Shown: positions 1-64,000 of the stretch, piece by piece | Layout of the letters: each line of letters starts with the position of its first letter | Position numbering within the stretch: position 1 is the first letter of the stretch | Source of the DNA: a virus | Virus genome (UHGV): UHGV-1421865 | DNA length: 64,000 bases | Direction: 5' to 3' (one strand) | The notes under the pieces: generated by a model | What the model was told of the DNA's origin: nothing | The model's database searches: none | Seen by the model: only the letters and a program-made list of their open reading frames with translations | Position numbers and translations under genes: made by a program

Positions 1-552
1 TTCGGTAATTTCTTTCGCCAGCTACCACCGTCACAGACTAAGATACATTCTGTAAATTCGAATGTATTCACCATTTGACGTATCGAATTCGTCAGCAACT
101 GCGGTAACTCTGCAAAGACTCGGTTTTGATCGTTTTTGTACTTCGATCGTAAGACGGAAACACGACTCATCAAGAGCCAGTTTCCATCCACGACTAACGT
201 TAGTCTATAATTCATATTTACTGAACTACAGAGTCACAAAGTACGGTATCACATTGTACACTGTCGAGACTGTCGACTTGTACAGTGTCAATAGAATCAA
301 CGTCAGTAGTTTTCTTCGCGGTGCCGTTGCATGCCACGAATGATGATGCCATTACCATAGCAATGGCTGCGATAACTAAACTTTTCATTTTTGTTTTTAT
401 TATAGATTTGTTAAAAATTTTGATACTTACTTGTATATTCTTGAACAGACTGTATAAGACTGTTAAATTTGAAGTAGTTATATATAGATGACTATTAAAG
501 CCTATCGACTAAATTGTGCTTATGAAGACTGTAGTAGTGTGTGTAGACTAGA

Positions 553-924
553 CTATTTCCGACTATTAAAAACGTCGACGAGGATTTTCCCTAATCTAAC
601 CGCCTTGTTAGCGACGTCTCTGTAATACTTTTCGTCGTTCAGTCGATCTTTGTCCGCTAAATTCGTAAATATAGTAGCTGCGACCTGCAGGGGCTTATCT
701 ATATTCGGATTTAAAGATTTAATAGCCTGTACGATTTCTTCTGAACTTGTGTCGGACGTTGTTGTACTGCTTTTATCAGAAGAATCAGTCGAACTTTGTC
801 CTTTTGTGTCGATAGAGCGTACAATGTCGCCTAATTTATTTACCAATTCGTCTAATTTGTCAACTATAGGTGCTATATCGACCGGATCGTGTTGTTGTAT
901 TACTAGTTTGTTTGCTGTCGGCAT
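553..924 (-). CDS. hypothetical protein
   Basis: Intact ORF of 123 aa. Forms a tight head-to-tail run with the next two minus-strand ORFs. No recognisable motifs. Confidence 0.4.
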   Translation of the reverse strand: MPTANKLVIQQHDPVDIAPIVDKLDELVNKLGDIVRSIDTKGQSSTDSSDKSSTTTSDTSSEEIVQAIKSLNPNIDKPLQVAATIFTNLADKDRLNDEKYYRDVANKAVRLGKILVDVFNSRK

Positions 925-1382
925 TTGTTCAGATCATTATATCGACGTATAGAGTCGGCACAAATACGGCAGTATCGGCGGGCGTACAACATCTTCTTTA
1001 GTTTGATAGGGATATTGTACAAGGTATCGTCGACGTAGAAATCGTCGCTCGTTTGTCTCGTTTTTGTACTATATAAGAAAAATCCCCAATCGTTAGTATA
1101 TGTATTATGTCTTTTGAATATACAAAGACTGTCGAAATGACTATTATAATCGTCTTTCTTAGCTTCCAGTTTATATACCAGGCCGTTGATACTTAGATCG
1201 GCGGCATCGTCGTTCACAACCAGTTTGCCGTTATCGTCTGTACTGAAATTTACAAGCGTACTTCCCGTAGATATGACGTCGTTGTGGAACTTGCAATTAG
1301 ACATAAGATGTTTTAGTATATAAATCTCAGGTTTAGAAATATCTATAGCCTGCTTGCGAATCAATTCTATTTTACTTTGCAT
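903..1382 (-). CDS. hypothetical protein
   Basis: 159-aa ORF with a short overlap with its neighbours, suggesting operon packing. Confidence 0.4.
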   Translation of the reverse strand: MQSKIELIRKQAIDISKPEIYILKHLMSNCKFHNDVISTGSTLVNFSTDDNGKLVVNDDAADLSINGLVYKLEAKKDDYNSHFDSLCIFKRHNTYTNDWGFFLYSTKTRQTSDDFYVDDTLYNIPIKLKKMLYARRYCRICADSIRRYNDLNKCRQQTN

Positions 1383-1383
1383 T

Positions 1384-1893
1384 CTAATTAAATAGATCTT
1401 TAGCGTTTTGATATGTTAAATTATACTGCGACGTTAGCTGCTTTAAGATGTAGTTGTCTATCGTCTGTTGTTCTACTTTGTGCGAAAGTTCCTTATATAG
1501 ATATTCCAAACATTCTTTATAAGAGCCAAAACTATATTCCAGACTAGGATATACCTTGTTATACAACCATTTAACTACTTGATCGACATAGTCTAAATTA
1601 GGATTCACACCAATCTGATATAATTTAGAGACTGTATAAATATCTTGTACGTTTAATACAGTCTTCTCTATAACCTGCTCCAGAGAACATACCGTAATAA
1701 CTAATTTAGATCCGGTGTAATTTTGTGCCGAAAATATATTATTGTCCTTTAATAGTTCAATAAACTGTTTTTCGAACAACAGTTCTTCATTACCGTTATA
1801 ATTGTTATCTATATATACAACAGGCGAACCGTCTCTCATCGCAACATTTCCGGGCAATAATACGTTACAAATAAGTATTCGTTTGTCTTTCAT
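1384..1893 (-). CDS. hypothetical protein
   Basis: 169-aa ORF. Its start abuts an AT-rich leader. Confidence 0.45.
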   Translation of the reverse strand: MKDKRILICNVLLPGNVAMRDGSPVVYIDNNYNGNEELLFEKQFIELLKDNNIFSAQNYTGSKLVITVCSLEQVIEKTVLNVQDIYTVSKLYQIGVNPNLDYVDQVVKWLYNKVYPSLEYSFGSYKECLEYLYKELSHKVEQQTIDNYILKQLTSQYNLTYQNAKDLFN

Positions 1894-1980
1894 TTCTGTT
1901 TTAGTTTATTCATATACATATATAGTGTATTTTATGAATAAAATCAGCCAAATAAACGACTATTTCAGTGCTATTTTAGA

Positions 1981-2125
1981 CTGATTTTGTCGGTTTCTGT
2001 TTTGCGTACTGGTATGCTAAACTGTGACGTCCACGTAAAGGCACTTTTTAGCCTCTCTAATGCACTCAAATGTACTGACCTTGGTAATACTAAGGTCCAA
2101 GAAAAATCGTGCGTTACAGGGCAAG
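1981..2125 (+). repeat. modular nested-palindromic intergenic repeat, copy A (5' module 'ctgattttgtcggtttctgttttgcgtactggta…acgtccacgtaaaggcacttt' plus nested hairpin module)
   Basis: Sequence family repeated at about 10 loci; see findings. Outer stem aatgcac/gtgcgtt encloses inner hairpin gacctt-ggtaatact-aaggtc. Predicted ORF 1987..2178 over it is probably spurious. Confidence 0.7.
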
Positions 2126-2192
2126 TTTTTAGATGGTTCTTATATATACAAAATAATAACGTAGTAGACTACAATTAGACTATACCAGAGTA

Positions 2193-5100
2193 TCAAATAG
2201 CCGCGACAGATGCAAACAAACTGGGTTCGTTTTCTGTATCATGGGTATCTGCTACCGACAGTGCCGTATACTTTTTGATGTTCTTATATATAGTATAGTT
2301 CTTTTCGAAGTCGATAGTTTCTTTTGTTTTCAATCGTTCGATACTATTATCGGCGGCTTTAAGCTTGTCGATGGCGTACGTAGTAGGAACAATAGTAGTC
2401 AGTACAGTATCGGGGACATCGGCTACTTTTTCTGCCGGCACATGATAACCCAGTGTACCTTCGATTTCGGCGATTTTGTCCTCTTTATTGTCGTTTTCTA
2501 AGTTAATAAGTTCTCCGATCACGCTATCTAAGAAGAAGTCTTTCGTTACGTCGGTACCCGCGTAGGTGTCTTTTACAAGATGTTTCGAATGCCATTCAAG
2601 TTCTAACTGGCTGAGTGTCACTGTTTTATTGCTACCTTTCTTGATTTCACAGATCACCATAAACATTTCCTTTACATACTCTCTAATCTTTTTAAGGAAC
2701 TTCTTATCGGCCACGGCGATACCTTTAATGCTATTGGCATAGTCGCATGAGAACTGGTCCAGTTTCTTCTTGAACTCGTCGCGGCTCAATTCGATACCTT
2801 CATTTTCTTTAATAAAGCCTTTAATTGCATTGTAGGTTTGCCATACCGGTACATCGAGTTTATTGCTCTTACGGGCCGCTTCGATACGAACCAGTTTAAC
2901 GATTCTATTTAGTTTAGTAAAGTTGATAAGTCCGTTCTTGCCGCAGCTGTGTTTATAAATGTCTTTAATAGTATCGATGGAATACTCTTTATAAAGCTCT
3001 TTTAAGATTTCACCGTTACGGTCGATGATGTCCAGTCTGTTGTTATATAGACCGAGTTGTTCCCGTTCTTTATCGTACTTTTTAAGTTTGAAGATGTCCA
3101 AATCACCCTTCTTCGTCGCAAAATAGTATTCGATATTATCTTCCGTCATGTGATCGAGGAGGGTAAATGTCTCAGATGTCACAGCCAGACGCATTTCGGA
3201 ACGAACACCGGCGATAAATTCGTTGAGCTGGTCGACCTTGTCTTCGGTCATTTGGTTGTTATTATAAGTAATATTCACTTCATAGCCGAAATAACGCATA
3301 TTCGACGCCAGTACAGGGTACTGTTTAGCATATACAGAATAACGTTCTTCGAAGATATTGAGCTTATAACCGGTGATGTTGATATAATAAAGCGATTCCT
3401 GTTCGTTGTATTTGATAAAGTTGTTGGCAGCTACCAAATTACGGATAATAGGATTAAAACGATATTCTTCACCGTTGCGCTTGATCATTTCATTGCACGC
3501 TTGAATAATGTCACGAGCGAACAGCACATCTTCTCTGTCGGCGTCCAGTTTGAGTTTTTGTACTTTATTATAGTCGATAGCAAAACCGTCCGCATCGTGT
3601 CCGGGTAGGAACAGTTTAACATACAAGTCGTTGCCTCTCAGGCGGTTAGCAAACTGTTCGATGTCCTGTGCAATCCACATTTCGTCGAAGTAAACAGAGA
3701 ATTGCCCTTTGTCCTTGATGTCGACACCGACAGAGAGGTAATTGGTACAGAAAATAATGTCGTTATCACCTACGGTTTGTGAGAAGTTGATGTCGTCCAT
3801 CGACTCTTCACCGTAGTTAGATTTCTTATAATAGAACATATTCAATTTACGACCGAATCCGTCGGCTTCCAGACACTGCTGTACCAACGACGTGATAATA
3901 GCCACATGGGTCTCTCCTTTGTTCGTCGGGAACAAGATCTTACGACCTGCTTTAATATCTTCTGCAATGGCTTTGGTGATTTCAATCACCTGTTCGCTCT
4001 TAGAATAGCAAACCGTTGTATCGAATTTCTTAATACGGTTATCCTCCTTTTGTACACGAATATGTTTAATACCTTGAAGGAATGTCATCTCGCCGGTCGG
4101 TGTGCCAGTCATTATTATGACTGGGATCTGCGACATAGTGAGCTTTTCGAGACACGTCGCCATCACCGGACGGTACGACGAAGTGAACAACAAGTGACTT
4201 TCGTCGAGTACGATATAGTCGAAGTTACTGTATTCGATGATATTGTTGCTGACATTAGCAAATTTATCGGGTGTCATCACCATCGACTTACGGGTATCGA
4301 GGAAATCGTCGAAACTCGGTTTCTTAGAACCGTAATAGTACAGCCATTCTTCGGACAATACGGGGTCGGCCTCAATCTTGGACTTGATTGTGGATGTAAA
4401 GGGCAGCACCATCAGGACGCGACCGCCCATTCGTTTTACCATTTCCGTCTTACCGTAACCGGCACCGGCCTCGATAAGTGTGATCTTACCGAGGTTCTTT
4501 ATAATATCGTCTTTAATGTCGGACAAGTATTCGGTAGCACTCAGGCGGAGTTCTACTTTATTGTCTGCCATATTGTCCGTAACGATGCGAGTAGGGTCGG
4601 TAACGGCATCCGCATTATTGATCTTTTCGGCCAATTCCGCCAGTGTCTCGTCAGAGGTAGTATCGTTATAACGAATTTCAAGACCGAATTGGTTGTTCAG
4701 CTCCTTGATCGCCCATTTCGATACCGGCTTGTTGTGTGTTGCAGCCGTCTTCACGTCACCGGCGAGTTCTCCCTTCGGTGTTTGAGGACACAGGGACATC
4801 ATCATAACAAGCGCCTTTTGTGCACCGTACAATGCGGTAAGGGTATTGGCCAGCTGCCAACGTTGTGCGTGTTTATAGTGACGTTTGTTATTTACGATAA
4901 CAGGACAGTCTACATCTGCATCAAATACTACATTTTCGATACTGATGTCGTCGACCGTGTTGTCCTTGCTGAACCATTCGTGTTTCTTAAATACCTCTTC
5001 AAGTACAGGATCGTTCAACCAACAAGCCAGGTACTTGTCGTTCAACGCCGCTGCTACATTATAAGGCAATGGTACGTCCACAAAGTTGGTAGACAAGAGA

Positions 5101-5915
5101 ATATCCTCGTCGTGCGCTAAGAAAATACCTTGTTGAGGCTTGCACATCGCCATGTCCATATATTTCAGAATATCATCTTCAGTATACCCCAGTTCGGTAG
5201 CGAACTCTCTGAGTACCAAATAGATAAACGAATACTTATGACGATAATTGCAAATAAATTCAGGTTCTTTTGAGACAGTGTAGTCGCTGCCTACGTCGAT
5301 TTTAGTCCAGATGTGGAGACCCGCGCCGGACGAAGAAGTCGATACACCCAAGAACCAAGTGTATTTATTCAGTTTATCAAAAAGAATCTGTTTCAGTCGC
5401 TTTGCAATGTCGAAATCTTTGATGTCGAGGTCGAAAATCTGCAGACCGTTCCATGTATTGTACGCCTCTGCCTTTACAGGTCGCAAATTCTGCGACGTAG
5501 AATACACAACTTTACGCAATTTCTTGTCGATACCCGCCGAGCTGTTGTTCATCATGTACTTGAACACACCGCCAAGGGCGATTAAGTCGCCGTTGTGTTG
5601 ATTTACACGATGGATAACGAGTGTAGCCAGGGTTTTATTCAAGAAATTGATCCAGGCCTCACGTTCATATACATTACATTTTGCAAAGTCGACATGACTA
5701 AATTGACTGTTATTGCTAGAACTAGCACTATTTTTATCGGTTGACGAACACATATTAAAGAAACTTAGGGTGTCAACCAGCGTATTTGTGTTATTTTTAT
5801 ACAACTCTAGCGCGGAATTCGCATTCATATTTGAATTGTTATTTTTATACGACTCTAATACGGAATTCGCATTCATAACAGATTTCGTGTCGGGGTTATT
5901 TAATGTGGAAATCAT
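2193..5915 (-). CDS. replicative primase-helicase: N-terminal archaeo-eukaryotic primase (PrimPol) domain fused to SF2-type helicase
   Basis: AEP motif I 'IFDLDIKD' (DxD) and motif II 'SSSGAGLHIWTKI' (sGxGxH). Helicase Walker A 'EAGAGYGKTEM', motif II 'VLDESHLL' and motif III 'MTGTPTGE'. 1240 aa. N-terminus carries a direct 16-aa repeat (MNANSVLESYKNNNSN / MNANSALELYKNNTNT). Confidence 0.75.
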   Translation of the reverse strand: MISTLNNPDTKSVMNANSVLESYKNNNSNMNANSALELYKNNTNTLVDTLSFFNMCSSTDKNSASSSNNSQFSHVDFAKCNVYEREAWINFLNKTLATLVIHRVNQHNGDLIALGGVFKYMMNNSSAGIDKKLRKVVYSTSQNLRPVKAEAYNTWNGLQIFDLDIKDFDIAKRLKQILFDKLNKYTWFLGVSTSSSGAGLHIWTKIDVGSDYTVSKEPEFICNYRHKYSFIYLVLREFATELGYTEDDILKYMDMAMCKPQQGIFLAHDEDILLSTNFVDVPLPYNVAAALNDKYLACWLNDPVLEEVFKKHEWFSKDNTVDDISIENVVFDADVDCPVIVNNKRHYKHAQRWQLANTLTALYGAQKALVMMMSLCPQTPKGELAGDVKTAATHNKPVSKWAIKELNNQFGLEIRYNDTTSDETLAELAEKINNADAVTDPTRIVTDNMADNKVELRLSATEYLSDIKDDIIKNLGKITLIEAGAGYGKTEMVKRMGGRVLMVLPFTSTIKSKIEADPVLSEEWLYYYGSKKPSFDDFLDTRKSMVMTPDKFANVSNNIIEYSNFDYIVLDESHLLFTSSYRPVMATCLEKLTMSQIPVIIMTGTPTGEMTFLQGIKHIRVQKEDNRIKKFDTTVCYSKSEQVIEITKAIAEDIKAGRKILFPTNKGETHVAIITSLVQQCLEADGFGRKLNMFYYKKSNYGEESMDDINFSQTVGDNDIIFCTNYLSVGVDIKDKGQFSVYFDEMWIAQDIEQFANRLRGNDLYVKLFLPGHDADGFAIDYNKVQKLKLDADREDVLFARDIIQACNEMIKRNGEEYRFNPIIRNLVAANNFIKYNEQESLYYINITGYKLNIFEERYSVYAKQYPVLASNMRYFGYEVNITYNNNQMTEDKVDQLNEFIAGVRSEMRLAVTSETFTLLDHMTEDNIEYYFATKKGDLDIFKLKKYDKEREQLGLYNNRLDIIDRNGEILKELYKEYSIDTIKDIYKHSCGKNGLINFTKLNRIVKLVRIEAARKSNKLDVPVWQTYNAIKGFIKENEGIELSRDEFKKKLDQFSCDYANSIKGIAVADKKFLKKIREYVKEMFMVICEIKKGSNKTVTLSQLELEWHSKHLVKDTYAGTDVTKDFFLDSVIGELINLENDNKEDKIAEIEGTLGYHVPAEKVADVPDTVLTTIVPTTYAIDKLKAADNSIERLKTKETIDFEKNYTIYKNIKKYTALSVADTHDTENEPSLFASVAAI
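5771..5866 (-). repeat. ~48-nt tandem direct repeat x2 inside 5' coding region of primase-helicase gene
   Basis: 'attgttatttttatac(a/g)actcta(g/a)(c/t)(g/a)cggaattcgcattcata' occurs twice in tandem. It encodes the duplicated N-terminal peptide. Confidence 0.7.
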
Positions 5916-6330
5916 ATTTGGGTTATATATTTGTTATTTATATAGTCTAAATATGGGAATAAATCATGTTCGGGAGAATGTGATTTATTTTTTTATATAT
6001 TTGACTATATATTTGGTTTTGTTGTTTTGTATATGTATATAAAAATTGCCGATATAATCTTCTGAAACAATAAAATTTCGGTGTTTTTACGATAAAAAAT
6101 CTTAATTAACTGACATACAATGTGTTAGTCTGCATGTGTATTCTGGTTGCATTTATAGAGTGATTTTGTTGATCTTTTTGAAAGAAAGTTATATGATTAT
6201 AGATATACACGGCTTGTCGTGATAACCACAGACAAAGTCTGACAATCACACGACTTGCAGTGATAAACACAAGCGTAGCGAGACAATCACAATCTACCAA
6301 CAAAGAACATACAAAAAAGAATTAGAATAT

Positions 6331-8445
6331 ATGGAAGTTATTAAGCGAGACGGTCGAACACAGGATTTCGACGTTAATAAAATTAAGTTTGCTATAGAAA
6401 AAGCCGGTGTCGTAGACGGTACAAACGAGGTTATCGACGCTATATTAGACGTATTAGTACAGAAATACGGTACGGACGCACAAGTGCCCATCGAAGATCT
6501 CCAAGACATCATCGTAAAGGTACTTCGAAAGAACCATCGTAAACAAGCCAAGTTATATAAGGAATACGCCGACAATAGAACCAAGATACGAGACAGCAAA
6601 ATCAATAATTCGTATTATAATAGAATCTTTGAATTGATCAACGGCGTCTTAAACGATACGAGTACAGAAAATTCGAACAAGGACGCCAAGCAAATGCACG
6701 TTATCCGGGACTTGATCGCCGGTGAATTGTCAAAGAAGATGTATCGCGAACATGTAATGCCGGCCCAACTAATGGACTTGCACGACAAAGGTATCATTCA
6801 CGTTCACGACTGTGACTATCGATTGCAACCGGCGATGTCGAATTGTGGACTCGTTAATTTAGAAGACGTATTGCAGCACGGTACTGTAATGAACGGTAAG
6901 ATGATCGAGAAGCCTCATTCCCTCAGAACAGCCGCCAATATCGCCACACAAGTCGTCGCAGCCGTCGGTTCGAGTCAGTACGGCGGTATCACTTTTACCA
7001 TGACACATCTTGCACCGTTCGTAAAGATTTCTTCCGATAGAATATATAAAAGACTACGCGACCTAAATTTAGACGAGACTACTCTTGCTGCGTTGCACGA
7101 CAAAATGTTGACAGAAGAGATAGAAGAGTCTATCCAAACTATTAACTATCAGCTAAATACGATGTCTACTACAAACGGCCAGTCGCCCTTTATAACTATA
7201 TTCTGTTATGCCGACGAGGATCCCGAGTACAAACAAGAGACCGTACTACTCATCGAAGAACTGTTTAGACAACGTATTAAAGGAATGAAATCGCCGTCTG
7301 GACACGTTATCAATCCTACTTTCCCTAAGATAGTATATGTCCTCACCGAGTCCAATTTGGATCCGAAGTCAGAAGATTTCAAGACAACCTATCTCGCAGC
7401 ACAGTGTACATGTAAGCGAATGGTTCCGGACTATATGAGTGAGAAGAAAGCAAAGGAATACAAAGAAGGTTGTGTTATTCCCCCTATGGGCTGTCGCTCG
7501 TTCTTGTCGCCGTGGAAGAACAAAGACGGACAGTACCAGATCTACGGTCGTATGAACACCGGTGTTATTTCTATCAATCTTCCTTATATAGCACTTTCTT
7601 CCGATAACGTCGACGACTTTTATGAAAAGTTAGAATACCTGGTGGTATACATCTGCGAACAACAAAAGAAGATCCACGACAGTATTGCCAATTCACAAAT
7701 CGATATAGCACCTATCTTATGGAAATACGGTGTCTACGGTCGTGCCGCGGAAGGAACAATCAAACAATGTATCGATAACCTTAAATGTAGTGTTTCTGTG
7801 GGTTACATGGGTATCGCCGAGGCGGTAGAACGATTCGGTGTTCGTTATAATACAGAACAAGGTCACGAACTAGGTCTTGCTATTATAAAAAAACTTTTCG
7901 ATATTGTAACAGAACAAAAACAGAAATTAGGTATCTCGTTAGGACTGTACGGTACCCCTGCCGAGTCGTTGACGACAAAGTTTGCCCGTGCATGTAAGAA
8001 ATTTGATGTTATAGAGCATGTAAACGACAGAGACTATATCACGAATTCTTACCATATACCGGTAGAAACAGAAATCGACGGTTTCTCTAAAATTGATTTC
8101 GAAGCAGAATTCCAACGTTATTCTCATAACGGTGCTATCTCGTATATCGAAATGCCCGACATCAAGAACAACCCCGAGGCTGTCATCGAAGTACTTCGTC
8201 ATATATACGATAAAATAATGTATTGCGAGATCAATACGACCGGGTGTAGTACATGCTATGCGTGCGGCTACGAAGGTGAAATGAAGATGGGCGATCACAA
8301 TCATTTCGAATGTCCTAATTGCGGTAATACGAATCCGGAATTGTTAAATATCATCTATAGAACATGCGGGTACTTGGGAGAGTTCTCTCACGGTACTTCG
8401 AAAGGTCGTTGGGACGATATTAAGAACCGTGTAAAGCACTTTTAA
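6331..8445 (+). CDS. nrdD: anaerobic ribonucleoside-triphosphate reductase (class III RNR)
   Basis: C-terminal glycyl-radical motif 'RTCGYLG' preceded by a Zn-ribbon 'CSTCYACG…CPNCGN'. Length 704 aa and overall similarity to NrdD. Confidence 0.9.
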   Translation: MEVIKRDGRTQDFDVNKIKFAIEKAGVVDGTNEVIDAILDVLVQKYGTDAQVPIEDLQDIIVKVLRKNHRKQAKLYKEYADNRTKIRDSKINNSYYNRIFELINGVLNDTSTENSNKDAKQMHVIRDLIAGELSKKMYREHVMPAQLMDLHDKGIIHVHDCDYRLQPAMSNCGLVNLEDVLQHGTVMNGKMIEKPHSLRTAANIATQVVAAVGSSQYGGITFTMTHLAPFVKISSDRIYKRLRDLNLDETTLAALHDKMLTEEIEESIQTINYQLNTMSTTNGQSPFITIFCYADEDPEYKQETVLLIEELFRQRIKGMKSPSGHVINPTFPKIVYVLTESNLDPKSEDFKTTYLAAQCTCKRMVPDYMSEKKAKEYKEGCVIPPMGCRSFLSPWKNKDGQYQIYGRMNTGVISINLPYIALSSDNVDDFYEKLEYLVVYICEQQKKIHDSIANSQIDIAPILWKYGVYGRAAEGTIKQCIDNLKCSVSVGYMGIAEAVERFGVRYNTEQGHELGLAIIKKLFDIVTEQKQKLGISLGLYGTPAESLTTKFARACKKFDVIEHVNDRDYITNSYHIPVETEIDGFSKIDFEAEFQRYSHNGAISYIEMPDIKNNPEAVIEVLRHIYDKIMYCEINTTGCSTCYACGYEGEMKMGDHNHFECPNCGNTNPELLNIIYRTCGYLGEFSHGTSKGRWDDIKNRVKHF

Positions 8446-8448
8446 TCG

Positions 8449-8697
8449 ATGGATATAGAAGAATTCTTAGACGCCGGCGGACTGGAACTGGAAAAGAAAT
8501 ATACGCTGGAGTTCAATAAAGGCTTCTCCGCTGTCGTCGATGCTATTATAAAAGACTATAATTTAGAAGACGATATATATCATTCCGAAAACGGCCCCGC
8601 GATATTAACAGTATTCAGAGAACTGGCATTAAGTATGTTCAATTGCGGTGCGGAATTTGTCCTCGACAACAATACTGCAATCGACAGTTTTGAGTGA
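8449..8697 (+). CDS. hypothetical protein (not NrdG; no CxxxCxxC cluster)
   Basis: 82-aa ORF immediately after nrdD, followed by a strong hairpin. Confidence 0.4.
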   Translation: MDIEEFLDAGGLELEKKYTLEFNKGFSAVVDAIIKDYNLEDDIYHSENGPAILTVFRELALSMFNCGAEFVLDNNTAIDSFE

Positions 8698-8714
8698 TTT
8701 ATTATATAACATAT

Positions 8715-8760
8715 AAGACACTGTTTTGTAGACGCTGGTAGACTACTAAAACAGTGTCTT
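8715..8760 (+). terminator. stem-loop, putative intrinsic terminator
   Basis: 13-bp inverted repeat aagacactgtttt…aaaacagtgtctt with ~20-nt loop, downstream of the 8449..8697 stop. Confidence 0.45.
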
Positions 8761-8785
8761 TATAGTCTACTTATGAAACTGTGGA

Positions 8786-8872
8786 AAATCTCGCCTGTAT
8801 CGCGTTATTTTTCTTTAGCCTTAGTACTACTAAGGTCAACTAATTTGGACGCGATACGGACCAAATAAACGC
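8786..8872 (-). repeat. nested-palindromic repeat, copy B (hairpin module only, reverse orientation)
   Basis: Outer arms cctgtatcgcg / cgcgatacgg enclose inner hairpin agcctta-gtactac-taaggtc. Matches the reverse complement of module 2 of the other copies. Confidence 0.65.
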
Positions 8873-8968
8873 TGTTTATGACGATTCTAGGATTGTACTG
8901 TAGGTTATGAAAAGTATAAGTCATCGAAATTCAACAAAAATAAGACTAAAATAACAACAAAACAATAT

Positions 8969-11365
8969 ATGAAACAAGAAAATATAGAACGACCTTGGTG
9001 GTTGAACGAAGAGTCGGAAACAATCCTTAAACGGGGTTACTTTTTAGAAGGTGAAGAATTAGAAGACGCGTTGGAACGTATCTGTTCGTCGACAGCTCGT
9101 TATCTCGGCGATGTAAAAGATCCCTTTATAAAAGACAAATTCAAATATATCATTCGTAAAGGTTGGATGTCGTTGTCGTCTCCTGTATGGGCCAATGCCG
9201 GGACAGACAGAGGACTACCTATATCGTGTATGGGTCTGCATGTCGACGATAATATGAAAAGTATTATAGCGAAACACGGAGAAACTGCGATGCACACTAA
9301 ACAAGGTGCCGGTACATCGGGCTATTTCGGTGACTTACGAGGTCGCGGTGCAGCTATCACAAACAACGGCGAATCGTCCGGTGCTGTATCTTTTATGCGC
9401 ATGTGGGACACTATGATGCAGGTTGTGAGTCAGGGATCTTGTTATGTAGAAGGTACAGAGGTACTTACCGACAAAGGCTTCAAAGATTTCAGAGACGTTG
9501 ACCCTACTAAGGACAAGATTGGTCAAATAACAAAAGATAATGAACTAATATATACTACTGTCGGTGGTTATGAATTAACAAAAAAAGAATATAACGGCGA
9601 TGTAATTACATTCAAAGACGTAAACGATTCTTTTGAAATTACAGTGACACCGAATCATAGAATGATGTTTACCGATGACGGCAGCGGATTCAAAGAATGT
9701 AAGGCGGAAGATTTAGACATCGGTGATAATTGGGATTTTCACCTTGTTCCGACAAGACATTTAGGTCTAAAAGACGCTTACTTGAACATTGCACGAGAAT
9801 TAGAATCGTTAGGTGACGGTTATAATGCTTTTATATATGACATTTTACAACTTCCGGACGATGAAAACCTACTGGTAGCGTCTGTAACACGTATACCGAA
9901 TGAACTTGTAGAAAAAATCAATGTTGCTTTTATTAAACAAGGATTTTCTACTGAGTTATATAAACAAGACTCTTATTATAATTTAGTTTACAATGTAAAG
10001 CGCAATACGGTATCGAGTAAGTATATACAAAAGCATTCAAATCCATATAATGGTATGGTATATTGTTGTATTGTTCCAGAAGGTCGTATATTAGTACGTT
10101 ATAAAGGAAAAACATTAGTGTGCGGTAATACACGTCGCGGAAGTTTCGCAGCGTACCTACCTATCGACCACCCCGACATCGACGAGTTTATTCGTATTAG
10201 AAGTATCGGGCATGATATTCAGACCCTGTTCCATGCCGTTTGCGTTCCCGACTACTGGATGCAGGAAATGATCGACGGCGATAGAGATAAACGAAGTATA
10301 TGGGCGAAGGTATTAAAATCGAGACAACAAACGGGTCTTCCTTATATATTCTTTTCCGATAATGTGAACAATAATAAACCGGATATATATAAAGCGACAA
10401 ATTCAGCAATTCGTCATAGCAACCTATGCGCAGAAATCGCCTTACCCGATAACGAAAACGAAACGTTTATTTGTTGTCTTTGTTCTATCAACCTCGCACT
10501 GTACGACGAGTGGATAAAAGAATGTCCCGAGCTACCGGAATTGGCAACTTATTTCTTAGACGGTATCATATCGGAATATATAGACAAAACAAAAGACGAT
10601 CCTTATATGGCGGCGGCACGTAATTTCGCTATTCGTCATCGCGCTATCGGTATCGGTGTAATGGGTTGGCATTCGTATCTACAAAGTAATATGATAGCGT
10701 TCGAGTCGTTACAGGCGAATTTGTTGACAAATAAGATATTCCGTCGTATTTCCGAAGGTACCAAGAAAGCGTCGAAGGAATTAGCCGAACTACTCGGTCC
10801 CGCTCCGATTTTCGACGAGAAAATGCCCGACGGTTCTTTATATAACGGTATTAAATACAGAAACACCACTACCATGGCTATTGCACCAACGACGTCGAGC
10901 AGTGCTATTTTAGGACAGGTATCGCCCGGCATTGAACCGTATATGAGTAATTACTATAAAGTAGGTCTCGCCAAGGGTAACTTTATGCGTCGGAATAAAT
11001 ATCTCCAACGTCTATTAAAAGAAAAAGACCGCGATACAGACGAAGTATGGCGATCTATCATGGAACACCAAGGTTCGGTACAACATCTCGACTTTCTTTC
11101 AGACGACGAAAAAGCGGTATTTAAGACATTTAGAGAAATAAGCCAGCACGATTTAGTCACACAAGCCGGTATACGGCAGAAATATGTCGACCAGGCACAG
11201 TCGTTGAACTTGTGCATTCCACCATCGCTACCGGTAAAAGAAGTAAACGCACTGATAATCTACGCCTGGCAATCTGGTATTAAATCGTTATATTATCAAC
11301 GCAGCGTTTCTGTATCGAAAGAGAACTCGTCACAGGTAACGGTATGCTCGTCTTGTGAGTCTTAA
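8969..11365 (+). CDS. ribonucleotide reductase large (catalytic) subunit, interrupted by an in-frame intein
   Basis: Catalytic 'RHSNLCAEI' motif. Conserved 'VSQGS…RRGSFAAYLPIDHPDIDEF' block is split by a 230-aa insert. C-terminal Cys pair 'CSSCES'. Extein ~568 aa. Class I versus class II cannot be decided from the window, and no NrdB was seen. Confidence 0.8.
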   Translation: MKQENIERPWWLNEESETILKRGYFLEGEELEDALERICSSTARYLGDVKDPFIKDKFKYIIRKGWMSLSSPVWANAGTDRGLPISCMGLHVDDNMKSIIAKHGETAMHTKQGAGTSGYFGDLRGRGAAITNNGESSGAVSFMRMWDTMMQVVSQGSCYVEGTEVLTDKGFKDFRDVDPTKDKIGQITKDNELIYTTVGGYELTKKEYNGDVITFKDVNDSFEITVTPNHRMMFTDDGSGFKECKAEDLDIGDNWDFHLVPTRHLGLKDAYLNIARELESLGDGYNAFIYDILQLPDDENLLVASVTRIPNELVEKINVAFIKQGFSTELYKQDSYYNLVYNVKRNTVSSKYIQKHSNPYNGMVYCCIVPEGRILVRYKGKTLVCGNTRRGSFAAYLPIDHPDIDEFIRIRSIGHDIQTLFHAVCVPDYWMQEMIDGDRDKRSIWAKVLKSRQQTGLPYIFFSDNVNNNKPDIYKATNSAIRHSNLCAEIALPDNENETFICCLCSINLALYDEWIKECPELPELATYFLDGIISEYIDKTKDDPYMAAARNFAIRHRAIGIGVMGWHSYLQSNMIAFESLQANLLTNKIFRRISEGTKKASKELAELLGPAPIFDEKMPDGSLYNGIKYRNTTTMAIAPTTSSSAILGQVSPGIEPYMSNYYKVGLAKGNFMRRNKYLQRLLKEKDRDTDEVWRSIMEHQGSVQHLDFLSDDEKAVFKTFREISQHDLVTQAGIRQKYVDQAQSLNLCIPPSLPVKEVNALIIYAWQSGIKSLYYQRSVSVSKENSSQVTVCSSCES
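9440..10129 (+). mobile_element. intein (230 aa) inserted at the QGG|RRGA hotspot of the RNR
   Basis: Starts with Cys in 'CYVEGTEVLT' (block A). Block B 'ITVTPNHRMMFTDDG' (TxxH). Ends '…LVCGN' with +1 Thr. Insert is AT-richer than flanks. Single LAGLIDADG-like 'LESLGDGYNAF' motif. Penultimate residue is Gly rather than His. Confidence 0.6.
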
Positions 11366-11397
11366 TACGTCGACTAAAATAATAACATCTAAAAATT

Positions 11398-11480
11398 TGC
11401 CCTGTATCGCGCTGTTTTTTGTTAAGGCTTGGAGTACCAAGGTCACTACATTTGGACGCGATACAGGACAAATATGGTAT
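11398..11480 (-). repeat. nested-palindromic repeat, copy C (hairpin module)
   Basis: cctgtatcgcg…cgcgatacagg outer stem of 11 bp. Inner hairpin aaggcttgg-agtac-caaggtc. Confidence 0.65.
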
Positions 11481-11587
11481 GGAACACACAGCGTTCCACT
11501 ACGCTGTTACCAAAGAATCGATTCTAAGTTTATACATGTCAGTATACAAAACATAAACCTGCGAATCGCTAACAAAATAGCCCATTA

Positions 11588-11705
11588 AAGTAACACCGTG
11601 TGGGGCACGTTGTGTGTGCCGTAACACTGTGCGGGACACGTTGTGTGTACCATCTTGATGCTTTGCATCAAATTGTTCACAAAGTGAACATAACTGATTT
11701 AGTCT
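11588..11705 (+). repeat. 'triple-hairpin' module with a tandemly duplicated first hairpin
   Basis: Consecutive triloop hairpins cgtg-tggg-gcacg (x2, ~30-nt tandem duplication), gatgc-ttt-gcatc and gttcac-aaa-gtgaac. Near-identical to 26578..26652. Confidence 0.65.
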
Positions 11706-11761
11706 GTAAAGCGTACTATAATAAGATGTGTAAATGTTGAACTTTTTTATATATAAAAACT

Positions 11762-12673
11762 ATGACAGAAAATTTCGAAGACCTTATCAATGAAATCTAT
11801 CGTGACATCGCAGTGTTGTCGTTCCCGTTTCATATTAAATCGAAGTTTTATAGGACAAACAGAAACATTAACATCGAAGTAAAAACTATCAGTGATGTAA
11901 AAACAGCGTTGTTGCAATTTATTAAAGAAGCAGCTCCGTCTATCGATGATGTATCTGTTAATTTTGAACTTTATAACGATACTTTCAAGAAGACGTACAA
12001 TGTGTACAATCCATATCTCTCAGATACCGACGAGCTTTTCGAGATCACTTTTGCTGAAACTAAGAAAACTGATAAGGAAGAAATTAGCTTGTACGAAGGC
12101 GGCGTTTCTGGGTGGGAAGATATTCTAAAAGAGTTGGAAGATGTTTATAACATCAAGATTACTAAAACATCAGCTTGGGACGATTGTGATTTCTCCGAAA
12201 ATCTTTTTCATCTCGAGTACGATTTCATCACTATACGAGGTGGAGAGTTTACAGATTATGCAACCGTCACAAAATCCGACTTAGTGATTATCGCTACGGT
12301 GTTGTCTTTTCATCGTATCAATCAAATTTTGGTGTTGTCAGAACTGTCTGTCGACGCACAGTCGTTATTGAAGAATCTTTATTATAAAGATAATATCTAT
12401 GTAGTAAGTCCAGATAATCCGATGGCGGCACATATCGCAGGTAAAGCTGATGTTATCATTAGCGACTGCATGGACTATAACCACATCAACATTTGGGATC
12501 TTCATAAGGGCGTTACTATTGTGAATCTCAATCATAACGCTAAGTTCATTAACCCTCTCAAAGAACGTCACTACGATAATGTAGATAAAATCTATTATAT
12601 CGGTGAACGTGAAATGGATGTCGTCGCTTGCAAAACGATGATTAAGTTGTGGAACGAAACAAAAAGTGAATGA
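11762..12673 (+). CDS. hypothetical protein (overlaps folD start by 8 nt)
   Basis: 303-aa ORF, translationally coupled to FolD. No motif recognised. Confidence 0.5.
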   Translation: MTENFEDLINEIYRDIAVLSFPFHIKSKFYRTNRNINIEVKTISDVKTALLQFIKEAAPSIDDVSVNFELYNDTFKKTYNVYNPYLSDTDELFEITFAETKKTDKEEISLYEGGVSGWEDILKELEDVYNIKITKTSAWDDCDFSENLFHLEYDFITIRGGEFTDYATVTKSDLVIIATVLSFHRINQILVLSELSVDAQSLLKNLYYKDNIYVVSPDNPMAAHIAGKADVIISDCMDYNHINIWDLHKGVTIVNLNHNAKFINPLKERHYDNVDKIYYIGEREMDVVACKTMIKLWNETKSE

Positions 12674-13556
12674 TATGGTAAATTTAGACGGTAAATTGTT
12701 AAGTAACAAAATCATCAGCAACATTCGAATTGAATTAGCCGAGTCAGAGTGTGAAAGACAACCTAAACTGGTTATTTTAACAGTCGGTTCAGATCCGGCG
12801 TCGGAAGTATATGTTCGCAATAAGGTAAGGGCTTGTGAGCGCGCCGGTATGCTGGCGGAACATGTTAAGATTGTTGAAGATGTCGATTGGTTAAAGAACT
12901 TGACCGACTACATCAAACAGTACAATATAGACGACAGTACAGACGGTATTATTGTACAACTACCCTTGCCCGACCCAACGCTTACTAATTATGTTGTTGA
13001 CTTGATTGATCCTATTAAAGATGTCGACGGTTTCGGTGTGTACAATATGGGCATGCTGACACAGAATTCTGCACAGTTCCACCACGTACCGGCAACGGTA
13101 GCGGGTATAGTTTCTCTTATAAACGAATACAATATCGAAACAGAAGGTAAAAACGTGGTTGTGTTGGGTCGTTCCAATATCGTCGGTCGTCCCCTAAGCA
13201 TATTACTATCACAAGTACCGTACAATGCGAATGTTACTGTACTGCATTCTAAGTCGGACTTCACTAGCGGGCTTACGAAGGAACTGGTACAAACCGCAGA
13301 CATTCTGGTGTCGGCTACCGGTGATGAAGACGTAATAAATATGCCGTTATATAATAAAGTGTTGATCGACGTCGGTATTCATCGGTCGGAAAGCGGTAAA
13401 CTGTACGGTGACGTACGAGACAAATTTACGACATGTGTAGAGTCGAAAACTCCGGTACCAGGTGGCGTAGGTCCCATGACAGTAGCGTCGCTGATCGAGA
13501 ACACTTACAATGCGTTTGTACACCGTGAACGTAAAGTTGACATAACAAATTGGTAA
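12666..13556 (+). CDS. folD: bifunctional 5,10-methylene-tetrahydrofolate dehydrogenase / cyclohydrolase
   Basis: 'SEVYVRNKVRACERAGM' and 'PVPGGVGPMTVASL' match FolD signature regions. 296 aa. Confidence 0.9.
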   Translation: MNDMVNLDGKLLSNKIISNIRIELAESECERQPKLVILTVGSDPASEVYVRNKVRACERAGMLAEHVKIVEDVDWLKNLTDYIKQYNIDDSTDGIIVQLPLPDPTLTNYVVDLIDPIKDVDGFGVYNMGMLTQNSAQFHHVPATVAGIVSLINEYNIETEGKNVVVLGRSNIVGRPLSILLSQVPYNANVTVLHSKSDFTSGLTKELVQTADILVSATGDEDVINMPLYNKVLIDVGIHRSESGKLYGDVRDKFTTCVESKTPVPGGVGPMTVASLIENTYNAFVHRERKVDITNW

Positions 13557-13656
13557 TCAATGAGTAAAATATCAGTCTAAGTGACACCGAAACGCTGATT
13601 TGGTTACATTTTCTGGCTATTCTTATACATGACAAACAAATTAAATATATAAGAAT

Positions 13657-13803
13657 ATGCACACGAAAACGAAAGTAAATCCGATGTCGGAACCTACGCT
13701 CAGTCCCACACAGCTACGTTATAAGATAGAACGATACAAATCGATGGGATTAGGTGTTCAAGCACAACAGTTAAACAGTCTCCTACGGGCCTTAGAGTCG
13801 TAA
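13657..13803 (+). CDS. small ORF (48 aa), possible leader or regulatory peptide upstream of sigma gene
   Basis: ATG..TAA ORF absent from the >=60-aa track, followed directly by a terminator-like hairpin. Speculative. Confidence 0.2.
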   Translation: MHTKTKVNPMSEPTLSPTQLRYKIERYKSMGLGVQAQQLNSLLRALES

Positions 13804-13820
13804 GAGACTGTTTTGTTTTT
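13773..13820 (+). terminator. putative rho-independent terminator
   Basis: aaacagtctc…gagactgttt 9-10 bp stem followed by tgttttt. Confidence 0.5.
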
Positions 13821-13893
13821 ACAAACATATAAAATAGTGTGATTTATTACATTATGATTACTATATACAAAATATATACAATAAATATAAAAT

Positions 13894-15066
13894 ATGCCGT
13901 TAAAAAGAATAAGTAAAAGAACAAAAGAACAGATTGAAGATCTACGACTTATATACGATAACGACCAAATCGATATTCTAAATGATATAATTATCAACGA
14001 TATTCGTTATATTGCTGAATGTAAAGAGAACGACATTCTGGACTTTTATATTAAATACTACAGGCAGAATGTCGCTGACGATCCAGACTACAAGTTAACC
14101 GACGAGACGATTCCGGAACTACAGCTCGATGTGCGTTCTAAACTGGCGTCTAAATACATCTCTACCGATCCGTTCGAGAATTCTATCGATGCGTATTTCA
14201 ATAGTGTTAGTAAAGAATACATTCTGTGTCCTATAAACACCTCTAACGAACTAGAAGCGTTACCGGAGAATCGTGATATTTTTGTAAAGAACAATCTAAA
14301 AACGGTTATCAACTGTGCGAAACGATATAGGGGCTTGGGTGTACCGTTCGAAGACTTGATTCAAGCCGGTAATTTAGGGCTACTGGAAGCGTACAAAAAG
14401 TTCGACGGCTCGAAAGCACAGCTTAGAAATGCTATCATCGACGACATTAAAAATTCTACACTCGACAAATTTACGTACGACGAAGCCGCAGAACTTGTAA
14501 AGTCCAACCATACTTACGGTACACAAGAAGATAAGGTGGTAAAGAAGATTCCGAAAAGAGGTTTCGACAGTAAAGAAGACTTTATAGACTGGACAGAAAA
14601 AAACATCAAGAAAGCGTTGTTTTCGTCATTAGGATTTATCTGGTGTCGAACATGGGTGACCAACGAGATCACAAATTATGTTAATATAGTAAAAGTCCCT
14701 AATTCAAAGAAGCCCGATACTCGTTTTTATAACTTAGACGATACTAATCCGTATACCGACGATAATTTTAACGACAACATCTTTTATGATCCGGGACTGG
14801 TCGACGAAATGAGCGACATGGAATTGGAAGAACATAACGATCATGTTAAAAAGACCATTAAGACACTGTTAGACGTTCTAAATCCTAGGGAGCGTCGTGT
14901 GGTATCGATGATGTACGGTATCGACTATCCGGGTGAGATGAGTAAAGAAGATATTGCCGAAGTAGAAGGTATTACTGTTCGAGATGTTAAGTTGATATGG
15001 CAATATGCACAAAAGAAATGGCAGCGAACAATTCAACGTCAAGGTCTTAAACTGTACAGTGAATGA
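13894..15066 (+). CDS. sigma-70 family RNA polymerase sigma factor (phage-encoded)
   Basis: Region 2 'VINCAKRYRGLGVPFEDLIQAGNLGLLEAYKKFD'. C-terminal region 4 HTH 'RERRVVSMMYGIDYPGEMSKEDIAEVEGITVRDVKLIWQYAQKK'. Confidence 0.8.
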   Translation: MPLKRISKRTKEQIEDLRLIYDNDQIDILNDIIINDIRYIAECKENDILDFYIKYYRQNVADDPDYKLTDETIPELQLDVRSKLASKYISTDPFENSIDAYFNSVSKEYILCPINTSNELEALPENRDIFVKNNLKTVINCAKRYRGLGVPFEDLIQAGNLGLLEAYKKFDGSKAQLRNAIIDDIKNSTLDKFTYDEAAELVKSNHTYGTQEDKVVKKIPKRGFDSKEDFIDWTEKNIKKALFSSLGFIWCRTWVTNEITNYVNIVKVPNSKKPDTRFYNLDDTNPYTDDNFNDNIFYDPGLVDEMSDMELEEHNDHVKKTIKTLLDVLNPRERRVVSMMYGIDYPGEMSKEDIAEVEGITVRDVKLIWQYAQKKWQRTIQRQGLKLYSE

Positions 15067-15165
15067 TCTTGTATAGTCTTGTGAAGTCTTGTGAATTATA
15101 GAGTAGTGTCTTGTATAGTCTTGTTTGTAGATCGTACTGATCTTGTACTGTCTACGTTGATTTTG
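15064..15165. repeat. cluster of 'TCTTGT(A/G)' heptamer repeats (about 7 copies) just downstream of the sigma gene
   Basis: gatcttgtatagtcttgtgaagtcttgtgaa…gtgtcttgtatagtcttgtttgtag…gatcttgtactgtc. Confidence 0.5.
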
Positions 15166-15229
15166 TTCGTAAACTGTGCTATAATATAAACATAGAAACA
15201 AATCAATAACACCTAAAGCAATACAGACA

Positions 15230-15832
15230 ATGAAATTTAAGTATCAACCTCAAACGAAGGAAGAACTCATCCAAATCATCAAAGACGAAACGCAACGTCA
15301 ACTCGATGAGGCGTACGAAAGATACAATGACTTTGAAGAGAACGATGAGGACGACGAGTCGTTTGATGACGAGTATGAGTTGTATGAACAAGAAGGTCTT
15401 GTAACTATCGATCTTAACTTTATCGATGTGTCTAAGATCACAGACATGTCTTATGTGTTCCACGAAGCACTTTCGTACGAGGATCTTGACATCGAGTTTG
15501 ACGATTTCCAAGGTTTCTATCTGTTGATCGACCGCTGGGACGTTAGCAACGTTACGAACATGGAAGGTATGTTCCAAGAGGTTGAGTTTAGCGCTGATTT
15601 GTACGACTGGAACGTGTCCAATGTGAAGAATATGTCTTATATGTTCGATGAGTGTGGACTATTTGATTCTAATTTGTCTAGTTGGGACACGAGCAAAGTA
15701 GAAAAAATGAAAGGCATGTTTGGTGAAGAAAACTACTGTTTCGATGCAGACACAATCAAAGGTTGGGATGTGTCCGGTCTAAAAGATAAAACAGACTACG
15801 AAAGAATTTTAGAACGTCTTAGTGACTGCTGA
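15230..15832 (+). CDS. DUF285-type repeat protein (divergent acidic N-terminus)
   Basis: Repeats 'WDVSNVTNMEGMFQEVEFSADLYDWNVSNVKNMSYMFDECGLFDSNLSSWDTSKVEKMKGMF'. N-terminal D/E-rich segment. Confidence 0.7.
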   Translation: MKFKYQPQTKEELIQIIKDETQRQLDEAYERYNDFEENDEDDESFDDEYELYEQEGLVTIDLNFIDVSKITDMSYVFHEALSYEDLDIEFDDFQGFYLLIDRWDVSNVTNMEGMFQEVEFSADLYDWNVSNVKNMSYMFDECGLFDSNLSSWDTSKVEKMKGMFGEENYCFDADTIKGWDVSGLKDKTDYERILERLSDC

Positions 15833-15854
15833 TACAACTAACGTAAAAAACAAA

Positions 15855-16037
15855 ATGGCAATTCATATCACTAGCAAAACAATGCCGTATGTCGAACCGA
15901 CACCGGTTGTAGAAAATAAGAACACTTATTTCAGCCCGTTTATGGATCCCCATAGTAATGTCGTATACGATTTGTCCGACTGGGACATTCCTGACCCTGA
16001 TAAAGTGTGGGATTTGTCTAATTGGGATTTTGTATGA
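15855..16037 (+). pseudogene. relic or truncated DUF285-family gene
   Basis: Starts 'MAIHITSKT' (family N-cap short form) and contains degenerate 'DLSDWD…DLSNWD' remnants. Only 61 aa. Confidence 0.3.
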
Positions 16038-16064
16038 CACTTAAAGAAATAAAAGAACAAGTAT

Positions 16065-16412
16065 ATGGAACAAGGAGCACTTAATTGGTTGGAAAGGGAG
16101 ACAAAGTCGATGCTCGGTATCGTCAAGTCGTTGTATCTTGATACTATAGACGAATTTGAAGAAAGTGGTCTACTGAATGACGAAAGGAAAAAGCAACAAT
16201 CTTTCACAGAGGACAGCATCAGAGCACTGGAACGCAAGTATGACGAACTTTTACGGACAATAAACTACTATGATCAAATTGATTGTGTAGAAGGTGCCGA
16301 AAGAACTATTTTAATCCATTGGGGTTCTTTTAGTGAACTATATAATGATGCATTAAATCACCTTGATAAATTAGACGAACATGTTTTCAGAACAACTGAA
16401 GAACAAGATTGA
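16065..16412 (+). CDS. hypothetical protein
   Basis: 115-aa ORF. Confidence 0.4.
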   Translation: MEQGALNWLERETKSMLGIVKSLYLDTIDEFEESGLLNDERKKQQSFTEDSIRALERKYDELLRTINYYDQIDCVEGAERTILIHWGSFSELYNDALNHLDKLDEHVFRTTEEQD

Positions 16413-16920
16413 GAATATCAAGTCGGCTATCGAGGCCGAGAAACAAAGGATGTACGATAAGGCTCGCCACGATTTCTGTACGTTTGAAGACTACGTACGA
16501 GAAATGAAGCCTTATTTCGATACGTTGTTTGCTAATAAAGATGATCTGATTGCTATCGATAAGAAGGTGTTCAGTTTGGATTTTTGTACTATTCATATCG
16601 ATTCGTGTACGGTAGTATTTTCGTCTCGCGACACTGGTTCTTCGGAATGGTTGAAAGTCACTGTACAGTCCAATAATACTGGCGGTCTGTGTTTCGAATA
16701 CAAAGTCACCGATAGTGGTCTAAGTGGTGCACATCTAACTTTCCCGTTCCCTCGCGATGTAGACTATACCGTATCGTCGTTCGATGAGCTAGTTCAGACA
16801 TCTAAACATGACTGTTGGATTAACTTCTTTATAAACGAACTGTCGAAAATAAACAGATGCTTACGAGTAAATGTAGACAGTCCCGATAGTGTTGGTGGTT
16901 GTATTTTGAATTTTTTGTAA
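16381..16920 (+). CDS. hypothetical protein
   Basis: 179-aa ORF. Confidence 0.4.
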   Translation: MFSEQLKNKIENIKSAIEAEKQRMYDKARHDFCTFEDYVREMKPYFDTLFANKDDLIAIDKKVFSLDFCTIHIDSCTVVFSSRDTGSSEWLKVTVQSNNTGGLCFEYKVTDSGLSGAHLTFPFPRDVDYTVSSFDELVQTSKHDCWINFFINELSKINRCLRVNVDSPDSVGGCILNFL

Positions 16921-16928
16921 TATGTAAT

Positions 16929-17366
16929 ATGCCACCAACTATAAAACCATCAATCAAACCGGTGCTCAGAGCTATCATAGAGATAGAGTTGAAACAACAA
17001 GGTCCCGATGCCGACTTGAACCATATTGATACATCGGAGATTACCGACATGAAAGAACTGTTTGTTGGTCTAAAGATTCGAAACATCAAAATCGACAAAT
17101 GGGATGTCTCTAACGTTACGAACATGCAAGGGATGTTCTCCGGTTGTACAGAGTTCAATTGTGATCTGTCGAACTGGAATGTATCCAATGTGGAAAATAT
17201 GAATTGTATGTTTTTTGACGCTAGGTTATTTACTTCGCGTCTCTTCAGTTGGAATCTTTCTAAGATACCGAAGAAAAGGATGATGTTTCACGGTGCATGT
17301 ATGTTTATTAGGACACTTTACTCAATGAATGAATTTACATTAGAAGAACTTTGTGACGCATTTTAG
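16929..17366 (+). CDS. DUF285-repeat paralog family member (short)
   Basis: The ATG at 16929 gives 'MPPTIKPSIKP…ELKQQGPDADLNHIDTSEITDM…NIKIDKWDVSNVTNMQGMF'. The track ORF from 16899 starts at TTG. Confidence 0.6.
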   Translation: MPPTIKPSIKPVLRAIIEIELKQQGPDADLNHIDTSEITDMKELFVGLKIRNIKIDKWDVSNVTNMQGMFSGCTEFNCDLSNWNVSNVENMNCMFFDARLFTSRLFSWNLSKIPKKRMMFHGACMFIRTLYSMNEFTLEELCDAF

Positions 17367-17368
17367 TT

Positions 17369-18136
17369 ATGATCAGTATAAAAAACTACTTTATTTTAGG
17401 TTGTGTACTATGTACCTTGTCGTTTTGTGGTTGTTCTAAAGACGATCCAAAACAAGATACTCAAAAATACGATAACGTAATTGTAGCACAAGCAAGACGT
17501 AATGAGATCGTCGCTGCAGCCGCCGATTCGTTAGATGTTGTCTCAGAAGAGTACAACGAGTTCTTGAAAGAATTTAGGAACACGTATATCGCGAGCGCCG
17601 ACGAAACAGTAGAGGATATTGTCGGTATTAAAAAGCCATATAACATCTCCAGCGCATGCGTCGAGATAATCAAGAAATATGAAGGCTGTGAGTTATTGGC
17701 TTATAAGTACTGTAATAGAAAGACCGGCAAACGAGAAAAGTACTATACTATCGGCTACGGTCATGTGATTTTCCCTGGCGATAAAACACCGATGAGAATT
17801 ACAAAGGCACATGCCGAACGACTACTTATCGAAGACTTGAATAAAACCTATATTCCAAGCGCTCGACGACTACTGAACCAAATCGACGATAATTTCAAAG
17901 TCACACAAGGATTCTTCGACGGTTTTGTAAGTTTGGTTTACAACTGCGGAGAGAAGGGCATTCAGAAATCGGCATTTTGGAAACGTCTTAAAACAGTAAG
18001 ATTCGATAAGAACGGTAAGATTTACAAAGAAGACCGCGATAAAATGCTCCAGGCCATTAAGACAGCACGAGCATCAGAACCCGGTCACTTTATTCGTCGT
18101 CGTCACGAGTATGCGTTGATGGCATCTAATGGCTAA
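17369..18136 (+). CDS. GH24 (T4/lambda-type) lysozyme with N-terminal lipoprotein signal peptide
   Basis: 'KKYEGCELLAYKY…YYTIGYGHV' lysozyme catalytic region. N-terminus 'MISIKNYFILGCVLCTLSFCGCS' (signal plus lipobox-like Cys). Confidence 0.65.
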   Translation: MISIKNYFILGCVLCTLSFCGCSKDDPKQDTQKYDNVIVAQARRNEIVAAAADSLDVVSEEYNEFLKEFRNTYIASADETVEDIVGIKKPYNISSACVEIIKKYEGCELLAYKYCNRKTGKREKYYTIGYGHVIFPGDKTPMRITKAHAERLLIEDLNKTYIPSARRLLNQIDDNFKVTQGFFDGFVSLVYNCGEKGIQKSAFWKRLKTVRFDKNGKIYKEDRDKMLQAIKTARASEPGHFIRRRHEYALMASNG

Positions 18137-18155
18137 CATTTGAACAAATAAATAT

Positions 18156-18680
18156 ATGGATAACGAGAAACTTCAAGATACATTTTTGAACATTTTTGAA
18201 AAATTTACAGGACCGATACTTGCATTATTCGGTACCTTAGTTATTATCATCGGTAGTTTAGTCTATTATTTTTTTATAAGTAACGGTAATGCGCAAGTCC
18301 GTACAGACCCCAATGCTGTGGTAACAGATACCATTAAATGTTCGACTTTCAAATTTGAGTTTGATAATCATAAATATGTCAAGTTCAAAACAGATAAAAA
18401 CGAACATATCATTCACGACCCCGCTTGTAAGTGTATTGCTAATAAATTGAATAACATTACAACAGTTATTGTTAATAACGACAACAAGCACAGTAAAGAA
18501 GTCGACACTAAGTTGACTAAGATGGAAGCACAGATTAAAAATTTCAGTGTTGAGTTAGAGAAAAAACCTAAGGTCATCTATGTGACTAAGCAAGCACCTT
18601 CTAAACCTGCAGCGCCTATGAAGAAAACTATAGTGCCTAACAAACCTGCGCCTCCTAAGCCAGCACCTAAGAAACGTTGA
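18156..18680 (+). CDS. membrane protein with Pro/Lys-rich C-terminus (holin/spanin-like candidate)
   Basis: N-terminal TM 'ILALFGTLVIIIGSLVYYFFI'. C-terminal 'KPAAPMKKTIVPNKPAPPKPAPKKR'. Located immediately after the lysozyme. Confidence 0.4.
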   Translation: MDNEKLQDTFLNIFEKFTGPILALFGTLVIIIGSLVYYFFISNGNAQVRTDPNAVVTDTIKCSTFKFEFDNHKYVKFKTDKNEHIIHDPACKCIANKLNNITTVIVNNDNKHSKEVDTKLTKMEAQIKNFSVELEKKPKVIYVTKQAPSKPAAPMKKTIVPNKPAPPKPAPKKR

Positions 18681-18690
18681 CATACGCATT

Positions 18691-18924
18691 ATGGTAGAAG
18701 AACATTTCAACGTCATTATCACGTTAGACGAATTACAGATGATCTATGATGAAAGAGCATTTGAAGACGGCACAACGTTAAGTGATCTTGTTGATGAGAC
18801 ATATCGGTTATATCGTATTGCTTATCAAACGTCCCCTAACAGTGATGATATTAGGGTAGAGTATAAGGACAATTATAAACATTACCTTATAACCGACTAT
18901 ACAAATTTTAGGCAACCTAACTGA
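18691..18924 (+). CDS. hypothetical protein
   Basis: 77-aa ORF. Confidence 0.35.
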   Translation: MVEEHFNVIITLDELQMIYDERAFEDGTTLSDLVDETYRLYRIAYQTSPNSDDIRVEYKDNYKHYLITDYTNFRQPN

Positions 18925-19023
18925 CGTTGATTTACTAACGTTAAGATACCTCACGGCAGTCTAACTGACGTTAAAAGTGACGTTAAAAGATGTATAATAC
19001 TTGTCTTGTTCAAAATAAATTAC

Positions 19024-19031
19024 TATCTTTG
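19024..19031 (+). promoter_or_regulatory. possible Bacteroidetes-type -7 promoter element TAnnTTTG ('TATCTTTG')
   Basis: Located ~25 nt upstream of the ATG at 19057. An upstream 'cTTG' sits at an appropriate distance for a -33 element. Consensus from the Bacteroides sigma-A promoter literature. Confidence 0.3.
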
Positions 19032-19056
19032 CATTGTAATCAAAAAATGAACCGCA

Positions 19057-19488
19057 ATGAAGAAAATTGTTTTGACACTGCTCCTACTTTGTGCAGCTTT
19101 CAACCTCTCGGCACAAGACTACTACTTTGACATCTTGCACCCAACGGTGTCATACCGGATGTACATGGCAAATTCCGATACGTACGGTGACTGGAAAGAT
19201 GACTGCCCGGATTTCATTAAAGAGGCTATAGCCTACGAAAACGAGGTGTTGTATTTCCAAGACGGCTTCCGTTTGCGTTATATGAAATTCTTTAATGTGC
19301 AATGGATCTATACTAAGATTGACGGGTGGTTTTATCCTACATTCTACGCCGAGACATTGCGCAAGAATAACGACGGTACTAGTTACGTCATCAAAGTACG
19401 GGCTGTGTATACAGACGTTTCAAAGTCTAATTTGAAGTATCTTAAACTCGTGTATCCGTTTTACGAACTGAAAATCGAACCAAAATGA
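19057..19488 (+). CDS. secreted protein (signal peptide)
   Basis: 'MKKIVLTLLLLCAAFNLSAQ' signal peptide. 143 aa. Confidence 0.5.
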   Translation: MKKIVLTLLLLCAAFNLSAQDYYFDILHPTVSYRMYMANSDTYGDWKDDCPDFIKEAIAYENEVLYFQDGFRLRYMKFFNVQWIYTKIDGWFYPTFYAETLRKNNDGTSYVIKVRAVYTDVSKSNLKYLKLVYPFYELKIEPK

Positions 19489-20171
19489 CAGAATTAGTAT
19501 TCAAAAAGGAATGGGATTGTATCACAGAGGACGGCAACCCAAATTTTAAGAAGTTTTATAAAGAGCACTCAACAAATTACGACGATGTTCATGAGCATAT
19601 TGATTTCGAAAAGAGATTCAAAGAACAACAACGTGAGTATTACAAAGTGAATAAAGAATACATCCTAGAACGCCGTAAACGATTTGACAAGGCGTTGTAT
19701 TTTGAATTCAACGACAACGATTTTGCCAAAGAGATTGAGGACATGATGGTACACAACTTCATTCCAGAAATCAATGAGGTACTTAATTGGTGTGAACCCT
19801 GGACGATGGAAAGTGTTATTGAACGAAAACTCGACGAACTTTTTAATGCGGACAATCTTCTTGTCAAGATGAAATACTGGTTCGTCACACAGTCGATGCT
19901 CAACGACCTTATTTGGCGACAACAAGTTAAGGAATACAACACCGAATTGCTGGACAAGGTATATGAACACGCTAAAAAGGACGTCGAGTACATCTTTAGA
20001 GGCCCAACATTGGTTACGGGTACGAACGAAGAGATCAACCAGGCAATTAAATTGTCGTTTGAAGATTGTCAGTTTGAAGAAGAACTGGAAAGGGGTGTCG
20101 AAGAGTACTGGCTCGGTGGAGATGCTTTTGTCCTTCGCATTGTAGATAATAAAGTTGTATATCACTCATGA
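19485..20171 (+). CDS. hypothetical protein
   Basis: 228-aa ORF, overlaps its neighbours by 4 nt. Confidence 0.5.
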   Translation: MTELVFKKEWDCITEDGNPNFKKFYKEHSTNYDDVHEHIDFEKRFKEQQREYYKVNKEYILERRKRFDKALYFEFNDNDFAKEIEDMMVHNFIPEINEVLNWCEPWTMESVIERKLDELFNADNLLVKMKYWFVTQSMLNDLIWRQQVKEYNTELLDKVYEHAKKDVEYIFRGPTLVTGTNEEINQAIKLSFEDCQFEEELERGVEEYWLGGDAFVLRIVDNKVVYHS

Positions 20172-20566
20172 ACACGAACAGTCTTATAAAGAAAGTATTT
20201 GTTGCTTTTGTGGTTTTCATTGGATGTTGTGTTAGCTTGTTTTATAGCTGGAAGGTATTTGTAGAAAACCATCTTGATGTGCCCGGTACTATAATTGCTA
20301 AGTCAGAGGCTGTAACAGGTGAGGGTAGGTCACGAGTAAGAACAGAGTGGTTGTTTGCTGTAAAGCCCGACAATACAACATACAGCGCCTATGATGTTAA
20401 CGTAGATTTTGTAACTTACGCAACACATAATGTTGGCGACCATGTCAGTTTTAAGGTTATAAGTGAAAAGGTAGATCCGAACGGGCACGATGATTTCATG
20501 AGTATAGCATTAGGTGCTATCGGTATGATTGGATTTTTTATATTGCTTGTATATATATTTTCATAG
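20168..20566 (+). CDS. membrane protein (N- and C-terminal TM helices)
   Basis: 'VFVAFVVFIGCCVSLFY' and 'ALGAIGMIGFFILLVYIF'. Confidence 0.45.
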   Translation: MNTNSLIKKVFVAFVVFIGCCVSLFYSWKVFVENHLDVPGTIIAKSEAVTGEGRSRVRTEWLFAVKPDNTTYSAYDVNVDFVTYATHNVGDHVSFKVISEKVDPNGHDDFMSIALGAIGMIGFFILLVYIFS

Positions 20567-20649
20567 TCTTGCACAAACCTATAACGCGAACAACTAATCG
20601 AACAAGAGTAACATCCAAGAGCTAGTAGTATATACAAAATACAAATAAC

Positions 20650-21405
20650 ATGCCTATACACATCACATCTAAGACTAAATCACTAAGGGTACGACCGGCG
20701 TCAAAAGACGAGCTACGGTTCTTGATAAAGGAAGAACTACAATGTCAAGGTCCTGATGCTGATCTAAATTTCATTGATACATCGTTGATTACAGACATGT
20801 CTCATTTGTTTTCTTTCCCATTAGACCTGCATGTACATGTAGGTAACATCAAAATCGACGAGTGGGACACTTCAAAGGTCACAGATATGTCTTATATGTT
20901 TGTAGATTGTCCATGTTTATATTGTGATCCTTCCAGATGGAACGTATCTGGCGTCATTAGTATGGGGTGTATGTTTGGTGGTTGTAGAGAACTTGATTGT
21001 GACTTGTCAAATTGGAATGTCTCTAATGTAGTAGATATATCAAAGATGTTCAAGGACTGTTATCGATTCAGAGGTACAGGATTGCCGGATTGGAATGTAC
21101 AGAGGCTACAGAAGATGGAGAGTGCGTTTAAGCACTGCCATATACTCAATTGTGATTTGTCGGGCTGGGAGTTTTCGAATCCGGTTGATATGTTCTATGC
21201 TTTCGACGGTTGTTATTCATTTCCCGACGATTATAAACCAAAGCAAGTTCATCGTACAGCTACATCTACGCAGTCAATACAGACCGCTATAACAAATCTT
21301 GCGTCATTACAGAACAATGCTATGAGTAGGTGTATTGGTAATAATAGTGCGTTGATTATGAACGAAGAAATGTATAAGGCCTTTATTAGTATTTATTCTG
21401 ATTGA
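20650..21405 (+). CDS. DUF285-repeat paralog family member
   Basis: 'MPIHITSKTKSLRVRPASKDELRFLIKEELQCQGPDADLNFIDTSLITDMSHLF' followed by WxxS.V repeats. Confidence 0.7.
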   Translation: MPIHITSKTKSLRVRPASKDELRFLIKEELQCQGPDADLNFIDTSLITDMSHLFSFPLDLHVHVGNIKIDEWDTSKVTDMSYMFVDCPCLYCDPSRWNVSGVISMGCMFGGCRELDCDLSNWNVSNVVDISKMFKDCYRFRGTGLPDWNVQRLQKMESAFKHCHILNCDLSGWEFSNPVDMFYAFDGCYSFPDDYKPKQVHRTATSTQSIQTAITNLASLQNNAMSRCIGNNSALIMNEEMYKAFISIYSD

Positions 21406-21629
21406 TCTGATTGATTCTTTGTTATTGTATTATTGAAATCATTGCTGTCGGACTGATTTTGTTTGTAAAACTAGCTATATATAATAAAACATGATATACA
21501 AAATTACAGAGCTGTTAAATTCGGTAACTTTCAGTACAAAACAAGTTTGTTCTCTACTGACAGTACCTTTCTCAGAACAAGGTCCAAAGTATGTACCGAA
21601 AGAGCTCTCAATAAAGGATTTCATCAAAT

Positions 21630-21917
21630 ATGAAAAAAGTATATATCGCAGCACCGTTGAATGAAGGTTCTAAAATAGACATCTATAGTACGTTTTATAC
21701 CGTCGTAGAAGACCTACAGAAGGAATATGACGTACTAAACACAGTACCTAGCATTCCAGACGGCACACTACTGTGGTTGGCAAGTCAAGTAGAGCTACTA
21801 CAAGAAGCCGATGTTGTGTACATGGCGTACGGCTGGGAAACTCGTCGTGAATGTCGACTGCTGGAAGAAATTGCAGCGGAATACGATATTCCTATTGTAT
21901 ATGATCAGTGCGGCTGA
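21630..21917 (+). CDS. DUF4406 / nucleoside 2-deoxyribosyltransferase-like small protein
   Basis: 'KVYIAAP' N-terminus and 'ADVVYMAYGWETRRECRLLEEIAAEYDIPIVY' (GWExSxG-type motif) as I recall for this family. Unverified. Confidence 0.4.
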   Translation: MKKVYIAAPLNEGSKIDIYSTFYTVVEDLQKEYDVLNTVPSIPDGTLLWLASQVELLQEADVVYMAYGWETRRECRLLEEIAAEYDIPIVYDQCG

Positions 21918-21966
21918 TTATTATATAAGTTTAAGACTATAAAATAAATAATAAAACTTAAAAATC

Positions 21967-23355
21967 ATGCATGATTTAAGAGATTACGTAAATGGAAACG
22001 TTTCTAACGTTTTCGAAGAAGCCGGTAAGCGCGGCCGTCCCAGAAAGAACCCCGCACCGGAGGAGAGTGAATATGATAAAATTAATGGTAAGTCGGCAGA
22101 ATCTAACGGTTCTGGTGGTGCCTATGCTGTGAATCCTCCTGTATCGGCGAAGATTGAAGGATTTAAGCTTCAAAATGAGGGTAAGAATTTCAGTAAAAAC
22201 AAGCGTGAAGTTGCTCGCGCCCTTGTGACCGAAAGACCCTTCTTCATTCAGGGTCGTGCCGGTTGGGGTAAGACATCTGTTGTTCTTGATGTAGCCGGTA
22301 ATCTCGGATATGAAGTGATTGTCTTCTATCTCGATAAGTGTGACGTAGCCGACCTTGCTGGTCGTATCTATGTCGACGAAAATGGTCGCGAAAAGAATAC
22401 GATTCCTGTATTTATTCAGGAAGTTGCAGAAAATACCGACAAGAATTACTTGTTGTTCTTTGACGAAATGAACCAGGCACAGCCCGAGGTGATGAACGCA
22501 CTCATGCCTATTATCCACGAAAGAACGATTGGTGGTAGACATTATGATAATCTTATTTGCGGTGCCGCCGGTAACTTGATGGATGAAAACCTCGGAGGTG
22601 TATCGGAATTGAGTAAGCCACTTGCTGCCCGTTTGAAGAAGATTAACTGGGAATCACACACTGAAGATGCTTGGAAAGACGCGATAGAGCACCTTGTTAA
22701 GAAGCACAAGTTCCCTCAAGAGTTCTTTGATTTCCTTACAAAGGTGGCTCTTGATTGGTTTGATTCACCCCGTGACATCGAACTAAACATTTTGAATATC
22801 ATTGAGATCCTCATTAAAAAGGGTCAAAGTTGGGAAGTCGAGGAATGGAAAGAAGATATTGAAGATAATGTAGTTAGAGCAGAACTCCTAAAGAAATATA
22901 AGGCAGGTGAAAAAATTACTCCAAAGGATGCTGATATTGATCATGATCTCGACGGTAAAGAAGGCCAAGCCGATATTGAACGTCTATCTCGAATGTGCTA
23001 TGACTTAGTTGCTAACGAAGGAGAACTTACGGCGTCCAGAAAGAGTCGTAAGGTAGGTGCCGGTAAGCAAGTACCGGAGAATTTACGTCAACTTATGAAA
23101 GAAGGTATTAGTAAAGGGTATATCCAACTTGCGAGTGAAGGCGATACGATAAACTCTACAAAATACGCTATTTCTGCAGAGAACATTGTAGAAGTCTTCG
23201 TAAATGACGGTAGTGAATTTAATGCCGAAACAATTCAAAAGGTTGTCGATCACCTTACAGAAACGCTTAACTTTAAGTACAATACCGACGATGAATGGAA
23301 AAAGGAAGCTAAGAAATTAAATTTAGTTGACCCGTTGGCACCTGAGACGAAATAA
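21967..23355 (+). CDS. MoxR-like AAA+ ATPase (AAA_5 type)
   Basis: Walker A 'IQGRAGWGKTSVV'. Walker B/sensor 'LLFFDEMNQAQPEVMNALMPIIHE'. N-terminal 'GKRGRPRKNP' AT-hook-like segment. Confidence 0.7.
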   Translation: MHDLRDYVNGNVSNVFEEAGKRGRPRKNPAPEESEYDKINGKSAESNGSGGAYAVNPPVSAKIEGFKLQNEGKNFSKNKREVARALVTERPFFIQGRAGWGKTSVVLDVAGNLGYEVIVFYLDKCDVADLAGRIYVDENGREKNTIPVFIQEVAENTDKNYLLFFDEMNQAQPEVMNALMPIIHERTIGGRHYDNLICGAAGNLMDENLGGVSELSKPLAARLKKINWESHTEDAWKDAIEHLVKKHKFPQEFFDFLTKVALDWFDSPRDIELNILNIIEILIKKGQSWEVEEWKEDIEDNVVRAELLKKYKAGEKITPKDADIDHDLDGKEGQADIERLSRMCYDLVANEGELTASRKSRKVGAGKQVPENLRQLMKEGISKGYIQLASEGDTINSTKYAISAENIVEVFVNDGSEFNAETIQKVVDHLTETLNFKYNTDDEWKKEAKKLNLVDPLAPETK

Positions 23356-23368
23356 AACAGAGTAGAGT

Positions 23369-23773
23369 ATGGTAAGATTATTAGATTTCTTTAAGAATAA
23401 GAATATAAATAATAACTTTATACAACACCTACGTGATCAAGAGGCTGCTAATAGTGATGACCATAATAGTGACGATGCTGAGCAAACGGCATCGTCACCC
23501 AAGGTCGCAGGTTCGAAGGTGATGTATTTTGAGAATGATGACGAGTTTGCTTCTTTTGTTTTTGAACCGGTACGTAAAATAGTTATCAAAACAAACAATA
23601 GAGGAGATGAGTTTGCAGTTGCAGAACCTGTATTGACAAGTTCGTATAAGGCTGCAGAGGCTACAGGTACTCAGTTCTGTGTTATGGATCCTAAATCACA
23701 TGTTAATAAAGACGGCATGTTAGGTTGGGAAGACGTTACACTGAAAATTAACAATGTAAAACGATATAAATAA
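23369..23773 (+). CDS. hypothetical protein between AAA and VWA genes
   Basis: 134-aa ORF. Confidence 0.45.
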   Translation: MVRLLDFFKNKNINNNFIQHLRDQEAANSDDHNSDDAEQTASSPKVAGSKVMYFENDDEFASFVFEPVRKIVIKTNNRGDEFAVAEPVLTSSYKAAEATGTQFCVMDPKSHVNKDGMLGWEDVTLKINNVKRYK

Positions 23774-23776
23774 GTT

Positions 23777-25639
23777 ATGGTAAATCTTTCAAGAAAAACT
23801 GGTTCAGATACGCTCGACGAATACGATGAGTTTAGATATACCAAAACTTCTTTACTATATGCTGCCGAAGCCGATGGAGACCTGGATAAACGTGTAAAGA
23901 TTTTCGATTATATCGACGATGAAAATAACGAAGGAACATTCTACTATGACATGTTGGAGTTTTTTCGTTTCTTAGACCCGTCGGATCCTGACACAAACGG
24001 CCATATTGCGTACACTACACCGGACCATTTGTTGTATTTCAATGCACCAAATGAATACATCAAGAATCCTAGAGAACTTGCACAATGGGACTTTGTATAT
24101 TGTCATGAGTGTTTGCACCAGATTTGGGACACTTTCGCTGTCGGTGAGAAGATCAAGGCAGACGGTCTGGAATACAACCACCGATTGCTGAATATCGCCG
24201 CTGACTGTATCATTAACGACTTCTTGCGTCGCATTGAAAAGAAAGTACCGTTTGAAGAAGGTATTTTCCCCGAGACTATTGAAGAGCAATTTGGTGGTAT
24301 CAAGTATAATCCGAAGAAGGACACACAGTATTCGCTTTATGTAAAGCTTCAAAAATGGTTGAAAGATAACAATGAAGATCTTAATAAGAAAATCAACCAA
24401 GATGAGAAGTTCAAAAAAGCTGTAGAACAGTCTGAGAAACACGAACGCGGTGATGGTCCTAACGACAAACAACCCACCGACTCTCAAGACGGTCAACAAG
24501 GTCAAGGTAGTGACGGTCAAGGCCAACAAGGTCAGTCTGGTGACTCTCAAGACGGTAGTCAACAAGGACAAGGTGGTGACGGTCAGGGCGACGGTGACGG
24601 TCAAAGTGGCAACCAAGACGGTGATCAGCAAGGTCAGAGTGATGGTCAAGGCAGTGACGGTCAAGGACAAGACAGTCAAGGTCAACAAGGTAACCAAGCC
24701 AACCAAGGTAGCGGTTCTAAGAACAACCAAAGCAAGAACGGTGCTGGTGACGGTCAACAAGGACAAGGCAACGGTGACGGTCAAGGTGGTCAAGGTGGTG
24801 CCGGTAAGGGAAACGGAGCCTTAGGTGACGCTAAAGAAATCAGCGCTGCAGAACAAGCCGCTATTCGTGAAAAGGCTCGTAAGGTAATCAACAAGTACAA
24901 AGACGCCATGAGCGGTAACCTCGGTGACTTTATCAAGAAATGTAAGAGTTCTGTAAAGGGTGAATCGCAAGGTATCGACGTCGGTGTTCGTTCCGGTAAC
25001 CATTCTAATTGGAACAAGACATTGACTACAAATATCATGTCTTATGTGAGCCAACGTGTTAGAACTCGTACACAATATGAATCGTCATGGCGTAGAATCA
25101 GTAGACGACAGAATACAGTGAAGCCCGGTGATCTACTGATGAAGGGTAAGAAACGTAAGAAGGACCAGATTAAGGTAAACATTGCGTTCTATATCGACTG
25201 TTCAGGTTCTATGAGTAGCTGTATTGACAATGTATTTGATTCGGCTATCGCTATCGGTGAAGCACTCAAGAAGAACTTCGGACGAGAAGCGTCTAGTTCT
25301 AACGGTGCTATTTCTGAATTTGAATTTAAGACGTTTGTATTTAACGATTCTATACATCCTGTAGAATGGGGTAAACGTTACGGTGCTAGCGGCGGTACAT
25401 TGCCGTTCGACGGTATTGTCGACTATATCAAGGAGAACACTAACGATTATCTTATCAACGTTATTATTACCGACGCTGAATTCGATATTAAGCGAGATGT
25501 AGTAATGGGTATGCTTAATGAGGTGTACGGACTAATTCAGTTTGTTACGAACTCGTCTAATAAGACTATTGAATCTATGGCTATGGGTTCTAAAGGTAAG
25601 CTACAGTACATTGAGGCAGATTCTAACTTCAGTGTCTGA
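23777..25639 (+). CDS. putative metallopeptidase (HExxH) - von Willebrand A domain protein (DUF2201-like partner of MoxR ATPases) with internal Gly/Gln/Asp low-complexity region
   Basis: 'YCHECLHQIWD' HExxH at nt 24104-24118. MIDAS 'IDCSGSMSS' near nt 25195. ~115-aa 'DGQGQQGQSGDSQDG…' repeat region. Confidence 0.7.
   Translation: MVNLSRKTGSDTLDEYDEFRYTKTSLLYAAEADGDLDKRVKIFDYIDDENNEGTFYYDMLEFFRFLDPSDPDTNGHIAYTTPDHLLYFNAPNEYIKNPRELAQWDFVYCHECLHQIWDTFAVGEKIKADGLEYNHRLLNIAADCIINDFLRRIEKKVPFEEGIFPETIEEQFGGIKYNPKKDTQYSLYVKLQKWLKDNNEDLNKKINQDEKFKKAVEQSEKHERGDGPNDKQPTDSQDGQQGQGSDGQGQQGQSGDSQDGSQQGQGGDGQGDGDGQSGNQDGDQQGQSDGQGSDGQGQDSQGQQGNQANQGSGSKNNQSKNGAGDGQQGQGNGDGQGGQGGAGKGNGALGDAKEISAAEQAAIREKARKVINKYKDAMSGNLGDFIKKCKSSVKGESQGIDVGVRSGNHSNWNKTLTTNIMSYVSQRVRTRTQYESSWRRISRRQNTVKPGDLLMKGKKRKKDQIKVNIAFYIDCSGSMSSCIDNVFDSAIAIGEALKKNFGREASSSNGAISEFEFKTFVFNDSIHPVEWGKRYGASGGTLPFDGIVDYIKENTNDYLINVIITDAEFDIKRDVVMGMLNEVYGLIQFVTNSSNKTIESMAMGSKGKLQYIEADSNFSV
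24470..24830 (+). repeat. coding low-complexity/tandem repeat (ggtgacggtcaagg-type units) inside VWA gene
   Basis: Visible DNA and peptide periodicity. Spurious antisense ORFs 23972..24793 and 24450..24824 arise from it. Confidence 0.7.
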
Positions 25640-25720
25640 CTTTATTGAATAACTAAATATAAAAGACGATCTTAATTTTTTGAGGTCGTCTTTTATGATT
25701 TTTAAGATATAATAACAAAT

Positions 25721-26230
25721 ATGTCGATACACATCACATCAAATACAAAACTTCTTAATCCGAAACCGGTCAATAAAGAACAACTAAGGTCTATTATAAG
25801 TGACGAGTTGAAACAACAAGGTCCAGATGCCGATTTGAACCATATTGACACATCTAAGATCACCGATATGTCTAGTTTGTTTATAGATCTCCGTCCAGAA
25901 AATATCAAGATAGACGAGTGGGACGTTTCTAATGTTACTAATATGCGACAGTTATTTATGAACTGTGGTGACCTTGTTGCTGACCTGTCCGACTGGAATG
26001 TATCAAATGTAACAGACATGTACGGTATGTTTTTTAACTGTTATAATTTCAATTCAGATTTGTCCGGTTGGGACGTCGGCAATGTTAAAAATACAAGGTA
26101 TATGTTTTATAGGTGTTATGGATTAAATACAGATTTATCAAATTGGAAACTTAAAAGCGGTTGCTTTACCAATGACATGTTCACCGAAGCCGATAAACAA
26201 CGAATTCCTAGTTGGTACACACGAAGATAA
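25721..26230 (+). CDS. DUF285-repeat paralog family member
   Basis: 'MSIHITSNTKLLNPKPVNKEQLRSIISDELKQQGPDADLNHIDTSKITDMSSLF' plus repeats. Confidence 0.7.
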   Translation: MSIHITSNTKLLNPKPVNKEQLRSIISDELKQQGPDADLNHIDTSKITDMSSLFIDLRPENIKIDEWDVSNVTNMRQLFMNCGDLVADLSDWNVSNVTDMYGMFFNCYNFNSDLSGWDVGNVKNTRYMFYRCYGLNTDLSNWKLKSGCFTNDMFTEADKQRIPSWYTRR

Positions 26231-26231
26231 G

Positions 26232-26382
26232 CTGATTTTGTGTGGTTTCTGTTTTGCGTACTGGTACGTAAATATGTAACGTCCTCATAAAGGTACTTTA
26301 GAGGCCCTCTGTCGCGTCAAAACTAGTTAGGCTTGGTATGTGTAAGCCTCAACAAAAACAACGCGATACGGGGCAAATTTTT
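26232..26382 (+). repeat. nested-palindromic repeat, copy D (full: 5' module + hairpin module)
   Basis: ctgattttgtgtggtttctgttttgcgtactggta…aaaggtacttt + ctctgtcgcgt…taggcttggtatgtgtaagcct…acgcgatacgg. The inner stem shows compensatory change (gacctt/aaggtc in other copies becomes aggctt/aagcct here). Confidence 0.7.
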
Positions 26383-26479
26383 GGACGTTTTGAATGCAAT
26401 AGATTCTGTTGTAGCATATCTACAAATAAGAACATGCTTTGTACTATTTTGGTCTACTTTCGATAGTTTGTGTTTCGTA

Positions 26480-26668
26480 TAAGTACATACAAATACCTAA
26501 CATCGTCATAGAGGCACCATATCTCGTCTGTATCGCGTCCAAATGTAGTGACCTTAGTAACTCTAAGGCTAAAGAAAAATAACACCGTGTGGGACACGTT
26601 GTGTGTACCATCTTGATGCTTTGCATCAAATTGTTCACAAAGTGAACATAATGCGACACAGGAGAGAT
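26480..26668 (+). repeat. nested-palindromic repeat, copy D' carrying the triple-hairpin module inside its outer stem
   Basis: …acatcgtcatagaggcacc + ctgtatcgcgtcc…gaccttagtaactctaaggct + caccgtgtgggacacg / gatgctttgcatc / gttcacaaagtgaac + …atgcgacacagg. Confidence 0.65.
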
Positions 26669-26698
26669 TTTAATTAATTACAGCTAAACATCAAATAC

Positions 26699-27148
26699 AT
26701 GAACGAACGATTAAAGATTACATCTAATTCTAAATCAGCGGTACTGAGACCTAAATCTAAAAATGAACTAGAACAACTAATACAGCAAGAGTTGGAACGT
26801 CAAGGCCAGGATGCTGACTTGAATCATATCGATACATCACTGATTACAGACATGTCAGCATTGTTTGCTAATTATGGTACTATTACTATTAGAAATATCA
26901 AAATCGACGAATGGGACGTCAGTAATGTGACCGATATGGAGCACATGTTTAGTTTGTGTGAAAAATTCAACTGCGATCTTTCCCATTGGAACACTTCTAA
27001 TGTCACGAATATGAAATACATGTTCTATAGTTGTGAAAATTTTTATTCCGACTTACGAGGTTGGGACGTATCTAATGTGAGAACGTATATAAAATTTGCC
27101 GATTTATGTTCATCGTCATTTGTTAAAAAGATACCGAAGTTCAAATGA
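26699..27148 (+). CDS. DUF285-repeat paralog family member
   Basis: 'ERLKITSNSKSAVLRPKSKNELEQLIQQELERQGQDADLNHIDTSLITDMSALF'. Confidence 0.7.
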   Translation: MNERLKITSNSKSAVLRPKSKNELEQLIQQELERQGQDADLNHIDTSLITDMSALFANYGTITIRNIKIDEWDVSNVTDMEHMFSLCEKFNCDLSHWNTSNVTNMKYMFYSCENFYSDLRGWDVSNVRTYIKFADLCSSSFVKKIPKFK

Positions 27149-27166
27149 CGTGAGTAAATCAACGGA

Positions 27167-27205
27167 AGTGCCTCAACAGATTTGTAATTGATCTGTTGAG
27201 GCACT
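27167..27205. terminator. bidirectional terminator hairpin between convergent genes
   Basis: 15-bp perfect inverted repeat agtgcctcaacagat…atctgttgaggcact. The stem sequence recurs at 34105..34138. Confidence 0.55.
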
Positions 27206-27236
27206 TATATATTTAATATGTAAATTTAATACAATA

Positions 27237-27929
27237 TCATTTGAATTGAGGTTGTAGCTGCGGATTAGATTTCATCTTGGGGCAGTTCTTGAACATATCT
27301 CCATGTGTCCATACTTTTCGTACATCCCAACTGGATAAATCAGACTCAAATTTTTTACAATACATAAACATACCGTACATATCTTTGACCTTTGAAACAT
27401 CCCAAGTAGACAGATCAGACTCGAACTTAAAACAATGGTCAAATGTTTGAGCCATGTTTGTTACTTTCGATACGTTCCACTTAGACAAATCAGATGTAAA
27501 TTTTTTACAATCTAAAAACATGCCGCCCATATTGGTAACGTTACTGACGTCCCACTCAGAAAGGTCACAGTTGAATTTTGAACAACCGTGGAACATACTG
27601 TCCATGCGTCGTACATTCGACACGTCCCAAGTAGAAAGATCAGAATTGAATTTGCCACAGCCCATGAACATCTCAGACATTTCTTGTACATTAGATGTAT
27701 CCCAGTCGTCGATTTTGATATTTCTAATCTCAAGCTGAGAAAACAAAAATGACATGTCTGTCATCAACGATGTATCAATGAAGTTCAAGTCGGCGTCCGG
27801 ACCTTGTCGTTGTAGCTCTTGTTTTATGATAGGTCGTATTTCTTCGTACGTCGTAGGTTTGGGACGGTATAAAGGTCTAGTCTTAGACGTGATCTTTATT
27901 CGTTCTGTGATGTATTGTTGTATACTCAT
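27237..27929 (-). CDS. DUF285-repeat paralog family member
   Basis: N-cap 'MSIQQYITERIKITSKT…QGPDADLNFIDTS'. ~6 repeats. C-tail 'CPKMKSNPQLQPQFK'. Confidence 0.75.
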   Translation of the reverse strand: MSIQQYITERIKITSKTRPLYRPKPTTYEEIRPIIKQELQRQGPDADLNFIDTSLMTDMSFLFSQLEIRNIKIDDWDTSNVQEMSEMFMGCGKFNSDLSTWDVSNVRRMDSMFHGCSKFNCDLSEWDVSNVTNMGGMFLDCKKFTSDLSKWNVSKVTNMAQTFDHCFKFESDLSTWDVSKVKDMYGMFMYCKKFESDLSSWDVRKVWTHGDMFKNCPKMKSNPQLQPQFK

Positions 27930-27946
27930 TTACTAGCTGGTACTTA

Positions 27947-28654
27947 TTAGTTTTTGAATTTTGGTTGTAGCTGTGGATTGGATTCCATCTTAGGACAATG
28001 CTTAAACATTTGTGAATGTGTTAGTACATTCGAAACATCCCAACCGGACAAGTCAGATTCAAAATTAGGACATTCACGGAACATATTGTTCATATTTTCA
28101 ACTTTTGAAACATCCCAACCAGACAAATCAGATTCAAACTTGGAACAACTGTGAAAAGTCTCATTCATCGCGGTTACCTTCGAAACATCCCAACCAGACA
28201 AATCAGAATTGAAATTATCACAATCAGCAAACATTGCTTGCATGTCTTCTAATTTAGAAACGTTCCAATGAGATAGGTCAGTGTTGAAGCTAGAACAGGC
28301 ATAAAACATGCTATTTGTATTCCATACTTTTGAAACATCCCAACGAGATAGATCGCAATTGAAATTATCACAACTAGCAAACATGTCACGCATAGTCATT
28401 ACATTATGTGTGTCCCACTCGTCAATTTGGATGTTTCTTATATCGAGGTCTTCAAATAATGCAGACATGTCATAAATCTTAGATGTATCGATATGGTTCA
28501 AATCGGCATCAGGACCTTGCTCTTCTAACTCTTGTTCTATGATAGACCGCAGCTCATTTTTACTTTTTGGAAACAGTGTACGTTCTGTTTGTTTAAGAGA
28601 TCGTGAATTTGATGTTATCTTTAATCGTTCTGTGATGAAATTTTGTAGACTCAT
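27947..28654 (-). CDS. DUF285-repeat paralog family member
   Basis: N-cap 'MSLQNFITERLKITSNS…'. C-tail 'CPKMESNPQLQPKFKN'. Confidence 0.75.
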   Translation of the reverse strand: MSLQNFITERLKITSNSRSLKQTERTLFPKSKNELRSIIEQELEEQGPDADLNHIDTSKIYDMSALFEDLDIRNIQIDEWDTHNVMTMRDMFASCDNFNCDLSRWDVSKVWNTNSMFYACSSFNTDLSHWNVSKLEDMQAMFADCDNFNSDLSGWDVSKVTAMNETFHSCSKFESDLSGWDVSKVENMNNMFRECPNFESDLSGWDVSNVLTHSQMFKHCPKMESNPQLQPKFKN

Positions 28655-28663
28655 ATTTGTATA

Positions 28664-29482
28664 TTATATAGTATTTGAATTGAAGAAATAGTCCGGCGAA
28701 TGTTGGCTCTTAATCCATTCTTCTATCTTATCTATCTCCGACTCTGCGCGCTGTGCGAAAGCGTCGTGATTAAGCGTAATACTACCAGGTAGTTTGTAAT
28801 CGAACGTGCCCAGTATTGTCGACATGGATCTGAGACCTAAGGCGACACAGTATCTAAAGAAGTAGTGACTTTTATACAAGTCTTGTAGTCTACATCTTAT
28901 GTAACAATGTATAATAAGATTAGAACCGTTTAATTCACCGAGCAACGATAACACATTACTATAGTTATTGTAATCAAAAGTAATAGGGTATTCCAGTACA
29001 CTTTGGTACGTACTAATCTCGTAAAGTGTTGCGATAGAGTCCATTAGGTTATATCCCATCTGTTGATTACCGTTTACCCCGCTACTGTAACCTGACATAC
29101 CGTAACCACCAAACGACGCGTTATTGTTTAGTACCATTCGTTCTAATGAGAAATCTCCTCGCATGTGGTAGTTGCTCTGGTCTGTTTTATATACACCGAA
29201 TACAGATACGATTCGTTCCGGTAGAGTAACTAGCTTGTTAAGTCCACATTTTGTTACCTCGCTGTACGGTAAGAAATAGTAGCGTTCTTCGACGGCATTA
29301 TCGTAGTTTTCATAGAAATAGTCGGCGGCTTGTAGTATTAAACTCGGAATCGCGGCAGCCGGGACCGGTAACGGTAATGCACAAGACTGTGTTAGTTCTT
29401 GCACGATACGTTGAATAAACTTATAGTCTATCTGATCCTCTATGTTCTGTTGTGTTTTATCGCATTCGTTAATAGTGTTCAT
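28664..29482 (-). CDS. hypothetical protein embedded in the paralog array
   Basis: 272-aa ORF, unrelated to the DUF285 family. Confidence 0.45.
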   Translation of the reverse strand: MNTINECDKTQQNIEDQIDYKFIQRIVQELTQSCALPLPVPAAAIPSLILQAADYFYENYDNAVEERYYFLPYSEVTKCGLNKLVTLPERIVSVFGVYKTDQSNYHMRGDFSLERMVLNNNASFGGYGMSGYSSGVNGNQQMGYNLMDSIATLYEISTYQSVLEYPITFDYNNYSNVLSLLGELNGSNLIIHCYIRCRLQDLYKSHYFFRYCVALGLRSMSTILGTFDYKLPGSITLNHDAFAQRAESEIDKIEEWIKSQHSPDYFFNSNTI

Positions 29483-29491
29483 TTCGTTGTG

Positions 29492-30295
29492 TTATATCTT
29501 ATTACGTCTAGCTTTCGGTCTCAACTTAGCGTTATCGTACATTTTAGGACATCCTTTGAATATACTGTTTTTATTTACTTTACCGACATGTAAGTCAGAT
29601 AAGTCCCAACCGGACAGGTCCGACTCGAATACCTTACAACCTTCGAACATACCAGTGATATTAAATGTACCACGCATATCCCATCTAGAAAGGTCTGAAG
29701 TAAATTTATAACAGTTCTTAAATGTTTGTCTAAAATTAGTTGTCTTTGATACATTCCAGTCGGACAGGTCGCTTTCAAAGTTTATGCAGTTATAGAACAT
29801 ATTTTCCATACTTGTAACATTCGATACGTCCCATTTAGATAGATCAGAATTGAATTTGACACAACTAAAAAATGTACCAAATAATCCGGTAACCTTAGAC
29901 ACATCCCATCTTGAAAGATCACTATTGAACTTAATACAATTATAGAACATAAGTTTTATATCTGTTACATTACCAGTGTCCCAACGAGATAGGTCTGCGT
30001 TGAAATTTCTACATTCTTCGAACATACCGAACATATCTGTTACATTACCAGTGTCCCACTCGTCTATTTTGATGTTACCTACATTTTTATAAGCAAACAA
30101 ATTGTTCATATCCGTGACCTTAGATACGTCGATATGGTTTAAGTCAGCATCGGGACCTTGTGCTTCTAATTCGTCTTCTATCATCTCAATAAGTTCTGAC
30201 CTGTCTTGGGGAAACAACGTGCATTCTGTTTGTTTAAGTGATCTTGTCTTAGAAGTTATTTTAAGTCGTTCTGTGATGAATTTTGATAGTGACAT
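29492..30295 (-). CDS. DUF285-repeat paralog family member
   Basis: 'MSLSKFITERLKITSKTRSL…'. 7-8 repeats. C-tail variant 'CPKMYDNAKLRPKARRNKI'. Confidence 0.75.
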   Translation of the reverse strand: MSLSKFITERLKITSKTRSLKQTECTLFPQDRSELIEMIEDELEAQGPDADLNHIDVSKVTDMNNLFAYKNVGNIKIDEWDTGNVTDMFGMFEECRNFNADLSRWDTGNVTDIKLMFYNCIKFNSDLSRWDVSKVTGLFGTFFSCVKFNSDLSKWDVSNVTSMENMFYNCINFESDLSDWNVSKTTNFRQTFKNCYKFTSDLSRWDMRGTFNITGMFEGCKVFESDLSGWDLSDLHVGKVNKNSIFKGCPKMYDNAKLRPKARRNKI

Positions 30296-30333
30296 TTTTG
30301 TTAGTTATATTTTTTGAAACAAATAACTCAACG

Positions 30334-31185
30334 CTATGTGTTGTCAAATTTAGGATGAAGCTCCCGTTCAAATTCCATATTAGGACACTCGGCAAACATA
30401 TTATCATGTTTAATAACATTAGAAACGTCCCACATCGACAAGTCAGACCTAAAATTAGAACATCCTCTGAACATCCAACGCATCTCCGTTACATTCGATA
30501 CGTTCCATCCTGATAAATTGGCGTCGAACACCCTACAAGATACAAACATACCATACATATCCTTTACTTTTGAAACATTCCACTTAGATAGTTCGCTATT
30601 GAAATTTCTACATTCATAGAACATGTGTGACATGTTCGTCACATTTGAAGTGTCCCATATTGAAAGATCTGAATTGAATTTTTTACAGTTATAGAACATA
30701 CTCTTCATTTTAGTCACATTAGAAACGTCCCAACCGGACAAATTAGATTTGAATGAATCACAATTATCAAACATCCAACGCATATCTATTACATTCCGTG
30801 TGTCCCAATGTGATAAATCGCAATTGAACGCTCTACAACCTTCGAACATAGCATACATATTCGTCACATTCCTAACATCCCAACCTGACAAGTCACAATT
30901 GAACTTTCTACATTCTCGAAACATACCCTGCATATTCGTCACATTAGAGACATCCCACTGGTCGATTTTGATATTTCCTACATTAACCTTGACCTGTGGG
31001 AATAAATCTCTCATATTTGTAATACCAGAGACATCTATATGGTTCAAATCAGCATCCGTACCTTGTTGGAATAGTTCTTGTTTTATGATAGTTAGAAGCT
31101 CAGATTTTGTTTTAGGCTTCGGTCTATATAATTGGGTATCAGACGTAATCTTTAGACGTTCTACAATATATCTTTGAAGTGACAT
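30334..31185 (-). CDS. DUF285-repeat paralog family member (longest in the cluster, ~9 repeats)
   Basis: 'MSLQRYIVERLKITSDTQ…'. C-tail 'CPNMEFERELHPKFDNT'. Confidence 0.75.
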   Translation of the reverse strand: MSLQRYIVERLKITSDTQLYRPKPKTKSELLTIIKQELFQQGTDADLNHIDVSGITNMRDLFPQVKVNVGNIKIDQWDVSNVTNMQGMFRECRKFNCDLSGWDVRNVTNMYAMFEGCRAFNCDLSHWDTRNVIDMRWMFDNCDSFKSNLSGWDVSNVTKMKSMFYNCKKFNSDLSIWDTSNVTNMSHMFYECRNFNSELSKWNVSKVKDMYGMFVSCRVFDANLSGWNVSNVTEMRWMFRGCSNFRSDLSMWDVSNVIKHDNMFAECPNMEFERELHPKFDNT

Positions 31186-31191
31186 ATAAAA

Positions 31192-31965
31192 TCATTTGAA
31201 TTTAGGTTGAAGTTGGCGATCAGCACGCATCTTAGGGCAGTTATTAAACATTTGCGAATGTGTTTTTACTTTCGAGACATCCCACCCCGATAAATCAGAC
31301 TCGAAAATTTTACAATCACTAAACATCTCGCTCATATTTGCCACATTTGAAACATCCCAACTAGATAAATCTGATTCGAATTTTATACAACCTTCGAACA
31401 TAGCATACATATTCGTCACATTACTGACATTCCAACTAGATAAGTCTGATGTAAAACTCCTGCAGTAAAGAAACATCTTACTCATATTTTCTACATTGGA
31501 CACTTGTGAAGCCCATTTAGACAGATCAGATTCGAATTTATTACAGCTACTAAACATTCCCCTCATATTTGTAACATTAGAGACATTCCATTTAGAAAGA
31601 TCTGAGTTGAATTTATTACAATTCGAGAACATGCCTTCCATATTTTCAACCCTTGATACGTCCCAACTAGATAAATCGGCAGTGACATAAAAACAGTGCA
31701 TAAACATTCCCTTCATATTTGTAACATTAGAAGTATCCCAATCGTCTATCTTTATGTTCTTTATACCGTCTATACCCTTAAATAGTTCAGACATATCTGT
31801 AATCTCTGATGTATCGATAAAGTTCAAATCAGCATCTGGACCTTGTCGTTCTATTTCGGCCTTTATTATATCTATAAGATCTTCTTTTGTAGTAGGTCTC
31901 AGTACCGCTGATTTAGTATCGGACGTAATCTTTAGACGTTCGTTGACAAAATTTGAAAGTGACAT
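31192..31965 (-). CDS. DUF285-repeat paralog family member
   Basis: 'MSLSNFVNERLKITSDTKSAVLRPTTKEDLIDII…'. C-tail 'CPKMRADRQLQPKFK'. Confidence 0.75.
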   Translation of the reverse strand: MSLSNFVNERLKITSDTKSAVLRPTTKEDLIDIIKAEIERQGPDADLNFIDTSEITDMSELFKGIDGIKNIKIDDWDTSNVTNMKGMFMHCFYVTADLSSWDVSRVENMEGMFSNCNKFNSDLSKWNVSNVTNMRGMFSSCNKFESDLSKWASQVSNVENMSKMFLYCRSFTSDLSSWNVSNVTNMYAMFEGCIKFESDLSSWDVSNVANMSEMFSDCKIFESDLSGWDVSKVKTHSQMFNNCPKMRADRQLQPKFK

Positions 31966-31969
31966 TGTA

Positions 31970-32734
31970 TTATCTAAATTTGTTATAAGCCTGTTCTAAA
32001 CGAGTATCGTACTTATTTTGTTTATAAGACGGTCCGTTGTATCGTTTGGCAAAACCGACCCAATCTTTCTTTTTAAGGCAGTTTATCATTCCTGAATTCT
32101 TAATGAATTCGCCGAACAGATCTAATTGTTTGGTCTCGGAATGACACATTTTGTTATATAGGTCTTCCGGTGACGTACAACCACACAGTTTATAGTTGTT
32201 TCCCATTATTTGAAACAGTCCGTACGATGCGGATGCAAAAGCGGCTTCTCTGTTTATCTCCAACGCACGCACCAGTCGATTGTATTCTATAACACCGCTT
32301 TTATAGTGTTTCGTCGTCCATGTTTTATATAAGATGTCTTGGTTGTCTTTATTAAGACACTTTTCCGGCACTATTTTACGACTTATAAGTTCACGCCAAA
32401 AGACATGTCCTTCGAATAGACTCTTTATTTGTCCGGACGGTAAGAAACCCGAACCTGCCGATTCCACTGTCTTTACCGCTTTAATAACGGCCGGTTCGAC
32501 ACCGATACTTTTAGCAACTCTACTGTATGCAGTGTCTGAAATACCTGTTTTTAGTTTTAGTATAGTCGCAGGCCCTGCAATACCGTCTACAGTAAGTCCA
32601 GAAGCTCGTTGAAACGCCTTGACATATTCTGTTGTCACAATACTGAAATTTCCGTCTATTGTAATAGGATAACCTTTGTCTACTAATAATTCTTGGAGAT
32701 ACTTTACATTGTCTCCTTTATCGCCTACTTTCAT
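31970..32734 (-). CDS. cell-wall hydrolase: N-terminal peptidoglycan-binding domain + C-terminal N-acetylmuramidase (DUF3380-like)
   Basis: PG_binding_1-like 'VKYLQELLVDKGY…DGNFSIVTTEYVKAFQRASGLTVDGIAGPAT'. C-terminal 'ASYGLFQIMGNNYKLCG'. Confidence 0.65.
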   Translation of the reverse strand: MKVGDKGDNVKYLQELLVDKGYPITIDGNFSIVTTEYVKAFQRASGLTVDGIAGPATILKLKTGISDTAYSRVAKSIGVEPAVIKAVKTVESAGSGFLPSGQIKSLFEGHVFWRELISRKIVPEKCLNKDNQDILYKTWTTKHYKSGVIEYNRLVRALEINREAAFASASYGLFQIMGNNYKLCGCTSPEDLYNKMCHSETKQLDLFGEFIKNSGMINCLKKKDWVGFAKRYNGPSYKQNKYDTRLEQAYNKFR

Positions 32735-32758
32735 TGTATTTGCTTTATATAATATCGA

Positions 32759-33460
32759 CTAAAATAGTCTATATACGACCCCGACACCGATAGTTGGCAT
32801 CACCCGACCGTCGTGTCCTATACCGACACCTAAGAACGGTCCTACACCGAATCGTTTTTGCTTAGGTCGAGCCATTTGGAAGCCGTCGATGTTATTTACT
32901 TTTATATAAGGATTGTTTGACGATACATAGATGCGATTGTTCTTGTCCATCACAACATTGTAATCGAAATAGACTTCATTTTTTGTTATTTGTACGTTCA
33001 AAGAATCGTTATAATAACTTGTAGTACCTTCCAGTGTTCTGTATTTGTCGTTAAAACTAAATTGACGACTAAAACCACTCCGTTCCGATTCTTGTATCTT
33101 ATATACGGTATCTATAACGGGAAGATAAACCGTATTTTCTGTTCTGACAGCCGACGTAACACTACTTTGTTTTACTTTCATGTTCTTTATCTCGGTTTTA
33201 AGCTGTTCTAAATAACCTTTTAATTTATTTATGTCTTTTTCTGTAAATCCCTGTTTTGTAGCGACCGATGTACCCGAACGACTCTTGTAGTAGCGAACAG
33301 TGTCCTGTACCGCCGCAAGATTGTTCTTGTATATGCCTTCGTTATTAGAACATGTATTAACCGACATATTAAATGCCGTCAATAGCGTTAGTATAATACT
33401 AATATATATCAAATGATACATTTTAGAAAATCCGGAACGGGTGGTTTTAGTGTCTGTCAT
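32759..33460 (-). CDS. membrane-anchored protein (N-terminal TM, Gly-rich C-terminus)
   Basis: 'MYHLIYISIILTLLTAF' and C-terminal '…FGVGPFLGVGIGHDGRVMPTIGVGVVYRLF'. Lies between two PG hydrolase genes and is a possible lysis accessory. Confidence 0.4.
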   Translation of the reverse strand: MTDTKTTRSGFSKMYHLIYISIILTLLTAFNMSVNTCSNNEGIYKNNLAAVQDTVRYYKSRSGTSVATKQGFTEKDINKLKGYLEQLKTEIKNMKVKQSSVTSAVRTENTVYLPVIDTVYKIQESERSGFSRQFSFNDKYRTLEGTTSYYNDSLNVQITKNEVYFDYNVVMDKNNRIYVSSNNPYIKVNNIDGFQMARPKQKRFGVGPFLGVGIGHDGRVMPTIGVGVVYRLF

Positions 33461-33474
33461 GGTGTGTTTTTAGT

Positions 33475-33954
33475 TTAGATAGTGTCTATCGTCTTCTTTA
33501 GTCTATTGTAGACCTTGCTCAATTCGTGTTCGTACGCTTTATGTCCGGCGTATCTACGACCAGACTTACCGGTATAAGAACGTAATAGATGCTGTGATGT
33601 TTTAGAACCCGTTAAATAGTAGGTTTTTACAACACGAATATAGTCGCATATAGACGCTTCTATACTAGAATATGTCTTATATATACCGAATAAGGAATTT
33701 CTCGAACGACCGATACCTGTTTGACCGTGTTTTGTTTCAAGTTCGGCCTGTGCCAACGCAAGGTAGATGTCGAAGTCGTTTTTAGAACATTCTCTTATAA
33801 GGATATTCCTATATTCTACATTAGTAATTCTCGCATCGTCTTTTCGTATCTTGTTGAGATACTCGAGTAGCGTGGTCGATTTAGATTGTAGTTGAATACA
33901 AAATAAGCATACTACCAAGACGACGATTGTTTTAATTGTGTTTTTTATGTGCAT
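33475..33954 (-). CDS. FlgJ-type glucosaminidase-domain protein with signal/TM anchor
   Basis: 'YLALAQAELETKHGQTGIGRSRNSLFGIYKT' resembles the mannosyl-glycoprotein endo-beta-N-acetylglucosaminidase motif (AQAxLESGWG…NNLFGIK). N-terminus 'TIVVLVVCLFCIQL'. Confidence 0.55.
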   Translation of the reverse strand: MHIKNTIKTIVVLVVCLFCIQLQSKSTTLLEYLNKIRKDDARITNVEYRNILIRECSKNDFDIYLALAQAELETKHGQTGIGRSRNSLFGIYKTYSSIEASICDYIRVVKTYYLTGSKTSQHLLRSYTGKSGRRYAGHKAYEHELSKVYNRLKKTIDTI

Positions 33955-34104
33955 TACAAAAATGGCATACTTCTGTTAAGCACACAGGTACTACAATGTC
34001 GGTATTACATTTAATAATCTGACAGTATATAGTAGACTTGTAAATGTACTTATACTTTATTTGTCAAACTACTAAACTATTTTTTGTAAGTACAATATAA
34101 ACTA

Positions 34105-34138
34105 AAGCCTCAACAGACTTATAAATCTGTTGAGGCTT
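34105..34138 (-). terminator. terminator hairpin
   Basis: aagcctcaacagactt-ataa-atctgttgaggctt. Shares its stem core with 27167..27205. Confidence 0.5.
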
Positions 34139-34153
34139 AGTAATTATTCTGCA

Positions 34154-35023
34154 TTAGTAGTCTTCCTCTTCATCCTCGTCATAAGTTACTTTTGAAAAAT
34201 CAGGCATGTTTTTCTTTTTCATACTCTTACATTTATCAAGCATACCATCAATACTACGTACATCCATTAGATCCCACTTCGATAAGTCAGTATCAAGTTT
34301 TTCACAACCGTAAAACATACTGGTCAATTCTATTGCACTTGCAATATCCCATTTCGATAGATCACAATTGAGGTTCTTACACATATAGAACATATAACCC
34401 ATATAAGCTACCCTTCTAACATTCCATTTGGAAAGATCAGAATTAAAGTTTACGCACCGACTAAACATACCGTGCATATTTTCTACTTTCGACACGTCCC
34501 ATTTAGATAGGTCTGAGTTAAATTTTTGGCAGGAGGCAAATAGACTGTGCATATTTTCTACTTTCGAAACATTCCAAGCTGACAAGTCAGATTCGAATTC
34601 GTGACAAGCAAAGAACATTTCGGTCATTGAAATAACATTCGACACGTCCCATTTCGAAAGGTCTGATTTAAATTTATAACAATTGCAAAACATCTCTTGC
34701 ATATAAGTTACCTTAGAAACGTCCCAACTAGATAAGTCAGCATTGAAATTCTTACAATCTTCAAACATGTATGACATATTAGTGACGTTAGAAGTGTCCC
34801 ACTGGTCGATTTTGATATTTCTTATATTCAATTTATTAAACAACCAAGCCATATCCGTGATCTTAGACGTGTCGATAAAGTTCAAATCGGCGTCAGGACC
34901 TTGTTCTTTTAGTTGCTCTACTATTAGCTTACGAAGTTCTTTTATATTCTTAGGCCTATTCTTATTGCCGAAAAGTGAACCAAAAGATAATTTCTCCACT
35001 ATATAATTTGATAGTACTTCCAT
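34154..35023 (-). CDS. DUF285-repeat paralog family member (long, acidic C-terminus)
   Basis: N-cap 'LRKLIVEQLKEQGPDADLNFIDTSKITDMAWLF'. ~8 repeats. C-terminal 'KCKSMKKKNMPDFSKVTYDEDEEEDY'. Confidence 0.7.
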   Translation of the reverse strand: MEVLSNYIVEKLSFGSLFGNKNRPKNIKELRKLIVEQLKEQGPDADLNFIDTSKITDMAWLFNKLNIRNIKIDQWDTSNVTNMSYMFEDCKNFNADLSSWDVSKVTYMQEMFCNCYKFKSDLSKWDVSNVISMTEMFFACHEFESDLSAWNVSKVENMHSLFASCQKFNSDLSKWDVSKVENMHGMFSRCVNFNSDLSKWNVRRVAYMGYMFYMCKNLNCDLSKWDIASAIELTSMFYGCEKLDTDLSKWDLMDVRSIDGMLDKCKSMKKKNMPDFSKVTYDEDEEEDY

Positions 35024-35046
35024 CTTTTATGTTTTGTGATTATATT

Positions 35047-35162
35047 TTTTATATACGCTTGTTCTAAACGAGTATCGTACTTATTTTTTGTTTATAAGAC
35101 GGTCCGTTGTATCGTTTAGCAAAACCGACCGAATCTTTCTTTTTAAGACAGTTTATCATTCC
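35047..35162. repeat. ~115-bp duplicate of the 3' end of the muramidase gene (31988..32102), 90% identical
   Basis: Direct comparison of the two segments. In both places it lies immediately 'upstream' of a DUF285 gene start. Confidence 0.8.
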
Positions 35163-35235
35163 ACACATCGTTACTACATTTAATAATCTGTAACGAATTC
35201 TATCTACAGTTCCATTTTATACCACCATCGAAACC

Positions 35236-35418
35236 CTTAGAGAATCTCTCCTGTATCGCATTATGATACATACAACGTGCCCCACACGGTGTTATTTTTC
35301 TTAACCTTACACATACTAAGGCTGAATCGTCCGGCCGCGATACAGGACGAATATGGTATCTTTATGGACGTGTTATGATTCTACTGTAGGCTGTATAAAA
35401 CAGAAACGTTGAAAATAG
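35236..35418 (-). repeat. nested-palindromic repeat, copy E (reverse orientation, with single cgtg-tggg-cacg hairpin inserted inside the outer stem)
   Basis: cctgtatcgcat…acaacgtgccccacacggtgtt…ccttacacatactaaggct…gcgatacagg…then the reverse-complemented 5' module. Confidence 0.65.
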
Positions 35419-35576
35419 TATAAAAAATAAGTTGTACCGAATGTCACCACTCAGTACAACTCTTTATTTGTGTACCACTGTACACTTCCCATTCTCATCT
35501 TCTCTCTTATTTAATATAGTCTATTATAACAACAAAATCACATTTTTGCTACACTATAAATGTACGATATTCAAAC

Positions 35577-35729
35577 GTACAAAAATCTGTCCTCTAACGC
35601 ACGATTTTTATTTGACCTTAGAGTACCAAGGTCAGTGCATTTGAGTGCGTCAGAGAGCCTTAAAAGTGCCAAAGAATCGATTCTACGTTTGTACATACCA
35701 GTACACAAAACAGAAACCATCGAAATCAG
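35577..35729 (-). repeat. nested-palindromic repeat, copy F (reverse orientation, full)
   Basis: Reverse complement matches 'ctgatttcgatggtttctgttttgtgtactggta…ggcacttttaaggctctctgacgcactcaaatgcactgaccttggtactctaaggtcaaataaaaatcgtgcgttagagg'. Track ORFs 35560..35814 and 35571..35777 are probably spurious. Confidence 0.7.
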
Positions 35730-35736
35730 TACAAAA

Positions 35737-36402
35737 TCACGGTTTATAACAAACAAATGTTCTCGATTCCATCTCATTTGCCCACGCGGGTATAACCCGT
35801 CCGTGTTGTTCTAACGCATCGCCTTCGTACAGGAATTCACCTACTCTGTATTCTTTTATATCGACAAAACCCATTGTACGCAGCATCTGTATTATCGTAG
35901 GGCAGTCGTATATCGAAAGATGACCCCACATGTGCATGAAATTATTGATGACGACAGATTTCGGTAATGTCTCAGTAGTATTAAAGAATGTATTATAAAT
36001 CCCTCCGTAAAATTTCGAATGAAACTCAATATATCGCCGGTTGTTTTCAGTGTCGGAATTGTTGTATAAATCGATAAGAAATTCCATTGTAGGACAGGTA
36101 AGAACAAAAGTGCCGCCTTGTTTTAAGGTTCTATGGACTTCACAGAGCATATTGATCTGTCTGGGCAAGTCGAGGTGTTCGAACATGTGTTCCGAAAAGA
36201 CAATATCGAAATAATTGTCTATATAAGGGAACTTTTTAGTCGCGTCTAAGAATTCTACACCGTCAAGAGACGGTTCTAAGTCGGTGTTTATCCAACCGTC
36301 AAGCGGTGTCTTACCGCAGCCTATATTTAGCCTATTTTGCATCGAATCTGGGTATTGTTCGTTGGTTGTTGTATTTGGTAGACTGCCCTCGTTTAATAAC
36401 AT
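35737..36402 (-). CDS. class I SAM-dependent methyltransferase
   Basis: 'LNIGCGKTPLDGWINTDLEP' (motif I) and 'FDIVFSEHMFEHL'. The likely true start is the internal Met near 36342. Confidence 0.7.
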   Translation of the reverse strand: MLLNEGSLPNTTTNEQYPDSMQNRLNIGCGKTPLDGWINTDLEPSLDGVEFLDATKKFPYIDNYFDIVFSEHMFEHLDLPRQINMLCEVHRTLKQGGTFVLTCPTMEFLIDLYNNSDTENNRRYIEFHSKFYGGIYNTFFNTTETLPKSVVINNFMHMWGHLSIYDCPTIIQMLRTMGFVDIKEYRVGEFLYEGDALEQHGRVIPAWANEMESRTFVCYKP

Positions 36403-37924
36403 AAATAAATTGTTTTAGGTCGCCGGTTTCGTAGTCGTAAGTGAACTTCATACCTTTAATATAATACAATCCGGAACGAGAAATATCGGGCAATGGGATG
36501 TCTGTGTCTTTAATAGCGTTATTAAGGTCTACTTCGCTGTCGTCGGAGGGTTCTTGTTTATCTGGTTCTACCTTTGGATTCTCTTCGGCGTCTGTGGTTA
36601 AATTAGACGCGTTATGAACGATTTGACGTTTCTTTTCTAAGTCGTATTCGTAAAACATTATATTAACAAGTGTACCGCGTTGTATACCGAAATTGACCGT
36701 ACCCATTTCTAATTCCAGTAGTTCTTTATTCATTTTAGAGAAATAGGAATCGCGAATGGTCTTCAGTCGTTCCATATCCCGTTCTCCTTGTTGTATACTC
36801 ACCACAGGTCGGCTTTGAATATCGTAGTACGACGATAGTTTCTGTTCGTCGACGGAATTAGGACGCTGTGTTATATCTAATAACTTAAATGAATTATTCG
36901 CTTCGGGAGATTGACCGACTTGGTATAACGTCATTATTTGTGTCGAAACACCCTGTTCTGTAACATGACTCATATCCGTAATGGTACGATAGCCGATAAA
37001 CTGTAGGTCGGTAACGGCGCCTAAATTACGGTAATTAGTAAGTGTACGCATCACCTTCTTCATAGAACCTGTTTCTGTATGGTCGTCGTCGTTCTTTATA
37101 CCGACATTTGCGATAATATCATAAAATGTAGCATCGATACCTTCTCGTTCTATAACGGCCTTTGTATTTACCATTACGATATAGCCGTACAGGTCGATCC
37201 AATAGTCGAATATATTGTTCTCGTCGAGTATGGCATAATCTAAATTACGGTATAAGTCGTCTATATAAGATATATTATGTTGTAGTCGGGGCATTCTGTC
37301 TTGTTGTGTCCGACAACCTTCTGTCGATGCGAAGCCCAGTCCTGTCTTATTGGCTACCGTATGTAGGTATTCCCATGTATTAGGTCGCTTGTTCGGAGAG
37401 GGATTACAGTTATGTATCGATTTCTTATTTGTTTTAGAACAGCCGGTGTACGTTATAGTGGACAGTCCTGTATTATCGTAGAGTTTCTTACTGTACCATA
37501 CCGCATTGACCATTATATTGTCCTCCATATCGGTAGTCGACTCTATATAAAAGTTTAATACAAATTTCTTATAAGAACCGTCTTTAACCGGCGTCATTAC
37601 AAGTGTGAGTATATTAACATATCCCGGCACATTGGCGAACTTAATAGAACCGTTCGGGTCGGAGACAATCAACTGCAGTCTCGGAACGAGCCCGTCGTAG
37701 TGTAATGTCAACGACTTTATCTGGTAGTTTTCGAGCATCGCATTGTTATATAATACAAGAGGATAATATATAGCGTCTCGTTTTAATGCTTCTTTTTCGT
37801 GTTCTGTATCTAAATTACGAACAAGACCGGTCGGAATATCCGTAGGATCGTGATGTACAACGGGGTCTGTCGGGTTACGATCACTTTCCGGTTCGTGTAG
37901 TTTTACTTCTTCTGTTACAGCCAT
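36332..37924 (-). CDS. hypothetical protein (530 aa)
   Basis: Long ORF with no recognised motif. May be structural. Confidence 0.5.
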   Translation of the reverse strand: MAVTEEVKLHEPESDRNPTDPVVHHDPTDIPTGLVRNLDTEHEKEALKRDAIYYPLVLYNNAMLENYQIKSLTLHYDGLVPRLQLIVSDPNGSIKFANVPGYVNILTLVMTPVKDGSYKKFVLNFYIESTTDMEDNIMVNAVWYSKKLYDNTGLSTITYTGCSKTNKKSIHNCNPSPNKRPNTWEYLHTVANKTGLGFASTEGCRTQQDRMPRLQHNISYIDDLYRNLDYAILDENNIFDYWIDLYGYIVMVNTKAVIEREGIDATFYDIIANVGIKNDDDHTETGSMKKVMRTLTNYRNLGAVTDLQFIGYRTITDMSHVTEQGVSTQIMTLYQVGQSPEANNSFKLLDITQRPNSVDEQKLSSYYDIQSRPVVSIQQGERDMERLKTIRDSYFSKMNKELLELEMGTVNFGIQRGTLVNIMFYEYDLEKKRQIVHNASNLTTDAEENPKVEPDKQEPSDDSEVDLNNAIKDTDIPLPDISRSGLYYIKGMKFTYDYETGDLKQFIYVIKRGQSTKYNNQRTIPRFDAK

Positions 37925-38022
37925 ATTTTATTGAATAGCTTTATATAAGAAAAATCATGTTACTGTGTGATTTATTTTCGTTTTTCGTCCTATAATAAAG
38001 ATATACATTAAACTAACAAAAT

Positions 38023-39066
38023 ATGATTAACAAACAATTGTACGTCGGCATCTCGGGGCTTGCCGGTTCGGGTAAAGACACTGTCGGTCACATGCTTGTT
38101 TATATTCTAAATAACATGAACAAGCCGATGAACGAGGTAAAACGAAAGTTCTTTAACGCCTATTCCGAAGAGACACGAAACATTACACGTCACCCACGAA
38201 ACAGTAAGGTCTACTCTGTAGCATTCGCAGACACATTAAAAAACATTTGCGCCAGTTTGTTCGGAATACCCATTGACTATTTTTATAACCATAAAGACGA
38301 CGGGTATGTAAATATCTCCGGTTCGTTCGAATACACTACTGACCTTTCCGGCACCGAAGATGCAGAAATTGTGTCAGCACGTGGGTACGATGTAGTTGTC
38401 CGTTCTGACGACAGATATAATCCCAATTACTGGATGTCTTTTCGAGAACTACTGGTATATATCGGGACGTATATTTCTCAAGAGCGAATCAACTATAATA
38501 CTTACGTTAATAACGTTAGAAATAGCTTAAAAAACAATATAGACGAAGGTACGGAATATGTACTGTTCACCGATGTTCGTTTCGACCATGAGATTGATTT
38601 TGTTCGTCGACAAAATTGCGGTGTTACTATATATGTACAACGTCACCTGTCGGCCGCTATCGACACACGTGGTATGAACGAAGGTGAGATAAAAGCCGCC
38701 GATGTTATTATTTCCGAAGACTATGCCGACTACGACTTTGTTGTGGACAATTTCGGTACAATGGAAGACTTATTTGAACAGGTTTACGACTTAGTACATT
38801 CAGAAACTGTCTTTAAGAACGAAACTATCGAACTATCTGAGGATATGTATCTTCGAATGACAGACGAAGATACCTACGACTTTGTTTTTGATAGAGGCTC
38901 GCTGATAGCGCCGTACAACAACCTGAACGACTACGATGAGGCTACATTCTTCAGCGTAAAAAATAGTGTCATCAGAGTAGGTGAGACGGTACAAACAAAA
39001 ACAGGACCTGCGAAGGTAGAACGGTTGTATTATACGGATAACAAATATAAAGTAGATTTAGAATGA
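38023..39066 (+). CDS. deoxynucleoside monophosphate kinase (T4 gp1-like) with ~100-aa C-terminal extension
   Basis: 'LYVGISGLAGSGKDTVGHML' resembles the T4 gp1 P-loop 'FLSGVKRSGKDTTADFI'. 'YVLFTDVRFDHEIDFVRRQNCGVTIYVQR' resembles 'YYIVPDTRQDHEMDAARAMGATVIHVVRP' (recalled T4 sequence). Confidence 0.65.
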   Translation: MINKQLYVGISGLAGSGKDTVGHMLVYILNNMNKPMNEVKRKFFNAYSEETRNITRHPRNSKVYSVAFADTLKNICASLFGIPIDYFYNHKDDGYVNISGSFEYTTDLSGTEDAEIVSARGYDVVVRSDDRYNPNYWMSFRELLVYIGTYISQERINYNTYVNNVRNSLKNNIDEGTEYVLFTDVRFDHEIDFVRRQNCGVTIYVQRHLSAAIDTRGMNEGEIKAADVIISEDYADYDFVVDNFGTMEDLFEQVYDLVHSETVFKNETIELSEDMYLRMTDEDTYDFVFDRGSLIAPYNNLNDYDEATFFSVKNSVIRVGETVQTKTGPAKVERLYYTDNKYKVDLE

Positions 39067-39392
39067 TAAGCTTATCGGAAATTTCATTACTTGTGATGAA
39101 CAAAATCGACGGTACAGATAAGTCTATTATATTGGGCAATACGATATACTCTGCTAATTATATCTGTAACCAAATAGAAATGTTCTTGTCCGGAACACCG
39201 GTGATGTCTACTCACTATTTAATGTTAATACAGAAAATGTGCACGTTCTGTGTTAGTGATAAGATGAAAGATTACAGTACAGAACAAGACGGTACCGTAG
39301 AAGTAAAACGAGGCCTGTTGTATAACAGGTTATCACCACAGGAAATAGAGGTTATTCAGAATAAGATAGCCGCAAACAAAATTACGTTATAA
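39063..39392 (+). CDS. hypothetical protein
   Basis: 109-aa ORF, 4-nt overlap with upstream gene. Confidence 0.4.
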   Translation: MISLSEISLLVMNKIDGTDKSIILGNTIYSANYICNQIEMFLSGTPVMSTHYLMLIQKMCTFCVSDKMKDYSTEQDGTVEVKRGLLYNRLSPQEIEVIQNKIAANKITL

Positions 39393-39393
39393 T

Positions 39394-39792
39394 ATGACTT
39401 ATAAATTTGTAAATTGTACCGACATCGAAGAGTTGGTATTGGGTAAAGTAGAATATAGTAAAGCGACTACCAAGCAAAGCATGGAAGAGTTCATTAAGTC
39501 GACAATGAAACTGGATAAGATATATTGTAGACTAACTGGTACAGAAGAAGGCGAACCAGACACTGTTAGTATCGCATTCGGTACAACAAAAACACCGGAG
39601 ATAACCTTTGTATGGTGGTCTGGTGATGTGTCTCTGGAAGACTACAAGAATGATATAGTGTCTTATATAGAAGAACCGATTGAAATTCCGCAGCCCGACC
39701 TTATAGAATATACGATGGAAATTCAGAGCGGCGACAGAGAACTGCTTACGTTCGTTACCGATTCTACAGCCAATGTTTCTTATATCTTGTAA
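39394..39792 (+). CDS. hypothetical protein
   Basis: 132-aa ORF. Confidence 0.4.
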   Translation: MTYKFVNCTDIEELVLGKVEYSKATTKQSMEEFIKSTMKLDKIYCRLTGTEEGEPDTVSIAFGTTKTPEITFVWWSGDVSLEDYKNDIVSYIEEPIEIPQPDLIEYTMEIQSGDRELLTFVTDSTANVSYIL

Positions 39793-39985
39793 TCTAGTAC
39801 AGTCTACTTTGGTCAACTGGTATAGTCTGCCAGTTTGTTCAAAGTAGACTACCGATTTTAGATTACCTACAATGACCAACCAGTACGGTCTATGTTAGTC
39901 TAATTTAGATAGATTATTCCGTTGTCTACAACGTTCGAATCAGCTATGCTGATTATTATGTATATAAACAATTTATAAGAAATAA

Positions 39986-41251
39986 ATGATTAAGGTTTTA
40001 GAACAACTTGGCTTTAGTGACATCGTCGACGGTGCCGAGCCACTGAGCGAAGCCGGTAAGGAGCTAATCCGTAACTACCGTAGCTTCCTCTTTAACAACG
40101 ACGCAACATGTAATGTTGTTAATCAGTTCGTTTCCGAAGCGTCGAAGTATGCTTACGACCCCGGTGTCGCACAGACTCTGGAGAAGGTAACAGACTATCT
40201 TTCGGAGAATCGTATCTCGTGGCAGTTGGCGAGTGCATGTGAGAATTTCAACACACAAAACAACGCATTCGGTTATGTTGCGAAGACGGGTATAGAGAAG
40301 GTTCGTACACTTCTCGAAATGGGAGAATACGATGTTATCTCTTATATTAAGAGCGGGGCGTTGAAGGGTGTCCAGTACATTCCTGAATTTCGTAGTATCT
40401 GTCGTCAAGTGATCAATGAACAGGTCGCCGAAAAGAATTGTTACAACTATTCCCTCAGTCACCCTGTATCGTACGTCATCACCAATGAGTCAGGTGACAT
40501 CTTTTTCCAAGTAAATCATAATAATTATAAGATTTGTGAAGGTCGTGTAGAAAAGATTGGTCATATTGACAACGAAACGTACAACTATATCAATGCTATT
40601 ATCGAAAACTTCAAGCGTGAAGGTAATACGTTGGTCTACGAGTACAAGAACAGTTTCGGTGAACAGGTACGGTACGAAATCCTCGACGAGTCAATCACCA
40701 TTACGAAAGGACTCAAAAAGTCACAAACTTTCGAAAGCCGTGTCGATATGATGGAATTCGTTAATATGTTGTCTAAGACAATGCCGACGAACGAAAAGCT
40801 CGATTTCTTGAATAAGGCCGCCGCCGTAGCGACGGTGTTTGAGAATTCTGCAAATATCGCTGTCCTCGACAATGTTCGTGTTATCCAAACGCAACAAGGT
40901 TTCGCCGGTGCCATTATCGAAGGTGCCGACAATGTTAACTTGACGGTATATCGTTCTAAGGCGGGTAAGGCATCGAAGAACTTTGACTTTATCATTGAAG
41001 CTATCCAAGAAGTCACCTCGCTGAGTGGTGTCGACCTCACCTACGAGTACAATAAACGAATCTCCGAAGACTGTGCTAAGCAAAATGATACAGAGGCACA
41101 ACAGATGTACGAACAAGTAGCGGCTACAAAGAAAGCCGAAATGGACGTTCGTAAGAAGAAGATTGCGATGTTGGCAGAGTCTTATAAGAACGACCCCGTT
41201 AAATTGGCGTTGCTCAATAGCATTTCTCGCGACATCAAAGCATTAGAATAA
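39986..41251 (+). CDS. hypothetical protein (421 aa)
   Basis: Long ORF. A terminator follows it. Confidence 0.5.
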   Translation: MIKVLEQLGFSDIVDGAEPLSEAGKELIRNYRSFLFNNDATCNVVNQFVSEASKYAYDPGVAQTLEKVTDYLSENRISWQLASACENFNTQNNAFGYVAKTGIEKVRTLLEMGEYDVISYIKSGALKGVQYIPEFRSICRQVINEQVAEKNCYNYSLSHPVSYVITNESGDIFFQVNHNNYKICEGRVEKIGHIDNETYNYINAIIENFKREGNTLVYEYKNSFGEQVRYEILDESITITKGLKKSQTFESRVDMMEFVNMLSKTMPTNEKLDFLNKAAAVATVFENSANIAVLDNVRVIQTQQGFAGAIIEGADNVNLTVYRSKAGKASKNFDFIIEAIQEVTSLSGVDLTYEYNKRISEDCAKQNDTEAQQMYEQVAATKKAEMDVRKKKIAMLAESYKNDPVKLALLNSISRDIKALE

Positions 41252-41285
41252 GATTTTGCGATTCATATTTTGTTTTATATAATCG

Positions 41286-41319
41286 GAGACTGTACAGTTA
41301 CTTGTACAGTCTCTTTTTT
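41286..41319 (+). terminator. rho-independent terminator
   Basis: gagactgtacag-ttact-tgtacagtctc (11-12 bp stem) followed by TTTTTT. Confidence 0.7.
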
Positions 41320-41341
41320 GTAGTATTTTAGTGTGATTTCT

Positions 41342-41488
41342 ACAGTTTCCGTTTCGCGCACTGGTATGTTGAATCCTAACATCGTCATAAAGGCACTTTT
41401 AAGGCCCTCTAACGCACTCAAATGCACTGACCTTATACATACTAAGGTCAAAGAAAAATCGTGCGTTATAGAGCAAATTTTCTAAGGT
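41342..41488 (+). repeat. nested-palindromic repeat, copy G (full)
   Basis: agtttccgtttcgcgcactggta…acatcgtcataaaggcacttttaag + ccctctaacgcac…gaccttatacatactaaggtc…gtgcgttatagag. Track ORF 41461..41658 is probably spurious. Confidence 0.7.
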
Positions 41489-41640
41489 TTTCACAAGTAC
41501 GTCAAAATACGAAAAAGACGCACCCTATTCGCATAGAGTACGTCTATATAGATCTACAAAAGTTTTCAAGTTCAACTATATATTATATTGTTATTTTGCA
41601 AGTTGTTAAATTTGAAAACTCTCACGTCTTAATTTGTGTC

Positions 41641-41979
41641 TCAATTTATAAAAAGTAGTTTAATTAGGTCTAGTCCGATAGTTCTGATATTCTCTTCTGT
41701 GATTCTATCCATAGCGTCCATGAGATATTCGTTGAACTCCGATACAGTCATCCGTTTCAGTACTTTGTCATTTGCATTATAAGCATCTGGATAGTATATC
41801 CAAGAATAGTCGTCACGGATACCTTCTTTTACGTCGTCAAAAAACTCGTAATCATAATTGTCTATCATATATTTTATAATAGACTTGTACGTCTTACTGT
41901 CCATACCTTCCAGTTCTCTGTTGTATGTCTTGTCCATCCAAACAATATGGTCGACGTATACTTTTAATTTCTGTTTCAT
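41641..41979 (-). CDS. hypothetical protein
   Basis: 112-aa ORF. Confidence 0.4.
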   Translation of the reverse strand: MKQKLKVYVDHIVWMDKTYNRELEGMDSKTYKSIIKYMIDNYDYEFFDDVKEGIRDDYSWIYYPDAYNANDKVLKRMTVSEFNEYLMDAMDRITEENIRTIGLDLIKLLFIN

Positions 41980-42033
41980 ATACTATATAGTACGTGTTAT
42001 ATACACAAATCAATTCAGATTGAGCCTAATTTC

Positions 42034-42200
42034 GACGGTTTCTGTTTTGCGTACTGGTAGACACAAACCTATTTGACCTCATTACCTCGGTAACGTCCTC
42101 ATAAAGGCACTTTAGAACTCCTCTGTCGCGTCCAAATACACTGACCTTGGTACTATCAAGGCTAGAAGATTTTAACGCGATACAGGCGAGATTTTCTTTG
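42034..42200 (+). repeat. nested-palindromic repeat, copy H (full)
   Basis: gacggtttctgttttgcgtactggta…acgtcctcataaaggcactttag + ctctgtcgcgtcc…gaccttggtactatcaaggct…acgcgatacagg. Confidence 0.7.
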
Positions 42201-42210
42201 GTTTTACAAC

Positions 42211-42681
42211 TCAACGCAGCTGTAATCGGAATTCGATTGGCATACAGTCGCAACCGTCGAAGGTAACCCAACTTATATGTTTTGCACAAGGCTTCCACTC
42301 ACTCAGATCACATTTTAATTTCGAACAGCCGTGGAACGCAAAATCAAGATTTTCTACATTTCTAACATCCCAATTGGATAAGTCACAGTTGAAGTGCATT
42401 TGACCGGAAAACATTCTATACATGTTTGTTACGTTGCTAACGTCCCACTGGTCGATTTTGATGTCTCTAATATAGAACACAACACTATCACCGACATAGA
42501 CTTTATGGTAAGACCTCCTGAACAAATACGACATGTCAGTAATTTTCGACGTGTCAATGAAGTTCAAATCAGCATCCGGACCTTGACGTTTTATTTCTTG
42601 TTCTATAATAGATCTGAGTTCGTCTTTCGACGTCGGTTGTATGCTGAGACTTTTACTATTTGATGTGATATGTAGTACCAT
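42211..42681 (-). CDS. DUF285-repeat paralog family member (short)
   Basis: 'MVLHITSNSKSLSIQPTSKDELRSIIEQEIKRQGPDADLNFIDTSKITDMSYLF'. ~3 repeats. Confidence 0.65.
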   Translation of the reverse strand: MVLHITSNSKSLSIQPTSKDELRSIIEQEIKRQGPDADLNFIDTSKITDMSYLFRRSYHKVYVGDSVVFYIRDIKIDQWDVSNVTNMYRMFSGQMHFNCDLSNWDVRNVENLDFAFHGCSKLKCDLSEWKPCAKHISWVTFDGCDCMPIEFRLQLR

Positions 42682-42682
42682 A

Positions 42683-43138
42683 TCATTTTGACATTGATAG
42701 ATAAAACGTTTCGAGTTCAGTCATGAACTGCTTATTGAACTCACCAAATTCTCGCATGTTTGTTATGAGATCTACTACATCTTCATCATCACCTTTAATG
42801 TTAAATAATTTGATGTAGTCAATGTAGTTGTCAAATGCAATAGATATATTAAACAAACAATCAACTATCTCTTTATCAATTTGTGATTCATGTAGATTGT
42901 AGTTGTACCGACCAACATTATTTGTCTCTAGTTTATAGAGACCGTCCCAGTTATTCTCTAATTCATGATATAGTAGATTAAGGTAACATGTTTCGTCTTG
43001 GTCTGTTTCGACATATATTACATCATAAACTTGTGAGTAACCACAGTGGACTCTACAAATGGTACGAATATCTGATATGTATGATTTAATTTTACGAAGA
43101 TACTCAACTACCGTCTTTGGAAATGCTGAATTATTCAT
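42683..43138 (-). CDS. hypothetical protein
   Basis: 151-aa ORF. Confidence 0.4.
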   Translation of the reverse strand: MNNSAFPKTVVEYLRKIKSYISDIRTICRVHCGYSQVYDVIYVETDQDETCYLNLLYHELENNWDGLYKLETNNVGRYNYNLHESQIDKEIVDCLFNISIAFDNYIDYIKLFNIKGDDEDVVDLITNMREFGEFNKQFMTELETFYLSMSK

Positions 43139-43373
43139 TTTCTGCCAATTTAGTTTCTAGTTCACGAACTCGTTTTTCTAACACCTGTACCAGTTCAGTA
43201 AGTTCTAGAGTATAAGATACAAGAGTATCTACTGATTCATTGTAATCCTCATTGTCTTGATTCTGACAAGTACAAAACTTCCACAATGATGTTTTTAGTT
43301 CCAATATCTTCTTAACAAGCAACTTATTCATATCTTTATTGGTTTGATTTGTATATGTATATATAGCACACAT
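43131..43373 (-). CDS. hypothetical small protein
   Basis: 80-aa ORF. Coiled-coil-like C-terminus 'LELTELVQVLEKRVRELETKLAENE'. Confidence 0.35.
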   Translation of the reverse strand: MCAIYTYTNQTNKDMNKLLVKKILELKTSLWKFCTCQNQDNEDYNESVDTLVSYTLELTELVQVLEKRVRELETKLAENE

Positions 43374-43462
43374 TGTGTGGTGAATCAGCGAGGTTTACGA
43401 ACAAAATCAGCAACAATATAGATATAAATAAAAACGACCATGAAATTAATCACAGTCGTTAT

Positions 43463-43518
43463 AATGTCAATAAATCGACATCGTTGATTCAATGTCAATA
43501 AATCGACATCGTTGATTC
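43463..43518. repeat. 28-bp perfect tandem direct repeat x2 (iteron/operator-like) upstream of the 43131..43373 gene
   Basis: 'aatgtcaataaatcgacatcgttgattc' occurs twice back-to-back. Each unit contains the near-palindrome atcgacatcgttgat. Confidence 0.75.
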
Positions 43519-43526
43519 AATATATT

Positions 43527-44027
43527 TTATAAAGCCTCCATAAGTGACTTTGTTAACTCGTATATAACCGTTGAGTCATCTCGAATATCATCAACTAAAT
43601 CTATCAGTTCATTTGCTGCACCAGAGCCAATCTCTATACCCGTAGTTACATTCTTCAAATCTTTCTTGCAAGCATCTTCTAGGCTACCATCAAATCCGAA
43701 AAATACTATGTTACGGTTACGAGGTTTTTCATCTAAAGAATAGTAAATACCTTCATAATCAAATTGTTTTGTATCGGTTTTTGATACAAACCCAATAAAA
43801 AGTTCTTTGCCTCGAACAGCAAGTATATAACCTGAATACTTGTCAAGTGCATACCAACCGGCAGCCGATGCCCTGCTAGAAAATCTAGCGGTGAGGGGCT
43901 TAGTAATGTGTTCATCAAAGTCAACGCGACGAGGCAACCTAGCTAAAAGAACCTTAGAAAGTTCATTTGCTTCATTAACCTGCTTGTCGTTCAATGCTTC
44001 TGAGAGCATCGTAACTAAAGTTTTCAT
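43527..44027 (-). CDS. hypothetical protein
   Basis: 166-aa ORF. Confidence 0.4.
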   Translation of the reverse strand: MKTLVTMLSEALNDKQVNEANELSKVLLARLPRRVDFDEHITKPLTARFSSRASAAGWYALDKYSGYILAVRGKELFIGFVSKTDTKQFDYEGIYYSLDEKPRNRNIVFFGFDGSLEDACKKDLKNVTTGIEIGSGAANELIDLVDDIRDDSTVIYELTKSLMEAL

Positions 44028-44077
44028 ATTGTTTTTTTTGTGATCTTACGATCTAATAACCTATATATAAAAATCGT

Positions 44078-44368
44078 TTATATACTAAGTTCAAGATCAT
44101 AAACTAATTTATTGAGTGCTTCGACAGACTTATTGATCTGTTTCTTGAACTCTTTAACATCTTTATCCACCATTGCACTCATCGCTTTCTTATAACCTGA
44201 TATAACACTAACATAGTCCTTATGAGACGTTATTGTTTGTTTCGAGAACAGGTCGTAAGCGTCCAGTATGTATCGTTTTAGTATTTTAAGGTGGTCCTCC
44301 CAAAAGAACGGGTCTTTCTGAGGACTACCTTCAAATGACAAACAATATCTTTCTTCAAAAATTGGCAT
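44078..44368 (-). CDS. hypothetical protein
   Basis: 96-aa ORF. Confidence 0.35.
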   Translation of the reverse strand: MPIFEERYCLSFEGSPQKDPFFWEDHLKILKRYILDAYDLFSKQTITSHKDYVSVISGYKKAMSAMVDKDVKEFKKQINKSVEALNKLVYDLELSI

Positions 44369-44384
44369 CTTAAATTATAATCTA

Positions 44385-44663
44385 TTATTTCAAACTACCC
44401 ATAGAAGGCATCTTAAACGACGACATGGTATTGGTCATAGAATGCTGCATCTGCCGCATTTGTTTACTCATATCACCCATACCGGAACCAGATTCTTGCT
44501 CGTCGGCTCGTTTCTGTTCTTCGTCTTGGATTTCTTTGATGTCTTCTAACATGTATTCGTAATTAAAATACTCCATTTTGTCGATCTCCGACGGTTGGAT
44601 ATGGTAGTTCTTACAAATATATAGTTTATTTTTGACCAAATTTCTTAAATCGATGCTGTACAT
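44385..44663 (-). CDS. hypothetical protein
   Basis: 92-aa ORF. Confidence 0.35.
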   Translation of the reverse strand: MYSIDLRNLVKNKLYICKNYHIQPSEIDKMEYFNYEYMLEDIKEIQDEEQKRADEQESGSGMGDMSKQMRQMQHSMTNTMSSFKMPSMGSLK

Positions 44664-45699
44664 TGAATAGACTGCTGATGCTACCGGGAAATCGGATGTC
44701 AGAAGTCACCTCCTCACCACAGTATTCACAATTCTTTGTCAGTTTATTCGACGGGGTTACAATGATGTTCTTGAGTACAGAATCCATAAACGAGAACATA
44801 TCAACATCCCAACTCTTGAACTGAATGTGTGCATTCTTGATTTGGTTATCGGCCACTGTTGTGTCCTTGCTGATCTTAGGCAACATCCAATTAACAAACA
44901 TAAGGAACGACTTATCGAATTTGTAGTTCTTGTCTTGTTGGAGCTTAGAAATCATCCAAGCCTTCAGGTTAGCATCTTTCTCCAACGTCGGAATGAACAA
45001 CTGTACAGGGGGTTCATGGATGTCGTAATCAGCGGGGATAATGTACCACAGTCGCTGTGCTTGGTTGTACATGGGAAGAACATCGTCACCAGGGAAATCG
45101 TACATCAACGACGACGAATTAAGTTCGAAACGGACGTCTTCGTGTTCACAGTTAGGACAGTAACCGTCGTAAGCGATCTTTTGTTCACCGTTTACAAAGG
45201 TGTATTCTCGAATGAGGAGCAAGAAAAAGAATCTGTCCCACGATGCGATATTCCCCCAATGCTTAGGACCGGTCGGTGTTTTAATCGTCAAACAAGACTT
45301 CAAAATCTCGTTGAAGACGTCGTCGACATTACTTGTGTTCTCTTCGTCGATAGTACTCCAATTTCGAATAGCGTCGACTGTCGCTGGACGGATCATAAAT
45401 TCCCAGTCTTCGGGATAGTACAGTGCGCGTTCGCCGAGTAACGACTTGTCGACATAGATCCAGCCGTCGCGGACTTCTACATTTTTGTTGATATTATCGC
45501 CTACTTTCGAAAGTCCTACAGTAGCTGCAAGGTTCTTATCTGCTGCACGGTCTTCTTCAGTACGCCCTCTACTGTCGCGCGTAAGCTTTGTACCGATATA
45601 ACTACCGGCACTAGGCTGCTCTGGTTCCGATACTGTCTCAACTACGGTGTCATTAGCCCCGGACTCTAATGTAGCGTTAATAAGTTCATCTTCTGTCAT
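44626..45699 (-). CDS. hypothetical protein with two Cys pairs (possible Zn-ribbon)
   Basis: 'CPNCEHED' … 'CEYCGEE'. 357 aa. Confidence 0.45.
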   Translation of the reverse strand: MTEDELINATLESGANDTVVETVSEPEQPSAGSYIGTKLTRDSRGRTEEDRAADKNLAATVGLSKVGDNINKNVEVRDGWIYVDKSLLGERALYYPEDWEFMIRPATVDAIRNWSTIDEENTSNVDDVFNEILKSCLTIKTPTGPKHWGNIASWDRFFFLLLIREYTFVNGEQKIAYDGYCPNCEHEDVRFELNSSSLMYDFPGDDVLPMYNQAQRLWYIIPADYDIHEPPVQLFIPTLEKDANLKAWMISKLQQDKNYKFDKSFLMFVNWMLPKISKDTTVADNQIKNAHIQFKSWDVDMFSFMDSVLKNIIVTPSNKLTKNCEYCGEEVTSDIRFPGSISSLFNVQHRFKKFGQK

Positions 45700-45719
45700 A
45701 TATTAAGTTATTTCTCTTT

Positions 45720-46607
45720 TTATATCTTTTTTGACTTCATAATGCCCGTAAAGGTATCGAAGTCAATGTACGCACCGGCCGCCGAAGGATGCCCTCCACC
45801 ACCGTAGTGCCTCTTTAGATAATCACCACAATTAAAGTCTACAAACACATCGGGGTCCTTATAAACAGACATTTTTACACCGTCTGGACTAATGCCGTTA
45901 AAAACAACCCATAACTGCTCTCTATTTTTGACACTATCGAATACAGCGCTACCGATAGGTCCTACTATTGCCGACGCAGGCTTTCCGTCGACCTGTACTT
46001 CAAATGCCGACTTGACGAGTTTCTTATTTTCTTCCTGTTGGTGCCACCATAATAGATCACCCTCAGAATAAATAAGACTGTTTTTAACACCGTCGACTGC
46101 CATATTAAGTAACCAATCTAGTTCATCGACAAGTTTATCGATACCGCAGTTAAGGTATTTATATTTTAGACCCAACTGTACGACCTGTGTATCATGCCAT
46201 TCGTCGTATCCTACTTTACGGTGAATGTCCCAGTTACCGACATACTTTATAATAGCCGGTTCTTGTAGTGGAAATACACTAGACTGTTTATATAAATAAG
46301 CATAAACAAGTTCACATGCGGCATAGTTTTCATCTCTGATACCCAAGATGTCGTCGTAACCGTATTTCTTAGAATCTTCGATAGCCGTTCTGTGATGGTC
46401 TATCCATACCATCTTACCGGCGTATTTTTGCATCTGGTGTACAGGCAACGAGAAATCGACTAGATAGATAATACCTGCTGCGTCTAATACAGTGTCTTCA
46501 ATCGTCTCGTTGTAGTCGATACCGTACAGCGTTTCATCTTTATATATCGACTTTACAAGTGCACCGGAAAAATAACCGTCGAGATCTGCTTTATGATATA
46601 TAATCAT
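45720..46607 (-). CDS. DHH/DHHA1-family phosphoesterase (NrnA-like nanoRNase / pAp or cyclic-dinucleotide phosphodiesterase family)
   Basis: DHH motifs 'HKADLDG', 'IDHH' and DHHA1 'GGGGHPSAAGA'. 295 aa. Confidence 0.7.
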   Translation of the reverse strand: MIIYHKADLDGYFSGALVKSIYKDETLYGIDYNETIEDTVLDAAGIIYLVDFSLPVHQMQKYAGKMVWIDHHRTAIEDSKKYGYDDILGIRDENYAACELVYAYLYKQSSVFPLQEPAIIKYVGNWDIHRKVGYDEWHDTQVVQLGLKYKYLNCGIDKLVDELDWLLNMAVDGVKNSLIYSEGDLLWWHQQEENKKLVKSAFEVQVDGKPASAIVGPIGSAVFDSVKNREQLWVVFNGISPDGVKMSVYKDPDVFVDFNCGDYLKRHYGGGGHPSAAGAYIDFDTFTGIMKSKKI

Positions 46608-46630
46608 GTTTTATGTTTCTATATATAGGA

Positions 46631-47137
46631 CTATACAAGTCCTGTGGACCCAAAACCGTTTGTACCACGGTCGGAATTGGTATCAATGTCTTCTACTTCT
46701 GTCCAAGGTGAAGTATAATAACGTTGTTCGATAAGCTGTACGATTTTCTGACCGTATTTGAACGTTACTGGTTCATTACTTGTGTTAATAAGACTAATGT
46801 AAATCTCACCGTGGTAATCAGCGTCGACAACACAAGCACCGAGAACAAGCCCGAGACGAGTTGCAATGCCTGATTTGTTCTCTCCTTTAAGATAAGTTTG
46901 TTTATCTTCGATGTCAACTTGAATACCTGAAGGAATCACGACACGCTCGCCAGGTTGTAGTACAAACCCATCTTTGTCGATCTTACTTACCGAACCGTTA
47001 TTCTTTTCAGTTAACTCCACAATAGACTTTGCAAGTTCGCTACTATACTCTGGAATGAAGAGGTCAATTCCCGCGTCATGAACATGTGCGCGATTCGGCG
47101 TCTTTACTGCTCTAAGTTTCTTAAATTTGATTGCCAT
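46631..47137 (-). CDS. dut: dUTP diphosphatase
   Basis: Motifs 'AGIDL', 'GACVVDADYHGEI', 'RGTNGFGSTG'. 168 aa. Confidence 0.9.
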   Translation of the reverse strand: MAIKFKKLRAVKTPNRAHVHDAGIDLFIPEYSSELAKSIVELTEKNNGSVSKIDKDGFVLQPGERVVIPSGIQVDIEDKQTYLKGENKSGIATRLGLVLGACVVDADYHGEIYISLINTSNEPVTFKYGQKIVQLIEQRYYTSPWTEVEDIDTNSDRGTNGFGSTGLV

Positions 47138-47147
47138 TTATTTTGTT

Positions 47148-47462
47148 TTAATTATTAAATTCGAATGTTACGGTATTTCCTTCGACTGTAACGGTACCAT
47201 CTTCGATTTTATAGACTACTTTATTACGCTTTGCATCGTTGCTTACTTGCTTTATAATAGTATACGATTGTGCAAAACCATCGCGTTCCATCAAGATAAT
47301 TTCTTGTTTTGTAATCTTGATTTTATACTCTGTTCTGTTGTTAGTGTATACTTCCGATTGTTTGTTGACCTTAAAATAGGTCACAGTCTGCGTCATATCG
47401 TTTGCCATCAGCGTACCGACCGACGAAAGTCCGAATAAAAGTGTAAATAGTACTTTTCGCAT
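47148..47462 (-). CDS. small secreted protein (signal peptide)
   Basis: 'MRKVLFTLLFGLSSVGTLMA'. Confidence 0.45.
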   Translation of the reverse strand: MRKVLFTLLFGLSSVGTLMANDMTQTVTYFKVNKQSEVYTNNRTEYKIKITKQEIILMERDGFAQSYTIIKQVSNDAKRNKVVYKIEDGTVTVEGNTVTFEFNN

Positions 47463-47570
47463 TGTTGTTTATTTTCTTGTTCGTTATTATTTTCAGTATA
47501 TTATATAGTGTGTTTTATAGAACAAATCAGTACGAAACAACTATTTTGCACGCATTTTAGTCCAGATTTT

Positions 47571-47715
47571 GACGGTTTCTGTTTCTGGTACTGACGTGTA
47601 AATATCTGACGTCCTCGTAAAGGCACTTTTAAGGCTCTCTAACGCACTCAAATGTAGTGACCTTACCAACACCAAGGTCAAAGAAAAATCGTGCGTTATA
47701 GAGCAAATTTTTAGT
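47571..47715 (+). repeat. nested-palindromic repeat, copy I (full)
   Basis: gacggtttctgtttctggtactgacg…acgtcctcgtaaaggcacttttaag + ctctctaacgcac…gaccttaccaacaccaaggtc…gtgcgttatagagcaa. Track ORF 47541..47762 is probably spurious. Confidence 0.7.
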
Positions 47716-47808
47716 AGTTTTGATATACACAGTAGGTAGACATAAAAAGACAGTCGAGACACTGTAATAAAACAATATCTCGACTGTTGAAATATGAGTA
47801 TGTAAAGA

Positions 47809-48387
47809 TCAACCCATATCGTCGTCCCATGTATCGGCCACCATGTTTACCGTAAGCATACGAGCATCAGAAGAACCGTAGTTGAGTTCGTCCATACCGG
47901 CTACACCAGTAAGCATTAAATTGTGGAAGATATAAGAACGCCAGATTTCTCCGTTTCGGTTGGCTTCGGCCACACGAAGTACATCGGAAGTATAGTCTAC
48001 CTTGATACCGCGGGTACCGTCGGACAGGTCGTAAGAGAGATTCTCCCAGGCTCGGAAGATCTTGAACACGAAGTTGTCTGTTACATTACGCAAGTTGAGG
48101 TTGAACGTCATCGTGAGTTCCGCACGAGTCGATTCCAACATAGGATTCAGGTACGAAACGTCTACACCGTTGAACTTCTGGACACCGGAAGGTGTGGTAC
48201 GCTGCAACGCATCGAGTCCCGTGATAGACACTACTTGTTCCGTTAACAACGCGGCATCTTCGCCGAACTGTTGCTGTAAGGGTTCCGGAAGTTGGAAGTA
48301 AACCTCGAACACACAAGAGTGAACAGGGTCGTAATGGTTGACACCAGACTTAATGTTCTTAAAGTGAGGCAAATGTGTAAGTGCCAT
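47809..48387 (-). CDS. tail tube protein (T4 gp19-like)
   Basis: Size 192 aa. Position immediately after the sheath gene. Recalled gp19-like N-terminal 'VFEVYFQLP' and C-terminal 'LTVNMVADTWDD' (compare T4 'FEVTLALDYWE'). Confidence 0.5.
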   Translation of the reverse strand: MALTHLPHFKNIKSGVNHYDPVHSCVFEVYFQLPEPLQQQFGEDAALLTEQVVSITGLDALQRTTPSGVQKFNGVDVSYLNPMLESTRAELTMTFNLNLRNVTDNFVFKIFRAWENLSYDLSDGTRGIKVDYTSDVLRVAEANRNGEIWRSYIFHNLMLTGVAGMDELNYGSSDARMLTVNMVADTWDDDMG

Positions 48388-48408
48388 ATATTATGTATTG
48401 ATGTCTAT

Positions 48409-51400
48409 TTATTTATCCTTAACAGACGCGCTGAGTACACCGCGACGATGGATAGTGAGTTCTTGTACCATCTTACCGCAACCGAAGCCGGGTTCAATTT
48501 CAGTAGAGATAATAGCAAACTCATTCTCTATCAGTTCATTAGTGTTATTCGACTCGTCCATCACGTTACGGAAGGCTTCGATACCGCCGTTACTTTGTGT
48601 AACAGAGCAAATTTGGTTCGCCCTGTCGAGAATGGCATTGCGTGTAATGGTGTTGTTGAATTCCCACTGGTACGACTGCAGCACCTTTTCGATTTCGTCT
48701 TGGAGATAAATAACCAATTCTCGAACATTGACACGAGAAAGTGCGCTCAACGGGGTCTGTTTCGCCGTTTGGTTGGCATTGATAAACGTACCGAAGTTCG
48801 GTTTGTATACCATGCAGTTCACACCGTAAGGTTCGATGATCTGTAATTCGTCGTTAGAATAACGATAATCGGGACCGGTGAGTCCTGGGGCAGAAATATG
48901 ACCATAATTAGGACCGGCGACGATGAAGTACGGCTGTCTCGATGTGTATTTATCGATAAATAAGTTCGATACAAGACCTGCACTGGGGATTACGTCGTCG
49001 ATATAACCGTCCGAGAACTTCAGCGGCGAATAGAAAGCGACGAAAGAAGCACCTTCGTTATCGGCAGGCAAGCTGAATTTGATACTTGACGGCTTACGCT
49101 TATTGTTACCTTCTACGACGTATTTAACATTAAATATACCATTTTGGTCGGTAAACGACGCATAAGGACATTTAACAAAGTCGCGAACCGCCGGGAAGTT
49201 ACCGATACAAAACGCACTCTGTTTTTCACGACACAGATAACTTAGTACACTCTTCAGCGACGACGTCGGATAACTTTGGAACGTGTCTACAACATAACGG
49301 TAGTCGATTTCACTCTTATTAAGTAATCCGGTACGCAGTCCCTTGTAATCCGTAAGCGCGGAAAGAATGAAATTCTGCCATTGTAGCTTAGCGAACATAT
49401 TGGTACTCGTCGGGCGATCGTTCTTATAAGTATAACCTTCAAGATACTGTGGTGTCATCGTACCAATTTCCTGGTTGAGAGGATTGTCAATACGAATAAG
49501 GCAACCGTTGTTCTTTAACGATTTAGGACCGTCGACGGGACTATCTATATTAAATAAAGTCACCTTACCGTCATCGTCGTTCTTGTTCGTCTCAGTATCT
49601 GCAACGGCACCGCTCATCGGTTGTCCGGAGAACATGATGTAGTTTCGGCCGTCGTCGGTAACACCAATTTCTGTAACATACACGTTATCGTAGTAGTTAT
49701 CGGTGTCCTTTTCGTCGTAGTCACCGTCGTGGCTATTGTCCAACGCACCGTCGAGACCGAGGAAACAATCGCCTTCTTTAATAACTTGAATAAGTGTATC
49801 GTCGATAACGTCGTGCTTGTTAACCCAAGCGTACTGTTTGAGTCCGTTGATTTCTACCTTGGCATATTCCCATGCGTCGTCGGCATAGTCGATAAACGAT
49901 ACAGAGGCACCGTAAACACTGTTCTTGAACTTGTCTTCGTTGACGTACTGTGTGATTACATCGGGGCGAACCTTTACAAAACTAACGCGAATATCATTAA
50001 CATCGTCGATAAGATAGTCTACTAACGTGCTGTCTGTATTTTGTAGTTTAAGATTGGTAATAGCACTAATTACAGATGTTGGGCCGTGGAACGGATTGTT
50101 AATATCGGCATAAGGATCCTTTCCGGAAGGGAAATACGTCGTATTCTTCTTCCGTTCGAGATTCACACTATGATAAACGATATTACCGTCTTTGTCATAC
50201 AGCGCAATATCCGTATTGTCGACCGGAGCGGCACCGGGATTGGTATCTTTATCGTATTTGACATTTACATACTTCACAGGAACACCGAATGCCTTTGCTG
50301 CTTTTAGAAGCTCTTGTTTCGTCTTAAATGCAAACTTTGCCTTTACTCTGTGTGCGGCATCGAGACCGATTTGTGATAGTTCTACAACGAATGTACCTTC
50401 CTTTGCATCGTAAGGTACACTGGCGTCACCACCTTCGACCTTACTAACATAAAGTGAACCGTAGATACCGCGGCGGTCGGTAGAGAATGCTTGTTTTGCA
50501 CTGATAGTATATAGCTTATGACCGTCGCTAGATTCTGTATCGGGAACAAACTTAACGTCGATAACATTGGGATAGAACGATACCTTGTCTGCGATAACAG
50601 GGGCATTTGTATTACCCAACACACTGGTCACCGCGGTACCCCCGTAGATGTTACCAAGTGTTAATTTATGTTGCTTATCACCTTTATCAGTCGGATCGAG
50701 AACAGGAATCTTTGAACGTCCGCTAAGGTCGATATTCGCAGTCCCGTCGTCTAACATGTCTACATTAAACGACATCATCATATTATGAATATGCTGGTCG
50801 GCGTTAAATACGGCATCTAAGGACATATAAGAACCTTGTTTGTTCTTAAAGAAAGGAATCAAACAACCGACATAGTGTCCAAGTGCATTACTCGTACCGT
50901 CGTTGAACATGGCATCCAACGTATCGACAGGCTCACCGAAAGCGTCGAGAACAAACGGGCGAACGTTTAATACGGCCTCTTTCTCTGCATCGTCGGTAGA
51001 GACACTAAAATAGTTCTTCAACGTCTGCGACGCCAGTACCTGTTTCGCCGTAAAACGACCGGAGAATACGTACACCTCTGCAAAAAAGTCACTCAGAAGC
51101 GAATTCTTGAACGGTTCGAGATATTCGGGCATATCGTCTTGACGATCGCTATACCAGTCGTTTACGGTTATATTATACTGTGATACCTTCGACCCTGAAG
51201 CCTTTCGGATAAAATAGGTCGCCGATGTACTTTTTGTACCTGTCGTCGCGATATTGATGTAACCGTCCATCGCACGGTTTTTGGTATCTGGCAGGTTATT
51301 GAGTTTGTCGGCATTGAGCTCCCAGAAACGAGTAGTATCGTAAACATCTTCGACGCGGAGCTTAACAGTTCTAATCGGGTCGAATTTGCTGTTAAAATCT

Positions 51401-51723
51401 GTCGAGATAGTAGAAGCACCGACTGTTTCGCCGTCGAACTTCTTGAGATTCAAACAAATAATAGGGGACTTCGTCAACATCTGAAGTGCAAGACGGTGGA
51501 AATAAATGCCCCGGCGCTCCAACTTCTTCGAAACATCACCGAACAGTTGACGGAAGACTTGAGGATCCTTTACGTATACCGGTATATTGAAAGGGCCCTT
51601 CTCAGAATAACCTACAACAAGACGGAGAATCTGTGTGTCTTGGTTCAATATAGTAGACTTATCGAACACAACACGGTAGATACCTGCAGCCTTAAACTGT
51701 TGTAAATAAATAGGTATTGCCAT
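48409..51723 (-). CDS. tail sheath protein (T4 gp18-like, enlarged to 1104 aa)
   Basis: N-terminal 'GYSEKGPFNIPVYVKDPQVFRQLFG' resembles gp18 'GKFQWGPAFQIKQVTNEVDLVNTFG'. C-terminal 'NEFAIISTEIEPGF' resembles gp18 'NEFVATFYIQPAR'. Followed by a tube-like gene. Confidence 0.55.
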   Translation of the reverse strand: MAIPIYLQQFKAAGIYRVVFDKSTILNQDTQILRLVVGYSEKGPFNIPVYVKDPQVFRQLFGDVSKKLERRGIYFHRLALQMLTKSPIICLNLKKFDGETVGASTISTDFNSKFDPIRTVKLRVEDVYDTTRFWELNADKLNNLPDTKNRAMDGYINIATTGTKSTSATYFIRKASGSKVSQYNITVNDWYSDRQDDMPEYLEPFKNSLLSDFFAEVYVFSGRFTAKQVLASQTLKNYFSVSTDDAEKEAVLNVRPFVLDAFGEPVDTLDAMFNDGTSNALGHYVGCLIPFFKNKQGSYMSLDAVFNADQHIHNMMMSFNVDMLDDGTANIDLSGRSKIPVLDPTDKGDKQHKLTLGNIYGGTAVTSVLGNTNAPVIADKVSFYPNVIDVKFVPDTESSDGHKLYTISAKQAFSTDRRGIYGSLYVSKVEGGDASVPYDAKEGTFVVELSQIGLDAAHRVKAKFAFKTKQELLKAAKAFGVPVKYVNVKYDKDTNPGAAPVDNTDIALYDKDGNIVYHSVNLERKKNTTYFPSGKDPYADINNPFHGPTSVISAITNLKLQNTDSTLVDYLIDDVNDIRVSFVKVRPDVITQYVNEDKFKNSVYGASVSFIDYADDAWEYAKVEINGLKQYAWVNKHDVIDDTLIQVIKEGDCFLGLDGALDNSHDGDYDEKDTDNYYDNVYVTEIGVTDDGRNYIMFSGQPMSGAVADTETNKNDDDGKVTLFNIDSPVDGPKSLKNNGCLIRIDNPLNQEIGTMTPQYLEGYTYKNDRPTSTNMFAKLQWQNFILSALTDYKGLRTGLLNKSEIDYRYVVDTFQSYPTSSLKSVLSYLCREKQSAFCIGNFPAVRDFVKCPYASFTDQNGIFNVKYVVEGNNKRKPSSIKFSLPADNEGASFVAFYSPLKFSDGYIDDVIPSAGLVSNLFIDKYTSRQPYFIVAGPNYGHISAPGLTGPDYRYSNDELQIIEPYGVNCMVYKPNFGTFINANQTAKQTPLSALSRVNVRELVIYLQDEIEKVLQSYQWEFNNTITRNAILDRANQICSVTQSNGGIEAFRNVMDESNNTNELIENEFAIISTEIEPGFGCGKMVQELTIHRRGVLSASVKDK

Positions 51724-51871
51724 ATATATGGGTTTTATATATAAAATTTCAAATCACACACAATACACAATTGTGTCTTTATACTTAATAATCTGCGCGG
51801 AACGTCAGACACTATTTTATGTACGTAAAATCAATCTGTTGTACATGTAGGCTACTGTATACTTATGAAGA

Positions 51872-52849
51872 TTAGTCTACAGCAAGCATGTCTTTTTCGA
51901 ATTCGTACGTTATCATTTTAGATACAATGCCTTTCGAATTCGTATGCAGTAATTTGTTATTATCTATTATAACAAAACGCATCAGCTTATCGTTCGTATT
52001 ATTCTTCAGCAGTTTATCAAACGTACCGTCATTTTTAGAATTAGTTATGACACTATTGGCAATGTTTACAGTACCGGAATTGTATTCGAGTGTCGAGTCT
52101 TTAACAAAACAAGCGGTATATGTATCGTTTTTTAGTTCTGAGTCGATAATCATCGAATTCAATACAATACACTTCTCAATTTCCGAGTCGCTGATTGTAA
52201 CAAACTTAAACTCTGTGTCGACACCCTTACTTCCATAATATGTTACATCTTTTAACGTACTGTTTTTAATCCACGAACGAGTAGTCTTCTTTGTTGTAAA
52301 GTGTGTTTCGTACAACGACGAATTGTCGATAATAAATGTAGCGTTCGGACTAACAATGCTAGAATCTTCAAGATAAACATTCTGCCCCAGAACTACTTTA
52401 CCGATAACCTCTCCTTGATGGATCCATACACGAATTTTACCGTCTTTCCCGACAGTGAACCCGTTCAGGTTATCGACCTGCCCGCCCCATGTTCCTTTCT
52501 TGATTTTCACATCACCGACAGTGAAATCTTCTGTAGCGTACAGCCTATACAACTTCGATCCAGACTTTGACTTTTTATTTTCGTCCATGAATGCAATGTT
52601 ATACTGCGAGGGTATCTCTTCTCCAGATGTAAACACTAAATCTTCAGGTTTTACACCCGTTTCATAGATGTATTTGTAGTTAAATCTAAAGTCGGTGAAA
52701 GAGATAGTCGATCGAATACTATTTTCTATCTTTTTAACTTTGGCTTCTTTCTCTTTTTTAGAAAAACCAAACACTTCGTCGACACGTTCTTCAGTAGTCT
52801 GCGCCTCCCCATTAAAGGATTCGTAAATGTAGTCTTTTAATGTTAACAT
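51872..52849 (-). CDS. hypothetical virion-module protein
   Basis: 325-aa ORF between the capsid and sheath genes. Confidence 0.4.
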   Translation of the reverse strand: MLTLKDYIYESFNGEAQTTEERVDEVFGFSKKEKEAKVKKIENSIRSTISFTDFRFNYKYIYETGVKPEDLVFTSGEEIPSQYNIAFMDENKKSKSGSKLYRLYATEDFTVGDVKIKKGTWGGQVDNLNGFTVGKDGKIRVWIHQGEVIGKVVLGQNVYLEDSSIVSPNATFIIDNSSLYETHFTTKKTTRSWIKNSTLKDVTYYGSKGVDTEFKFVTISDSEIEKCIVLNSMIIDSELKNDTYTACFVKDSTLEYNSGTVNIANSVITNSKNDGTFDKLLKNNTNDKLMRFVIIDNNKLLHTNSKGIVSKMITYEFEKDMLAVD

Positions 52850-52987
52850 ACTAGTATGATTTAATTTATATTGTACATATAAAAATCAACTTCTATAAGC
52901 TGATTTCACATTTCAATTTATTTAAATCAAAAATTGGACAGGCCTATACAAGACCTGCCCAAATTATTTTGTAATTAAAACGTTAGA

Positions 52988-54784
52988 TTATACAAAACCG
53001 AAGTCGGAATGTACACAGAACGTATAGTATTGTTGTTCGGGATAGAATCCAGCCTCAACAAGTGCGTAACGCGAGTTAACGAGCACCTTGGGAGCCATCG
53101 TACCTTCGGCGGTAACGGTTACGGTATCTGCCAAGATATAAGGCATGAATACCAAACCAGGAGAGTTACCGTCACCCTTACGACCTACGCAAACACGAGT
53201 ATCTTCCCATGCCATGTAGGGGTCTACATAAACTTCGAGACCGAACAGCGTACCAGCGTGGTAGAGACCGTTTTGGTTGTCCTGTGCCAATGTATTGGTA
53301 GTAGGAGCGATGATGTAACCTGCAACGTCTTGGAGAGCAGTAGCGATGAGGGGGTTAGTAACAACCCAAGTTGCACGACCGCGACGACCGGTTACCTGGA
53401 TAAGGTTAGCAGCTGCCAAGATACGCGAACTGATACGACGTTGGCGGGTGTGCATGTTTTCGGCCGATGTATTGGCTTCGGCATTCTTAATATCACCCCA
53501 GTTTGCCTTCTGGTCTACGCCGTAGATGTCTACATAAGTGCAACCGTCGTACGTGGCAAGCGCCTTAGTAGCAGTACCTGCACCGATATAGAGGTTCAAG
53601 TCTACACCCTGGAACATACGTTGCTGAGCGGCATTCGTTACACCGAGAGCAAATACACGTTCGAGAATGCGAGCGTTGATACTCTGGATGATTTCGTTCT
53701 GCATCGTTTCGGTAATCTTACCCAAGGCGTCGACACCGTAAAGGGGAAGGTCTTGCAATTGCTGACGGGTTACCGTACCGGTTACTTCGTAAGAACCAGC
53801 CTGTACCCACTTACCGAAGATACGAAGACCGATAGTGTTACCGGTACCCGTTTCGTTTTGAGCACGCGTCATGGCTTCCTTAGCGCCGGTAGCGAAGTTA
53901 GCGAAACCGTCGACGAAGTCGGCCTGAGCAGTTACGAAGTCGGCCTTAGCACCAACAAGTTCAACGGGAGCAGCCAGCTTGTGAGTAACACCCGCAGTAG
54001 TGAAACCTTCGAGACTAACCTTGTTATCGGTATTCGTAAATACCTCGGTGATAGCAGCCTGGTTCTTAGTGAAGTCGGTACCGACAGGATAAGCAACTTC
54101 GATAGTCTTAAAGATAAGACCGCCGTCGTTACGACCGAAGCCCTTGAATTCACCCTTGAACGTAGCCTTACCGAGTGCGCCGGCAACGGTATTTTCGATA
54201 GTATAAACATGACCTACTTCAAGTCCGTCCTTCAACTTCTTACGAAGGTCGTTAGTGAAAGTAGCAAGTACCTTAATATAGATAGGCTTGTTTTCTGCAC
54301 CGGCACCCTTACCGTCAAACGACGTTTCGTTGATACGACCGAGCTTACCGCCTGCGTAGGGGAAGTCCATATAAGAAAGGTAGGTAAGAGGACCGTTCAT
54401 AGGAATAGTAGGAACAAGTTCGAGACCTACAGTAATCAACGCGATGTTAAGTGCCATGGGGAGCGTCGACGTGGGAACATCACCGGAACCAGGAGTTTGG
54501 TTGAAGAGGTTGCCTACGGCACCCGGAGCTGTGCTCATGGGGTTAGGATTACCGGGAGCCGCAGGGTTACCCATACCGGTAGTATTAAGAGGCGTAGCAT
54601 AAACAGGACCTACACCGCCAGTGCCTACGTACGCGCCGTTAGCGACACCGAGCTGCGATTCGTATACTTCGTGGTTAGCAGCGTACTGTGCCATCCAAGA
54701 AAGTTTGGTCTTGTCTGAAATGTTAAAGTTTTCGGTTAACATCTTTTGCCATTGATGTACACCGGATTGTTCAGTTATAAACAT
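52988..54784 (-). CDS. major capsid protein (T4 gp23-like)
   Basis: 598 aa. Gly/Ala/Thr/Val-rich. Lies downstream of the gp21-like protease-scaffold gene. The segment 'ALITVGLELVPTIPMNGPLTYLSYMDF' resembles gp23 'AFDICGVQPMNSPTGQVFALRAVY' (recalled). Confidence 0.6.
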   Translation of the reverse strand: MFITEQSGVHQWQKMLTENFNISDKTKLSWMAQYAANHEVYESQLGVANGAYVGTGGVGPVYATPLNTTGMGNPAAPGNPNPMSTAPGAVGNLFNQTPGSGDVPTSTLPMALNIALITVGLELVPTIPMNGPLTYLSYMDFPYAGGKLGRINETSFDGKGAGAENKPIYIKVLATFTNDLRKKLKDGLEVGHVYTIENTVAGALGKATFKGEFKGFGRNDGGLIFKTIEVAYPVGTDFTKNQAAITEVFTNTDNKVSLEGFTTAGVTHKLAAPVELVGAKADFVTAQADFVDGFANFATGAKEAMTRAQNETGTGNTIGLRIFGKWVQAGSYEVTGTVTRQQLQDLPLYGVDALGKITETMQNEIIQSINARILERVFALGVTNAAQQRMFQGVDLNLYIGAGTATKALATYDGCTYVDIYGVDQKANWGDIKNAEANTSAENMHTRQRRISSRILAAANLIQVTGRRGRATWVVTNPLIATALQDVAGYIIAPTTNTLAQDNQNGLYHAGTLFGLEVYVDPYMAWEDTRVCVGRKGDGNSPGLVFMPYILADTVTVTAEGTMAPKVLVNSRYALVEAGFYPEQQYYTFCVHSDFGFV

Positions 54785-54805
54785 AATTTTATATAATTAT
54801 ATAAA

Positions 54806-55441
54806 TCAAAGTGTCTTGTTAAGTCTGTCCTCAAATACCTTGTTCGTGTCTCTCAACATTTCAGCCATGTGACCTACTGTATGAAAGGTGATGTCTGTAT
54901 ACCCGTAGTCCTTTTGAAGAACCATAAACGGATACATCACCGCTCGTTTTAGACCCAATTTATTAAGGACGCCGTCTGCGACATCTGAGTGTAGTTCGAA
55001 TTTGTAATTTAATAGTTTGTCGTAACAATTGTTATAAACAACTATAAAATGTGTCGCCCAACACCATGTTATGTCCCATAGACCTTCTTTATCGGTATTT
55101 CTATTCGGATTAGAAGTACCGTATATACCACCGTGGAGAATATCATAACCGGCAGATTCGCAGTAGTTTACATATTGTAAGAATGTATTCTCATTATAAT
55201 AATCAGTAAAATATGCGTCATCTTCGACGAGTATGCACTTCTCGTAGCCGTTTTTCTTTGCATCGGCTATACAATTCATCATCGATAGCCACAAACCGTA
55301 ACGCCGATTGTCATCCAAAAAGACACACTGTGTCATTTGTACATCAAATTCCGACTTGTTACTGAACTGCCTTACAACGTCAGCGTACCTGTCCGGACGA
55401 CGATCTTTGTTACTTATAATGTATGTTTTAATTCCGTTCAT
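54806..55441 (-). CDS. glycosyltransferase family 25-like protein
   Basis: 'KTYIISNKDRRPDRYADV' resembles the GT25 N-terminal motif (I(I/V)NLxxxxxRR). 211 aa. Lies between the scaffold and capsid genes. Confidence 0.4.
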   Translation of the reverse strand: MNGIKTYIISNKDRRPDRYADVVRQFSNKSEFDVQMTQCVFLDDNRRYGLWLSMMNCIADAKKNGYEKCILVEDDAYFTDYYNENTFLQYVNYCESAGYDILHGGIYGTSNPNRNTDKEGLWDITWCWATHFIVVYNNCYDKLLNYKFELHSDVADGVLNKLGLKRAVMYPFMVLQKDYGYTDITFHTVGHMAEMLRDTNKVFEDRLNKTL

Positions 55442-57351
55442 GCTAAAGAAGCGTTGCCAAGACTGCGCATACGGTTCATGATGTTAGAATAATAGGATTC
55501 CACTACCGTTTGCTTTACAGGTTCTGCAGATTCTACTACGTCTTCGAAATTAACATTGTTCCAGAAAGACTCTGCGGTACCCTTCTTAGAAAAGTCGTAC
55601 ATCTGTGCACTACGGATGATTTCATCCTTTCGGGCTTCACTGAGTAGGTTAAACGACGCTTCGTACTTTGCAGGCATTTGTTCGATACATGCGACACCGG
55701 CATACTTGTTATTCAACTTGTTTTCTTCGATAACATTCTGTAACGGGGTATTGTTTTGGTGCTCTATCATCGCGTCGAGCATGTTGTCGATATTTTCAAG
55801 ACGAACCTTATTGGTGTTCTCCATAAACTCTTGAACGTCGCCCATCACAGACTCACGAACCTTCGGTGCAAACTCGCTATTGAGGTAGCTGTCGAGTACA
55901 TTAGAGTATTCGTTGGTTACCCATTTCTTAATGGTCTCGTTGATAGTCGGAGCAAACTCGCTCTTAAGATAATTTTCTAGTCCCGTAGAGTATTCTTCGG
56001 TCACCCATTCTTGGATTGTTTCTCCGATAGTCGGTGCAAACTGTTCCTTGAGATACTTTTCGAGATTATCGGAATACTCTTCTGTTACCCACGACTGGAT
56101 TTTCTCACCAATCATCGGGGCGAAATGCTCATGTAGGTATTGGTCTAGATTATCGGAATACTCTTCAGTCACCCATTTCTCGACAGCTTCACCGATAGTA
56201 GGAGCAAACTGTTCTTTTAGGTAATCTTCAAGAACTGTAGAGTATTCATTAGATACCCATGTCTGGATTGTTTCACCGATAGTGGTGGCGAAATGCTCTT
56301 TGAGGTATTCGTCTAACGTACTCGAGTATTCAGTAGCTACCCATTTCTTAACGTTTTCGCTAATAAGCGCTTCAATACGACTTTCGTCGACCATAGGTTG
56401 CTCAATGTCTTCTAACATATCTGAGAATCGCGCTTCCATTTTGGTACCGAATTCCTTGGTCACCCAATTTTCAATCGCGTCATAGTCTGTAGGACGAACT
56501 GCAGCAAGCGATTCTTTCGCCACATGGAGTTGTGCTTCGAGACTGTCGACTTTATCAACTAATGTTTCTATCGTCTTTTTAAGATCTTCCATTTCTTCTG
56601 ATTGTTTTGATTCTTCGTCTTCTGTAGGTTCTTCTTCAGTATGTTCAGGCTCGGGTGCAGGTTCAGGCACAGGAGCCTCTGTAGGTTCAGGCCCATCGGC
56701 ACCGCTAACAATAGCGCCTGCAACGACATCTTTCACTGCGTCTTTAATGACCTTTCCGACGGCGACATCAGAAGCATCTTCTTCGTAAATAGCCCAAATG
56801 TTGGTCTGGTCGTCGGAAAGTGACTCGTTCAAGTTAGCAACACACTGTCCTTCGGCGAGGTTGAGGCGCGCCTGTGAGAAACCGGGTGTTCCGACAAGGT
56901 CGTAGGTTTTAATCATCGACAACATTACATGACCGTTGTTATCGACACTTCCAGAACCGCGCGATGAAATGTAAAGAGGAAGACCTCCTTCTACGATGGC
57001 ACGAGCCGTACGACCTTTCGGTGTATCTAACAAACAGATTGTACCGGTAACTGTACCGTCACTGTTCATACTGATTGATTCAATCTTGTGCGATACATTA
57101 TTAAGGTCGATATTCATTGAATTAGGATGTTCTAATTCACCAGGACAACCTCCGGAGGCAATCTGTGCCTTAATTCCTTCTACCATCGAAGCATAATTGT
57201 CGTGATCGTAGATTCTGTTATTTTCATTCTTAATCCCGACGACACCGAACACACCGGTAAGACGCATAAGGTTGTCTTTAGGACTAGATTCAACAACGAG
57301 ATTATTTACCTTTCCTAAGGTTTCATAAATAATACAACGTTTTTTGCTCAT
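55438..57351 (-). CDS. prohead protease (T4 gp21-like, Peptidase U9/S77) fused to a repeat-containing scaffold/prohead-core domain
   Basis: N-terminal 'GVFGVVGIKNENNRIY', 'GELEHPNSMNIDL' and 'YISSRGSGSVDNNGHV' resemble T4 gp21 'GIFMQAEVVNRNKRLY', 'GELNHPPRANVDP' and 'GVSSRGLGSLTDTNEGY'. Followed by an acidic/Pro-rich linker and 6-7 tandem 28-aa repeats 'WVTEEYSDNL(D/E)(Q/K)YLKEQFAPTIGE'. Confidence 0.7.
   Translation of the reverse strand: MSKKRCIIYETLGKVNNLVVESSPKDNLMRLTGVFGVVGIKNENNRIYDHDNYASMVEGIKAQIASGGCPGELEHPNSMNIDLNNVSHKIESISMNSDGTVTGTICLLDTPKGRTARAIVEGGLPLYISSRGSGSVDNNGHVMLSMIKTYDLVGTPGFSQARLNLAEGQCVANLNESLSDDQTNIWAIYEEDASDVAVGKVIKDAVKDVVAGAIVSGADGPEPTEAPVPEPAPEPEHTEEEPTEDEESKQSEEMEDLKKTIETLVDKVDSLEAQLHVAKESLAAVRPTDYDAIENWVTKEFGTKMEARFSDMLEDIEQPMVDESRIEALISENVKKWVATEYSSTLDEYLKEHFATTIGETIQTWVSNEYSTVLEDYLKEQFAPTIGEAVEKWVTEEYSDNLDQYLHEHFAPMIGEKIQSWVTEEYSDNLEKYLKEQFAPTIGETIQEWVTEEYSTGLENYLKSEFAPTINETIKKWVTNEYSNVLDSYLNSEFAPKVRESVMGDVQEFMENTNKVRLENIDNMLDAMIEHQNNTPLQNVIEENKLNNKYAGVACIEQMPAKYEASFNLLSEARKDEIIRSAQMYDFSKKGTAESFWNNVNFEDVVESAEPVKQTVVESYYSNIMNRMRSLGNASLA
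55840..56470 (-). repeat. in-frame 84-nt tandem coding repeats (6-7 units) in scaffold domain
   Basis: Peptide periodicity listed above. Coordinates approximate. Confidence 0.65.
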
Positions 57352-57424
57352 ATTGTATATAATATCTAGATATATCGTACATATATGTACAAATAATAAT
57401 CAGCTGTATTTATGCACTTGCTAC

Positions 57425-58195
57425 TCAAGCAAATTTAGGTTTCATTTTTGGCTTCATCTTAGGGCATTTATAAAACATTCGTGACTTGTCTGTCACATTC
57501 GATACGTCCCAACCGGATAAGTCAGTATCTAGACTAATACAATTGTAAAACATATAGCTCATATTTTCTGCATTGGACGTGTTCCAGGTGGACAAATCAG
57601 TATCTAAACTACTACAGCCATAAAACATGTGTGACAAGTTTATTGCATTGCTGATGTCCCATTTTGATAGATTAGAATTGAATTTTGTACAATCACTGAA
57701 CATCCTGACTGTGTTTGTCACACTACTAACATCCCAATCAGATAAGTCACTGTTAAAACTTCGACAACCATAAAAAATATAAGTCATGGTTTCGACATTT
57801 GATGTATTCCAATTTTCTAACCCTTTACCTTCAAAATTCATACAATTATTGAACATACCACGCATGTTTTTCACATTGGACACTCGTGTCCCCCAATCAG
57901 ACAAATCGACATTGAATTCTTTCTGCTCCATAAACATGTAAGACATGTCTACAACATTACTAACGTCCCATTGGTCTATTTTGATATTTTCGATATGATA
58001 AACTCTAAACAAGTACGACATGTCCGTAATAAGAGACGTGTCGATATGGTTCAAATCGGCATCGGGACCTTGACGTTTCAATTCTTCTTCTATGATAGCT
58101 TTGAGTTCGTCTTTTGTTGTCGGCCGTATTAGTTCAAGTGGTTTAGACTTAGATGTAATCTTTAACCGTTCGTTCACGAAATTTGATAGTGACAT
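57425..58195 (-). CDS. DUF285-repeat paralog family member
   Basis: 'MSLSNFVNERLKITSKSKPLELIRPTTKDELKAIIEEELKRQGPDADLNHIDTS'. C-tail 'CPKMKPKMKPKFA'. Confidence 0.75.
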   Translation of the reverse strand: MSLSNFVNERLKITSKSKPLELIRPTTKDELKAIIEEELKRQGPDADLNHIDTSLITDMSYLFRVYHIENIKIDQWDVSNVVDMSYMFMEQKEFNVDLSDWGTRVSNVKNMRGMFNNCMNFEGKGLENWNTSNVETMTYIFYGCRSFNSDLSDWDVSSVTNTVRMFSDCTKFNSNLSKWDISNAINLSHMFYGCSSLDTDLSTWNTSNAENMSYMFYNCISLDTDLSGWDVSNVTDKSRMFYKCPKMKPKMKPKFA

Positions 58196-58200
58196 TTTTG

Positions 58201-58905
58201 TTAACTGAATTTTGGTTTTAGTTTCTTACTTCTATTCATATTAGGGCAATTTTTGAACATAAAAGTATTGGTTACAACTTTCGAAACGTCCCAACCAGAC
58301 AAATCTGACTTGAATTTATTACATCCATAAAACATGTTGAACATAGTAGTAACGTTGGAGACGTCCCAAGCTGACAAGTCACTATTGAATTCGCCACAAC
58401 TTTGAAACATAGCGTCCATTTTAGTCACATTTGATACATCCCAATTTGATAAATCAGAATTGAATTTATGACAGTTATAAAACATATAAGACATACTTGT
58501 TACATTAGATACGTTCCATTTAGATAAATCAGATTCAAAAAAGTTACAATAATAAAACATATTGTGCATATTTGTTACATTAGATACGTTCCAACGTGAC
58601 AGATCGCAATTGAACTCATAACAGTTATGGAACATATTGTCCATATTTGTAACATTTGATACATCCCAACTGTCTATCTTGATGTTTTTAATTTTTAGAT
58701 TAACAAACAACGTAGACATATCGGTGATCTTAGAAACATCTATGTGATTCAAATCAGCATCCGGACCTTGACGTTCTAGTTCTTCTTTTATTACATCTAT
58801 AAGTTCATCTTTTGATTTCGGCGTTAGTGTGGATGATTTAGTATTGGATGTAATCTTTAATCGTTCTGTGATTAAACTATTGTGAATAAATGTTGAAAGT
58901 GTCAT
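58201..58905 (-). CDS. DUF285-repeat paralog family member
   Basis: N-cap with 'ITERLKITSNTKSSTLTPKSKDELIDVIKEELERQGPDADLNHIDVS'. C-tail 'CPNMNRSKKLKPKFS'. Confidence 0.75.
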   Translation of the reverse strand: MTLSTFIHNSLITERLKITSNTKSSTLTPKSKDELIDVIKEELERQGPDADLNHIDVSKITDMSTLFVNLKIKNIKIDSWDVSNVTNMDNMFHNCYEFNCDLSRWNVSNVTNMHNMFYYCNFFESDLSKWNVSNVTSMSYMFYNCHKFNSDLSNWDVSNVTKMDAMFQSCGEFNSDLSAWDVSNVTTMFNMFYGCNKFKSDLSGWDVSKVVTNTFMFKNCPNMNRSKKLKPKFS

Positions 58906-58909
58906 TTTA

Positions 58910-59599
58910 TCAGATATTGAATTTAGGTTTCATTTTAGGTTTCATCTTAGGACATTTATAAAACATGCGTGGCATGTATGTTACCTTGTCTACATTCCAG
59001 CCGGATAAGTCGCTGCTAAAATTACTACATTCATAGAACATGTACTTCATATCTGTGACCTTTGAAGTGTCCCATTTTGATAGGTCGCTATTGAAATTAC
59101 TACATTCATAGAACATTTCTGCCATGTCCGTCACATTACTGACATCCCAACTAGATAAATCATTATCTAAAGCACTACACCCATGAAACATCCCTTCCAT
59201 AGTTGTCACATTAGAAGTGTTCCATTTTGATAGGTCGCTATTGAAACTATTACAACCATCGAACATGTACCTCATATTAGTGACTTTTGAAGTGTTCCAA
59301 CGAGAAAGGTCACAATTGAATTTTATTTGACTCATAAACATGCCGGCCATGTTCGTCACATTGCTGACGTCCCAATCGTAGATTTTGATGTTTCCAATAA
59401 AAACACTATTAAACAAATACGACATGTCGGTTATCTTCGACGTATCGATAAAGTTCAAGTCAGCATCTTGACCTTGTCGTTCTAATTCCTCCTTTATTAT
59501 GCCTTTTAGTTCGTCTTTCGTTTTGGGTACTAGTTTTTCCAAAGGTTTAGAATTAGACGCAATCTTTAATCGTTCTGTGATGAAATTTGAAAGTAACAT
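58910..59599 (-). CDS. DUF285-repeat paralog family member
   Basis: 'MLLSNFITERLKIASNSKPLEKLVPKTKDELKGII…'. C-tail 'CPKMKPKMKPKFNI'. Confidence 0.75.
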   Translation of the reverse strand: MLLSNFITERLKIASNSKPLEKLVPKTKDELKGIIKEELERQGQDADLNFIDTSKITDMSYLFNSVFIGNIKIYDWDVSNVTNMAGMFMSQIKFNCDLSRWNTSKVTNMRYMFDGCNSFNSDLSKWNTSNVTTMEGMFHGCSALDNDLSSWDVSNVTDMAEMFYECSNFNSDLSKWDTSKVTDMKYMFYECSNFSSDLSGWNVDKVTYMPRMFYKCPKMKPKMKPKFNI

Positions 59600-59638
59600 A
59601 TAAATTTAACTATATTTGTTGAAACAAATAACTCAACG

Positions 59639-60397
59639 CTATGCGTTGTCAAATTTAGGCAATAGTGCAGGTGTCATTTTAGGACATCTGCCGAATGCTT
59701 TATCTGCTGCAACGAAATCAGGCAGTTTCCAATTAGACAAGTCACAGTGCAAGTTTTTACATTTATAAAATGCGTACGACATATTCGATACATTATGAAC
59801 TCGTGAAGCCCAAATAGACAAGTCGCAATCAAGCGATTCACACCCATTAAACGCATATTGCATGTATGCTACATTGCTGACGTCCCAGTACGAGAAGTCG
59901 CAATCAAGTGATTTACATCCACTGAATGCGTGACTTATATCGTTTATGTTCGATACGTCCCAATTCTCTAAACCTGTGCCTATAAAATTACTACATTTAT
60001 AAAACGTCAAATATAATCTTGTTATTTTTGGTAATTTCCAAGTCGATAGGTCACCGTTGAAGTTCTTACAATAGGCGAACATATTGCTTATATCTTGTAC
60101 ATTAGAAACTCGTGAACCCCACTTGTCCAAACCGATACCATTGAATTTTCTACAATATGCGAACATACTGGTCATATTGGTGACTTTTGAAGTGTCCCAC
60201 TCGTCTATTTCAATGTTTCGTATATCAAAATCCTTAAATAACTCACTCATGTCAGTGATCAACGATGTGTCAATGAAATTTAGATCCGCATCGGGACCTT
60301 GTTCTTTTAGTTCACGTTCTATAATAGACATCAGTTGTTCTTTCGATTTTGGCTTCAGCCGAAGTGATTTTGTCTTCGAAGTGATCTTTAGTGCCAT
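59639..60397 (-). CDS. DUF285-repeat paralog family member (short-form N-cap 'MALKITSKTKSL')
   Basis: Repeats plus C-tail 'CPKMTPALLPKFDNA'. Confidence 0.7.
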   Translation of the reverse strand: MALKITSKTKSLRLKPKSKEQLMSIIERELKEQGPDADLNFIDTSLITDMSELFKDFDIRNIEIDEWDTSKVTNMTSMFAYCRKFNGIGLDKWGSRVSNVQDISNMFAYCKNFNGDLSTWKLPKITRLYLTFYKCSNFIGTGLENWDVSNINDISHAFSGCKSLDCDFSYWDVSNVAYMQYAFNGCESLDCDLSIWASRVHNVSNMSYAFYKCKNLHCDLSNWKLPDFVAADKAFGRCPKMTPALLPKFDNA

Positions 60398-60404
60398 TTA
60401 TCAG

Positions 60405-61127
60405 TTATTTGAATTTCGGTTGTAAATCGTCTGTCATTATATTCTTTTTACCGAAGAAATTTTGGTGTAGTCTAACACGGGCAACATTCCACCCAGACAA
60501 GTCTTGTTTGAATTCCCAGCATCCTAAAAACATACCCTCCATGTCCGTCACATTAGAGACGTCCCATGAAGATATAGGCGCGTTAAATTTCTTACAATTA
60601 TGGAACATGTACTTCATGCTTGTTACGTTAGATGTGTCCCAATTTTCTAAACCTGTTCCTTTGAATTTTCTACATCCAGAAAACATCCCATACATATCGT
60701 CTACTTTACTAGTGTCCCAACCAGACAAATCTCCGACAAAATTTTTACACCCTTCAAACATGTATACCATGCGTGTTACGTTAGATGTGTTCCAATTTTC
60801 TAAACCTTCACCTTTGAAGTTCTCTTGTCCTGCAAACATGTTTTGCATAGTAGTGACCTTTGATGTATTCCACTGGTCGATTTTGATATTTCCTATTTCA
60901 AGCCAGTTGAACAAACTAGACATGTCGGTTATTTTTGATGTGTCGATATGGTTTAGATCCGCATCGGGACCTTGATGTCTTAGTTCTTTTTCTATCAACG
61001 AACATAACTCCTCTCTTGATTCAGGTACCAGTATTAATGATCTACTATTAGAAGTAATCTTTAATCGTTCTGTGATGAATGTTGAAAGTGACATTGAAAT
61101 TCTTTTATTCTTATATGTAAAAATCAA
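60405..61127 (-). CDS. DUF285-repeat paralog family member
   Basis: 'MSLSTFITERLKITSNSRSL…'. C-terminal '…DDLQPKFK'. Confidence 0.7.
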   Translation of the reverse strand: MIFTYKNKRISMSLSTFITERLKITSNSRSLILVPESREELCSLIEKELRHQGPDADLNHIDTSKITDMSSLFNWLEIGNIKIDQWNTSKVTTMQNMFAGQENFKGEGLENWNTSNVTRMVYMFEGCKNFVGDLSGWDTSKVDDMYGMFSGCRKFKGTGLENWDTSNVTSMKYMFHNCKKFNAPISSWDVSNVTDMEGMFLGCWEFKQDLSGWNVARVRLHQNFFGKKNIMTDDLQPKFK

Positions 61128-61130
61128 AAA

Positions 61131-61170
61131 ACAGACTATATCTACACAGGTAGACCTAGTCTGTTTTGTT
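61131..61170 (-). terminator. putative terminator hairpin (for 61202..61708 transcript)
   Basis: aaacagactat…agtctgttt stem. T-run on the minus strand. Confidence 0.45.
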
Positions 61171-61201
61171 TCACTGTTTGTGTTTTTCTAGTACGTTATA
61201 A

Positions 61202-61708
61202 TTAAACCAAGTTCAGTTTTTGTTTACAGTACTCGAAAAACTCTTCTGTCAAGATGAATGTTACTATTTTTGATACTGTTTCGTTTATACTAACAAAGTC
61301 TAGTTTAGTAAAGTCGATTGCAGACGGTGTATCAAAACTAAATTGCTCATCGATACCGTCGTTCAAATTCCTAAACAGTTCTACAAATGTATGCGGTAAA
61401 TAAGGATTGTCATCACAGACCAAGTTATCTTGAATCCAATCTACAAAATCCTTATTCTGTACCATCGGAATTCTGATGTTTTCCAAATTAACGTACGGAA
61501 TTTGTGTATAATTTACAATACTACGGCAGTACGTTTTAACTGTATCAATTTCTTGCTCTGGTGTTCCAGTGAGTTGAATCAAGTCTGTAATATGTGGATA
61601 TGCTAGTACGCAACACAATGTTACAAGACATGTAGCCGGGTCGTATTTACGAAACGAATCGTCTACCACCGATGCAAACTCTTCTGTACACTTAAAATTT
61701 AGGTCCAT
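61202..61708 (-). CDS. hypothetical protein interrupting the paralog array
   Basis: 168-aa ORF, unrelated to DUF285. Confidence 0.45.
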   Translation of the reverse strand: MDLNFKCTEEFASVVDDSFRKYDPATCLVTLCCVLAYPHITDLIQLTGTPEQEIDTVKTYCRSIVNYTQIPYVNLENIRIPMVQNKDFVDWIQDNLVCDDNPYLPHTFVELFRNLNDGIDEQFSFDTPSAIDFTKLDFVSINETVSKIVTFILTEEFFEYCKQKLNLV

Positions 61709-61898
61709 ACATTGATTATATTGGTTTGTATGTACATATTATAGCGTAGTCTCCGAGCAAAATCAACGAATTAGTGAGTTGATTCAGTCTACAAAGTGAA
61801 CAAAATCAGCACACATTGTAAGGTAAATCAGTACGGACTACGTCTACAAACAAGTCAACCAACAAGACAGCACAGTCTCCAAGCAAAATCAACACAGA

Positions 61899-62594
61899 CT
61901 ATTTTTTAACAGTAGGTTTCATTTTCATCTTCATCTTAGGACAGTCTTTGAACATCCACTTTCTATAGGCTGCTGCTTTCTGAATATCCCAACCAGACAA
62001 GTCTTGTTCAAGAGATGTACATCCCCTAAACATAGATGTCATGTCTCTAACCTTACTAGTATTCCATCTCGAAATATCAGCATTGAAATCTGAACAATGT
62101 ACAAACATCGTCGACATCCATGCAACATTCGACACATTCCAATTTTCTAAACCGGTACCTTCAAATTTCTTACATCCAGAAAACATAGAGATCATATCTG
62201 TAACATTGGTTACGTCCCACTCAGACAAGTCTGGGTTTAATTTCTTACACCCAGCAAACATAGAAACCATATTAGTAACATTTGAAATGTCCCATGTCTC
62301 AAATCCACTACCGACAAATTCAGAACAATGCAAAAATGTACCGTGCATGTTTGTTACCTTAAACGTGTTCCATTTGTTTATTTTAATGTTTCTAATAGTA
62401 AGATTTTCGAACAAATACGACATATCGGTAATTTCAGATGTGTCGATAAAGTTCAGGTCGGCATCCGGACCTTGACGTTCCAGTTCTTGTTCTATCAGTA
62501 CACGTAGCTCTTTTCTCGTATTAGGTCTTATTGTTGCCGATTTCGTATTCGATGTGATCTTTAGTCGTTCACTAACAAAATTTTGTAGACTCAT
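61899..62594 (-). CDS. DUF285-repeat paralog family member
   Basis: 'MSLQNFVSERLKITSNTKSATIRPNTRKELRVLIEQELERQGPDADLNFIDTS'. C-tail 'CPKMKMKMKPTVKK'. Confidence 0.75.
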   Translation of the reverse strand: MSLQNFVSERLKITSNTKSATIRPNTRKELRVLIEQELERQGPDADLNFIDTSEITDMSYLFENLTIRNIKINKWNTFKVTNMHGTFLHCSEFVGSGFETWDISNVTNMVSMFAGCKKLNPDLSEWDVTNVTDMISMFSGCKKFEGTGLENWNVSNVAWMSTMFVHCSDFNADISRWNTSKVRDMTSMFRGCTSLEQDLSGWDIQKAAAYRKWMFKDCPKMKMKMKPTVKK

Positions 62595-62598
62595 ATTA

Positions 62599-63189
62599 TC
62601 AGTTTTTGAAATTAGGTTGTAGCTGTGGATTCTTTCTCATCTTAGGACAACTAACAAACATTCCCGCTTTATATATAACATTTGAAACATCCCACCCAGA
62701 CAAATCTGACTTGAATTTTGTACACTTATTAAACATATTCTCCATATTTGTCACATTTGATACATCCCAATCAGAAAGATCACAATTGAAATTTGGACAA
62801 TCATAGAACATGTAAGCTGTAATTTTTAAGTTCCTAACGTTCCAACTAGACAAGTCACAATTGAGTTTTCTACATGATATAAACATGTAAGACATATTTT
62901 TGACATTTGATACGTCCCACTGATCGATTTTGATGTTTCCAATAGAAAATCCACCCACACCAAACAAATAAGACATGTCCGTAATCAACGATGTATCAAT
63001 AAAATTGAGATCAGCGTCAGGACCTTGTTTATTAACCTCTTCTTTTATTAGTACCGCAAGTTCTACTTTTGTTGCAGGTCTTATTAGTTCAAGTGGTTTA
63101 GACTTAGATGTAATCTTTATACGTTCTGCGACATGACAACGCTGTGCGTTGAGTTGTTCACACAAGTGAACATACTTTTGTAGACTCAT
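62599..63189 (-). CDS. DUF285-repeat paralog family member with a 16-aa insertion in the N-cap
   Basis: 'MSLQKYVHLCEQLNAQRCHVAERIKITS…'. The insertion corresponds to two DNA hairpins (see findings). C-tail 'CPKMRKNPQLQPNFKN'. Confidence 0.7.
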   Translation of the reverse strand: MSLQKYVHLCEQLNAQRCHVAERIKITSKSKPLELIRPATKVELAVLIKEEVNKQGPDADLNFIDTSLITDMSYLFGVGGFSIGNIKIDQWDVSNVKNMSYMFISCRKLNCDLSSWNVRNLKITAYMFYDCPNFNCDLSDWDVSNVTNMENMFNKCTKFKSDLSGWDVSNVIYKAGMFVSCPKMRKNPQLQPNFKN

Positions 63190-63193
63190 ATTG

Positions 63194-63784
63194 TTAGTTG
63201 AATTTCGGTTGAAGTTGTGTATTATCTAACATATTAGGACACTCGTCAAATATATTTTCATGCTCTTCAACATTATATACATTCCACCTGGACAAATTTG
63301 ACTTGAATTTTGTACAGTCGTAAAACATCTCACTCATGTCTTTAACGTTAGATGTGTCCCAGTGACACAAGTCACCATTGAAGTTTCTGCATCCATAGAA
63401 CATATAATTCATGTTTATTACATTGGACACGTCCCACCAATCTAAACCGGTACCTTTGAAATCTTTACAACCATAGAACATACTAGGCATTTCAACAACA
63501 TTAGACACATTCCAATCAGACAAGTCAGTATCGAACTCTTTACAACCTTCAAACATGCTAGTCATGTACATCACATTGGACACGTCCCATTCGTCGATTT
63601 TGATGTTTCGAATATCAAGATCATAAAACAAATACGACATGTCTGTAATCAACGACGCATCGATAAAGTTCAAGTCAGCATCGGTACCTTGAATTTCTAG
63701 CTCCTCTTTTATCAGTGAATGCAGTTCTTTTTTCGAAGACGGTGTCAACACAAGCGATTTCGTATTAGATGTAATTTTTAGCAT
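63194..63784 (-). CDS. DUF285-repeat paralog family member (short-form N-cap 'MLKITSNTKSL')
   Basis: Repeats. C-tail 'CPNMLDNTQLQPKFN'. Confidence 0.7.
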   Translation of the reverse strand: MLKITSNTKSLVLTPSSKKELHSLIKEELEIQGTDADLNFIDASLITDMSYLFYDLDIRNIKIDEWDVSNVMYMTSMFEGCKEFDTDLSDWNVSNVVEMPSMFYGCKDFKGTGLDWWDVSNVINMNYMFYGCRNFNGDLCHWDTSNVKDMSEMFYDCTKFKSNLSRWNVYNVEEHENIFDECPNMLDNTQLQPKFN

Positions 63785-63791
63785 TATTTTA

Positions 63792-64000
63792 TCAGTGCTT
63801 GAATTTCGGCTGTAGCTGAGGATTGTTTGACATATTATTACACATATTAAATATGTTATTATAATAAATTACATTAGACGTGTCCCAAACAGACAGGTCA
63901 CATTTGAAATCAAAACAACAACCGAACATTCTATTCATTCTCCTCACATTCTTTGTGTTCCAAGTAGATATATCAGTCATAAGCATATCACAACCCATAA
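63792..64000 (-). CDS. DUF285-repeat paralog family member, 5' part beyond window edge (partial)
   Basis: '…DLSVWDTSNVIYYNNIFNMCNNMSNNPQLQPKFKH' C-terminal portion only. Confidence 0.55.
   Translation of the reverse strand, partial: MGCDMLMTDISTWNTKNVRRMNRMFGCCFDFKCDLSVWDTSNVIYYNNIFNMCNNMSNNPQLQPKFKH

Follow-up and report, generated by a model that had tools for sequence, protein, structure and literature searches.

The ten loci recognised in a preliminary description of the window, by which we mean the whole 64,000-nt stretch of DNA analysed, are copies of a single non-coding, palindromic intergenic repeat, and these copies exchange sequence with one another and coincide with breakpoints and indels that separate related phages. 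Because they constitute dispersed 150-bp patches of homology, we hypothesize that the family is a lineage-specific recombining repeat whose copies spread by homologous recombination and serve as crossover points, a reading to which we give about an even chance. Copies fill the spacers at the boundaries of transcription units, following a stop codon or intrinsic terminator, preceding a predicted sigma-70-like promoter or lying between a convergent pair of terminators. According to the hypothesis they would not transpose; homologous recombination and gene conversion between copies would spread, homogenise and reshuffle them, an exchange that the T4-type replication-recombination machinery carries out efficiently, and crossovers at copies would let neighbouring gene cassettes be gained, lost or exchanged among related phages.

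The repeat family and its anatomy

An nhmmer profile from a six-copy seed recovered ten copies in the window (E=1e-51 to 2e-08), and a full-window search with filters off, using a covariance model built for the hairpin module, returned the same ten only (102 to 21 bits), the next unrelated match scoring 14 bits. These are the ten loci of the preliminary description, which had proposed a covariance model as a check. A diagnostic pattern gave 6 matches against 0.00 expected by chance. Another 25 copies were found in related oral-metagenome phage contigs, while no copy was detected in INPHARED phages, in IMG/VR or in 185,579 bacterial genomes, where the diagnostic pattern had four matches, none of which scored with the covariance model. 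Rfam gave no match in the window at gathering thresholds, and over c8-c9 nothing but chance matches (E at least 1.4); no family in Rfam matches the repeat, even at E<=10. All true copies reside in phage contigs and all 35 are intergenic, at a density of about one copy per 6 kb in the window. The carrier is a very large T4-like phage of the human mouth, whose genome extends for more than 120 kb beyond the window.

The canonical unit, of 158 nt, consists of a 5' module, a hypervariable 7-mer and an 85-nt nested hairpin. The 5' module opens with the phage's own -35-like box, CTGATTTTG, and the hairpin has two nested stems separated by a conserved 10x10 internal loop, with outer arms about 50 bp apart. 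The internal-loop sequences (TCAAATG.. / AAAGAAAAAT) and GGTTTCTGTTTTG are near-invariant, and the loops are variable; this near-invariance, which recombination by itself leaves unexplained, points to a function that depends on the sequence. A conserved T-run, CAAATTTTT, begins 3 nt past the outer stem on one strand only, and the flanks carry the family-consensus motifs TATTTTAG and GGTTTTGAT. Outer arms of class II read TGTATCGCG / CGCGATACA. Optional inserts of 21 nt, of 25-31 nt (CACA) and of 37 nt (a loop insert) occur at fixed points. As shown in Table 1, and contrary to the earlier description, no copy consists of the hairpin module alone: c3 has the complete unit and an insert besides, the 5' module of c2 is degenerate, and c5 begins at 26455, its 3' stem arm being displaced beyond a 66-nt insertion.

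Table 1. Copies of the repeat and adjoining features in the window. Refined core coordinates were taken from the alignment of copies; CM, covariance model.
Feature	Position	Strand	Anatomy	Setting and relatives	Score or source
c1	1982-2139	+	Class I, canonical 158 nt	Antisense to minus-strand neighbours (helicase stop 2193, next gene start 1893)	nhmmer E=1.2e-51; CM 98.3 bits
c2	8775-8932	-	Class II hairpin, degenerate 5' module	Antisense; 22-36 nt 5' of nrdA-like gene start (8969)	nhmmer E=3.9e-18; CM 80.4 bits
c3	11382-11569	-	Class II, 188 nt; ~30-nt insertion within module 2	Antisense; starts 17 nt past nrdA-like stop (11365)	nhmmer E=1.6e-22; CM 70.8 bits
Accessory modules	11592-11691		Tandem CACA hairpins 11592-11616 and 11623-11647	By c3	Fuzzy motif search
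38-nt double hairpin	11654-11691		100% identical to 26612-26649	By c3	Fuzzy motif search
c4	26234-26391	+	Class II outer stem; variant, fully compensated inner stem TAGGCTT/AAGCCT (fold -31.1 kcal/mol, z=-4.8)	Sense; begins at stop of DUF285 gene 25721-26230; first of tandem pair	nhmmer E=4.2e-45; CM 78.4 bits
c5	26455-26672	+	Class II; 66-nt insertion (CACA hairpin 26581-26605, double hairpin 26612-26649), directly followed by outer-stem 3' arm 26652-26662		nhmmer E=1.7e-22; CM 48.1 bits + 16 bits for displaced 3' arm
c6	35236-35418	-	Class II; 29-nt CACA insertion (35269-35293), same point as in c5	Missing from phage E, extra DUF285 gene there instead (synteny with L034)	nhmmer E=1.6e-08; CM 20.9 bits
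c7	35572-35728	-	Class I	Sense; abuts stop of methyltransferase-like gene 35737-36402; positional orthologue in phage E is reciprocal nearest relative, 85%	nhmmer E=1.1e-46; CM 95.3 bits
c8	41334-41491	+	Class I	Two canonical terminators converge on it; same place occupied in phages E and B	nhmmer E=3.1e-49; CM 98.1 bits
c9	42027-42205	+	Class II; 21-nt insert (42069-42090) separating modules 1 and 2	Antisense; 6 nt from stop of DUF285 gene 42211-42681; class I copies, only 55% identical, at same position in E and B (three-way alignment)	nhmmer E=6e-43; CM 74 bits
c10	47564-47721	+	Class I	Antisense; between terminator 47750-47787 (-) and promoter-like site 47500-47530 (-)	nhmmer E=5.1e-49; CM 102.4 bits
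Canonical intrinsic terminator	35429-35462	-	15 pairs + T-run	Between c7 and c6, directly 5' of c6	
Canonical terminator	41285-41314	+		Of gene 39986-41251; directly 5' of c8	Terminator scan
Canonical terminator	41516-41545	-		Of gene 41641-41979; 25 nt 3' of c8, convergent	
Canonical terminator	47750-47787	-		Of gene 47809-48387; between gene and c10	
Sigma-70-like promoter-like site	1918-1947	-	CTGATT-N17-TATATA	Would fire away from c1 5' end	
Promoter-like site	11694-11722	+		By c3	
Promoter-like site	41984-42013	-		By c9	
Promoter-like site	47500-47530	-		By c10	

It is scarcely believable that the copies are small protein-coding genes and that the open reading frames overlapping them are real. 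In many copies one frame, on either strand, does stay open for 60-66 codons and would encode a recurrent peptide (...KALLRLSDALKCSDLGTTKVKEKSCV...), but variation has no 3-nt periodicity (0.43, 0.30 and 0.36 bits for the three codon phases), 1-nt indels shift the frame in w7, L007a/b, L026b and L038, about one third of the copies have a stop and no upstream start codon, and the class II haplotype radically alters the 'peptide' while base pairing is kept. These four observations effectively refute the coding reading, and the overlapping reading frames are artefacts, as had been presumed.

Exchange between copies and the ends of homology

Copies at the same position are mostly not each other's nearest relatives: w9 and L034c are 55% and w4 and L021 50% identical, within flanks that are 78-90% identical. 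L029a and L022a, at different loci, share 99% identity from ATTTGTACG to GGGCAAATTTT, a 152-nt tract with sharp ends. The PHI test gave p=0.0005, with 73% of site pairs incompatible. It speaks against the recombination reading that the position of a copy was kept in six of seven testable cases across 10-20% nucleotide divergence. Together with the breakpoints found at copies, the PHI result and the low identity of same-position copies fit the earlier suggestion of a REP-like element or recombination site.

Comparison of the copies with breakpoints in related genomes, also proposed in the preliminary description, showed that the ends of homology blocks and gene indels often coincide with copies. 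In the window, homology ends at 35423 (the 5' end of c6), at 26266 (within c4) and at 2165 (29 nt from c1), and in relatives at L008 2600, L033 1605/1656 and L014 11110 / L026 7788 (exact 3' end). DUF285 genes make up indels next to c5 and c6; the former copy and the DUF285 gene at 26699-27148 are both absent from phage Y, and phage B has a tandem pair of copies at a site where phage E has one. Neighbouring copies are often direct repeats around cassettes, as are c2/c3, which enclose the nrdA-like gene, and c8/c9. These comparisons suggest that recombination at the copies may have caused the observed indels. Some 30% of all intergenic sequence falls within 50 nt of the end of a copy, and so do about 6 of 10 breakpoint boundaries, a coincidence that is statistically not strong since most breakpoints are intergenic anyway, and none of the indels compared is a clean case of two copies collapsing to one hybrid.

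A non-autonomous mobile element, whether a MITE or a 'PATE' of the IS200/IS605 type moving as a single-stranded DNA hairpin, is an unlikely source of the same pattern; it would depend on an enzyme from another part of the phage genome or from the host, and would insert preferentially next to terminators. The sharp-ended 152-nt tract at two unrelated loci, the constant 158-nt length, the subterminal hairpins, the lack of coding capacity and the intrinsic terminators abutting many copies would all agree with it, and repeated insertion at favoured sites could also leave copies unlike their positional orthologues. MITEs include the Correia/NEMIS elements, and rare phage MITEs have been catalogued (PMC11602168); like them, the present repeat is small, non-coding, multi-copy and intergenic, folds into a long hairpin and has near-identical copies at unrelated loci. 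The marks of transposition are nevertheless missing. Local alignment of the 5' end with the reverse complement of the 3' end scored 4-8 in 28 copies, the same as shuffled controls, so that there are no terminal inverted repeats of the 10-15 bp or more that define a MITE; target-site duplications of 2-10 bp are likewise lacking, the motifs shared at the ends (TATTTTAG, GGTTTTGAT) being family consensus and not copy-specific repeats; and no clean filled-versus-empty pair of sites was found among the five related genomes W, E, B, X and Y. Copies differ from one another in patches, as conversion tracts would give, a Pfam scan of 55 window proteins revealed neither a transposase nor an integrase or homing endonuclease, and the element is absent from the bacterial genomes searched. 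The MITE likeness drawn in the preliminary description is therefore not borne out.

Recombining repeats have precedents in phages of this type. The statement that no such family is annotated in T4-like phages overlooks the promoter-early and promoter-middle stem-loop cassettes (PeSL/PmSL) of T4-type phages (Arbiol et al. 2010, PMC2839356; Comeau et al. 2014, PMC4122927), for which homologous recombination between copies and excision of mini-circles have been proposed (PMC2839356). Both families are dispersed, conserved intergenic stem-loop motifs at transcription-unit boundaries of T4-type genomes, adjoin indels and replacements between close relatives (here at c1, c4, c6, L008, L033b, L014 and L026a) and have direct copies flanking small cassettes, and the direct repeats c2/c3 and c8/c9 have the geometry of PeSL mini-circle excision (PMC2839356). 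In the order of transcription, a sigma-70-like promoter-like site comes after the hairpin at c1, c3, c9 and c10, as in a PeSL, and the -35-like box at the 5' end of the element recalls degraded PeSLs retaining only the -35 (PMC4122927). The differences are as clear. Published PeSLs have no sequence similarity to this repeat, whose unit is longer (~158 nt), with two nested stems, a 10x10 internal loop, a separate 5' module and optional sub-modules at fixed points. A PeSL has its stem-loop immediately upstream of a sigma-70-like early promoter (-35, N17, -10) and ends, in fixed orientation, in the Shine-Dalgarno sequence and start codon of the next ORF, whereas here the repeat holds a -35-like box only, the -10, Shine-Dalgarno sequence and start codon lie outside it, and a copy may point either way relative to the gene downstream or even lie between convergent terminators. 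Because its copies swap sequence and often sit where the gene content of relatives differs, we interpret the family as related to the PeSL shuffling cassettes, though larger and free in orientation, and not as an element of a wholly new kind.

The ERIC/IRU (127 bp), BIME/REP and pneumococcal BOX elements are mosaic intergenic repeats of bacterial chromosomes, present in tens to hundreds of copies per megabase-sized genome, for which mRNA stabilisation or protein binding has been proposed and which evolve partly by conversion. With them the present family shares imperfect palindromes of 100-200 bp, located between genes in either orientation, inside or at the end of operons, and a modular construction in which optional insertions take up defined internal sites, without terminal inverted repeats or target-site duplications. 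It differs in being phage-borne, in its density and in its absence from the bacterial genomes searched, and no RAYT-type partner as for REP is known for it. The family is best read as the phage counterpart of both the T4-type PeSL cassettes and these bacterial mosaic repeats.

Folding, orientation and transcriptional setting

The nested palindrome reported earlier is real. In the alignment, 93.6% of stem cells pair, compared to 28-50% when the partners are slid as a control; the outer stem was recovered independently by RNAalifold; and minimum-free-energy z-scores fall between -3.8 and -7.1 for the element strand and between -3.0 and -5.3 for the opposite one. Hairpin stability ranges from -24 to -34 kcal/mol. 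Double changes occur in 7 of 19 stem pairs. The outer stem, which exists as two fully compensated haplotypes (class I and class II), has four double-compensated pairs. The covariation noted previously thus holds as far as compensation is concerned, while the independent events number only about two, the class I/II outer-stem haplotypes and the inner stem of c4. Chimeric inner stems are present in L029b, L034a, w3 and L026b, and unpaired chimeric ones exist. As proof of an RNA, covariation does not serve, since both strands fold about equally (mean energy of the window copies -28.7 vs -27.7 kcal/mol) and a DNA palindrome would compensate likewise. The compensated arms and the conserved internal loop show that the nested hairpin is maintained by selection on the nucleic acid itself. 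Because both strands fold, it can form as a DNA cruciform or a single-stranded DNA hairpin, or within read-through RNA of either sense, and its function may be, for example, protection of RNA 3' ends, insulation or protein binding.

Copies lie in both orientations irrespective of gene direction, as had been stated: relative to flanking genes, five of the window copies are antisense, four sense and one between convergent genes, and a crude ORF caller applied to all copies gave 9 sense, 8 antisense, 10 convergent, 0 divergent and 9 unclassifiable. Their location at operon boundaries was also confirmed, but the association with DUF285 genes is weak, only 4-5 of the ten copies neighbouring one and long DUF285 arrays lacking a copy.

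Divergent promoter-like sites adjoin c1, c3, c9 and c10; they are no part of the conserved unit, lie on the strand opposite to it, and from their sequence may be active promoters; c4-c8 have no adjacent site of this kind. Their -35 region is formed by TGATTTT, which is enriched 6.5-fold in non-element intergenic DNA, and the phage encodes its own sigma-70-family factor. As the element itself opens with a TGATTTT box and consists of two nested inverted repeats with conserved non-complementary spacers, it is conceivable, if distinctly unlikely, that the copies are DNA binding sites whose function is independent of orientation. The protein, from phage or host, would regulate the early or middle promoters nearby, serve as a nucleoid or insulator protein, or be a structure-specific recombinase that recognises folded sites resembling attC. 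Half of the copies have no promoter nearby, however, c8 lies between terminators, and outer arms ~50 bp apart would be unusual for a dimeric operator. Integron attC sites carry R''/R' boxes (RYYYAAC / GTTRRRY), lie at the 3' ends of cassettes and are used by the IntI-type tyrosine recombinase. Like them, the repeat is an imperfect palindrome in which an unpaired spacer separates the outer from the inner paired box and the terminal loop varies; class I arms read YYYAAC / GTTRRR and so agree with the R boxes at 6 of 7 positions. Class II arms lack the AAC/GTT and do not fit, orientation is not fixed, no integrase domain is encoded in the window, and copies do not mark every cassette 3' end, the DUF285 arrays without copies between successive genes indicating that the elements are not per-cassette sites.

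A multi-copy small-RNA gene, each copy being a separate transcription unit that runs from near GATTT to the outer hairpin and T-run, with hypervariable segments giving each copy its own target specificity, is to be judged distinctly improbable as well. Same-strand terminators upstream and convergent ones downstream resemble the insulation of an independent unit, most clearly at c8, which keeps its place between two terminators in three phages; the T-run is conserved on one strand only, invariant single-stranded segments adjoin hypervariable ones, and a TATTTT(A/G)G motif precedes many copies by ~10 nt. Stem cells contain 80 G-U vs 35 A-C, a mild one-strand bias that would fit RNA, and the element strand forms outer-stem duplexes that are more stable by 2.5 kcal/mol. 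Yet no consistent -35/-10 pair lies upstream, TATTTT is missing in a third of the copies, the CTGATTTTG box has no -10 at a workable spacing of 16-18 nt within the conserved unit, the strands of the window copies fold equally well, the T-run starts 3 nt past the stem, and Rfam provides no match. In addition, several copies span the whole gap between co-directional genes in either orientation, and must be read through within an mRNA.

Such read-through transcripts could use the hairpins as cis elements, that is, as terminators, 3'-end stabilisers or RNase III-type processing hairpins, a role we regard as very unlikely to be the main one. They would then be comparable to REP stabilisers or to the intergenic RNase III processing sites of T7; the latter have two helices separated by an internal loop, which the stable hairpin of the repeat resembles, and c1, c3, c4 and c7 begin 0-56 nt from a stop codon with no intervening terminator. 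The internal loops are A-rich or U-rich depending on orientation, though, and both orientations are equally common; operon-internal copies cannot be efficient terminators. An intrinsic terminator has a G+C-rich stem and short loop directly followed by a U-tract; no U-tract adjoins the stem of the repeat, and the terminator scan called none of the element hairpins, but called separate canonical terminators beside them. Such terminators lie on the same strand directly 5' of c6, c8, L034a, L037a, L007a, L022a and L009, with copies downstream of them, and/or in convergent orientation 25-40 nt 3' of a copy. Being flanked so often by canonical terminators, the copies are not themselves the terminators, and the bidirectional terminator envisaged in the first description is not supported as their primary role. 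The hairpin sequence of the terminator at 41285-41314 also flanks a paralogous copy in L037.

The unit and its distribution

A profile built from six copies recovered ten copies at the ten loci proposed in the preliminary description (E=1e-51 to 2e-08; c1–c10, also called w1–w10), all remaining matches being weaker reverse-strand echoes of the palindromes, and a hairpin-module covariance model, applied to the 64 kb with filters off, returned the same ten at 102–21 bits and no eleventh copy. Copies scored 70–100 bits on the correct strand vs. 16–37 bits on the opposite strand, and the element therefore has polarity. In the alignments the canonical unit is of strikingly constant length, 158 nt. 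Often preceded by the flank motif TATTTT(A/G)G, it begins with module 1, (G/A)ATTT-yGAyGG-TTTCTGTTTTG and a weak small hairpin, which is followed in c9 and in the metagenomic copies L021 and L037b by an optional 21-nt insert; module 2 consists of TAAC, a hypervariable 7-mer and TAAAGGCACTTTTAAGG. After an optional 'CACA' hairpin of 25–31 nt comes the 85-nt hairpin module, made up of an outer stem (11–14 bp), a conserved 10x10 internal loop (TCAAATGnAn/AAAGAAAAAT), an inner stem (TGACCTT/AAGGTCA) and a variable apical loop, and the unit closes with the tail GGGCAAATTTTT-nnn-GGTTTT. The CACA hairpin was seen nine times, each time within a copy or in contact with one. Its insertion point in c5 and c6 is identical, directly 5' of the 3' arm of the outer stem, and for this reason c5 had initially been placed too far right. 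Copies reduced to the hairpin module, which had also been claimed, do not occur among the ten.

Two smaller observations concern insertions. A 38-nt double hairpin, CTTGATGCTTTGCATCAAATTGTTCACAAAGTGAACAT, is present in two 100% identical copies, both directly following a CACA hairpin (AACACCGTGTGGGrCACGTTGTGTG), within c5 at one site and outside c3, in opposite relative orientation, at the other; it apparently represents an additional small module, moving with the main element or into it. Further, the metagenomic copy L033 1415–1536, orthologue of L008 2447–2531, carries in the apical loop of its inner hairpin a 37-nt insertion with two mini-hairpins (TTCACTGACGTGAA and CAACGCGTAGCGTTG), so that this loop tolerates large insertions.

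The window (38.9% G+C) comes from a very large T4-like phage whose other proteins here, besides the Gp23-family capsid protein, include a 1104-aa sheath, prohead protease, NrdD, a class I/II ribonucleotide reductase (RNR) large subunit, DEAD-box helicase, FolD, dUTPase and lysozymes; ARAGORN detected no tRNA or tmRNA in the window. Sequence past the window edges, sought through exact protein matches, lengthened the genome by only about 3 kb. Human oral metagenome contigs of up to 0.2–1 Mb bear capsid genes identical to that of the window, INPHARED held no close DNA-level relative, and the capsid shares 35–38% identity with its counterparts in Tenacibaculum PTm1, Sphingomonas PAU and Lak phages. 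When metagenomes were scanned with a pattern that recognises six of the ten window copies, 36 loci were obtained, 15 of them from related phages with 25 further copies by profile and covariance-model searches; the same searches found no copy in the other 21. In 185,579 bacterial genomes the pattern gave four chance matches, all failed by the covariance model. No match was obtained in 50,697 phage records, whether by megablast with 20 kb of sequence or by blastn with a single copy, nor in IMG/VR by two pattern scans, and 15 kb of a distant IMG/VR relative (L005; sheath 55% identical in amino acids) held neither a copy nor an analogous repeat, the site orthologous to c10 included. Rfam returned nothing at gathering thresholds for the window or in a permissive scan of c8–c9.

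Features of the window
Feature	Position	Strand	Remark
Copy c1	1982-2139	+
Copy c2	8775-8932	-
Copy c3	11382-11569	-
Copy c4	26234-26391	+
Copy c5	26455-26672	+
Copy c6	35236-35418	-
Copy c7	35572-35728	-
Copy c8	41334-41491	+
Copy c9	42027-42205	+
Copy c10	47564-47721	+
38-nt double hairpin	11654-11691		outside c3
38-nt double hairpin	26612-26649		within c5
Terminator hairpin GAGACTGTACAGTTACTTGTACAGTCTC	41286-41313
Promoter-like motif	15157-15185, 11694-11722	+
Promoter-like motif	61738-61766, 1918-1947, 47500-47530, 41984-42013	-
Motif CAGATTATTAA(A/G)T(G)TA	34006-34021, 35175-35190, 51780-51795	-
Major capsid protein, Gp23-family	52988-54784		Pfam E=3e-31
NrdD, anaerobic (glycyl-radical)	6331-8445
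RNR large subunit, aerobic-type	8969-11365
Prohead protease/DUF445 gene	55438-57351		637 aa
84-nt repeats in that gene	55904-56323		4-5 in tandem
DUF285 genes/arrays	15230-17366, 20650-21405, 25721-27148	+
DUF285 genes/arrays	27237-31965, 34154-35023, 42211-42681, 57425-63784	-
Open frame antisense to capsid gene	53009-54718	+	569 codons
Open frame antisense to helicase gene	3906-5120	+	404 codons

Exchange between copies and gene differences at their positions

Cumulatively, our findings are best explained by a recombining intergenic repeat family, whose copies would exchange sequence through gene conversion and would act as homology patches for the gain and loss of cassettes. We compared the window with contigs ERZ651108 NODE-4 and NODE-28 (E), BNJU01003715 (B) and small contigs (X and Y), whose syntenic parts are 77–97% identical to it; these comparisons rest on ~150 kb of related sequence and on crude gene calls for the fetched loci. 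Copies at the same position in different phages are mostly not mutual closest relatives: w7/L034b is the only reciprocal best match, and w9 is 55% identical to L034c (outer-stem class II vs. class I) and w4 50% identical to L021, with flanks at 78–90%. Two copies of E that lie at unrelated loci, L029a and L022a, match at 99% identity over the stretch from ATTTGTACG through GGGCAAATTTT. The variable segments assort freely, with 73% of informative site pairs incompatible and a PHI statistic lower than 99.95% of permutations.

Homology blocks between phages end at window positions 35423 (the 5' end of c6), 26266 (within c4) and 2165 (29 nt from c1), and in the fetched loci at L008 2600, L033 1605/1656 and L014 11110/L026 7788 (the copy's exact 3' end). 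At the position of c6, E instead has an extra DUF285 gene; Y has one copy where the window carries c5 and the DUF285 gene 26699–27148; and B has a tandem pair at the position of a single copy in E. That copies mark breakpoints, as the preliminary description had raised, is thus suggestive from these alignments: block ends and gene differences do coincide with copies, but when only intergenic DNA is considered the association is not statistically strong. Adjacent copies in the window are in many cases direct repeats of one another: c2 and c3, which enclose the nrdA-like gene, c4/c5, c6/c7 and c8/c9/c10. A single-strand mobile element is an unlikely account of the family; terminal inverted repeats, target duplications and clean empty sites were all sought at the copies and none was found, and a scan of the window proteins gave no transposase, integrase or homing endonuclease.

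Gain and loss of cassettes via homologous copies has been put forward for the promoter-early stem-loop (PeSL) cassettes of T4-type phages, where mini-circles have provided partial demonstration (PMC2839356, PMC4122927). The present family is not PeSL by membership, because the -10, Shine-Dalgarno and ATG of the PeSL unit are all missing, copies occur in both orientations, and the repeat, which contains a nested hairpin and optional sub-modules, is 2–3x larger. Its build is closer to the bacterial ERIC, BIME and BOX elements, from which it differs in being phage-borne and absent from bacterial genomes. The PeSL idea is hereby extended in three ways, to a much larger unit, to freedom of orientation and to a modular build resembling ERIC/BIME. 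Huge uncultivated phages are mosaics, and to our knowledge little is known of how their accessory gene sets are reshuffled. The set of this phage includes dozens of DUF285 surface-repeat genes, and for this oral lineage of 'jumbo' T4-like phages the repeat family supplies sequence-defined candidates for crossover points, while the covariance model can tag the lineage in oral metagenomes.

Pairing, compensation and folding of the hairpin module

The nested palindrome noted earlier is real: 93.6% of cells in the hairpin-module alignment pair, vs. 28–50% with slid partners, and double changes occur at 7 of 19 pairs, in 20 cells, which none of 500 shuffles reached. RNAalifold predicted the outer stem unaided from the hairpin module alone, and gave no structure for the full 359-column alignment because of its insert columns. 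When arms were exchanged between copies, the outer stem became weaker, at -18.1 instead of -21.0 kcal/mol; on the element strand not one of 5000 permutations attained the native mean, and the corresponding fraction for the other strand was 0.0004. The inner stem was unaffected. Hairpin modules folded at energies between -24 and -34 kcal/mol, and their z-scores lay between -3.8 and -7.1 for the element strand and between -3.0 and -5.3 for its complement. The compensatory stem changes described earlier are present but reduce to about two events, namely the split into outer-stem haplotypes class I (CTGACGCAC/GTGCGTTAG) and class II (TGTATCGCG/CGCGATACA), four double changes apart, and the inner stem of c4 (TAGGCTT/AAGCCT); inner stems are chimeric and unpaired in w3 and in the metagenomic copies L029b, L034a and L026b. 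Given these pairing, compensation and folding data, structure is selected, and it may act as RNA, single-stranded DNA or cruciform.

In the stems, 80 alignment cells are G-U and 35 are A-C, a mild bias that we did not accept as a basis for choosing the strand, being unsupported by the folding energies of the window copies (strand means only 1 kcal/mol apart). Also set aside were a marginally supported long-range pairing of the 5' TyGAyGG segment with the hypervariable 7-mer (native vs. swapped duplex -5.0 vs. -4.4 kcal/mol, p=0.016) and the weak small hairpin of module 1 (63% paired, p~0.04).

Long open frames run through both strands of the copies. A coding role is ruled out by variation that lacks 3-nt periodicity and concentrates in the apical loop and 7-mer, by one-nucleotide indels between copies, and by the absence of a start codon from many of them; the track ORFs overlapping copies are artefacts, as had been suspected, and these calls should be removed from the annotation.

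Terminators, promoter-like sites and possible functions

All copies are intergenic. Within the window, five are antisense, four sense and one is placed between convergent genes. A crude ORF caller applied to the entire set scored 9 copies as sense, 8 as antisense, 10 as convergent and none as divergent, and could not classify 9. Canonical intrinsic terminators stand on the same strand directly 5' of c6, c8, L034a, L037a, L007a, L022a and L009, and on the converging strand 25–40 nt 3' of c8, c10, L034a, L008, L007a/b, L026b and L029b, so that c8 is enclosed by two; such hairpins were found by inspection in the 3' flanks of L014, L037a and others. Some copies occupy the entire gap between co-directional genes, in either sense, and must sometimes be read through. 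With canonical terminators beside them and such read-through, the elements are not the phage's terminators, and the bidirectional terminator entertained earlier is not supported as their primary role. The terminator hairpin GAGACTGTACAGTTACTTGTACAGTCTC recurs at L037 5526–5553 and 5747–5774, on both sides of one copy with loops inverted, and at L034 11850–11877; some terminators thus also behave as dispersed repeats.

Six of seven testable sites retain their copy across 10–20% nucleotide divergence, and this, together with almost invariant unpaired segments, argues for an additional sequence-specific function. A small-RNA gene or a protein-binding site each has a low probability. We likewise consider it improbable that the copies are functional structured nucleic acids in their own right, either a multi-copy small RNA of the phage in which a protein would bind the invariant portion (nested stems, A-rich internal loop and GGUUUCUGUUUUG), with the hypervariable 7-mer and apical loop as copy-specific guides, or folded single-stranded sites of a dedicated, hitherto unseen cassette-exchange system of huge phages; consistent with it are the juxtaposition of near-invariant and hypervariable segments, the flanking terminators, the kept positions and the mild G-U bias. 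The near-invariant unpaired segments offer a defined target for binding and transcript-mapping work.

A promoter-like site, CTGATTT(T)G-N15-17-TATAAT, lies 25–60 nt from the 5' end of c1, c3, c9, c10, L007b, L029b and more, firing away from the copy. The wider motif, (C/T)TGATTT(T)G-N15-17-TATAAT, has a TGn extension in some instances; the one beside c9 ends ~6 nt before the ATG of gene 41641–41979, which suggests a leaderless or very-short-leader mRNA. Module 1 opens with the TGATTTT box, for which element-free intergenic DNA shows a 6.5-fold enrichment; no -10 was found at a workable distance from the module-1 box, and no internal promoter was consistent across copies on either strand. The motif CAGATTATTAA(A/G)T(G)TA, found upstream of three minus-strand genes (33954, 35023 and the sheath gene 51723), is possibly a further regulatory box. 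Among 35 scanned ORFs of the phage, one codes for a sigma-70-family factor (Pfam Sigma70_r2 E=6e-09, Sigma70_r4 E=1e-04); the conserved intergenic boxes might be connected with its promoter specificity.

The repeat landscape of the window is dominated by DUF285 (BspA-like 25-residue repeat), with several dozen paralogous genes built of 75-nt repeats (50 copies of this period) in tight arrays with 5–40 nt spacers; gene number varies between related phages. The 84-nt repeats of the prohead protease/DUF445 gene correspond to 28 codons. Two RNR large subunits lie side by side, the aerobic-type gene being bracketed, cassette-like, by the direct copies c2 and c3. The open frames antisense to the capsid and helicase genes are unusually long, probably an effect of codon composition.

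Follow-up and report, generated by a model that had tools for sequence, protein, structure and literature searches.

A three-gene phage operon encoding a MoxR-class ATPase, a small conserved protein and a DUF2201-type HExxH/VWA adaptor

The window, a stretch of 64,000 nucleotides from the viral genome UHGV-1421865, contains a three-gene operon encoding an ATPase, a 134-aa protein and a 620-aa adaptor. Its products probably form a remodelling machine of the MoxR/VWA type, in which the adaptor bears a zinc-peptidase-like domain on a tether. Other phages are already known to carry this module, of which the operon is a divergent version; MoxR ATPases with metallopeptidase-vWA proteins were described in jumbo phages by Iyer et al. 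2021 (PMC7824862).

Operon structure and the ATPase

Two ORFs of the initial annotation, 21967-23355 (462 aa) and 23777-25639 (620 aa), were confirmed, and all quoted motifs were found in place by translation. The products are the same as those of public gene calls on other contigs. However, the term "gene pair" is too narrow, since there are three co-directional genes: a 134-aa ORF starts 13 nt past the ATPase stop and ends 3 nt ahead of the start of gene 3. These two short gaps and a terminator-like hairpin past gene 3 support the operon. The region contains 11 terminator-like sites versus 4.3 expected.

21967..23355, plus strand: gene 1, MoxR-class (AAA_5) AAA+ ATPase, 462 aa (Pfam, PHROG, AlphaFold, hhalign)
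23369..23773, plus strand: gene 2, small conserved protein, 134 aa (co-occurrence with genes 1 and 3)
23777..25639, plus strand: gene 3, adaptor, 620 aa (DUF2201_N-like HExxH domain, disordered linker, candidate finger, VWA/MIDAS)
25658..25697, plus strand: terminator-like hairpin with an 18-bp stem and a T-run, closing the operon 19 nt past the gene 3 stop

The assignment of the first product to MoxR-type AAA_5 ATPases was upheld. It reaches 33.6 bits with Pfam AAA_5 (cut-off 22), and phrog_1297 ('ATPase') matches at 1.3e-25. The AlphaFold model (pLDDT 79) has its best matches in the MoxR proteins CbbQ2 (6l1q) and NorQ (9qh4), with E-values of 2e-10 to 4e-10 and a target-normalised TM-score of ~0.6, and midasin is the solved protein nearest in sequence (E 9e-18). 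In cultured phages, ATPases encoded beside DUF2201 genes share a homologous core with it (hhalign 99.6%, E 1.2e-23). Across 45 homologues of gene 1, none of the AAA+ catalytic motifs varies. Gene 1 is a MoxR-class AAA+ ATPase nearest to CbbQ/NorQ and, judging by these motifs, catalytically intact and presumably active.

22027..22056, plus strand: AT-hook-like motif KRGRPRKNPA in the N-terminal tail (translation)
22252..22278, plus strand: Walker A GRAGWGKTS (translation; G96 and A98-K102 invariant in 45 homologues)
22360..22410, plus strand: helix-2 insert beta-hairpin GRIYVDENGREKNTIPV (strands E134-136 and E142-144 in the AlphaFold model)
22450..22479, plus strand: Walker B LLFFDEMNQA (translation; D166 and E167 invariant)
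22564..22782, plus strand: sensor 1 AAGN203, Arg finger region PLAAR222 and sensor 2 SPR269 (translation; N203, R222, P268 and R269 invariant in the same 45 homologues)
23074..23352, plus strand: clade-specific C-terminal domain, aa 370-462 (conservation and AlphaFold)

Both the helix-2 insert and the pre-sensor-1 hairpins are seen in the model. By analogy with NorQ (PMC13036017), the insert, where G132 is invariant, is predicted to belong to the pore and to touch the VWA finger. The ATPase also has two additional regions. Firstly, the N-terminal tail (aa 1-32) is disordered, with pLDDT <50, and contains the AT-hook-like motif. Similar motifs (GRPRK / RPxGSKNK) are present in 30 of the 45 family members and in none of six comparison ATPases, four from cultured phages and two from distant loci. 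This motif is a lead rather than a test, because Pfam AT_hook matches the tail at E 0.98. Secondly, the C-terminal domain is modelled at pLDDT ~85-90 and has residues invariant across the family (G384, S403, N406, E421, P456); its counterpart was not found in the partner ATPases of cultured phages.

The adaptor

The 620-aa protein had been annotated as a DUF2201-type HExxH/VWA partner of the MoxR ATPase, with lack of direct HMM support named as grounds for refutation. Such support was indeed absent, as the protein has zero Pfam matches at E<=1, and no match to solved structures was found by sequence. The family assignment is nevertheless supported, by remote-homology methods only. DUF2201_N is matched by 14 of 26 gene 3 homologues, and the four that were tested exceed the gathering score (PF13203 at 25-38 bits, cut-off 23.2). 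Both domains align with DUF2201 proteins of cultured phages (hhalign 97.7%, E 1.3e-12 for the N-domain; 97.8%, E 8e-13 for the C-domain), and the cultured-phage proteins homologous to both score 4e-43 on DUF2201_N and 2e-25 on DUF2201. There are also two-domain full-length matches to phage 'VWA-like' and 'metallopeptidase domain' proteins, down to E 2e-11. In the AlphaFold model, two folded domains are separated by a disordered linker.

23777..24442, plus strand: N-terminal zincin-like domain, aa 1-222, remote DUF2201_N member (pLDDT ~85-90; homologues; hhalign)
24104..24118, plus strand: HExxH (HECLH), putative zinc site and catalytic Glu (translation; conservation)
24191..24223, plus strand: second conserved motif NIAADCIINDF (N139, D143, C144 and N147 invariant)
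24443..24835, plus strand: disordered low-complexity G/Q/D-rich linker, aa 223-353 (AlphaFold pLDDT ~30)
25070..25162, plus strand: basic beta-hairpin directly before VWA strand beta-1, aa 432-462, candidate pore-inserting 'finger'
25163..25636, plus strand: VWA domain with complete MIDAS (Foldseek, conservation, hhalign)
25196-25210, plus strand: MIDAS D474-x-S476-x-S478 (DCSGS; all three residues invariant, 113/113)
25397-25399, plus strand: MIDAS T541 (kept in 106 of 113 homologues)
25472-25474, plus strand: MIDAS D566 (kept in 112 of 113)

The N-domain is a remote DUF2201_N HExxH domain. Its residues H110, E111 and H114 are invariant in all 113 gene 3 homologues. The second motif corresponds in the alignment to N.AaD..IN of DUF2201_N and is a candidate source of the third metal ligand. 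The mean column identity of the homologue set is 36%, and thus the HExxH and MIDAS motifs, kept at this divergence, are not due to chance. Since a search for a solved relative of the N-domain found none, the label 'peptidase' rests on the conservation of HExxH and on the Pfam and literature label.

The spacer between the domains is ~131 aa long, not ~115 aa as originally given. The slice of aa 220-355 contains 31% G, 24% Q and 13% D. A linker is found in all 113 homologues, with a length of 59-303 aa, and is of the disordered kind typical of MoxR adaptors. It evolves much faster than the folded domains, in agreement with its description as hypervariable: between close relatives, linkers share 56-92% identity and their alignments show 11-39 gap columns, whereas the folded domains share 94-98% with zero gaps. 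Of the term "repeat", low complexity stands, but tandem repetition at the DNA level is weak (TRF periods 6-30, scores 33-74).

The hairpin before the VWA domain consists of predicted strands E434-440 and E454-460. R443 and G451 are invariant, G457 is kept in 112 of 113 homologues, and canonical DUF2201 proteins have their pre-MIDAS segment at the aligned position. The finger of NorD (aa 403-448) has an equal position (PMC13036017). The hairpin is a candidate pore-inserting finger, on the basis of predicted secondary structure only. Of the 50 top-ranked Foldseek PDB matches of the C-domain, 49 are VWA domains or proteins that contain one. The first of them is NorD (9qhg_G, E 8.9e-5), and the values for the VWA domain are moderate (E 1e-4 to 1e-3, TM ~0.4-0.55). 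The two AlphaFold models independently recover the halves of one solved machine, CbbQ/NorQ for the ATPase and the NorD VWA domain for the adaptor. The layout of gene 3, with the N-domain followed by a disordered linker, a pre-beta-1 hairpin and VWA-MIDAS, is that of MoxR adaptors such as NorD.

Some observations point to a CobS/CobT or BchI/BchD-like chelatase, namely a weak match to phrog_249 'porphyrin biosynthesis' (7.4e-7) and one BFVD match labelled 'cobalamin biosynthesis protein'. Chelatase D subunits have an acidic linker ahead of the VWA domain as well, and cobS is carried by cyanophages. Similarly, McrB among the structural neighbours of the ATPase could indicate a McrBC-like AAA_5 restriction module. 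However, phrog_1297 matches far better than phrog_249, the adaptor N-domain is DUF2201_N with HExxH, unlike that of CobT or an AAA-type N-domain, and neither a nuclease domain nor a nearby CobN-like gene was found. Both candidates are effectively refuted by the domain content.

The small protein and related systems

Gene 2 travels with the ATPase and adaptor genes. It is found alongside both in the window, in loci L001-L003 and in 11 of 16 IMG/VR loci, with permuted gene order in L012 and L019; the three genes occur together in 14 distinct loci and in two orders. The core of the protein (aa 50-134) has the motif YF(E/D)NDDEF and is preceded by a clade-specific N-terminal extension (aa 1-49). 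A library of 1.84 billion proteins contains 28 representatives of the family, all stand-alone and 85-137 aa long. No match was found in Pfam, PHROG, PADLOC or PDB; the best Pfam score at E<=1 is E 0.061, to a non-VMAP family.

The vWA-MoxR-VMAP systems (Kaur et al. 2020, PMC7159879) likewise consist of three components, with MoxR and a vWA protein that is sometimes fused to a peptidase, although such fusions are rare in the effector position. One possibility is that the operon is a ternary conflict module of this type or a counter-defence device for destroying a host immune protein, and its phage origin and fast-evolving linker would fit. However, there are no effector arrays, the third component is only 134 aa long with the Pfam score given above, whereas VMAPs are large tripartite proteins, and among close relatives it is the unstructured linker alone that diversifies. 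In PADLOC, genes 2 and 3 have no significant match and gene 1 has only weak generic P-loop matches. Both this role for the operon and a sensor-like role for the small protein as the third component are improbable.

DUF2201 proteins occur in 644 cultured-phage records, often mislabelled as 'HNH endonuclease'. Pairs of a MoxR-like ATPase gene (COG0714) and a DUF2201 gene (COG3864) were found in N4-like phages such as Salmonella phage FSL SP-058 (SP058_00175/00180), in Asteriusvirus G17/121Q and Cronobacter phage CR8, and in the Agrobacterium jumbo phage Atu_ph07 (ASV44729.1/ASV44728.2). As in the window, an AAA_5-type ATPase lies directly upstream of a protein with N-terminal HExxH DUF2201_N and C-terminal VWA-like/MIDAS domains, and the ATPase cores (E 1.2e-23) and both partner domains (E ~1e-12) are homologous. 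However, in cultured phages the unit comprises two genes, the partner measures 378-518 aa and its connector is short; the small middle gene, the AT-hook-like tail and the ATPase C-terminal domain are all lacking. The clade of the window is too divergent for direct detection by Pfam or tblastn. The phage itself had been called T4-like, which applies loosely (gp23-type head protein, gp21-type prohead protease, sheath); however, no match to it was found among GenBank phages.

The best solved structural matches to both proteins are NorQ/NorD and CbbQ/CbbO. NorD shares with the adaptor an N-domain, an unresolved linker of ~130-150 aa, a finger before beta-1, the C-terminal VWA/MIDAS domain and the total length (~638 versus 620 aa). 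The differences are a sequence identity of only 10-18%, the zincin-like HExxH domain that the phage protein has in place of the NorD N-domain, the absence of the N-tail and C-domain in NorQ/CbbQ (~260 aa), and the function, which is metal insertion or enzyme reactivation without proteolysis. The MIDAS domain of midasin/Rea1 is also tethered, via a long acidic low-complexity region. This domain binds to the ring and places a loop in its pore (PMC13036017). Midasin/Rea1, however, unites six AAA modules in one giant eukaryotic polypeptide and has no peptidase. Acidianus two-tailed virus (ATV) encodes the only viral pair with biochemistry, p618 (MoxR) and p892 (VWA) (PMC4124505). It is likened to the phage pair by domain class alone: the virus is archaeal, p618 is a virion component and a peptidase domain is absent (PMC7824862).

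Possible mechanism and target

By analogy with NorQD, CbbQO and Rea1, the machine most likely uses ATP to remodel a target bound at the MIDAS, and couples this to cleavage of the target by its tethered peptidase. The ATPase would form a hexamer, and the basic hairpin by the MIDAS strand would enter its pore and touch the helix-2 inserts. The MIDAS metal would bind an acidic residue of the target protein, and ATP hydrolysis would twist or pull the VWA domain and thus remodel the target. The HExxH domain, on its flexible ~130-aa leash, would stay in reach and cut the target. The template is NorQD, where cryo-EM places the finger in the pore and shows a remodelled linker (PMC13036017, PMC9976466). 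The hexamer, the ATPase and peptidase activities and the contacts among the three proteins are all predicted from these analogues. As a guess, the small protein might be a regulator or adaptor whose acidic and invariant NDDEF motif is presented to the MIDAS.

The plus-strand block that contains the operon also includes nrdD, nrdA, and one FolD-like and one sigma-like gene. Related pairs adjoin glutaredoxin and RNA ligase in Atu_ph07, thymidylate synthase in G17, dUTPase and replication genes in an N4-like phage, and NDK in L003. Timing is only poorly predicted by gene neighbourhood.

The classical role of MoxR proteins is metal insertion. An 'activase' that matures or reactivates a phage metalloenzyme such as ribonucleotide reductase, with HExxH as a metal-binding or docking module, would agree with the iron insertion and Rubisco reactivation by the nearest solved relatives and with the repeated adjacency to nrd, glutaredoxin, thymidylate synthase and NDK genes. 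However, the catalytic Glu of HExxH is invariant, as in a hydrolase and unlike a mere metal carrier. Moreover, the neighbourhoods vary by locus with no conserved link to one particular enzyme found, and N4-like phages have the pair without one common metalloenzyme neighbour. This role is quite unlikely.

The same machine could serve virion assembly, as a combined chaperone and protease by which structural proteins are folded and trimmed. This was proposed by Iyer et al. for the pair of group 2.2 jumbo phages, with the same domain architecture in Atu_ph07 (PMC7824862), whose ASV44728.2 was confirmed here as DUF2201_N plus DUF2201. In ATV, the sole viral MoxR/VWA pair studied experimentally acts in virion tail development: p618 binds proteins of the tail, and p892 stimulates its ATPase (PMC4124505). 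In G17, the genes on either side carry annotations as 121Q structural proteins, although the pair itself does not. However, the operon lies outside the morphogenesis block, on the strand opposite to the head, sheath and protease genes, and the phage encodes its own dedicated gp21-type prohead protease. Nucleotide-metabolism or replication genes are neighbours in five lineages, and the pair is common to N4-like podoviruses, T4-related jumbo myoviruses and this clade, whose virions are very unlike. A role in morphogenesis is somewhat less likely than one outside it.

The location in the nrdD/nrdA block, the prohead protease and the neighbours of related pairs argue for a non-virion target, and the ATV pair and the jumbo-phage proposal against it. 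We tentatively prefer a remodelling machine that handles an intracellular target in the replication phase, be it from the host or a non-structural protein of the phage, over one that acts on a virion protein.

A three-gene operon with a MoxR-class ATPase

The genes for a MoxR/AAA_5-type ATPase and an HExxH/VWA protein, placed at 21967-25639 in the initial annotation, are indeed present. The motifs GRAGWGKTS, LLFFDEMNQA, HECLH and DCSGS and the G/Q/D-rich stretch each occupy the expected position in the translation, and gene calls made independently on public contigs that carry an identical protein agree on all three products. However, the two genes are not a pair, as a 134-aa gene lies between them, and the unit is a triplet. 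The intergenic gaps are 13 nt and then 3 nt. The features of the operon are as follows.

21967-23355, plus strand: gene 1, ATPase, 462 aa
22027-22056, plus strand: AT-hook-like motif KRGRPRKNPA in the disordered N-terminal tail of the ATPase (aa 21-30)
23369-23773, plus strand: gene 2, small protein, 134 aa
23777-25639, plus strand: gene 3, HExxH/VWA adaptor, 620 aa
25658-25697, 3' of gene 3: strong terminator-like hairpin with an 18-bp stem and a T-run

The assignment of gene 1 as a MoxR-class AAA+ ATPase (COG0714; Pfam AAA_5/AAA_3; helix-2-insert clade) is sound for several reasons. Firstly, Pfam AAA_5 scores 33.6 bits over aa 92-189, with a gathering cut-off of 22. Secondly, the Walker A motif GxAGWGKT, Walker B (DE166-167), sensor 1 (N203), the Arg finger (R222) and sensor 2 (PR268-269) are unchanged throughout 45 homologues of 32-87% identity. 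Thirdly, the closest solved protein by sequence is midasin (E 9e-18). Finally, the AlphaFold model (pLDDT 79) contains both a helix-2 insert (predicted strands 134-136/142-144 after helix 2) and a pre-sensor-1 hairpin (predicted short strands 187-188/191-192 before beta-4). Its top solved fold match is CbbQ2 (6l1q, E 2e-10), and NorQ (9qh4, 9qh7, 9qh8) follows at E 4e-10 to 1e-9, both with TMt ~0.6; after these come dynein, McrB, Lon and ClpA. In addition, PF07728 occurs in nearly all of the 120 ATPase homologues listed, and phrog_1297 'ATPase' matches at 1.3e-25. A VWA partner with a complete MIDAS, the product of gene 3, is encoded in the same operon, and this linkage is kept in 14 distinct loci.

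Other candidate identities of the ATPase were rejected. GvpN scores 22 bits with a cut-off of 267, and AbiO, Nhi and mad8 (PADLOC) give weak P-loop matches only, all of which is generic similarity. The CobS PHROG (7.4e-7) is far weaker than phrog_1297.

Judging from the comparison of sequences, two parts of the ATPase are additions specific to this clade. The AT-hook-like motif of the N-terminal tail, with variants such as EGRPKGSKNK, is present in 30 of 45 family ATPases. Six ATPases taken for comparison, four of them encoded by cultured phages and two at distant loci, all lack it, and Pfam AT_hook is not significant for the tail (E 0.98). The C-terminal domain (aa 370-462) is conserved across the clade and has no counterpart in the same six proteins.

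The product of gene 2 has a core of approximately 85 aa with the motif YF(E/D)NDDEF near the core start; F54, D57 and F60 are unchanged across distant members, and the proteins of the window's clade share a conserved N-terminal extension. There is no significant match in Pfam (the best at E<=1 is Ig_NFAM1, 0.061), NCBIfam, PHROG, PADLOC or PDB. According to a profile search of the fetched related loci, the window, L001-L003 and 11 of 16 IMG/VR loci carry the three genes together on a single strand. The order small protein, ATPase, adaptor was observed in two loci.

L012, 3210-7199: permuted three-gene unit
L019, 717-5804: permuted three-gene unit, with an adaptor of 1043 aa

The same search gave no trace of the small gene in L016 and L017, in the distant two-gene loci L020 and L021, or in any of the four cultured phages inspected. 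The ATPases of L016/L017 (3172-6965) are longer, 549-558 aa, and no small-protein domain fused to them is detectable. A library of 1.84 billion proteins contains 28 representatives of the small protein, all of them stand-alone (85-137 aa) and none fused. The occurrence of an invariant acidic motif beside a MIDAS protein suggests that the small protein may be a MIDAS ligand, an adaptor or a regulator.

The HExxH/VWA adaptor and its linker

Remote homology and structure prediction support the gene 3 product as a probable distant member of the DUF2201 family (COG3864), consisting of a DUF2201_N HExxH domain and a VWA-like domain. Thus the family proposed in the initial annotation, a DUF2201-type metallopeptidase-VWA partner of the ATPase, is retained, but not by a direct HMM match. 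Pfam recognises AAA_5 in the ATPase, whereas the 620-aa protein matches no Pfam or NCBIfam family even at E<=1, and a PADLOC scan gave nothing usable. Its sole PHROG match is weak (phrog_1314 'HNH endonuclease', 1.5e-4), and the best match of the full-length profile among solved structures is the sub-threshold VWA domain of ITIH4 (E 0.2).

The family of the protein is large. Among 8,000 scored candidates, 180 proteins have E<=0.001, and the alignment of 113 of these consists of two conserved blocks around a non-alignable region. Residues H110, E111, H114, N139, D143, C144 and N147 are unchanged in all 113 homologues, as are the MIDAS residues D474, S476 and S478; D566 is kept in 112 and T541 in 106. 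Pfam DUF2201_N (PF13203) is matched by 14 of 26 homologues, and four homologues scored individually (P0065, P0084, P0093, P0107) reach 25.4-37.8 bits with a cut-off of 23.2. The VWA-like domain DUF2201 (PF09967) is matched by none of the 26. The family profiles were also aligned by hhalign with six DUF2201-type proteins, two from distant IMG/VR loci and four Pfam-confirmed ones from cultured phages, the latter reaching 4e-43 on DUF2201_N and 2e-25 on DUF2201. For the N-domain profile the probability is 97.7% (E 1.3e-12), HExxH and N.A.D..IN being in register; for the C-domain profile it is 97.8% (E 8e-13), and there the segment ahead of the MIDAS, D.SGSM, GGT and TD line up. These alignments became significant once the domains were split and the small target alignment was used; the full-length profile including the linker gave no significant alignment with a single N4-like protein.

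The AlphaFold model of the adaptor is confident at 1-222 and 354-620 and disordered at 223-353 (pLDDT ~30). VWA domains or VWA-containing proteins make up 49 of its 50 top-ranked solved-structure matches, NorD of the NorQD complex being the first. Since the ATPase model finds NorQ and the adaptor model finds NorD, two independent models find the halves of one solved machine. Among predicted viral structures, full-length two-domain matches are named 'VWA-like domain containing' or 'metallopeptidase domain protein', the best one coming from Bacillus phage PBS1 (E 2e-11).

The predicted layout, with an N-domain, a long disordered linker and a C-terminal VWA domain, is that of the MoxR adaptors of the NorD/CbbO type. 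In NorD, the N-domain is followed by an unresolved linker (242-393), then by a finger (403-448) that immediately precedes the MIDAS strand, and then by the VWA domain. For NorQD, the proposal is that ATP hydrolysis twists the unit of VWA domain and finger and stretches the linker (PMC13036017, PMC9976466). Linker 223-353 of the phage adaptor is comparable to the NorD linker. Beta-1 is immediately preceded by a basic hairpin (434-460) that is conserved, R443 and G451 being unchanged and G457 kept in 112 of 113 homologues. This hairpin is similar to the NorD finger in position relative to beta-1, its strands being predicted ones from AlphaFold.

The spacer is this expected linker of MoxR adaptors in an unusually long and fast-evolving form. 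The low-complexity stretch reported initially is real, but its length is about 131 aa rather than ~115 aa. At aa 220-355 the composition is 31% G, 24% Q and 13% D, and the charge is net acidic (21 D/E vs 7 K/R). All 113 homologues have a low-complexity linker, of 59-303 aa (median 168), which in other subclades is A/K/D/E-rich instead of G/Q-rich. The description of the spacer as hypervariable is borne out by close relatives, where the folded domains are 94-98% identical without gaps, whereas linker identity falls to 56-92%, 11-39 columns contain gaps and the linker length varies from 97 to 136 aa. As the linker has diverged while always being kept, the conserved trait is its presence and not its sequence.

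Two further open reading frames overlap the linker DNA.

23972-24793, minus strand: stop-free ORF opposite the linker, 273 aa, T/L/V-rich and monotonous
24450-24824, plus strand: stop-free ORF in another frame, 124 aa, K/V/T-rich and monotonous

They look like artefacts and not genes, arising from the stop-free repetitive GGN-CAA-GAC codons of the linker.

Genome context and related phage modules

The phage of the window is large and of the myovirus type, and relatives lie on contigs of 210-228 kb. The following morphogenesis genes were identified.

48409-51723: tail sheath
52988-54784: gp23-type major head protein (phrog_138)
55438-57351, minus strand: gp21-type prohead protease (phrog_207), 637 aa

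The phrog_207 match spans only aa 7-320 of the 637-aa prohead protease, and the C-terminal half has a weak match to a holin PHROG at aa 449-493. The window also encodes NrdD, NrdA, a FolD-like enzyme, a sigma-like factor and lysozymes. The operon lies in a plus-strand block with nucleotide-metabolism genes, the morphogenesis genes being on the minus strand. The core genes (head protein, prohead protease, sheath) agree with the label 'T4-like' of the initial annotation. However, neither the module region (blastn) nor the 620-aa protein (tblastn) has a match in 50,697 GenBank phage records, and thus the label is true only loosely, in the sense of common core genes.

Small paralogous repeat proteins, greatly expanded in number, are encoded on both flanks of the operon in the window's clade and not in distant relatives.

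15230-15832, 20650-21405, 25721-26230, 26699-27148, plus strand: repeat proteins
27237-27929, 27947-28654, minus strand: repeat proteins
29492-30295, 30334-31185, 31192-31965, 34154-35023, 57425-58195, minus strand: further repeat genes

Four of the repeat proteins belong to Pfam DUF285 (BspA-like 'DxSxWDVSNV'), two more have the same repeat by eye, and five further genes have PHROGs 17273/22899/3649 in common.

The combination of MoxR ATPase and DUF2201 protein is not new. The example of Iyer et al. 2021 (PMC7824862) in Agrobacterium phage Atu_ph07 was confirmed as DUF2201_N plus DUF2201, and tblastn with an N4-like DUF2201 protein gives matches in 644 phage records, which span N4-like phages, Asteriusvirus, Vequintavirinae-like phages, Atu_ph07 and others. 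Thus this kind of module is already known computationally and is widespread. Many of these DUF2201 proteins are annotated as 'HNH endonuclease', the label of phrog_1314. This identity was rejected, as it was traced to mislabelled COG3864 proteins. For one of the proteins the two DUF2201 domains are the only Pfam matches at E<=0.01.

L005, 4983-6119: DUF2201 protein of Salmonella phage FSL SP-058 (4e-43 on DUF2201_N, 2e-25 on DUF2201)

Each of the four cultured phages that were inspected has a two-gene module with a partner of 378-518 aa and a short connector, whereas the window has three genes and a long linker. The window therefore holds a divergent variant with a third gene, a greatly expanded linker and ATPase additions. 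A search of the literature on DUF2201 and COG3864 found no experimental or functional work on any DUF2201 protein.

A weakly similar protein was observed in Prevotella phage Lak-A1 (MK250016.1).

L004, 4437-6992: protein of 851 aa in which an HExxH region is weakly similar to DUF2201_N (Pfam DUF2201_N E 0.0035; family profile E 1e-10)

Within 5 kb of this gene there is no MoxR-like ATPase or homologue of the small protein, even if stop codons are ignored. The 143-aa ORF at 19057-19488 (plus strand) of the window starts with MKKIVLTLLLLCAAFNLSAQ, similar to a Bacteroidota-type signal/lipoprotein leader. Taken with the DUF285 genes and the similarity to the Lak phage, this leader hints at a Bacteroidota host.

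Candidate mechanism and client

By analogy, the operon is best read as encoding a remodelling machine of the MoxR/VWA type to which an HExxH peptidase is tethered. What was established here is the identity of the domains, the conservation of the motifs, the structure of the operon and the linkage of the genes, and each contact and activity of the machine is drawn from NorQD, CbbQO and Rea1. The gene 1 product would form a ring ATPase with the VWA finger of the adaptor inside its pore, the MIDAS site would grip an acidic residue of the client, ATP would drive twisting, and the leashed HExxH peptidase would cleave the client.

Other systems that combine such proteins were considered and rejected. 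The ternary vWA-MoxR-VMAP system needs a large VMAP with VMAP-C, and the third protein here has 134 aa and no PADLOC match. A chelatase of the CobS/CobT or BchI/BchD type does not agree with the N-domain of the adaptor, which is DUF2201_N and not CobT or AAA-like. McrBC-like and GvpN-like readings fail on domain content.

The position of the operon in a metabolic block, on the strand opposite to the morphogenesis genes, speaks against a virion protein as the client, and so does the presence of the phage's own prohead protease. Moreover, nucleotide-metabolism or replication genes adjoin the module in five unrelated lineages, and in one case (G17) the neighbours are annotated as structural and the ATPase/DUF2201 pair is not. 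However, the only experimental viral precedent, ATV, favours a virion client, and Iyer et al. 2021 (PMC7824862) suggested a function in virion assembly on the model of ATV p618/p892, which likewise points towards a virion protein. With these four observations on one side and the precedent and published proposal on the other, we have only a modest preference for an intracellular client of the replication phase.

It is also conceivable, but improbable, that the clade-specific extras make the module a DNA-tethered ATP-driven protease, a phage analogue of Cdc48-Wss1/SPRTN. The AT-hook-like tail, and perhaps the C-domain, would then anchor the ATPase ring to AT-rich DNA, the NDDEF small protein would serve as a MIDAS-docking adaptor or gatekeeper, and the leashed peptidase would sweep the vicinity and strip off or cut host proteins bound to DNA, for example nucleoid or defence factors.

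The variant in the window overturns nothing known. MoxR/VWA machines are widespread, with a client known for only a handful, and the peptidase-bearing DUF2201 branch, which occurs in no fewer than 644 sequenced phage genomes, is experimentally unexplored. In a clade of large uncultured phages, the one seen here, a third conserved protein, a disordered leash of great length and possible DNA-binding parts have been added to the module. The gain is that hundreds of phage genes can be annotated more cleanly, that NorQD offers a concrete structural model for the design of mutants, and that there are a few testable predictions on how an AAA+ motor may be coupled to a tethered protease in infection.

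What the first reader, a model, noticed from the sequence alone, without database searches (positions are those of the whole stretch)
27237..31965. Conserved acidic N-terminal cap and basic C-terminal tail shared by the paralogs: candidate targeting/processing signal
Most members begin with a ~60-aa cap 'MSL..FI.ERLKITS(N/K)(T/S)(K/R)SL…(T/S)K(D/E)EL..II..EL..QGPDADLN(H/F)IDTS.ITDMS.LF'. Minus-strand members end with 'CPKM……(L/M)QPKFK', while most plus-strand members lack this canonical tail. The repeat number between the two caps varies. A short cap form 'M(A/P/S)(I/L)(H/K)ITSKTKSL' also exists (20650, 25721, 42211, 59639, 63194). The phage encodes a T4 gp21-like prohead protease, and T4 internal proteins carry cleavable N-terminal capsid-targeting sequences. 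The conserved cap could therefore be a packaging or processing signal. Several caps contain an 'ITE|R' site resembling the gp21 (L/I)xE cleavage motif. This is speculative. Alternatively the conserved ends may simply be recombination handles for cassette shuffling.
Basis: inference. Interest (0 to 1): 0.6.

Follow-up and report, generated by a model that had tools for sequence, protein, structure and literature searches.

The report
Portable capsid-targeting-like leader on phage LRR paralogs
A giant gut phage carries over twenty copies of a leucine-rich-repeat protein; most of their shared ends are ordinary structural caps, but the first ~19 residues are a floppy leader also found on many unrelated proteins of related phages and resembling the tag phage T4 uses to load proteins into its head.

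Summary
The window holds 20 full DUF285/PARCEL leucine-rich-repeat paralogs, five of them in 27237-31965, with a shared N-terminal cap and, on most minus-strand copies, a basic 'CPKM..LQPKFK' tail. The cap is not one unit.

Structural part: residues ~22-62 (helix 'PxTKxEL..II..EL..QGPDA' plus the first repeat) and the C-tail are confidently folded in AlphaFold2 (pLDDT above 95). The tail travels only with DUF285 bodies. These are the N- and C-caps of the solenoid.

Leader part: the first ~19 residues ('MSLxxF[IV]xE-RLKITSxTKS') are predicted disordered and are under purifying selection. In related jumbo phages the same leader sits on at least 20 BLAST-unrelated small proteins. In cultured phage PAU a matching leader heads the scaffold and proteins annotated 'internal capsid protein'.

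The leader matches the T4 capsid-targeting sequence (MKTYQEFIAE) in register and ends in the [LIV]xE motif of gp21-type proteases. The phage encodes an S77/gp21 protease directly downstream of 12 of these genes.

Best reading (about 0.55): a CTS-like prohead-targeting, probably cleaved, leader on a diversified LRR cargo family. No proteomic evidence exists. Recombination handles are poorly supported.

The parts
27237..27929 (-). DUF285 paralog (230 aa), long leader MSIQQYITE|RIKITSKTRP
   Evidence: PF03382 at 206 bits. Leader 27873-27929, helix plus LRR1 27741-27857, tail CPKMKSNPQLQPQFK 27240-27284.
27947..28654 (-). DUF285 paralog (235 aa), long leader MSLQNFITE|RLKITSNSRS
   Evidence: PF03382 at 209 bits. 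AF2 model md3e5435e2bf2: residues 1-27 have pLDDT 43-71 and the rest above 97. Leader 28598-28654, tail 27950-27997.
29492..30295 (-). DUF285 paralog (267 aa), long leader MSLSKFITE|RLKITSKTRS, variant tail CPKMYDNAKLRPKARRNKI
   Evidence: Leader 30239-30295, tail 29495-29551.
30334..31185 (-). DUF285 paralog (283 aa), long leader MSLQRYIVE|RLKITSDTQL
   Evidence: PF03382 at 320 bits. Leader 31129-31185, tail CPNMEFERELHPKFDNT 30337-30387.
31192..31965 (-). DUF285 paralog (257 aa), long leader MSLSNFVNE|RLKITSDTKS
   Evidence: Leader 31909-31965, tail CPKMRADRQLQPKFK 31195-31239.
28664..29482 (-). T4 gp13-like neck protein. Lies inside the finding's interval but is not a paralog.
   Evidence: PF26809 Phage_T4_gp13 on the identical gene in L004. 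No DUF285 hit.
34154..35023 (-). DUF285 paralog (289 aa), divergent leader MEVLSNYIVE|KLSFGS, acidic C-terminal extension
42211..42681 (-). DUF285 paralog (156 aa), short leader MVLHITSNSKS
57425..58195 (-). DUF285 paralog (256 aa), long leader. Last gene before the protease.
58201..58905 (-). DUF285 paralog (234 aa), long leader with a 5-aa insertion (MTLSTFIHNSLITE|RLKITS)
58910..59599 (-). DUF285 paralog (229 aa), long leader MLLSNFITE|RLKIASNSKP
   Evidence: AF2 model m36badedf988c: residues 1-15 have pLDDT below 50, residues from about 21 are above 95, and the last 9 residues (221-229) average 95.
59639..60397 (-). DUF285 paralog (252 aa), short leader MALKITSKTKS
60405..61094 (-). DUF285 paralog (229 aa from the ATG at 61094), long leader
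61899..62594 (-). DUF285 paralog (231 aa), long leader
62599..63189 (-). DUF285 paralog (196 aa), long leader with a 13-aa insertion
63194..63784 (-). DUF285 paralog (196 aa), short leader MLKITSNTKS
63792..63998 (-). C-terminal part of a further paralog, cut by the window end (148 aa in L006)
15230..15832 (+). Divergent DUF285 paralog (200 aa). No leader, acidic insert in the cap helix, no tail.
15855..16037 (+). 60-aa remnant starting MAIHITSKT with degenerate DLSxWD motifs
16929..17366 (+). DUF285 paralog (145 aa). No leader, no tail.
20650..21405 (+). DUF285 paralog (251 aa), short leader MPIHITSKTKS, non-canonical C-terminus
25721..26230 (+). DUF285 paralog (169 aa), short leader MSIHITSNTKL, no tail
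26699..27148 (+). DUF285 paralog (149 aa), intermediate leader MNERLKITSNSKS, tail KKIPKFK
55438..57351 (-). Prohead protease (S77/gp21 family) fused to a repeat-rich scaffold-like C-terminal half. N-terminus MSKKRCIIYE|TLG. Six 28-aa (84-nt) repeats carry [IV]xE motifs, mostly 'P[TM]IGE'.
   Evidence: phrog_207, PF03420, sequence, 84-nt repeats D17. T4 gp21 reads MNEPQLLIE|TWG.
54806..55441 (-). 211-aa ORFan between protease and MCP, N-terminus MNGIKTYIISNKD (degenerate leader-like)
   Evidence: No Pfam or PHROG family.
52988..54784 (-). Major capsid protein (gp23 family). N-terminus MFITE|Q. L-x-E at residues 16-18 and [IV]-x-E at 39-41 are conserved in most of 80 relatives.
51872..52849 (-). 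325-aa ORFan downstream of the MCP, N-terminus MLTLKDYIYE|S (leader-A-like)

Best explanation
The shared ends of the paralogs are three different things.

(1) Residues ~22-62 are an amphipathic helix 'PxTKxEL..II..EL..QGPDA' followed by the first repeat 'DLNxIDTSxITDMSxLF'. This is the N-terminal cap of a DUF285/PARCEL leucine-rich-repeat solenoid.

(2) The last degenerate repeat plus 'CPKM....LQPKFK' is its C-terminal cap. Both caps are structural and specific to this DUF285 subfamily.

(3) The first ~19 residues are a separate, flexible N-terminal leader. They consist of module A 'MSLxxF[IV]xE' and module B 'RLKITSxTKS'.

I infer that the leader works like the T4 capsid-targeting sequence. 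It would dock the protein onto the scaffold/protease core while the prohead assembles. The S77 (gp21-type) protease would then cut after the invariant Glu9 ([IV]-x-E|R). The mature LRR protein would stay in the head with the DNA and enter the host at infection, where the variable repeat surface binds host targets.

Copies that lack module A sit mostly among early or metabolic genes on the plus strand. These would act without being packaged.

Shown here: the anatomy, the predicted fold and disorder, purifying selection, portability of the leader, its resemblance to the T4 and PAU leaders, and the adjacent protease.

Inferred only: packaging, cleavage, ejection and what the repeats bind.
For: **Structure.**
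- Two AF2 models have mean pLDDT 92.7 and 93.4.
- The leader is unconstrained: residues 1-27 have pLDDT 43-71 in one model, and residues 1-15 are below 50 with no secondary structure in the other.
- The helix, the repeats and the tail score 86-99.
- The best PDB match is TpLRR, followed by other LRR proteins.
- The Pfam DUF285 profile already covers the sequence from about 'DADLN'.

**The tail is domain-specific.** The tail motif is present in 7 of 7 DUF285 leader proteins of relatives. It was scored in 1 of 59 leader proteins classed as non-DUF285, and that one is in fact a DUF285 protein missed by the classifier.

**Selection acts on the protein.**
- Paralog DNA is 60-75% identical.
- The proportion of synonymous sites that differ is 0.48-0.86, while amino-acid identity in the leader is 0.62.
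- Codons of the conserved L, I, T, S and R residues vary among copies.

**The leader is portable.**
- In 80 loci of related phages (MCP 52-64% identical), 41 of 551 non-DUF285 genes carry [FYH][IVL]xE at the leader position. At internal offsets the count is 1-6 of about 500.
- 28 proteins with the strict leader fall into 20 body clusters by BLASTP, and only one cluster is DUF285.
- IMG/VR loci give 44 more leader proteins, 7-8 of them DUF285.
- The genes occur in tandem arrays of 7-9, several just upstream of the protease gene.

**The leader is N-terminal.** An exhaustive profile search places the module at residue 1 in nearly all of 144 representative clusters.

**Link to head assembly.**
- In the window's phage, 12 leader-bearing DUF285 genes lie directly upstream of protease, a 211-aa gene and the MCP. 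They are co-oriented, and no strong terminator appears before the one after the MCP at 52962-52934.
- In cultured phage PAU, 13 of 36 proteins around portal-protease-scaffold-MCP start 'MK[TS][LI]xxL[YF]E[AS]'. Four or five of these continue 'KLNE[AS]'.
- That PAU set includes the annotated scaffold gp152 and two proteins annotated 'internal capsid protein'.

**Resemblance to T4.**
- The T4 CTS is MKTYQEFIAE (10.1101/2021.01.19.427310). T4 internal proteins share only the CTS (PMC3012670).
- The P1 Glu sits at residue 10 in 64 of 66 clade leaders, and at residue 9 in the window (11 of 12) and in PAU (12 of 13).
- The leader-derived pattern hits 13 of 2326 ATG starts in T4. Four of these are annotated gene starts: ipII, ipIII, inh and gp61.1. 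The first three are known gp21 substrates (my own knowledge).
- T4 IPI, gp23 and Alt are cut at ITE|A, LTE|A and ITE|L respectively; the sequences are, the cleavage sites are from my own knowledge.

**Protease specificity.**
- The window protease begins ..CIIYE|TLG, and relatives read C[LI][IV]YE|TLG. T4 gp21 reads LLIE|TWG.
- Its scaffold-like half repeats P[TM]IGE.
- The MCP keeps conserved L-x-E and I-x-E sites in its first 41 residues in most of 80 relatives.

**Precedent.** SPN3US has a 20-member paralog family of head proteins (PMC5694885).
Against: - No proteomic or structural evidence shows that any of these proteins is in a virion or is cleaved.
- The residues after the putative cut (K/R-L-K-I-[NT]-[KS]-x-[ST]-K) are as conserved as those before it. 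This is not the case for T4 IPs, so the leader may do something besides, or instead of, being a removable tag.
- Eight of 20 paralogs lack module A.
- T4 IPs are small and basic. These proteins are 150-290 aa and mostly acidic (pI 4.3-6.5).
- Synteny is loose. In most relatives the region upstream of the protease holds other genes, and leader arrays also occur elsewhere in the genomes.
- PTm1, another cultured relative, shows no such array near its head genes.
- A bare [LIV]xE within the first 14 residues is common: 20 of 53 non-paralog ORFs in the window have one.
- The patterns used in the enrichment tests were defined after seeing the data.
Confidence: 0.55

Rival explanations
1. There is no signal. 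The whole cap and tail are the N- and C-terminal caps of the LRR solenoid, kept by structural constraint and common descent of recently expanded paralogs.
For: - The helix, first repeat and tail are confidently folded.
- The first repeat is the most conserved segment, at 0.81 identity.
- The tail occurs only with DUF285 bodies.
- The Pfam profile covers part of the cap.
Against: - The first 15-27 residues are not folded onto the domain in either model.
- The same leader heads at least 20 BLAST-unrelated bodies and the PAU scaffold.
- The paralogs are old: synonymous sites are near saturation.
Confidence: 0.15
2. The leader is a docking peptide for a common partner other than the prohead core. 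It could attach variable LRR adhesins to the outside of the virion (head or tail fibres), or bind a shared chaperone or regulator in the infected cell.
For: - DUF285/BspA-type LRRs are typically surface adhesins.
- PAU has a mop of tail fibres and PTm1 has head fibres (PMC7824862).
- Module B is conserved beyond the putative cleavage site, and short forms keep only module B.
- Other phages carry giant DUF285 proteins that are likely fibres: Vibrio C-ZP2022 has an 18-kb CDS and PAU has gp103.
- The window genes are co-oriented with late, neck and lysis genes.
Against: - In PAU the leader is on the scaffold and on proteins annotated as internal capsid proteins.
- The register and residues match the T4 CTS, and the leader-derived pattern retrieves T4 IPs.
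- Many leader-bearing proteins are 100-170-aa ORFans, which are unlikely to be fibres.
Confidence: 0.17
3. The conserved ends are DNA-level recombination handles that let gene cassettes shuffle between loci.
For: - Leader-bearing genes form tandem arrays with swapped bodies.
- A 21-nt identical element follows two paralogs, at 30314-30334 and 59619-59639.
- DUF285 repeats are described as mobile PARCEL elements (PMC2996958).
Against: - All DNA repeat families found among the paralogs are only 60-75% identical.
- Leader codons differ at synonymous sites, so there are no long identical tracts across copies.
- Conservation follows the amino-acid pattern, with variable 'x' positions. This points to selection on the peptide.
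Confidence: 0.06
4. The 5' conservation reflects an mRNA-level element, such as a translation-initiation or regulatory site, rather than a peptide function.
For: - Synonymous divergence in the leader (0.48-0.57) is lower than in the first two repeats (0.77-0.86).
- The Glu is always GAA and the Lys mostly AAG.
Against: - Codons for L, I, T, S and R vary freely.
- Upstream regions are not conserved.
- The motif is kept as amino acids across phages whose MCPs are 52-64% identical.
Confidence: 0.03

Closest known systems
T4 capsid-targeting sequence (CTS) of internal proteins IPI/II/III, Alt and Inh, processed by the gp21 prohead protease
   Same: - It is a short N-terminal peptide starting at Met1 and ending in [LI]-x-E at residue 6-19. 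T4 examples are MKTYQEFIAE and MKTFKEF..ITE. Clade and window examples are MKxLxxYIxE and MSLxxFITE.
- It is shared by otherwise unrelated proteins.
- The phage has gp20/gp21/gp23-type head genes.
- The genes lie partly next to the protease gene.
   Different: - The leader here is longer, about 18-19 aa. Its conserved basic second half (KLKINKDSK / RLKITSxTKS) lies after the putative cut.
- The cargo is a family of 20 or more acidic LRR proteins plus dozens of ORFans, not three to five small basic proteins.
- Packaging and cleavage are untested.
Sphingomonas phage PAU head-module proteins (gp131-133, 142-146, 149, 150, 152-154)
   Same: - The leader pattern is related: 'MK[TS][LI]xxL[YF]E[AS]', followed by 'KLNE[AS]' in four or five of them, with Glu at residue 9.
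- It occurs on many small proteins around portal, protease and MCP.
- The MCP is 38% identical.
   Different: - The PAU carriers are not DUF285 proteins.
- PAU's DUF285 protein gp103 is a large protein without the leader.
- The PAU annotation 'internal capsid protein' is taken from the GenBank record. I could not find its experimental basis.
DUF285 / PARCEL (BspA-like, TpLRR-type) repeat proteins, including the 38 or more paralogs of the giant virus AaV
   Same: - The Pfam family and the 25-aa repeat are the same, and antisense ORFs run through the repeats.
- There is a large lineage-specific expansion in a virus genome. In AaV, two members were detected in virions (PMC2996958, PMC7507832).
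   Different: - PARCEL flanks were reported as specific to each ORF.
- Here all copies share one N-cap, one C-cap and a leader.
- There are no membrane-targeting signals.
SPN3US / phiKZ head paralog families and propeptides
   Same: Giant phages carry up to 20 paralogous head proteins and conserved N-terminal propeptides cut by a gp21-related protease (PMC5694885).
   Different: - The phage lineage is unrelated and the cleavage motif differs (A/S/G-x-E).
- The propeptides are mostly longer than 100 aa, and the protein families are different.

Membership tests
DUF285 / PARCEL LRR (PF03382) | Pfam PF03382 match above the gathering score | tested here: met
   100-320 bits against a cutoff of 25 for nine paralogs.
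DUF285 / PARCEL LRR (PF03382) | Tandem ~25-residue amphipathic repeats | tested here: met
   75-nt start-to-start spacing in a 50-copy DNA repeat family. Repeat consensus WDVSNVTNMxxMFxxCxxFNxDLSx.
DUF285 / PARCEL LRR (PF03382) | LRR solenoid fold | tested here: met
   AF2 pLDDT 93 with one short strand per repeat. The best PDB match is TpLRR 6mlx, but it is weak (E = 3e-3, TM 0.36).
DUF285 / PARCEL LRR (PF03382) | Dyad-symmetric coding DNA that gives open antisense frames | tested here: inconclusive
   Long antisense ORFs overlap the repeats, for example 27454-27738+ and 30749-31177+. Palindromy was not measured.
T4-type CTS-bearing internal head proteins | N-terminal 10-20-aa peptide ending in [LI(V)]-x-E | tested here: met
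   12 of 20 paralogs have this, with Glu at residue 9 in 11 of the 12 sequences tallied. Glu is at residue 10 in 64 of 66 clade leaders.
T4-type CTS-bearing internal head proteins | The phage encodes a gp21-family (S77) prohead protease | tested here: met
   PF03420 and phrog_207 at 55438-57351.
T4-type CTS-bearing internal head proteins | The leader is the only part shared among otherwise unrelated cargo proteins | tested here: met
   20 body clusters among 28 leader proteins. 44 more leader proteins in IMG/VR loci. Within the window itself only DUF285 proteins carry the full leader.
T4-type CTS-bearing internal head proteins | The protein is physically inside the capsid | not testable with these tools
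   This needs virion proteomics or cryo-EM. The lineage is uncultured.
T4-type CTS-bearing internal head proteins | The leader is removed by the prohead protease | not testable with these tools
   There is only motif-level consistency with T4 sites and with conserved sites in this phage's protease, scaffold repeats and MCP.
T4-type CTS-bearing internal head proteins | Small, highly basic mature protein (T4 IPs) | tested here: not met
   The paralogs are 145-289 aa. pI is 4.1-6.5 for 18 of 20.
LRR N- and C-terminal capping modules (general concept) | Non-repeat flanks that fold onto the first and last repeat | tested here: met
   The helix (residues 28-42 or 32-46) and the tail have pLDDT 86-98 in two models. 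The tail co-occurs only with DUF285 bodies. Contacts were not inspected at atomic level.

The most novel reading that the evidence does not exclude
A clade of uncultured gut and rumen jumbo phages, distantly related to PAU and T4, uses one ~18-residue N-terminal leader as a universal address tag. The tag loads dozens of fast-evolving cargo proteins into the capsid for co-injection. In this phage the cargo includes a repertoire of more than 20 LRR binders. This would be a T4-IP-like anti-defence or host-takeover arsenal expanded by an order of magnitude. The conserved basic second half of the leader would remain on the mature protein as a second functional motif, for example for DNA association or ejection.
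Probability: 0.35. Interest if true: 0.8.

Novelty: new variant of a known kind. Interest (0 to 1): 0.62.

Why it matters
If the leader is a capsid-targeting tag, it gives a sequence rule for predicting which proteins of these uncultured jumbo phages are packaged and injected. Many of those proteins are ORFans with no other clue to function.

It would also show that a phage can pack a large, diversified family of repeat-protein binders. Such a family is a natural candidate for countering varied host defences or for broadening host range.

In practice, T4's CTS is already used to load foreign proteins into capsids. A second, divergent tag would extend that tool to other phages.

If the leader proves not to be a targeting signal, it is still a strongly conserved, disordered N-terminal motif shared by many unrelated phage proteins, and it needs an explanation.

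Tried and rejected
- **Cap against deposited phages.** A tblastn of the cap consensus against 50,697 phage records matched only the LRR part (residues 44-83). No deposited phage shares residues 1-43. A 37-aa clade-leader query found nothing, possibly because of BLAST's low-complexity filter.
- **Window DNA and the 620-aa ORF.** Megablast of 27000-33000 and tblastn of the 620-aa ORF against the phage records both found no match.
- **Protease in IMG/VR.** Searching IMG/VR with the protease found no relative. Related loci came instead from the metagenome scan with the MCP.
- **'Listeria phage' contig.** This hit is a Firmicute surface LRR protein with a signal peptide and has no cap. I rejected it as a relative.
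- **Giant DUF285 proteins.** The Vibrio C-ZP2022 and PAU gp103 hits are giant DUF285 proteins without the cap.
- **dN/dS.** Cap-versus-repeat dN/dS among paralogs was not usable as a ratio, because synonymous sites are saturated in the repeats (proportion of synonymous differences 0.77-0.86). Only the raw proportions are reported.
- **Synteny.** I first read the DUF285 cluster as sitting in the T4 gene 67/68 position. I weakened this after finding that the region upstream of the protease is variable among relatives.
- **PTm1.** The head region has no leader array.
- **Literature.** A full-text search for the motif strings found only the T4 CTS. Searches on DUF285, BspA and jumbo phages found no description of this cap or leader.
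- **Family annotation.** Pfam and PHROG scans of the leader-bearing ORFans gave no family.

Full report
**What the window is.**
The 64-kb window belongs to an uncultured jumbo myophage.
- It is carried on metagenome contigs of 143-187 kb: ERZ772909 NODE_12 and ERZ651108 NODE_4, whose MCP is 98% identical. Related contigs reach 205-228 kb.
- Its major capsid protein (52988-54784, minus strand) is gp23-type. It is 34-38% identical to those of Tenacibaculum phage PTm1 and Sphingomonas phage PAU, and about 29-34% identical to those of the Lak megaphages.
- It also encodes an S77/gp21-family prohead protease fused to a repeat-rich C-terminal half (55438-57351).
- Other recognisable genes are a long tail sheath, a gp13-like neck protein (28664-29482), endolysins, ribonucleotide reductases and a sigma factor.
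- No deposited phage is close at the DNA level.

**Checking the observation.**
A six-frame scan finds 20 complete paralogs, one copy cut by the window end and one 60-aa remnant.
- All tested members are Pfam DUF285 (PF03382) at 100-320 bits. This is the 25-residue BspA/TpLRR-type repeat described as PARCEL (PMC2996958).
- The finding's interval holds five paralogs plus the unrelated gp13-like gene.
- Correction 1: the cap is not simply acidic. Its first ~20 residues are net basic and the rest acidic.
- Correction 2: the cap is only moderately more conserved than the repeats.

Mean pairwise identity by segment:

| Segment | Identity |
|---|---|
| Leader module A | 0.62 |
| Leader module B | 0.62 |
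| Cap helix | 0.57 |
| First repeat | 0.81 |
| Repeats 2-6 | 0.49 |
| Tail | 0.45 |

**The copies are old.**
DNA repeat families among them are 60-75% identical. The proportion of synonymous sites that differ is 0.48-0.86. The shared peptide features are therefore held by purifying selection, not by recent duplication or gene conversion. Codons of the conserved leader residues differ among copies.

**Anatomy from structure prediction.**
Two AlphaFold2 models were made: 27947-28654 with 20 sequences, and 58910-59599 with 37 sequences. Their mean pLDDT is 92.7 and 93.4.
- From about residue 22-28 onward everything is confident (95-99). This covers a 15-residue helix ('SKxELxxIIxxELxxQG'), the repeats with one short strand each, and the C-terminal tail.
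- The first 15-27 residues are not confident (pLDDT 43-71). In the better-sampled model they have no secondary structure.
- The Pfam profile already aligns from about 'DADLN'. Foldseek's best solved match is the Treponema TpLRR protein, followed by other LRR proteins, all weak.

So the '60-aa cap' is a disordered leader of about 19 residues joined to a structural N-cap (helix plus first repeat). The basic tail is a structural C-cap.

**The tail belongs to the domain; the leader does not.**
- An exhaustive profile search with residues 1-45 found only 144 representative clusters, nearly always matching from residue 1.
- More distant members keep the same plan: 'MKxLxxYIxEKLKI[SN]K...Y.PKTKxEL...G.[DE][AC]DLNDIDVS.ITDMS.LF ... 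P[KN][FW][KY]'.
- I fetched 80 loci around MCP homologues that are 52-64% identical, from JGI metagenomes and human-gut assemblies.
- In these loci the leader is common on proteins that are not DUF285. 41 of 551 non-DUF285 genes have [FYH][IVL]xE at the leader position, against 1-6 of about 500 at internal offsets.
- 28 proteins with the full leader 'M..L..YI.E[KR]L' fall into 20 BLASTP-unrelated body clusters, only one of which is DUF285.
- A DNA-pattern scan of IMG/VR added 44 more leader proteins, 7-8 of them DUF285.
- The genes form tandem arrays of 7-9, for example L031 170-4473 and L043/L094. None has a Pfam or PHROG family.
- By contrast, the tail motif is in 7 of 7 DUF285 leader proteins and in none of the true non-DUF285 ones.

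**Link to head assembly.**
- In this phage, 12 co-oriented leader-bearing DUF285 genes run straight into the protease gene, a 211-aa ORFan and the MCP. The first strong terminator comes after the MCP, at 52962-52934.
- The five paralogs of the finding's interval are packed with the neck gene and downstream of the endolysin genes.
- In some relatives (L031, L032, L043/L094, and partly L022, L055 and L075) leader arrays also sit just upstream of the protease. In most relatives that region holds other genes, and arrays occur elsewhere too. Position is therefore suggestive, not diagnostic.
- The strongest link is the cultured relative PAU. Of the 36 proteins I translated around its annotated portal, protease, scaffold and MCP genes, 13 begin 'MK[TS][LI]xxL[YF]E[AS]', and four or five of these continue 'KLNE[AS]'. 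They include the annotated scaffold gp152 and two proteins annotated 'internal capsid protein'.
- PTm1 has no such array.

**Resemblance to the T4 capsid-targeting sequence.**
- T4 internal proteins carry a ~10-residue CTS, MKTYQEFIAE. It is cut once by gp21 and is sufficient to package foreign proteins (10.1101/2021.01.19.427310). The T-even internal proteins are described as a diverse set sharing only the CTS (PMC3012670).
- From the T4 record I read these N-termini:

| T4 protein | Sequence around the site |
|---|---|
| IPII / IPIII | MKTYQEFIAE\|A |
| IPI | MKTFKEF..STITE\|A |
| Inh | MIDKDYIAE\|L |
| Alt | MELITE\|L |
| gp21 | MNEPQLLIE\|TWG |
| gp22 | MLKEQLIAE\|A |
| gp23 | SFLTE\|AEIGG |

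  The cleavage positions marked here are from my own knowledge of T4.
- The clade leader has its invariant Glu at residue 10 in 64 of 66 cases. The window's paralogs have it at residue 9 in 11 of 12, and PAU in 12 of 13.
- The pattern ^M.{3,6}[FYH][IVL].E was derived from the clade leader. It hits 13 of 2326 ATG-initiated frames in T4.
- Four of those 13 hits coincide with annotated gene starts: ipII, ipIII, inh and gp61.1 (MKTFKEFIKE). The first three are known gp21 substrates (my own knowledge).
- This phage's protease starts ..CIIYE|TLG, and relatives read C[LI][IV]YE|TLG. That parallels T4 LLIE|TWG.
- The protease's C-terminal half has six 28-aa (84-nt) repeats carrying [IV]xE motifs, mostly 'P[TM]IGE'.
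- The MCP begins MFITE|Q and keeps L-x-E (residues 16-18) and [IV]-x-E (39-41) in most of the 80 relatives.
- The ORF after the MCP begins MLTLKDYIYE|S.
- A T4-like [LIV]xE specificity is therefore plausible here. It is not shown.

**Most likely mechanism (inferred).**
The leader docks the protein onto the scaffold/protease core during prohead assembly. The protease cuts after Glu9. The LRR protein stays in the head and is delivered with the DNA.

A precedent for many paralogs in one head exists: SPN3US has a 20-member paralog family of head proteins (PMC5694885). In the giant virus AaV, 2 of 38 or more DUF285 paralogs were found in particles (PMC7507832).

All five plus-strand copies lack module A and sit among ribonucleotide-reductase and sigma-factor genes. 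Twelve of the 15 minus-strand copies have it (one-sided Fisher p about 0.004 by my own calculation; tandem copies are not independent). This fits a split into packaged and non-packaged members.

**What argues against this.**
- There is no proteomic evidence.
- The part after the putative cut ('[KR]LKI[NT][KS]x[ST]K') is as conserved as the part before it, unlike in T4.
- Short forms keep only that second part.
- The proteins are larger and more acidic than T4 IPs.
- Synteny with the protease is not conserved across the clade.
- A bare [LIV]xE near an N-terminus is common: 20 of 53 non-paralog ORFs in the window have one.
- My patterns were chosen after seeing the data.

A docking role for another common partner remains open, for example attachment of adhesin-like LRRs to the outside of the virion. 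A purely structural reading fails for the leader but holds for the helix, first repeat and tail. The recombination-handle and mRNA-element readings fit the codon data poorly.

**Novelty.**
CTS-tagged internal proteins and DUF285 expansions in viruses are each known. I found no description of this 18-19-residue leader, of its portability across dozens of ORFan families in a gut and rumen jumbo-phage clade, or of an LRR family of more than 20 members carrying it.

I rate it a new variant of a known kind. It is of moderate-to-high interest because it gives a testable rule for predicting packaged and injected proteins in uncultured jumbo phages.

Noticed in passing
window 1963-2129, 26215-26381, 26436-26602, 41315-41481, ~42050-42210, 47545-47711: A ~170-nt repeat occurs in six copies (61-88% identical), mostly in gaps between long ORFs. 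RNAalifold predicts a long hairpin with an inner stem-loop, and 9 of 24 pairs show compensatory double changes, for example ACGCAC/GTGCGT against TCGCGT/ACGCGA. It has no Rfam family, and there are no tRNAs in the window. It is a candidate structured RNA or regulatory cassette.
   Followed up: partly
window 30314-30334 and 59619-59639 (minus strand): An identical 21-nt element, GCGTTGAGTTATTTGTTTCAA, appears twice. Each copy lies just after a paralog ending ..PKFDN[TA]. At 59.6 kb it contains a small hairpin (CAACGC-ata-GCGTTG) and a T-run. Zero of 100 shuffles gave two matches. It could be a shared terminator or a trace of a segmental duplication.
   Followed up: partly
window 55880-56365 (protease gene, minus strand): Six tandem 84-nt (28-aa) repeats in the C-terminal half of the prohead protease encode 'WV[TS]xEYSxxLxxYLKExFAP[TM]IGE'. 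This looks like a protease-scaffold fusion with one [IV]xE motif per repeat. PTm1 annotates a similar fusion.
   Followed up: partly
window 27454-27738 (+), 30749-31177 (+), 31496-31690 (+) and others: Long antisense ORFs run through the DUF285 repeats, with their own repeat pattern ('VTLxTSHxxRSxLN'). This fits the palindromic coding property reported for PARCEL elements. They are probably not genes.
   Followed up: no
L090 5057-5887 and 8335-8874: A more distant relative (MCP 52% identical) uses a different shared N-terminus, 'MKSLQESLFD[SD]DLVSKD'. It occurs on a DUF285 protein and on an unrelated 179-aa protein. This suggests that leader swapping is a general habit of the clade.
   Followed up: no
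L058 and L061, 74-7990: In other relatives the region upstream of the protease holds a different paralog family: proteins of 347-717 aa, at least three of them starting 'M..HI.[LV][NT]Q...NVP..LI.KLY'. A 920-aa ORF sits at the upstream end. This region may be a hot spot for lineage-specific expansions.
   Followed up: no
L006 1-540 (about 9.5 kb beyond the window's right end): A TnpB / IS605 OrfB (Cas12f-like) gene lies in the phage genome, near an ATP-grasp (RimK-like) gene upstream of the DUF285 cluster.
   Followed up: no
T4 record NC_000866 18966-19130 (gp61.1): T4 gp61.1 is a 54-aa protein annotated as hypothetical. It begins MKTFKEFIKE, which is almost the IP capsid-targeting sequence. 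I do not know whether this has been noted or tested.
   Followed up: no
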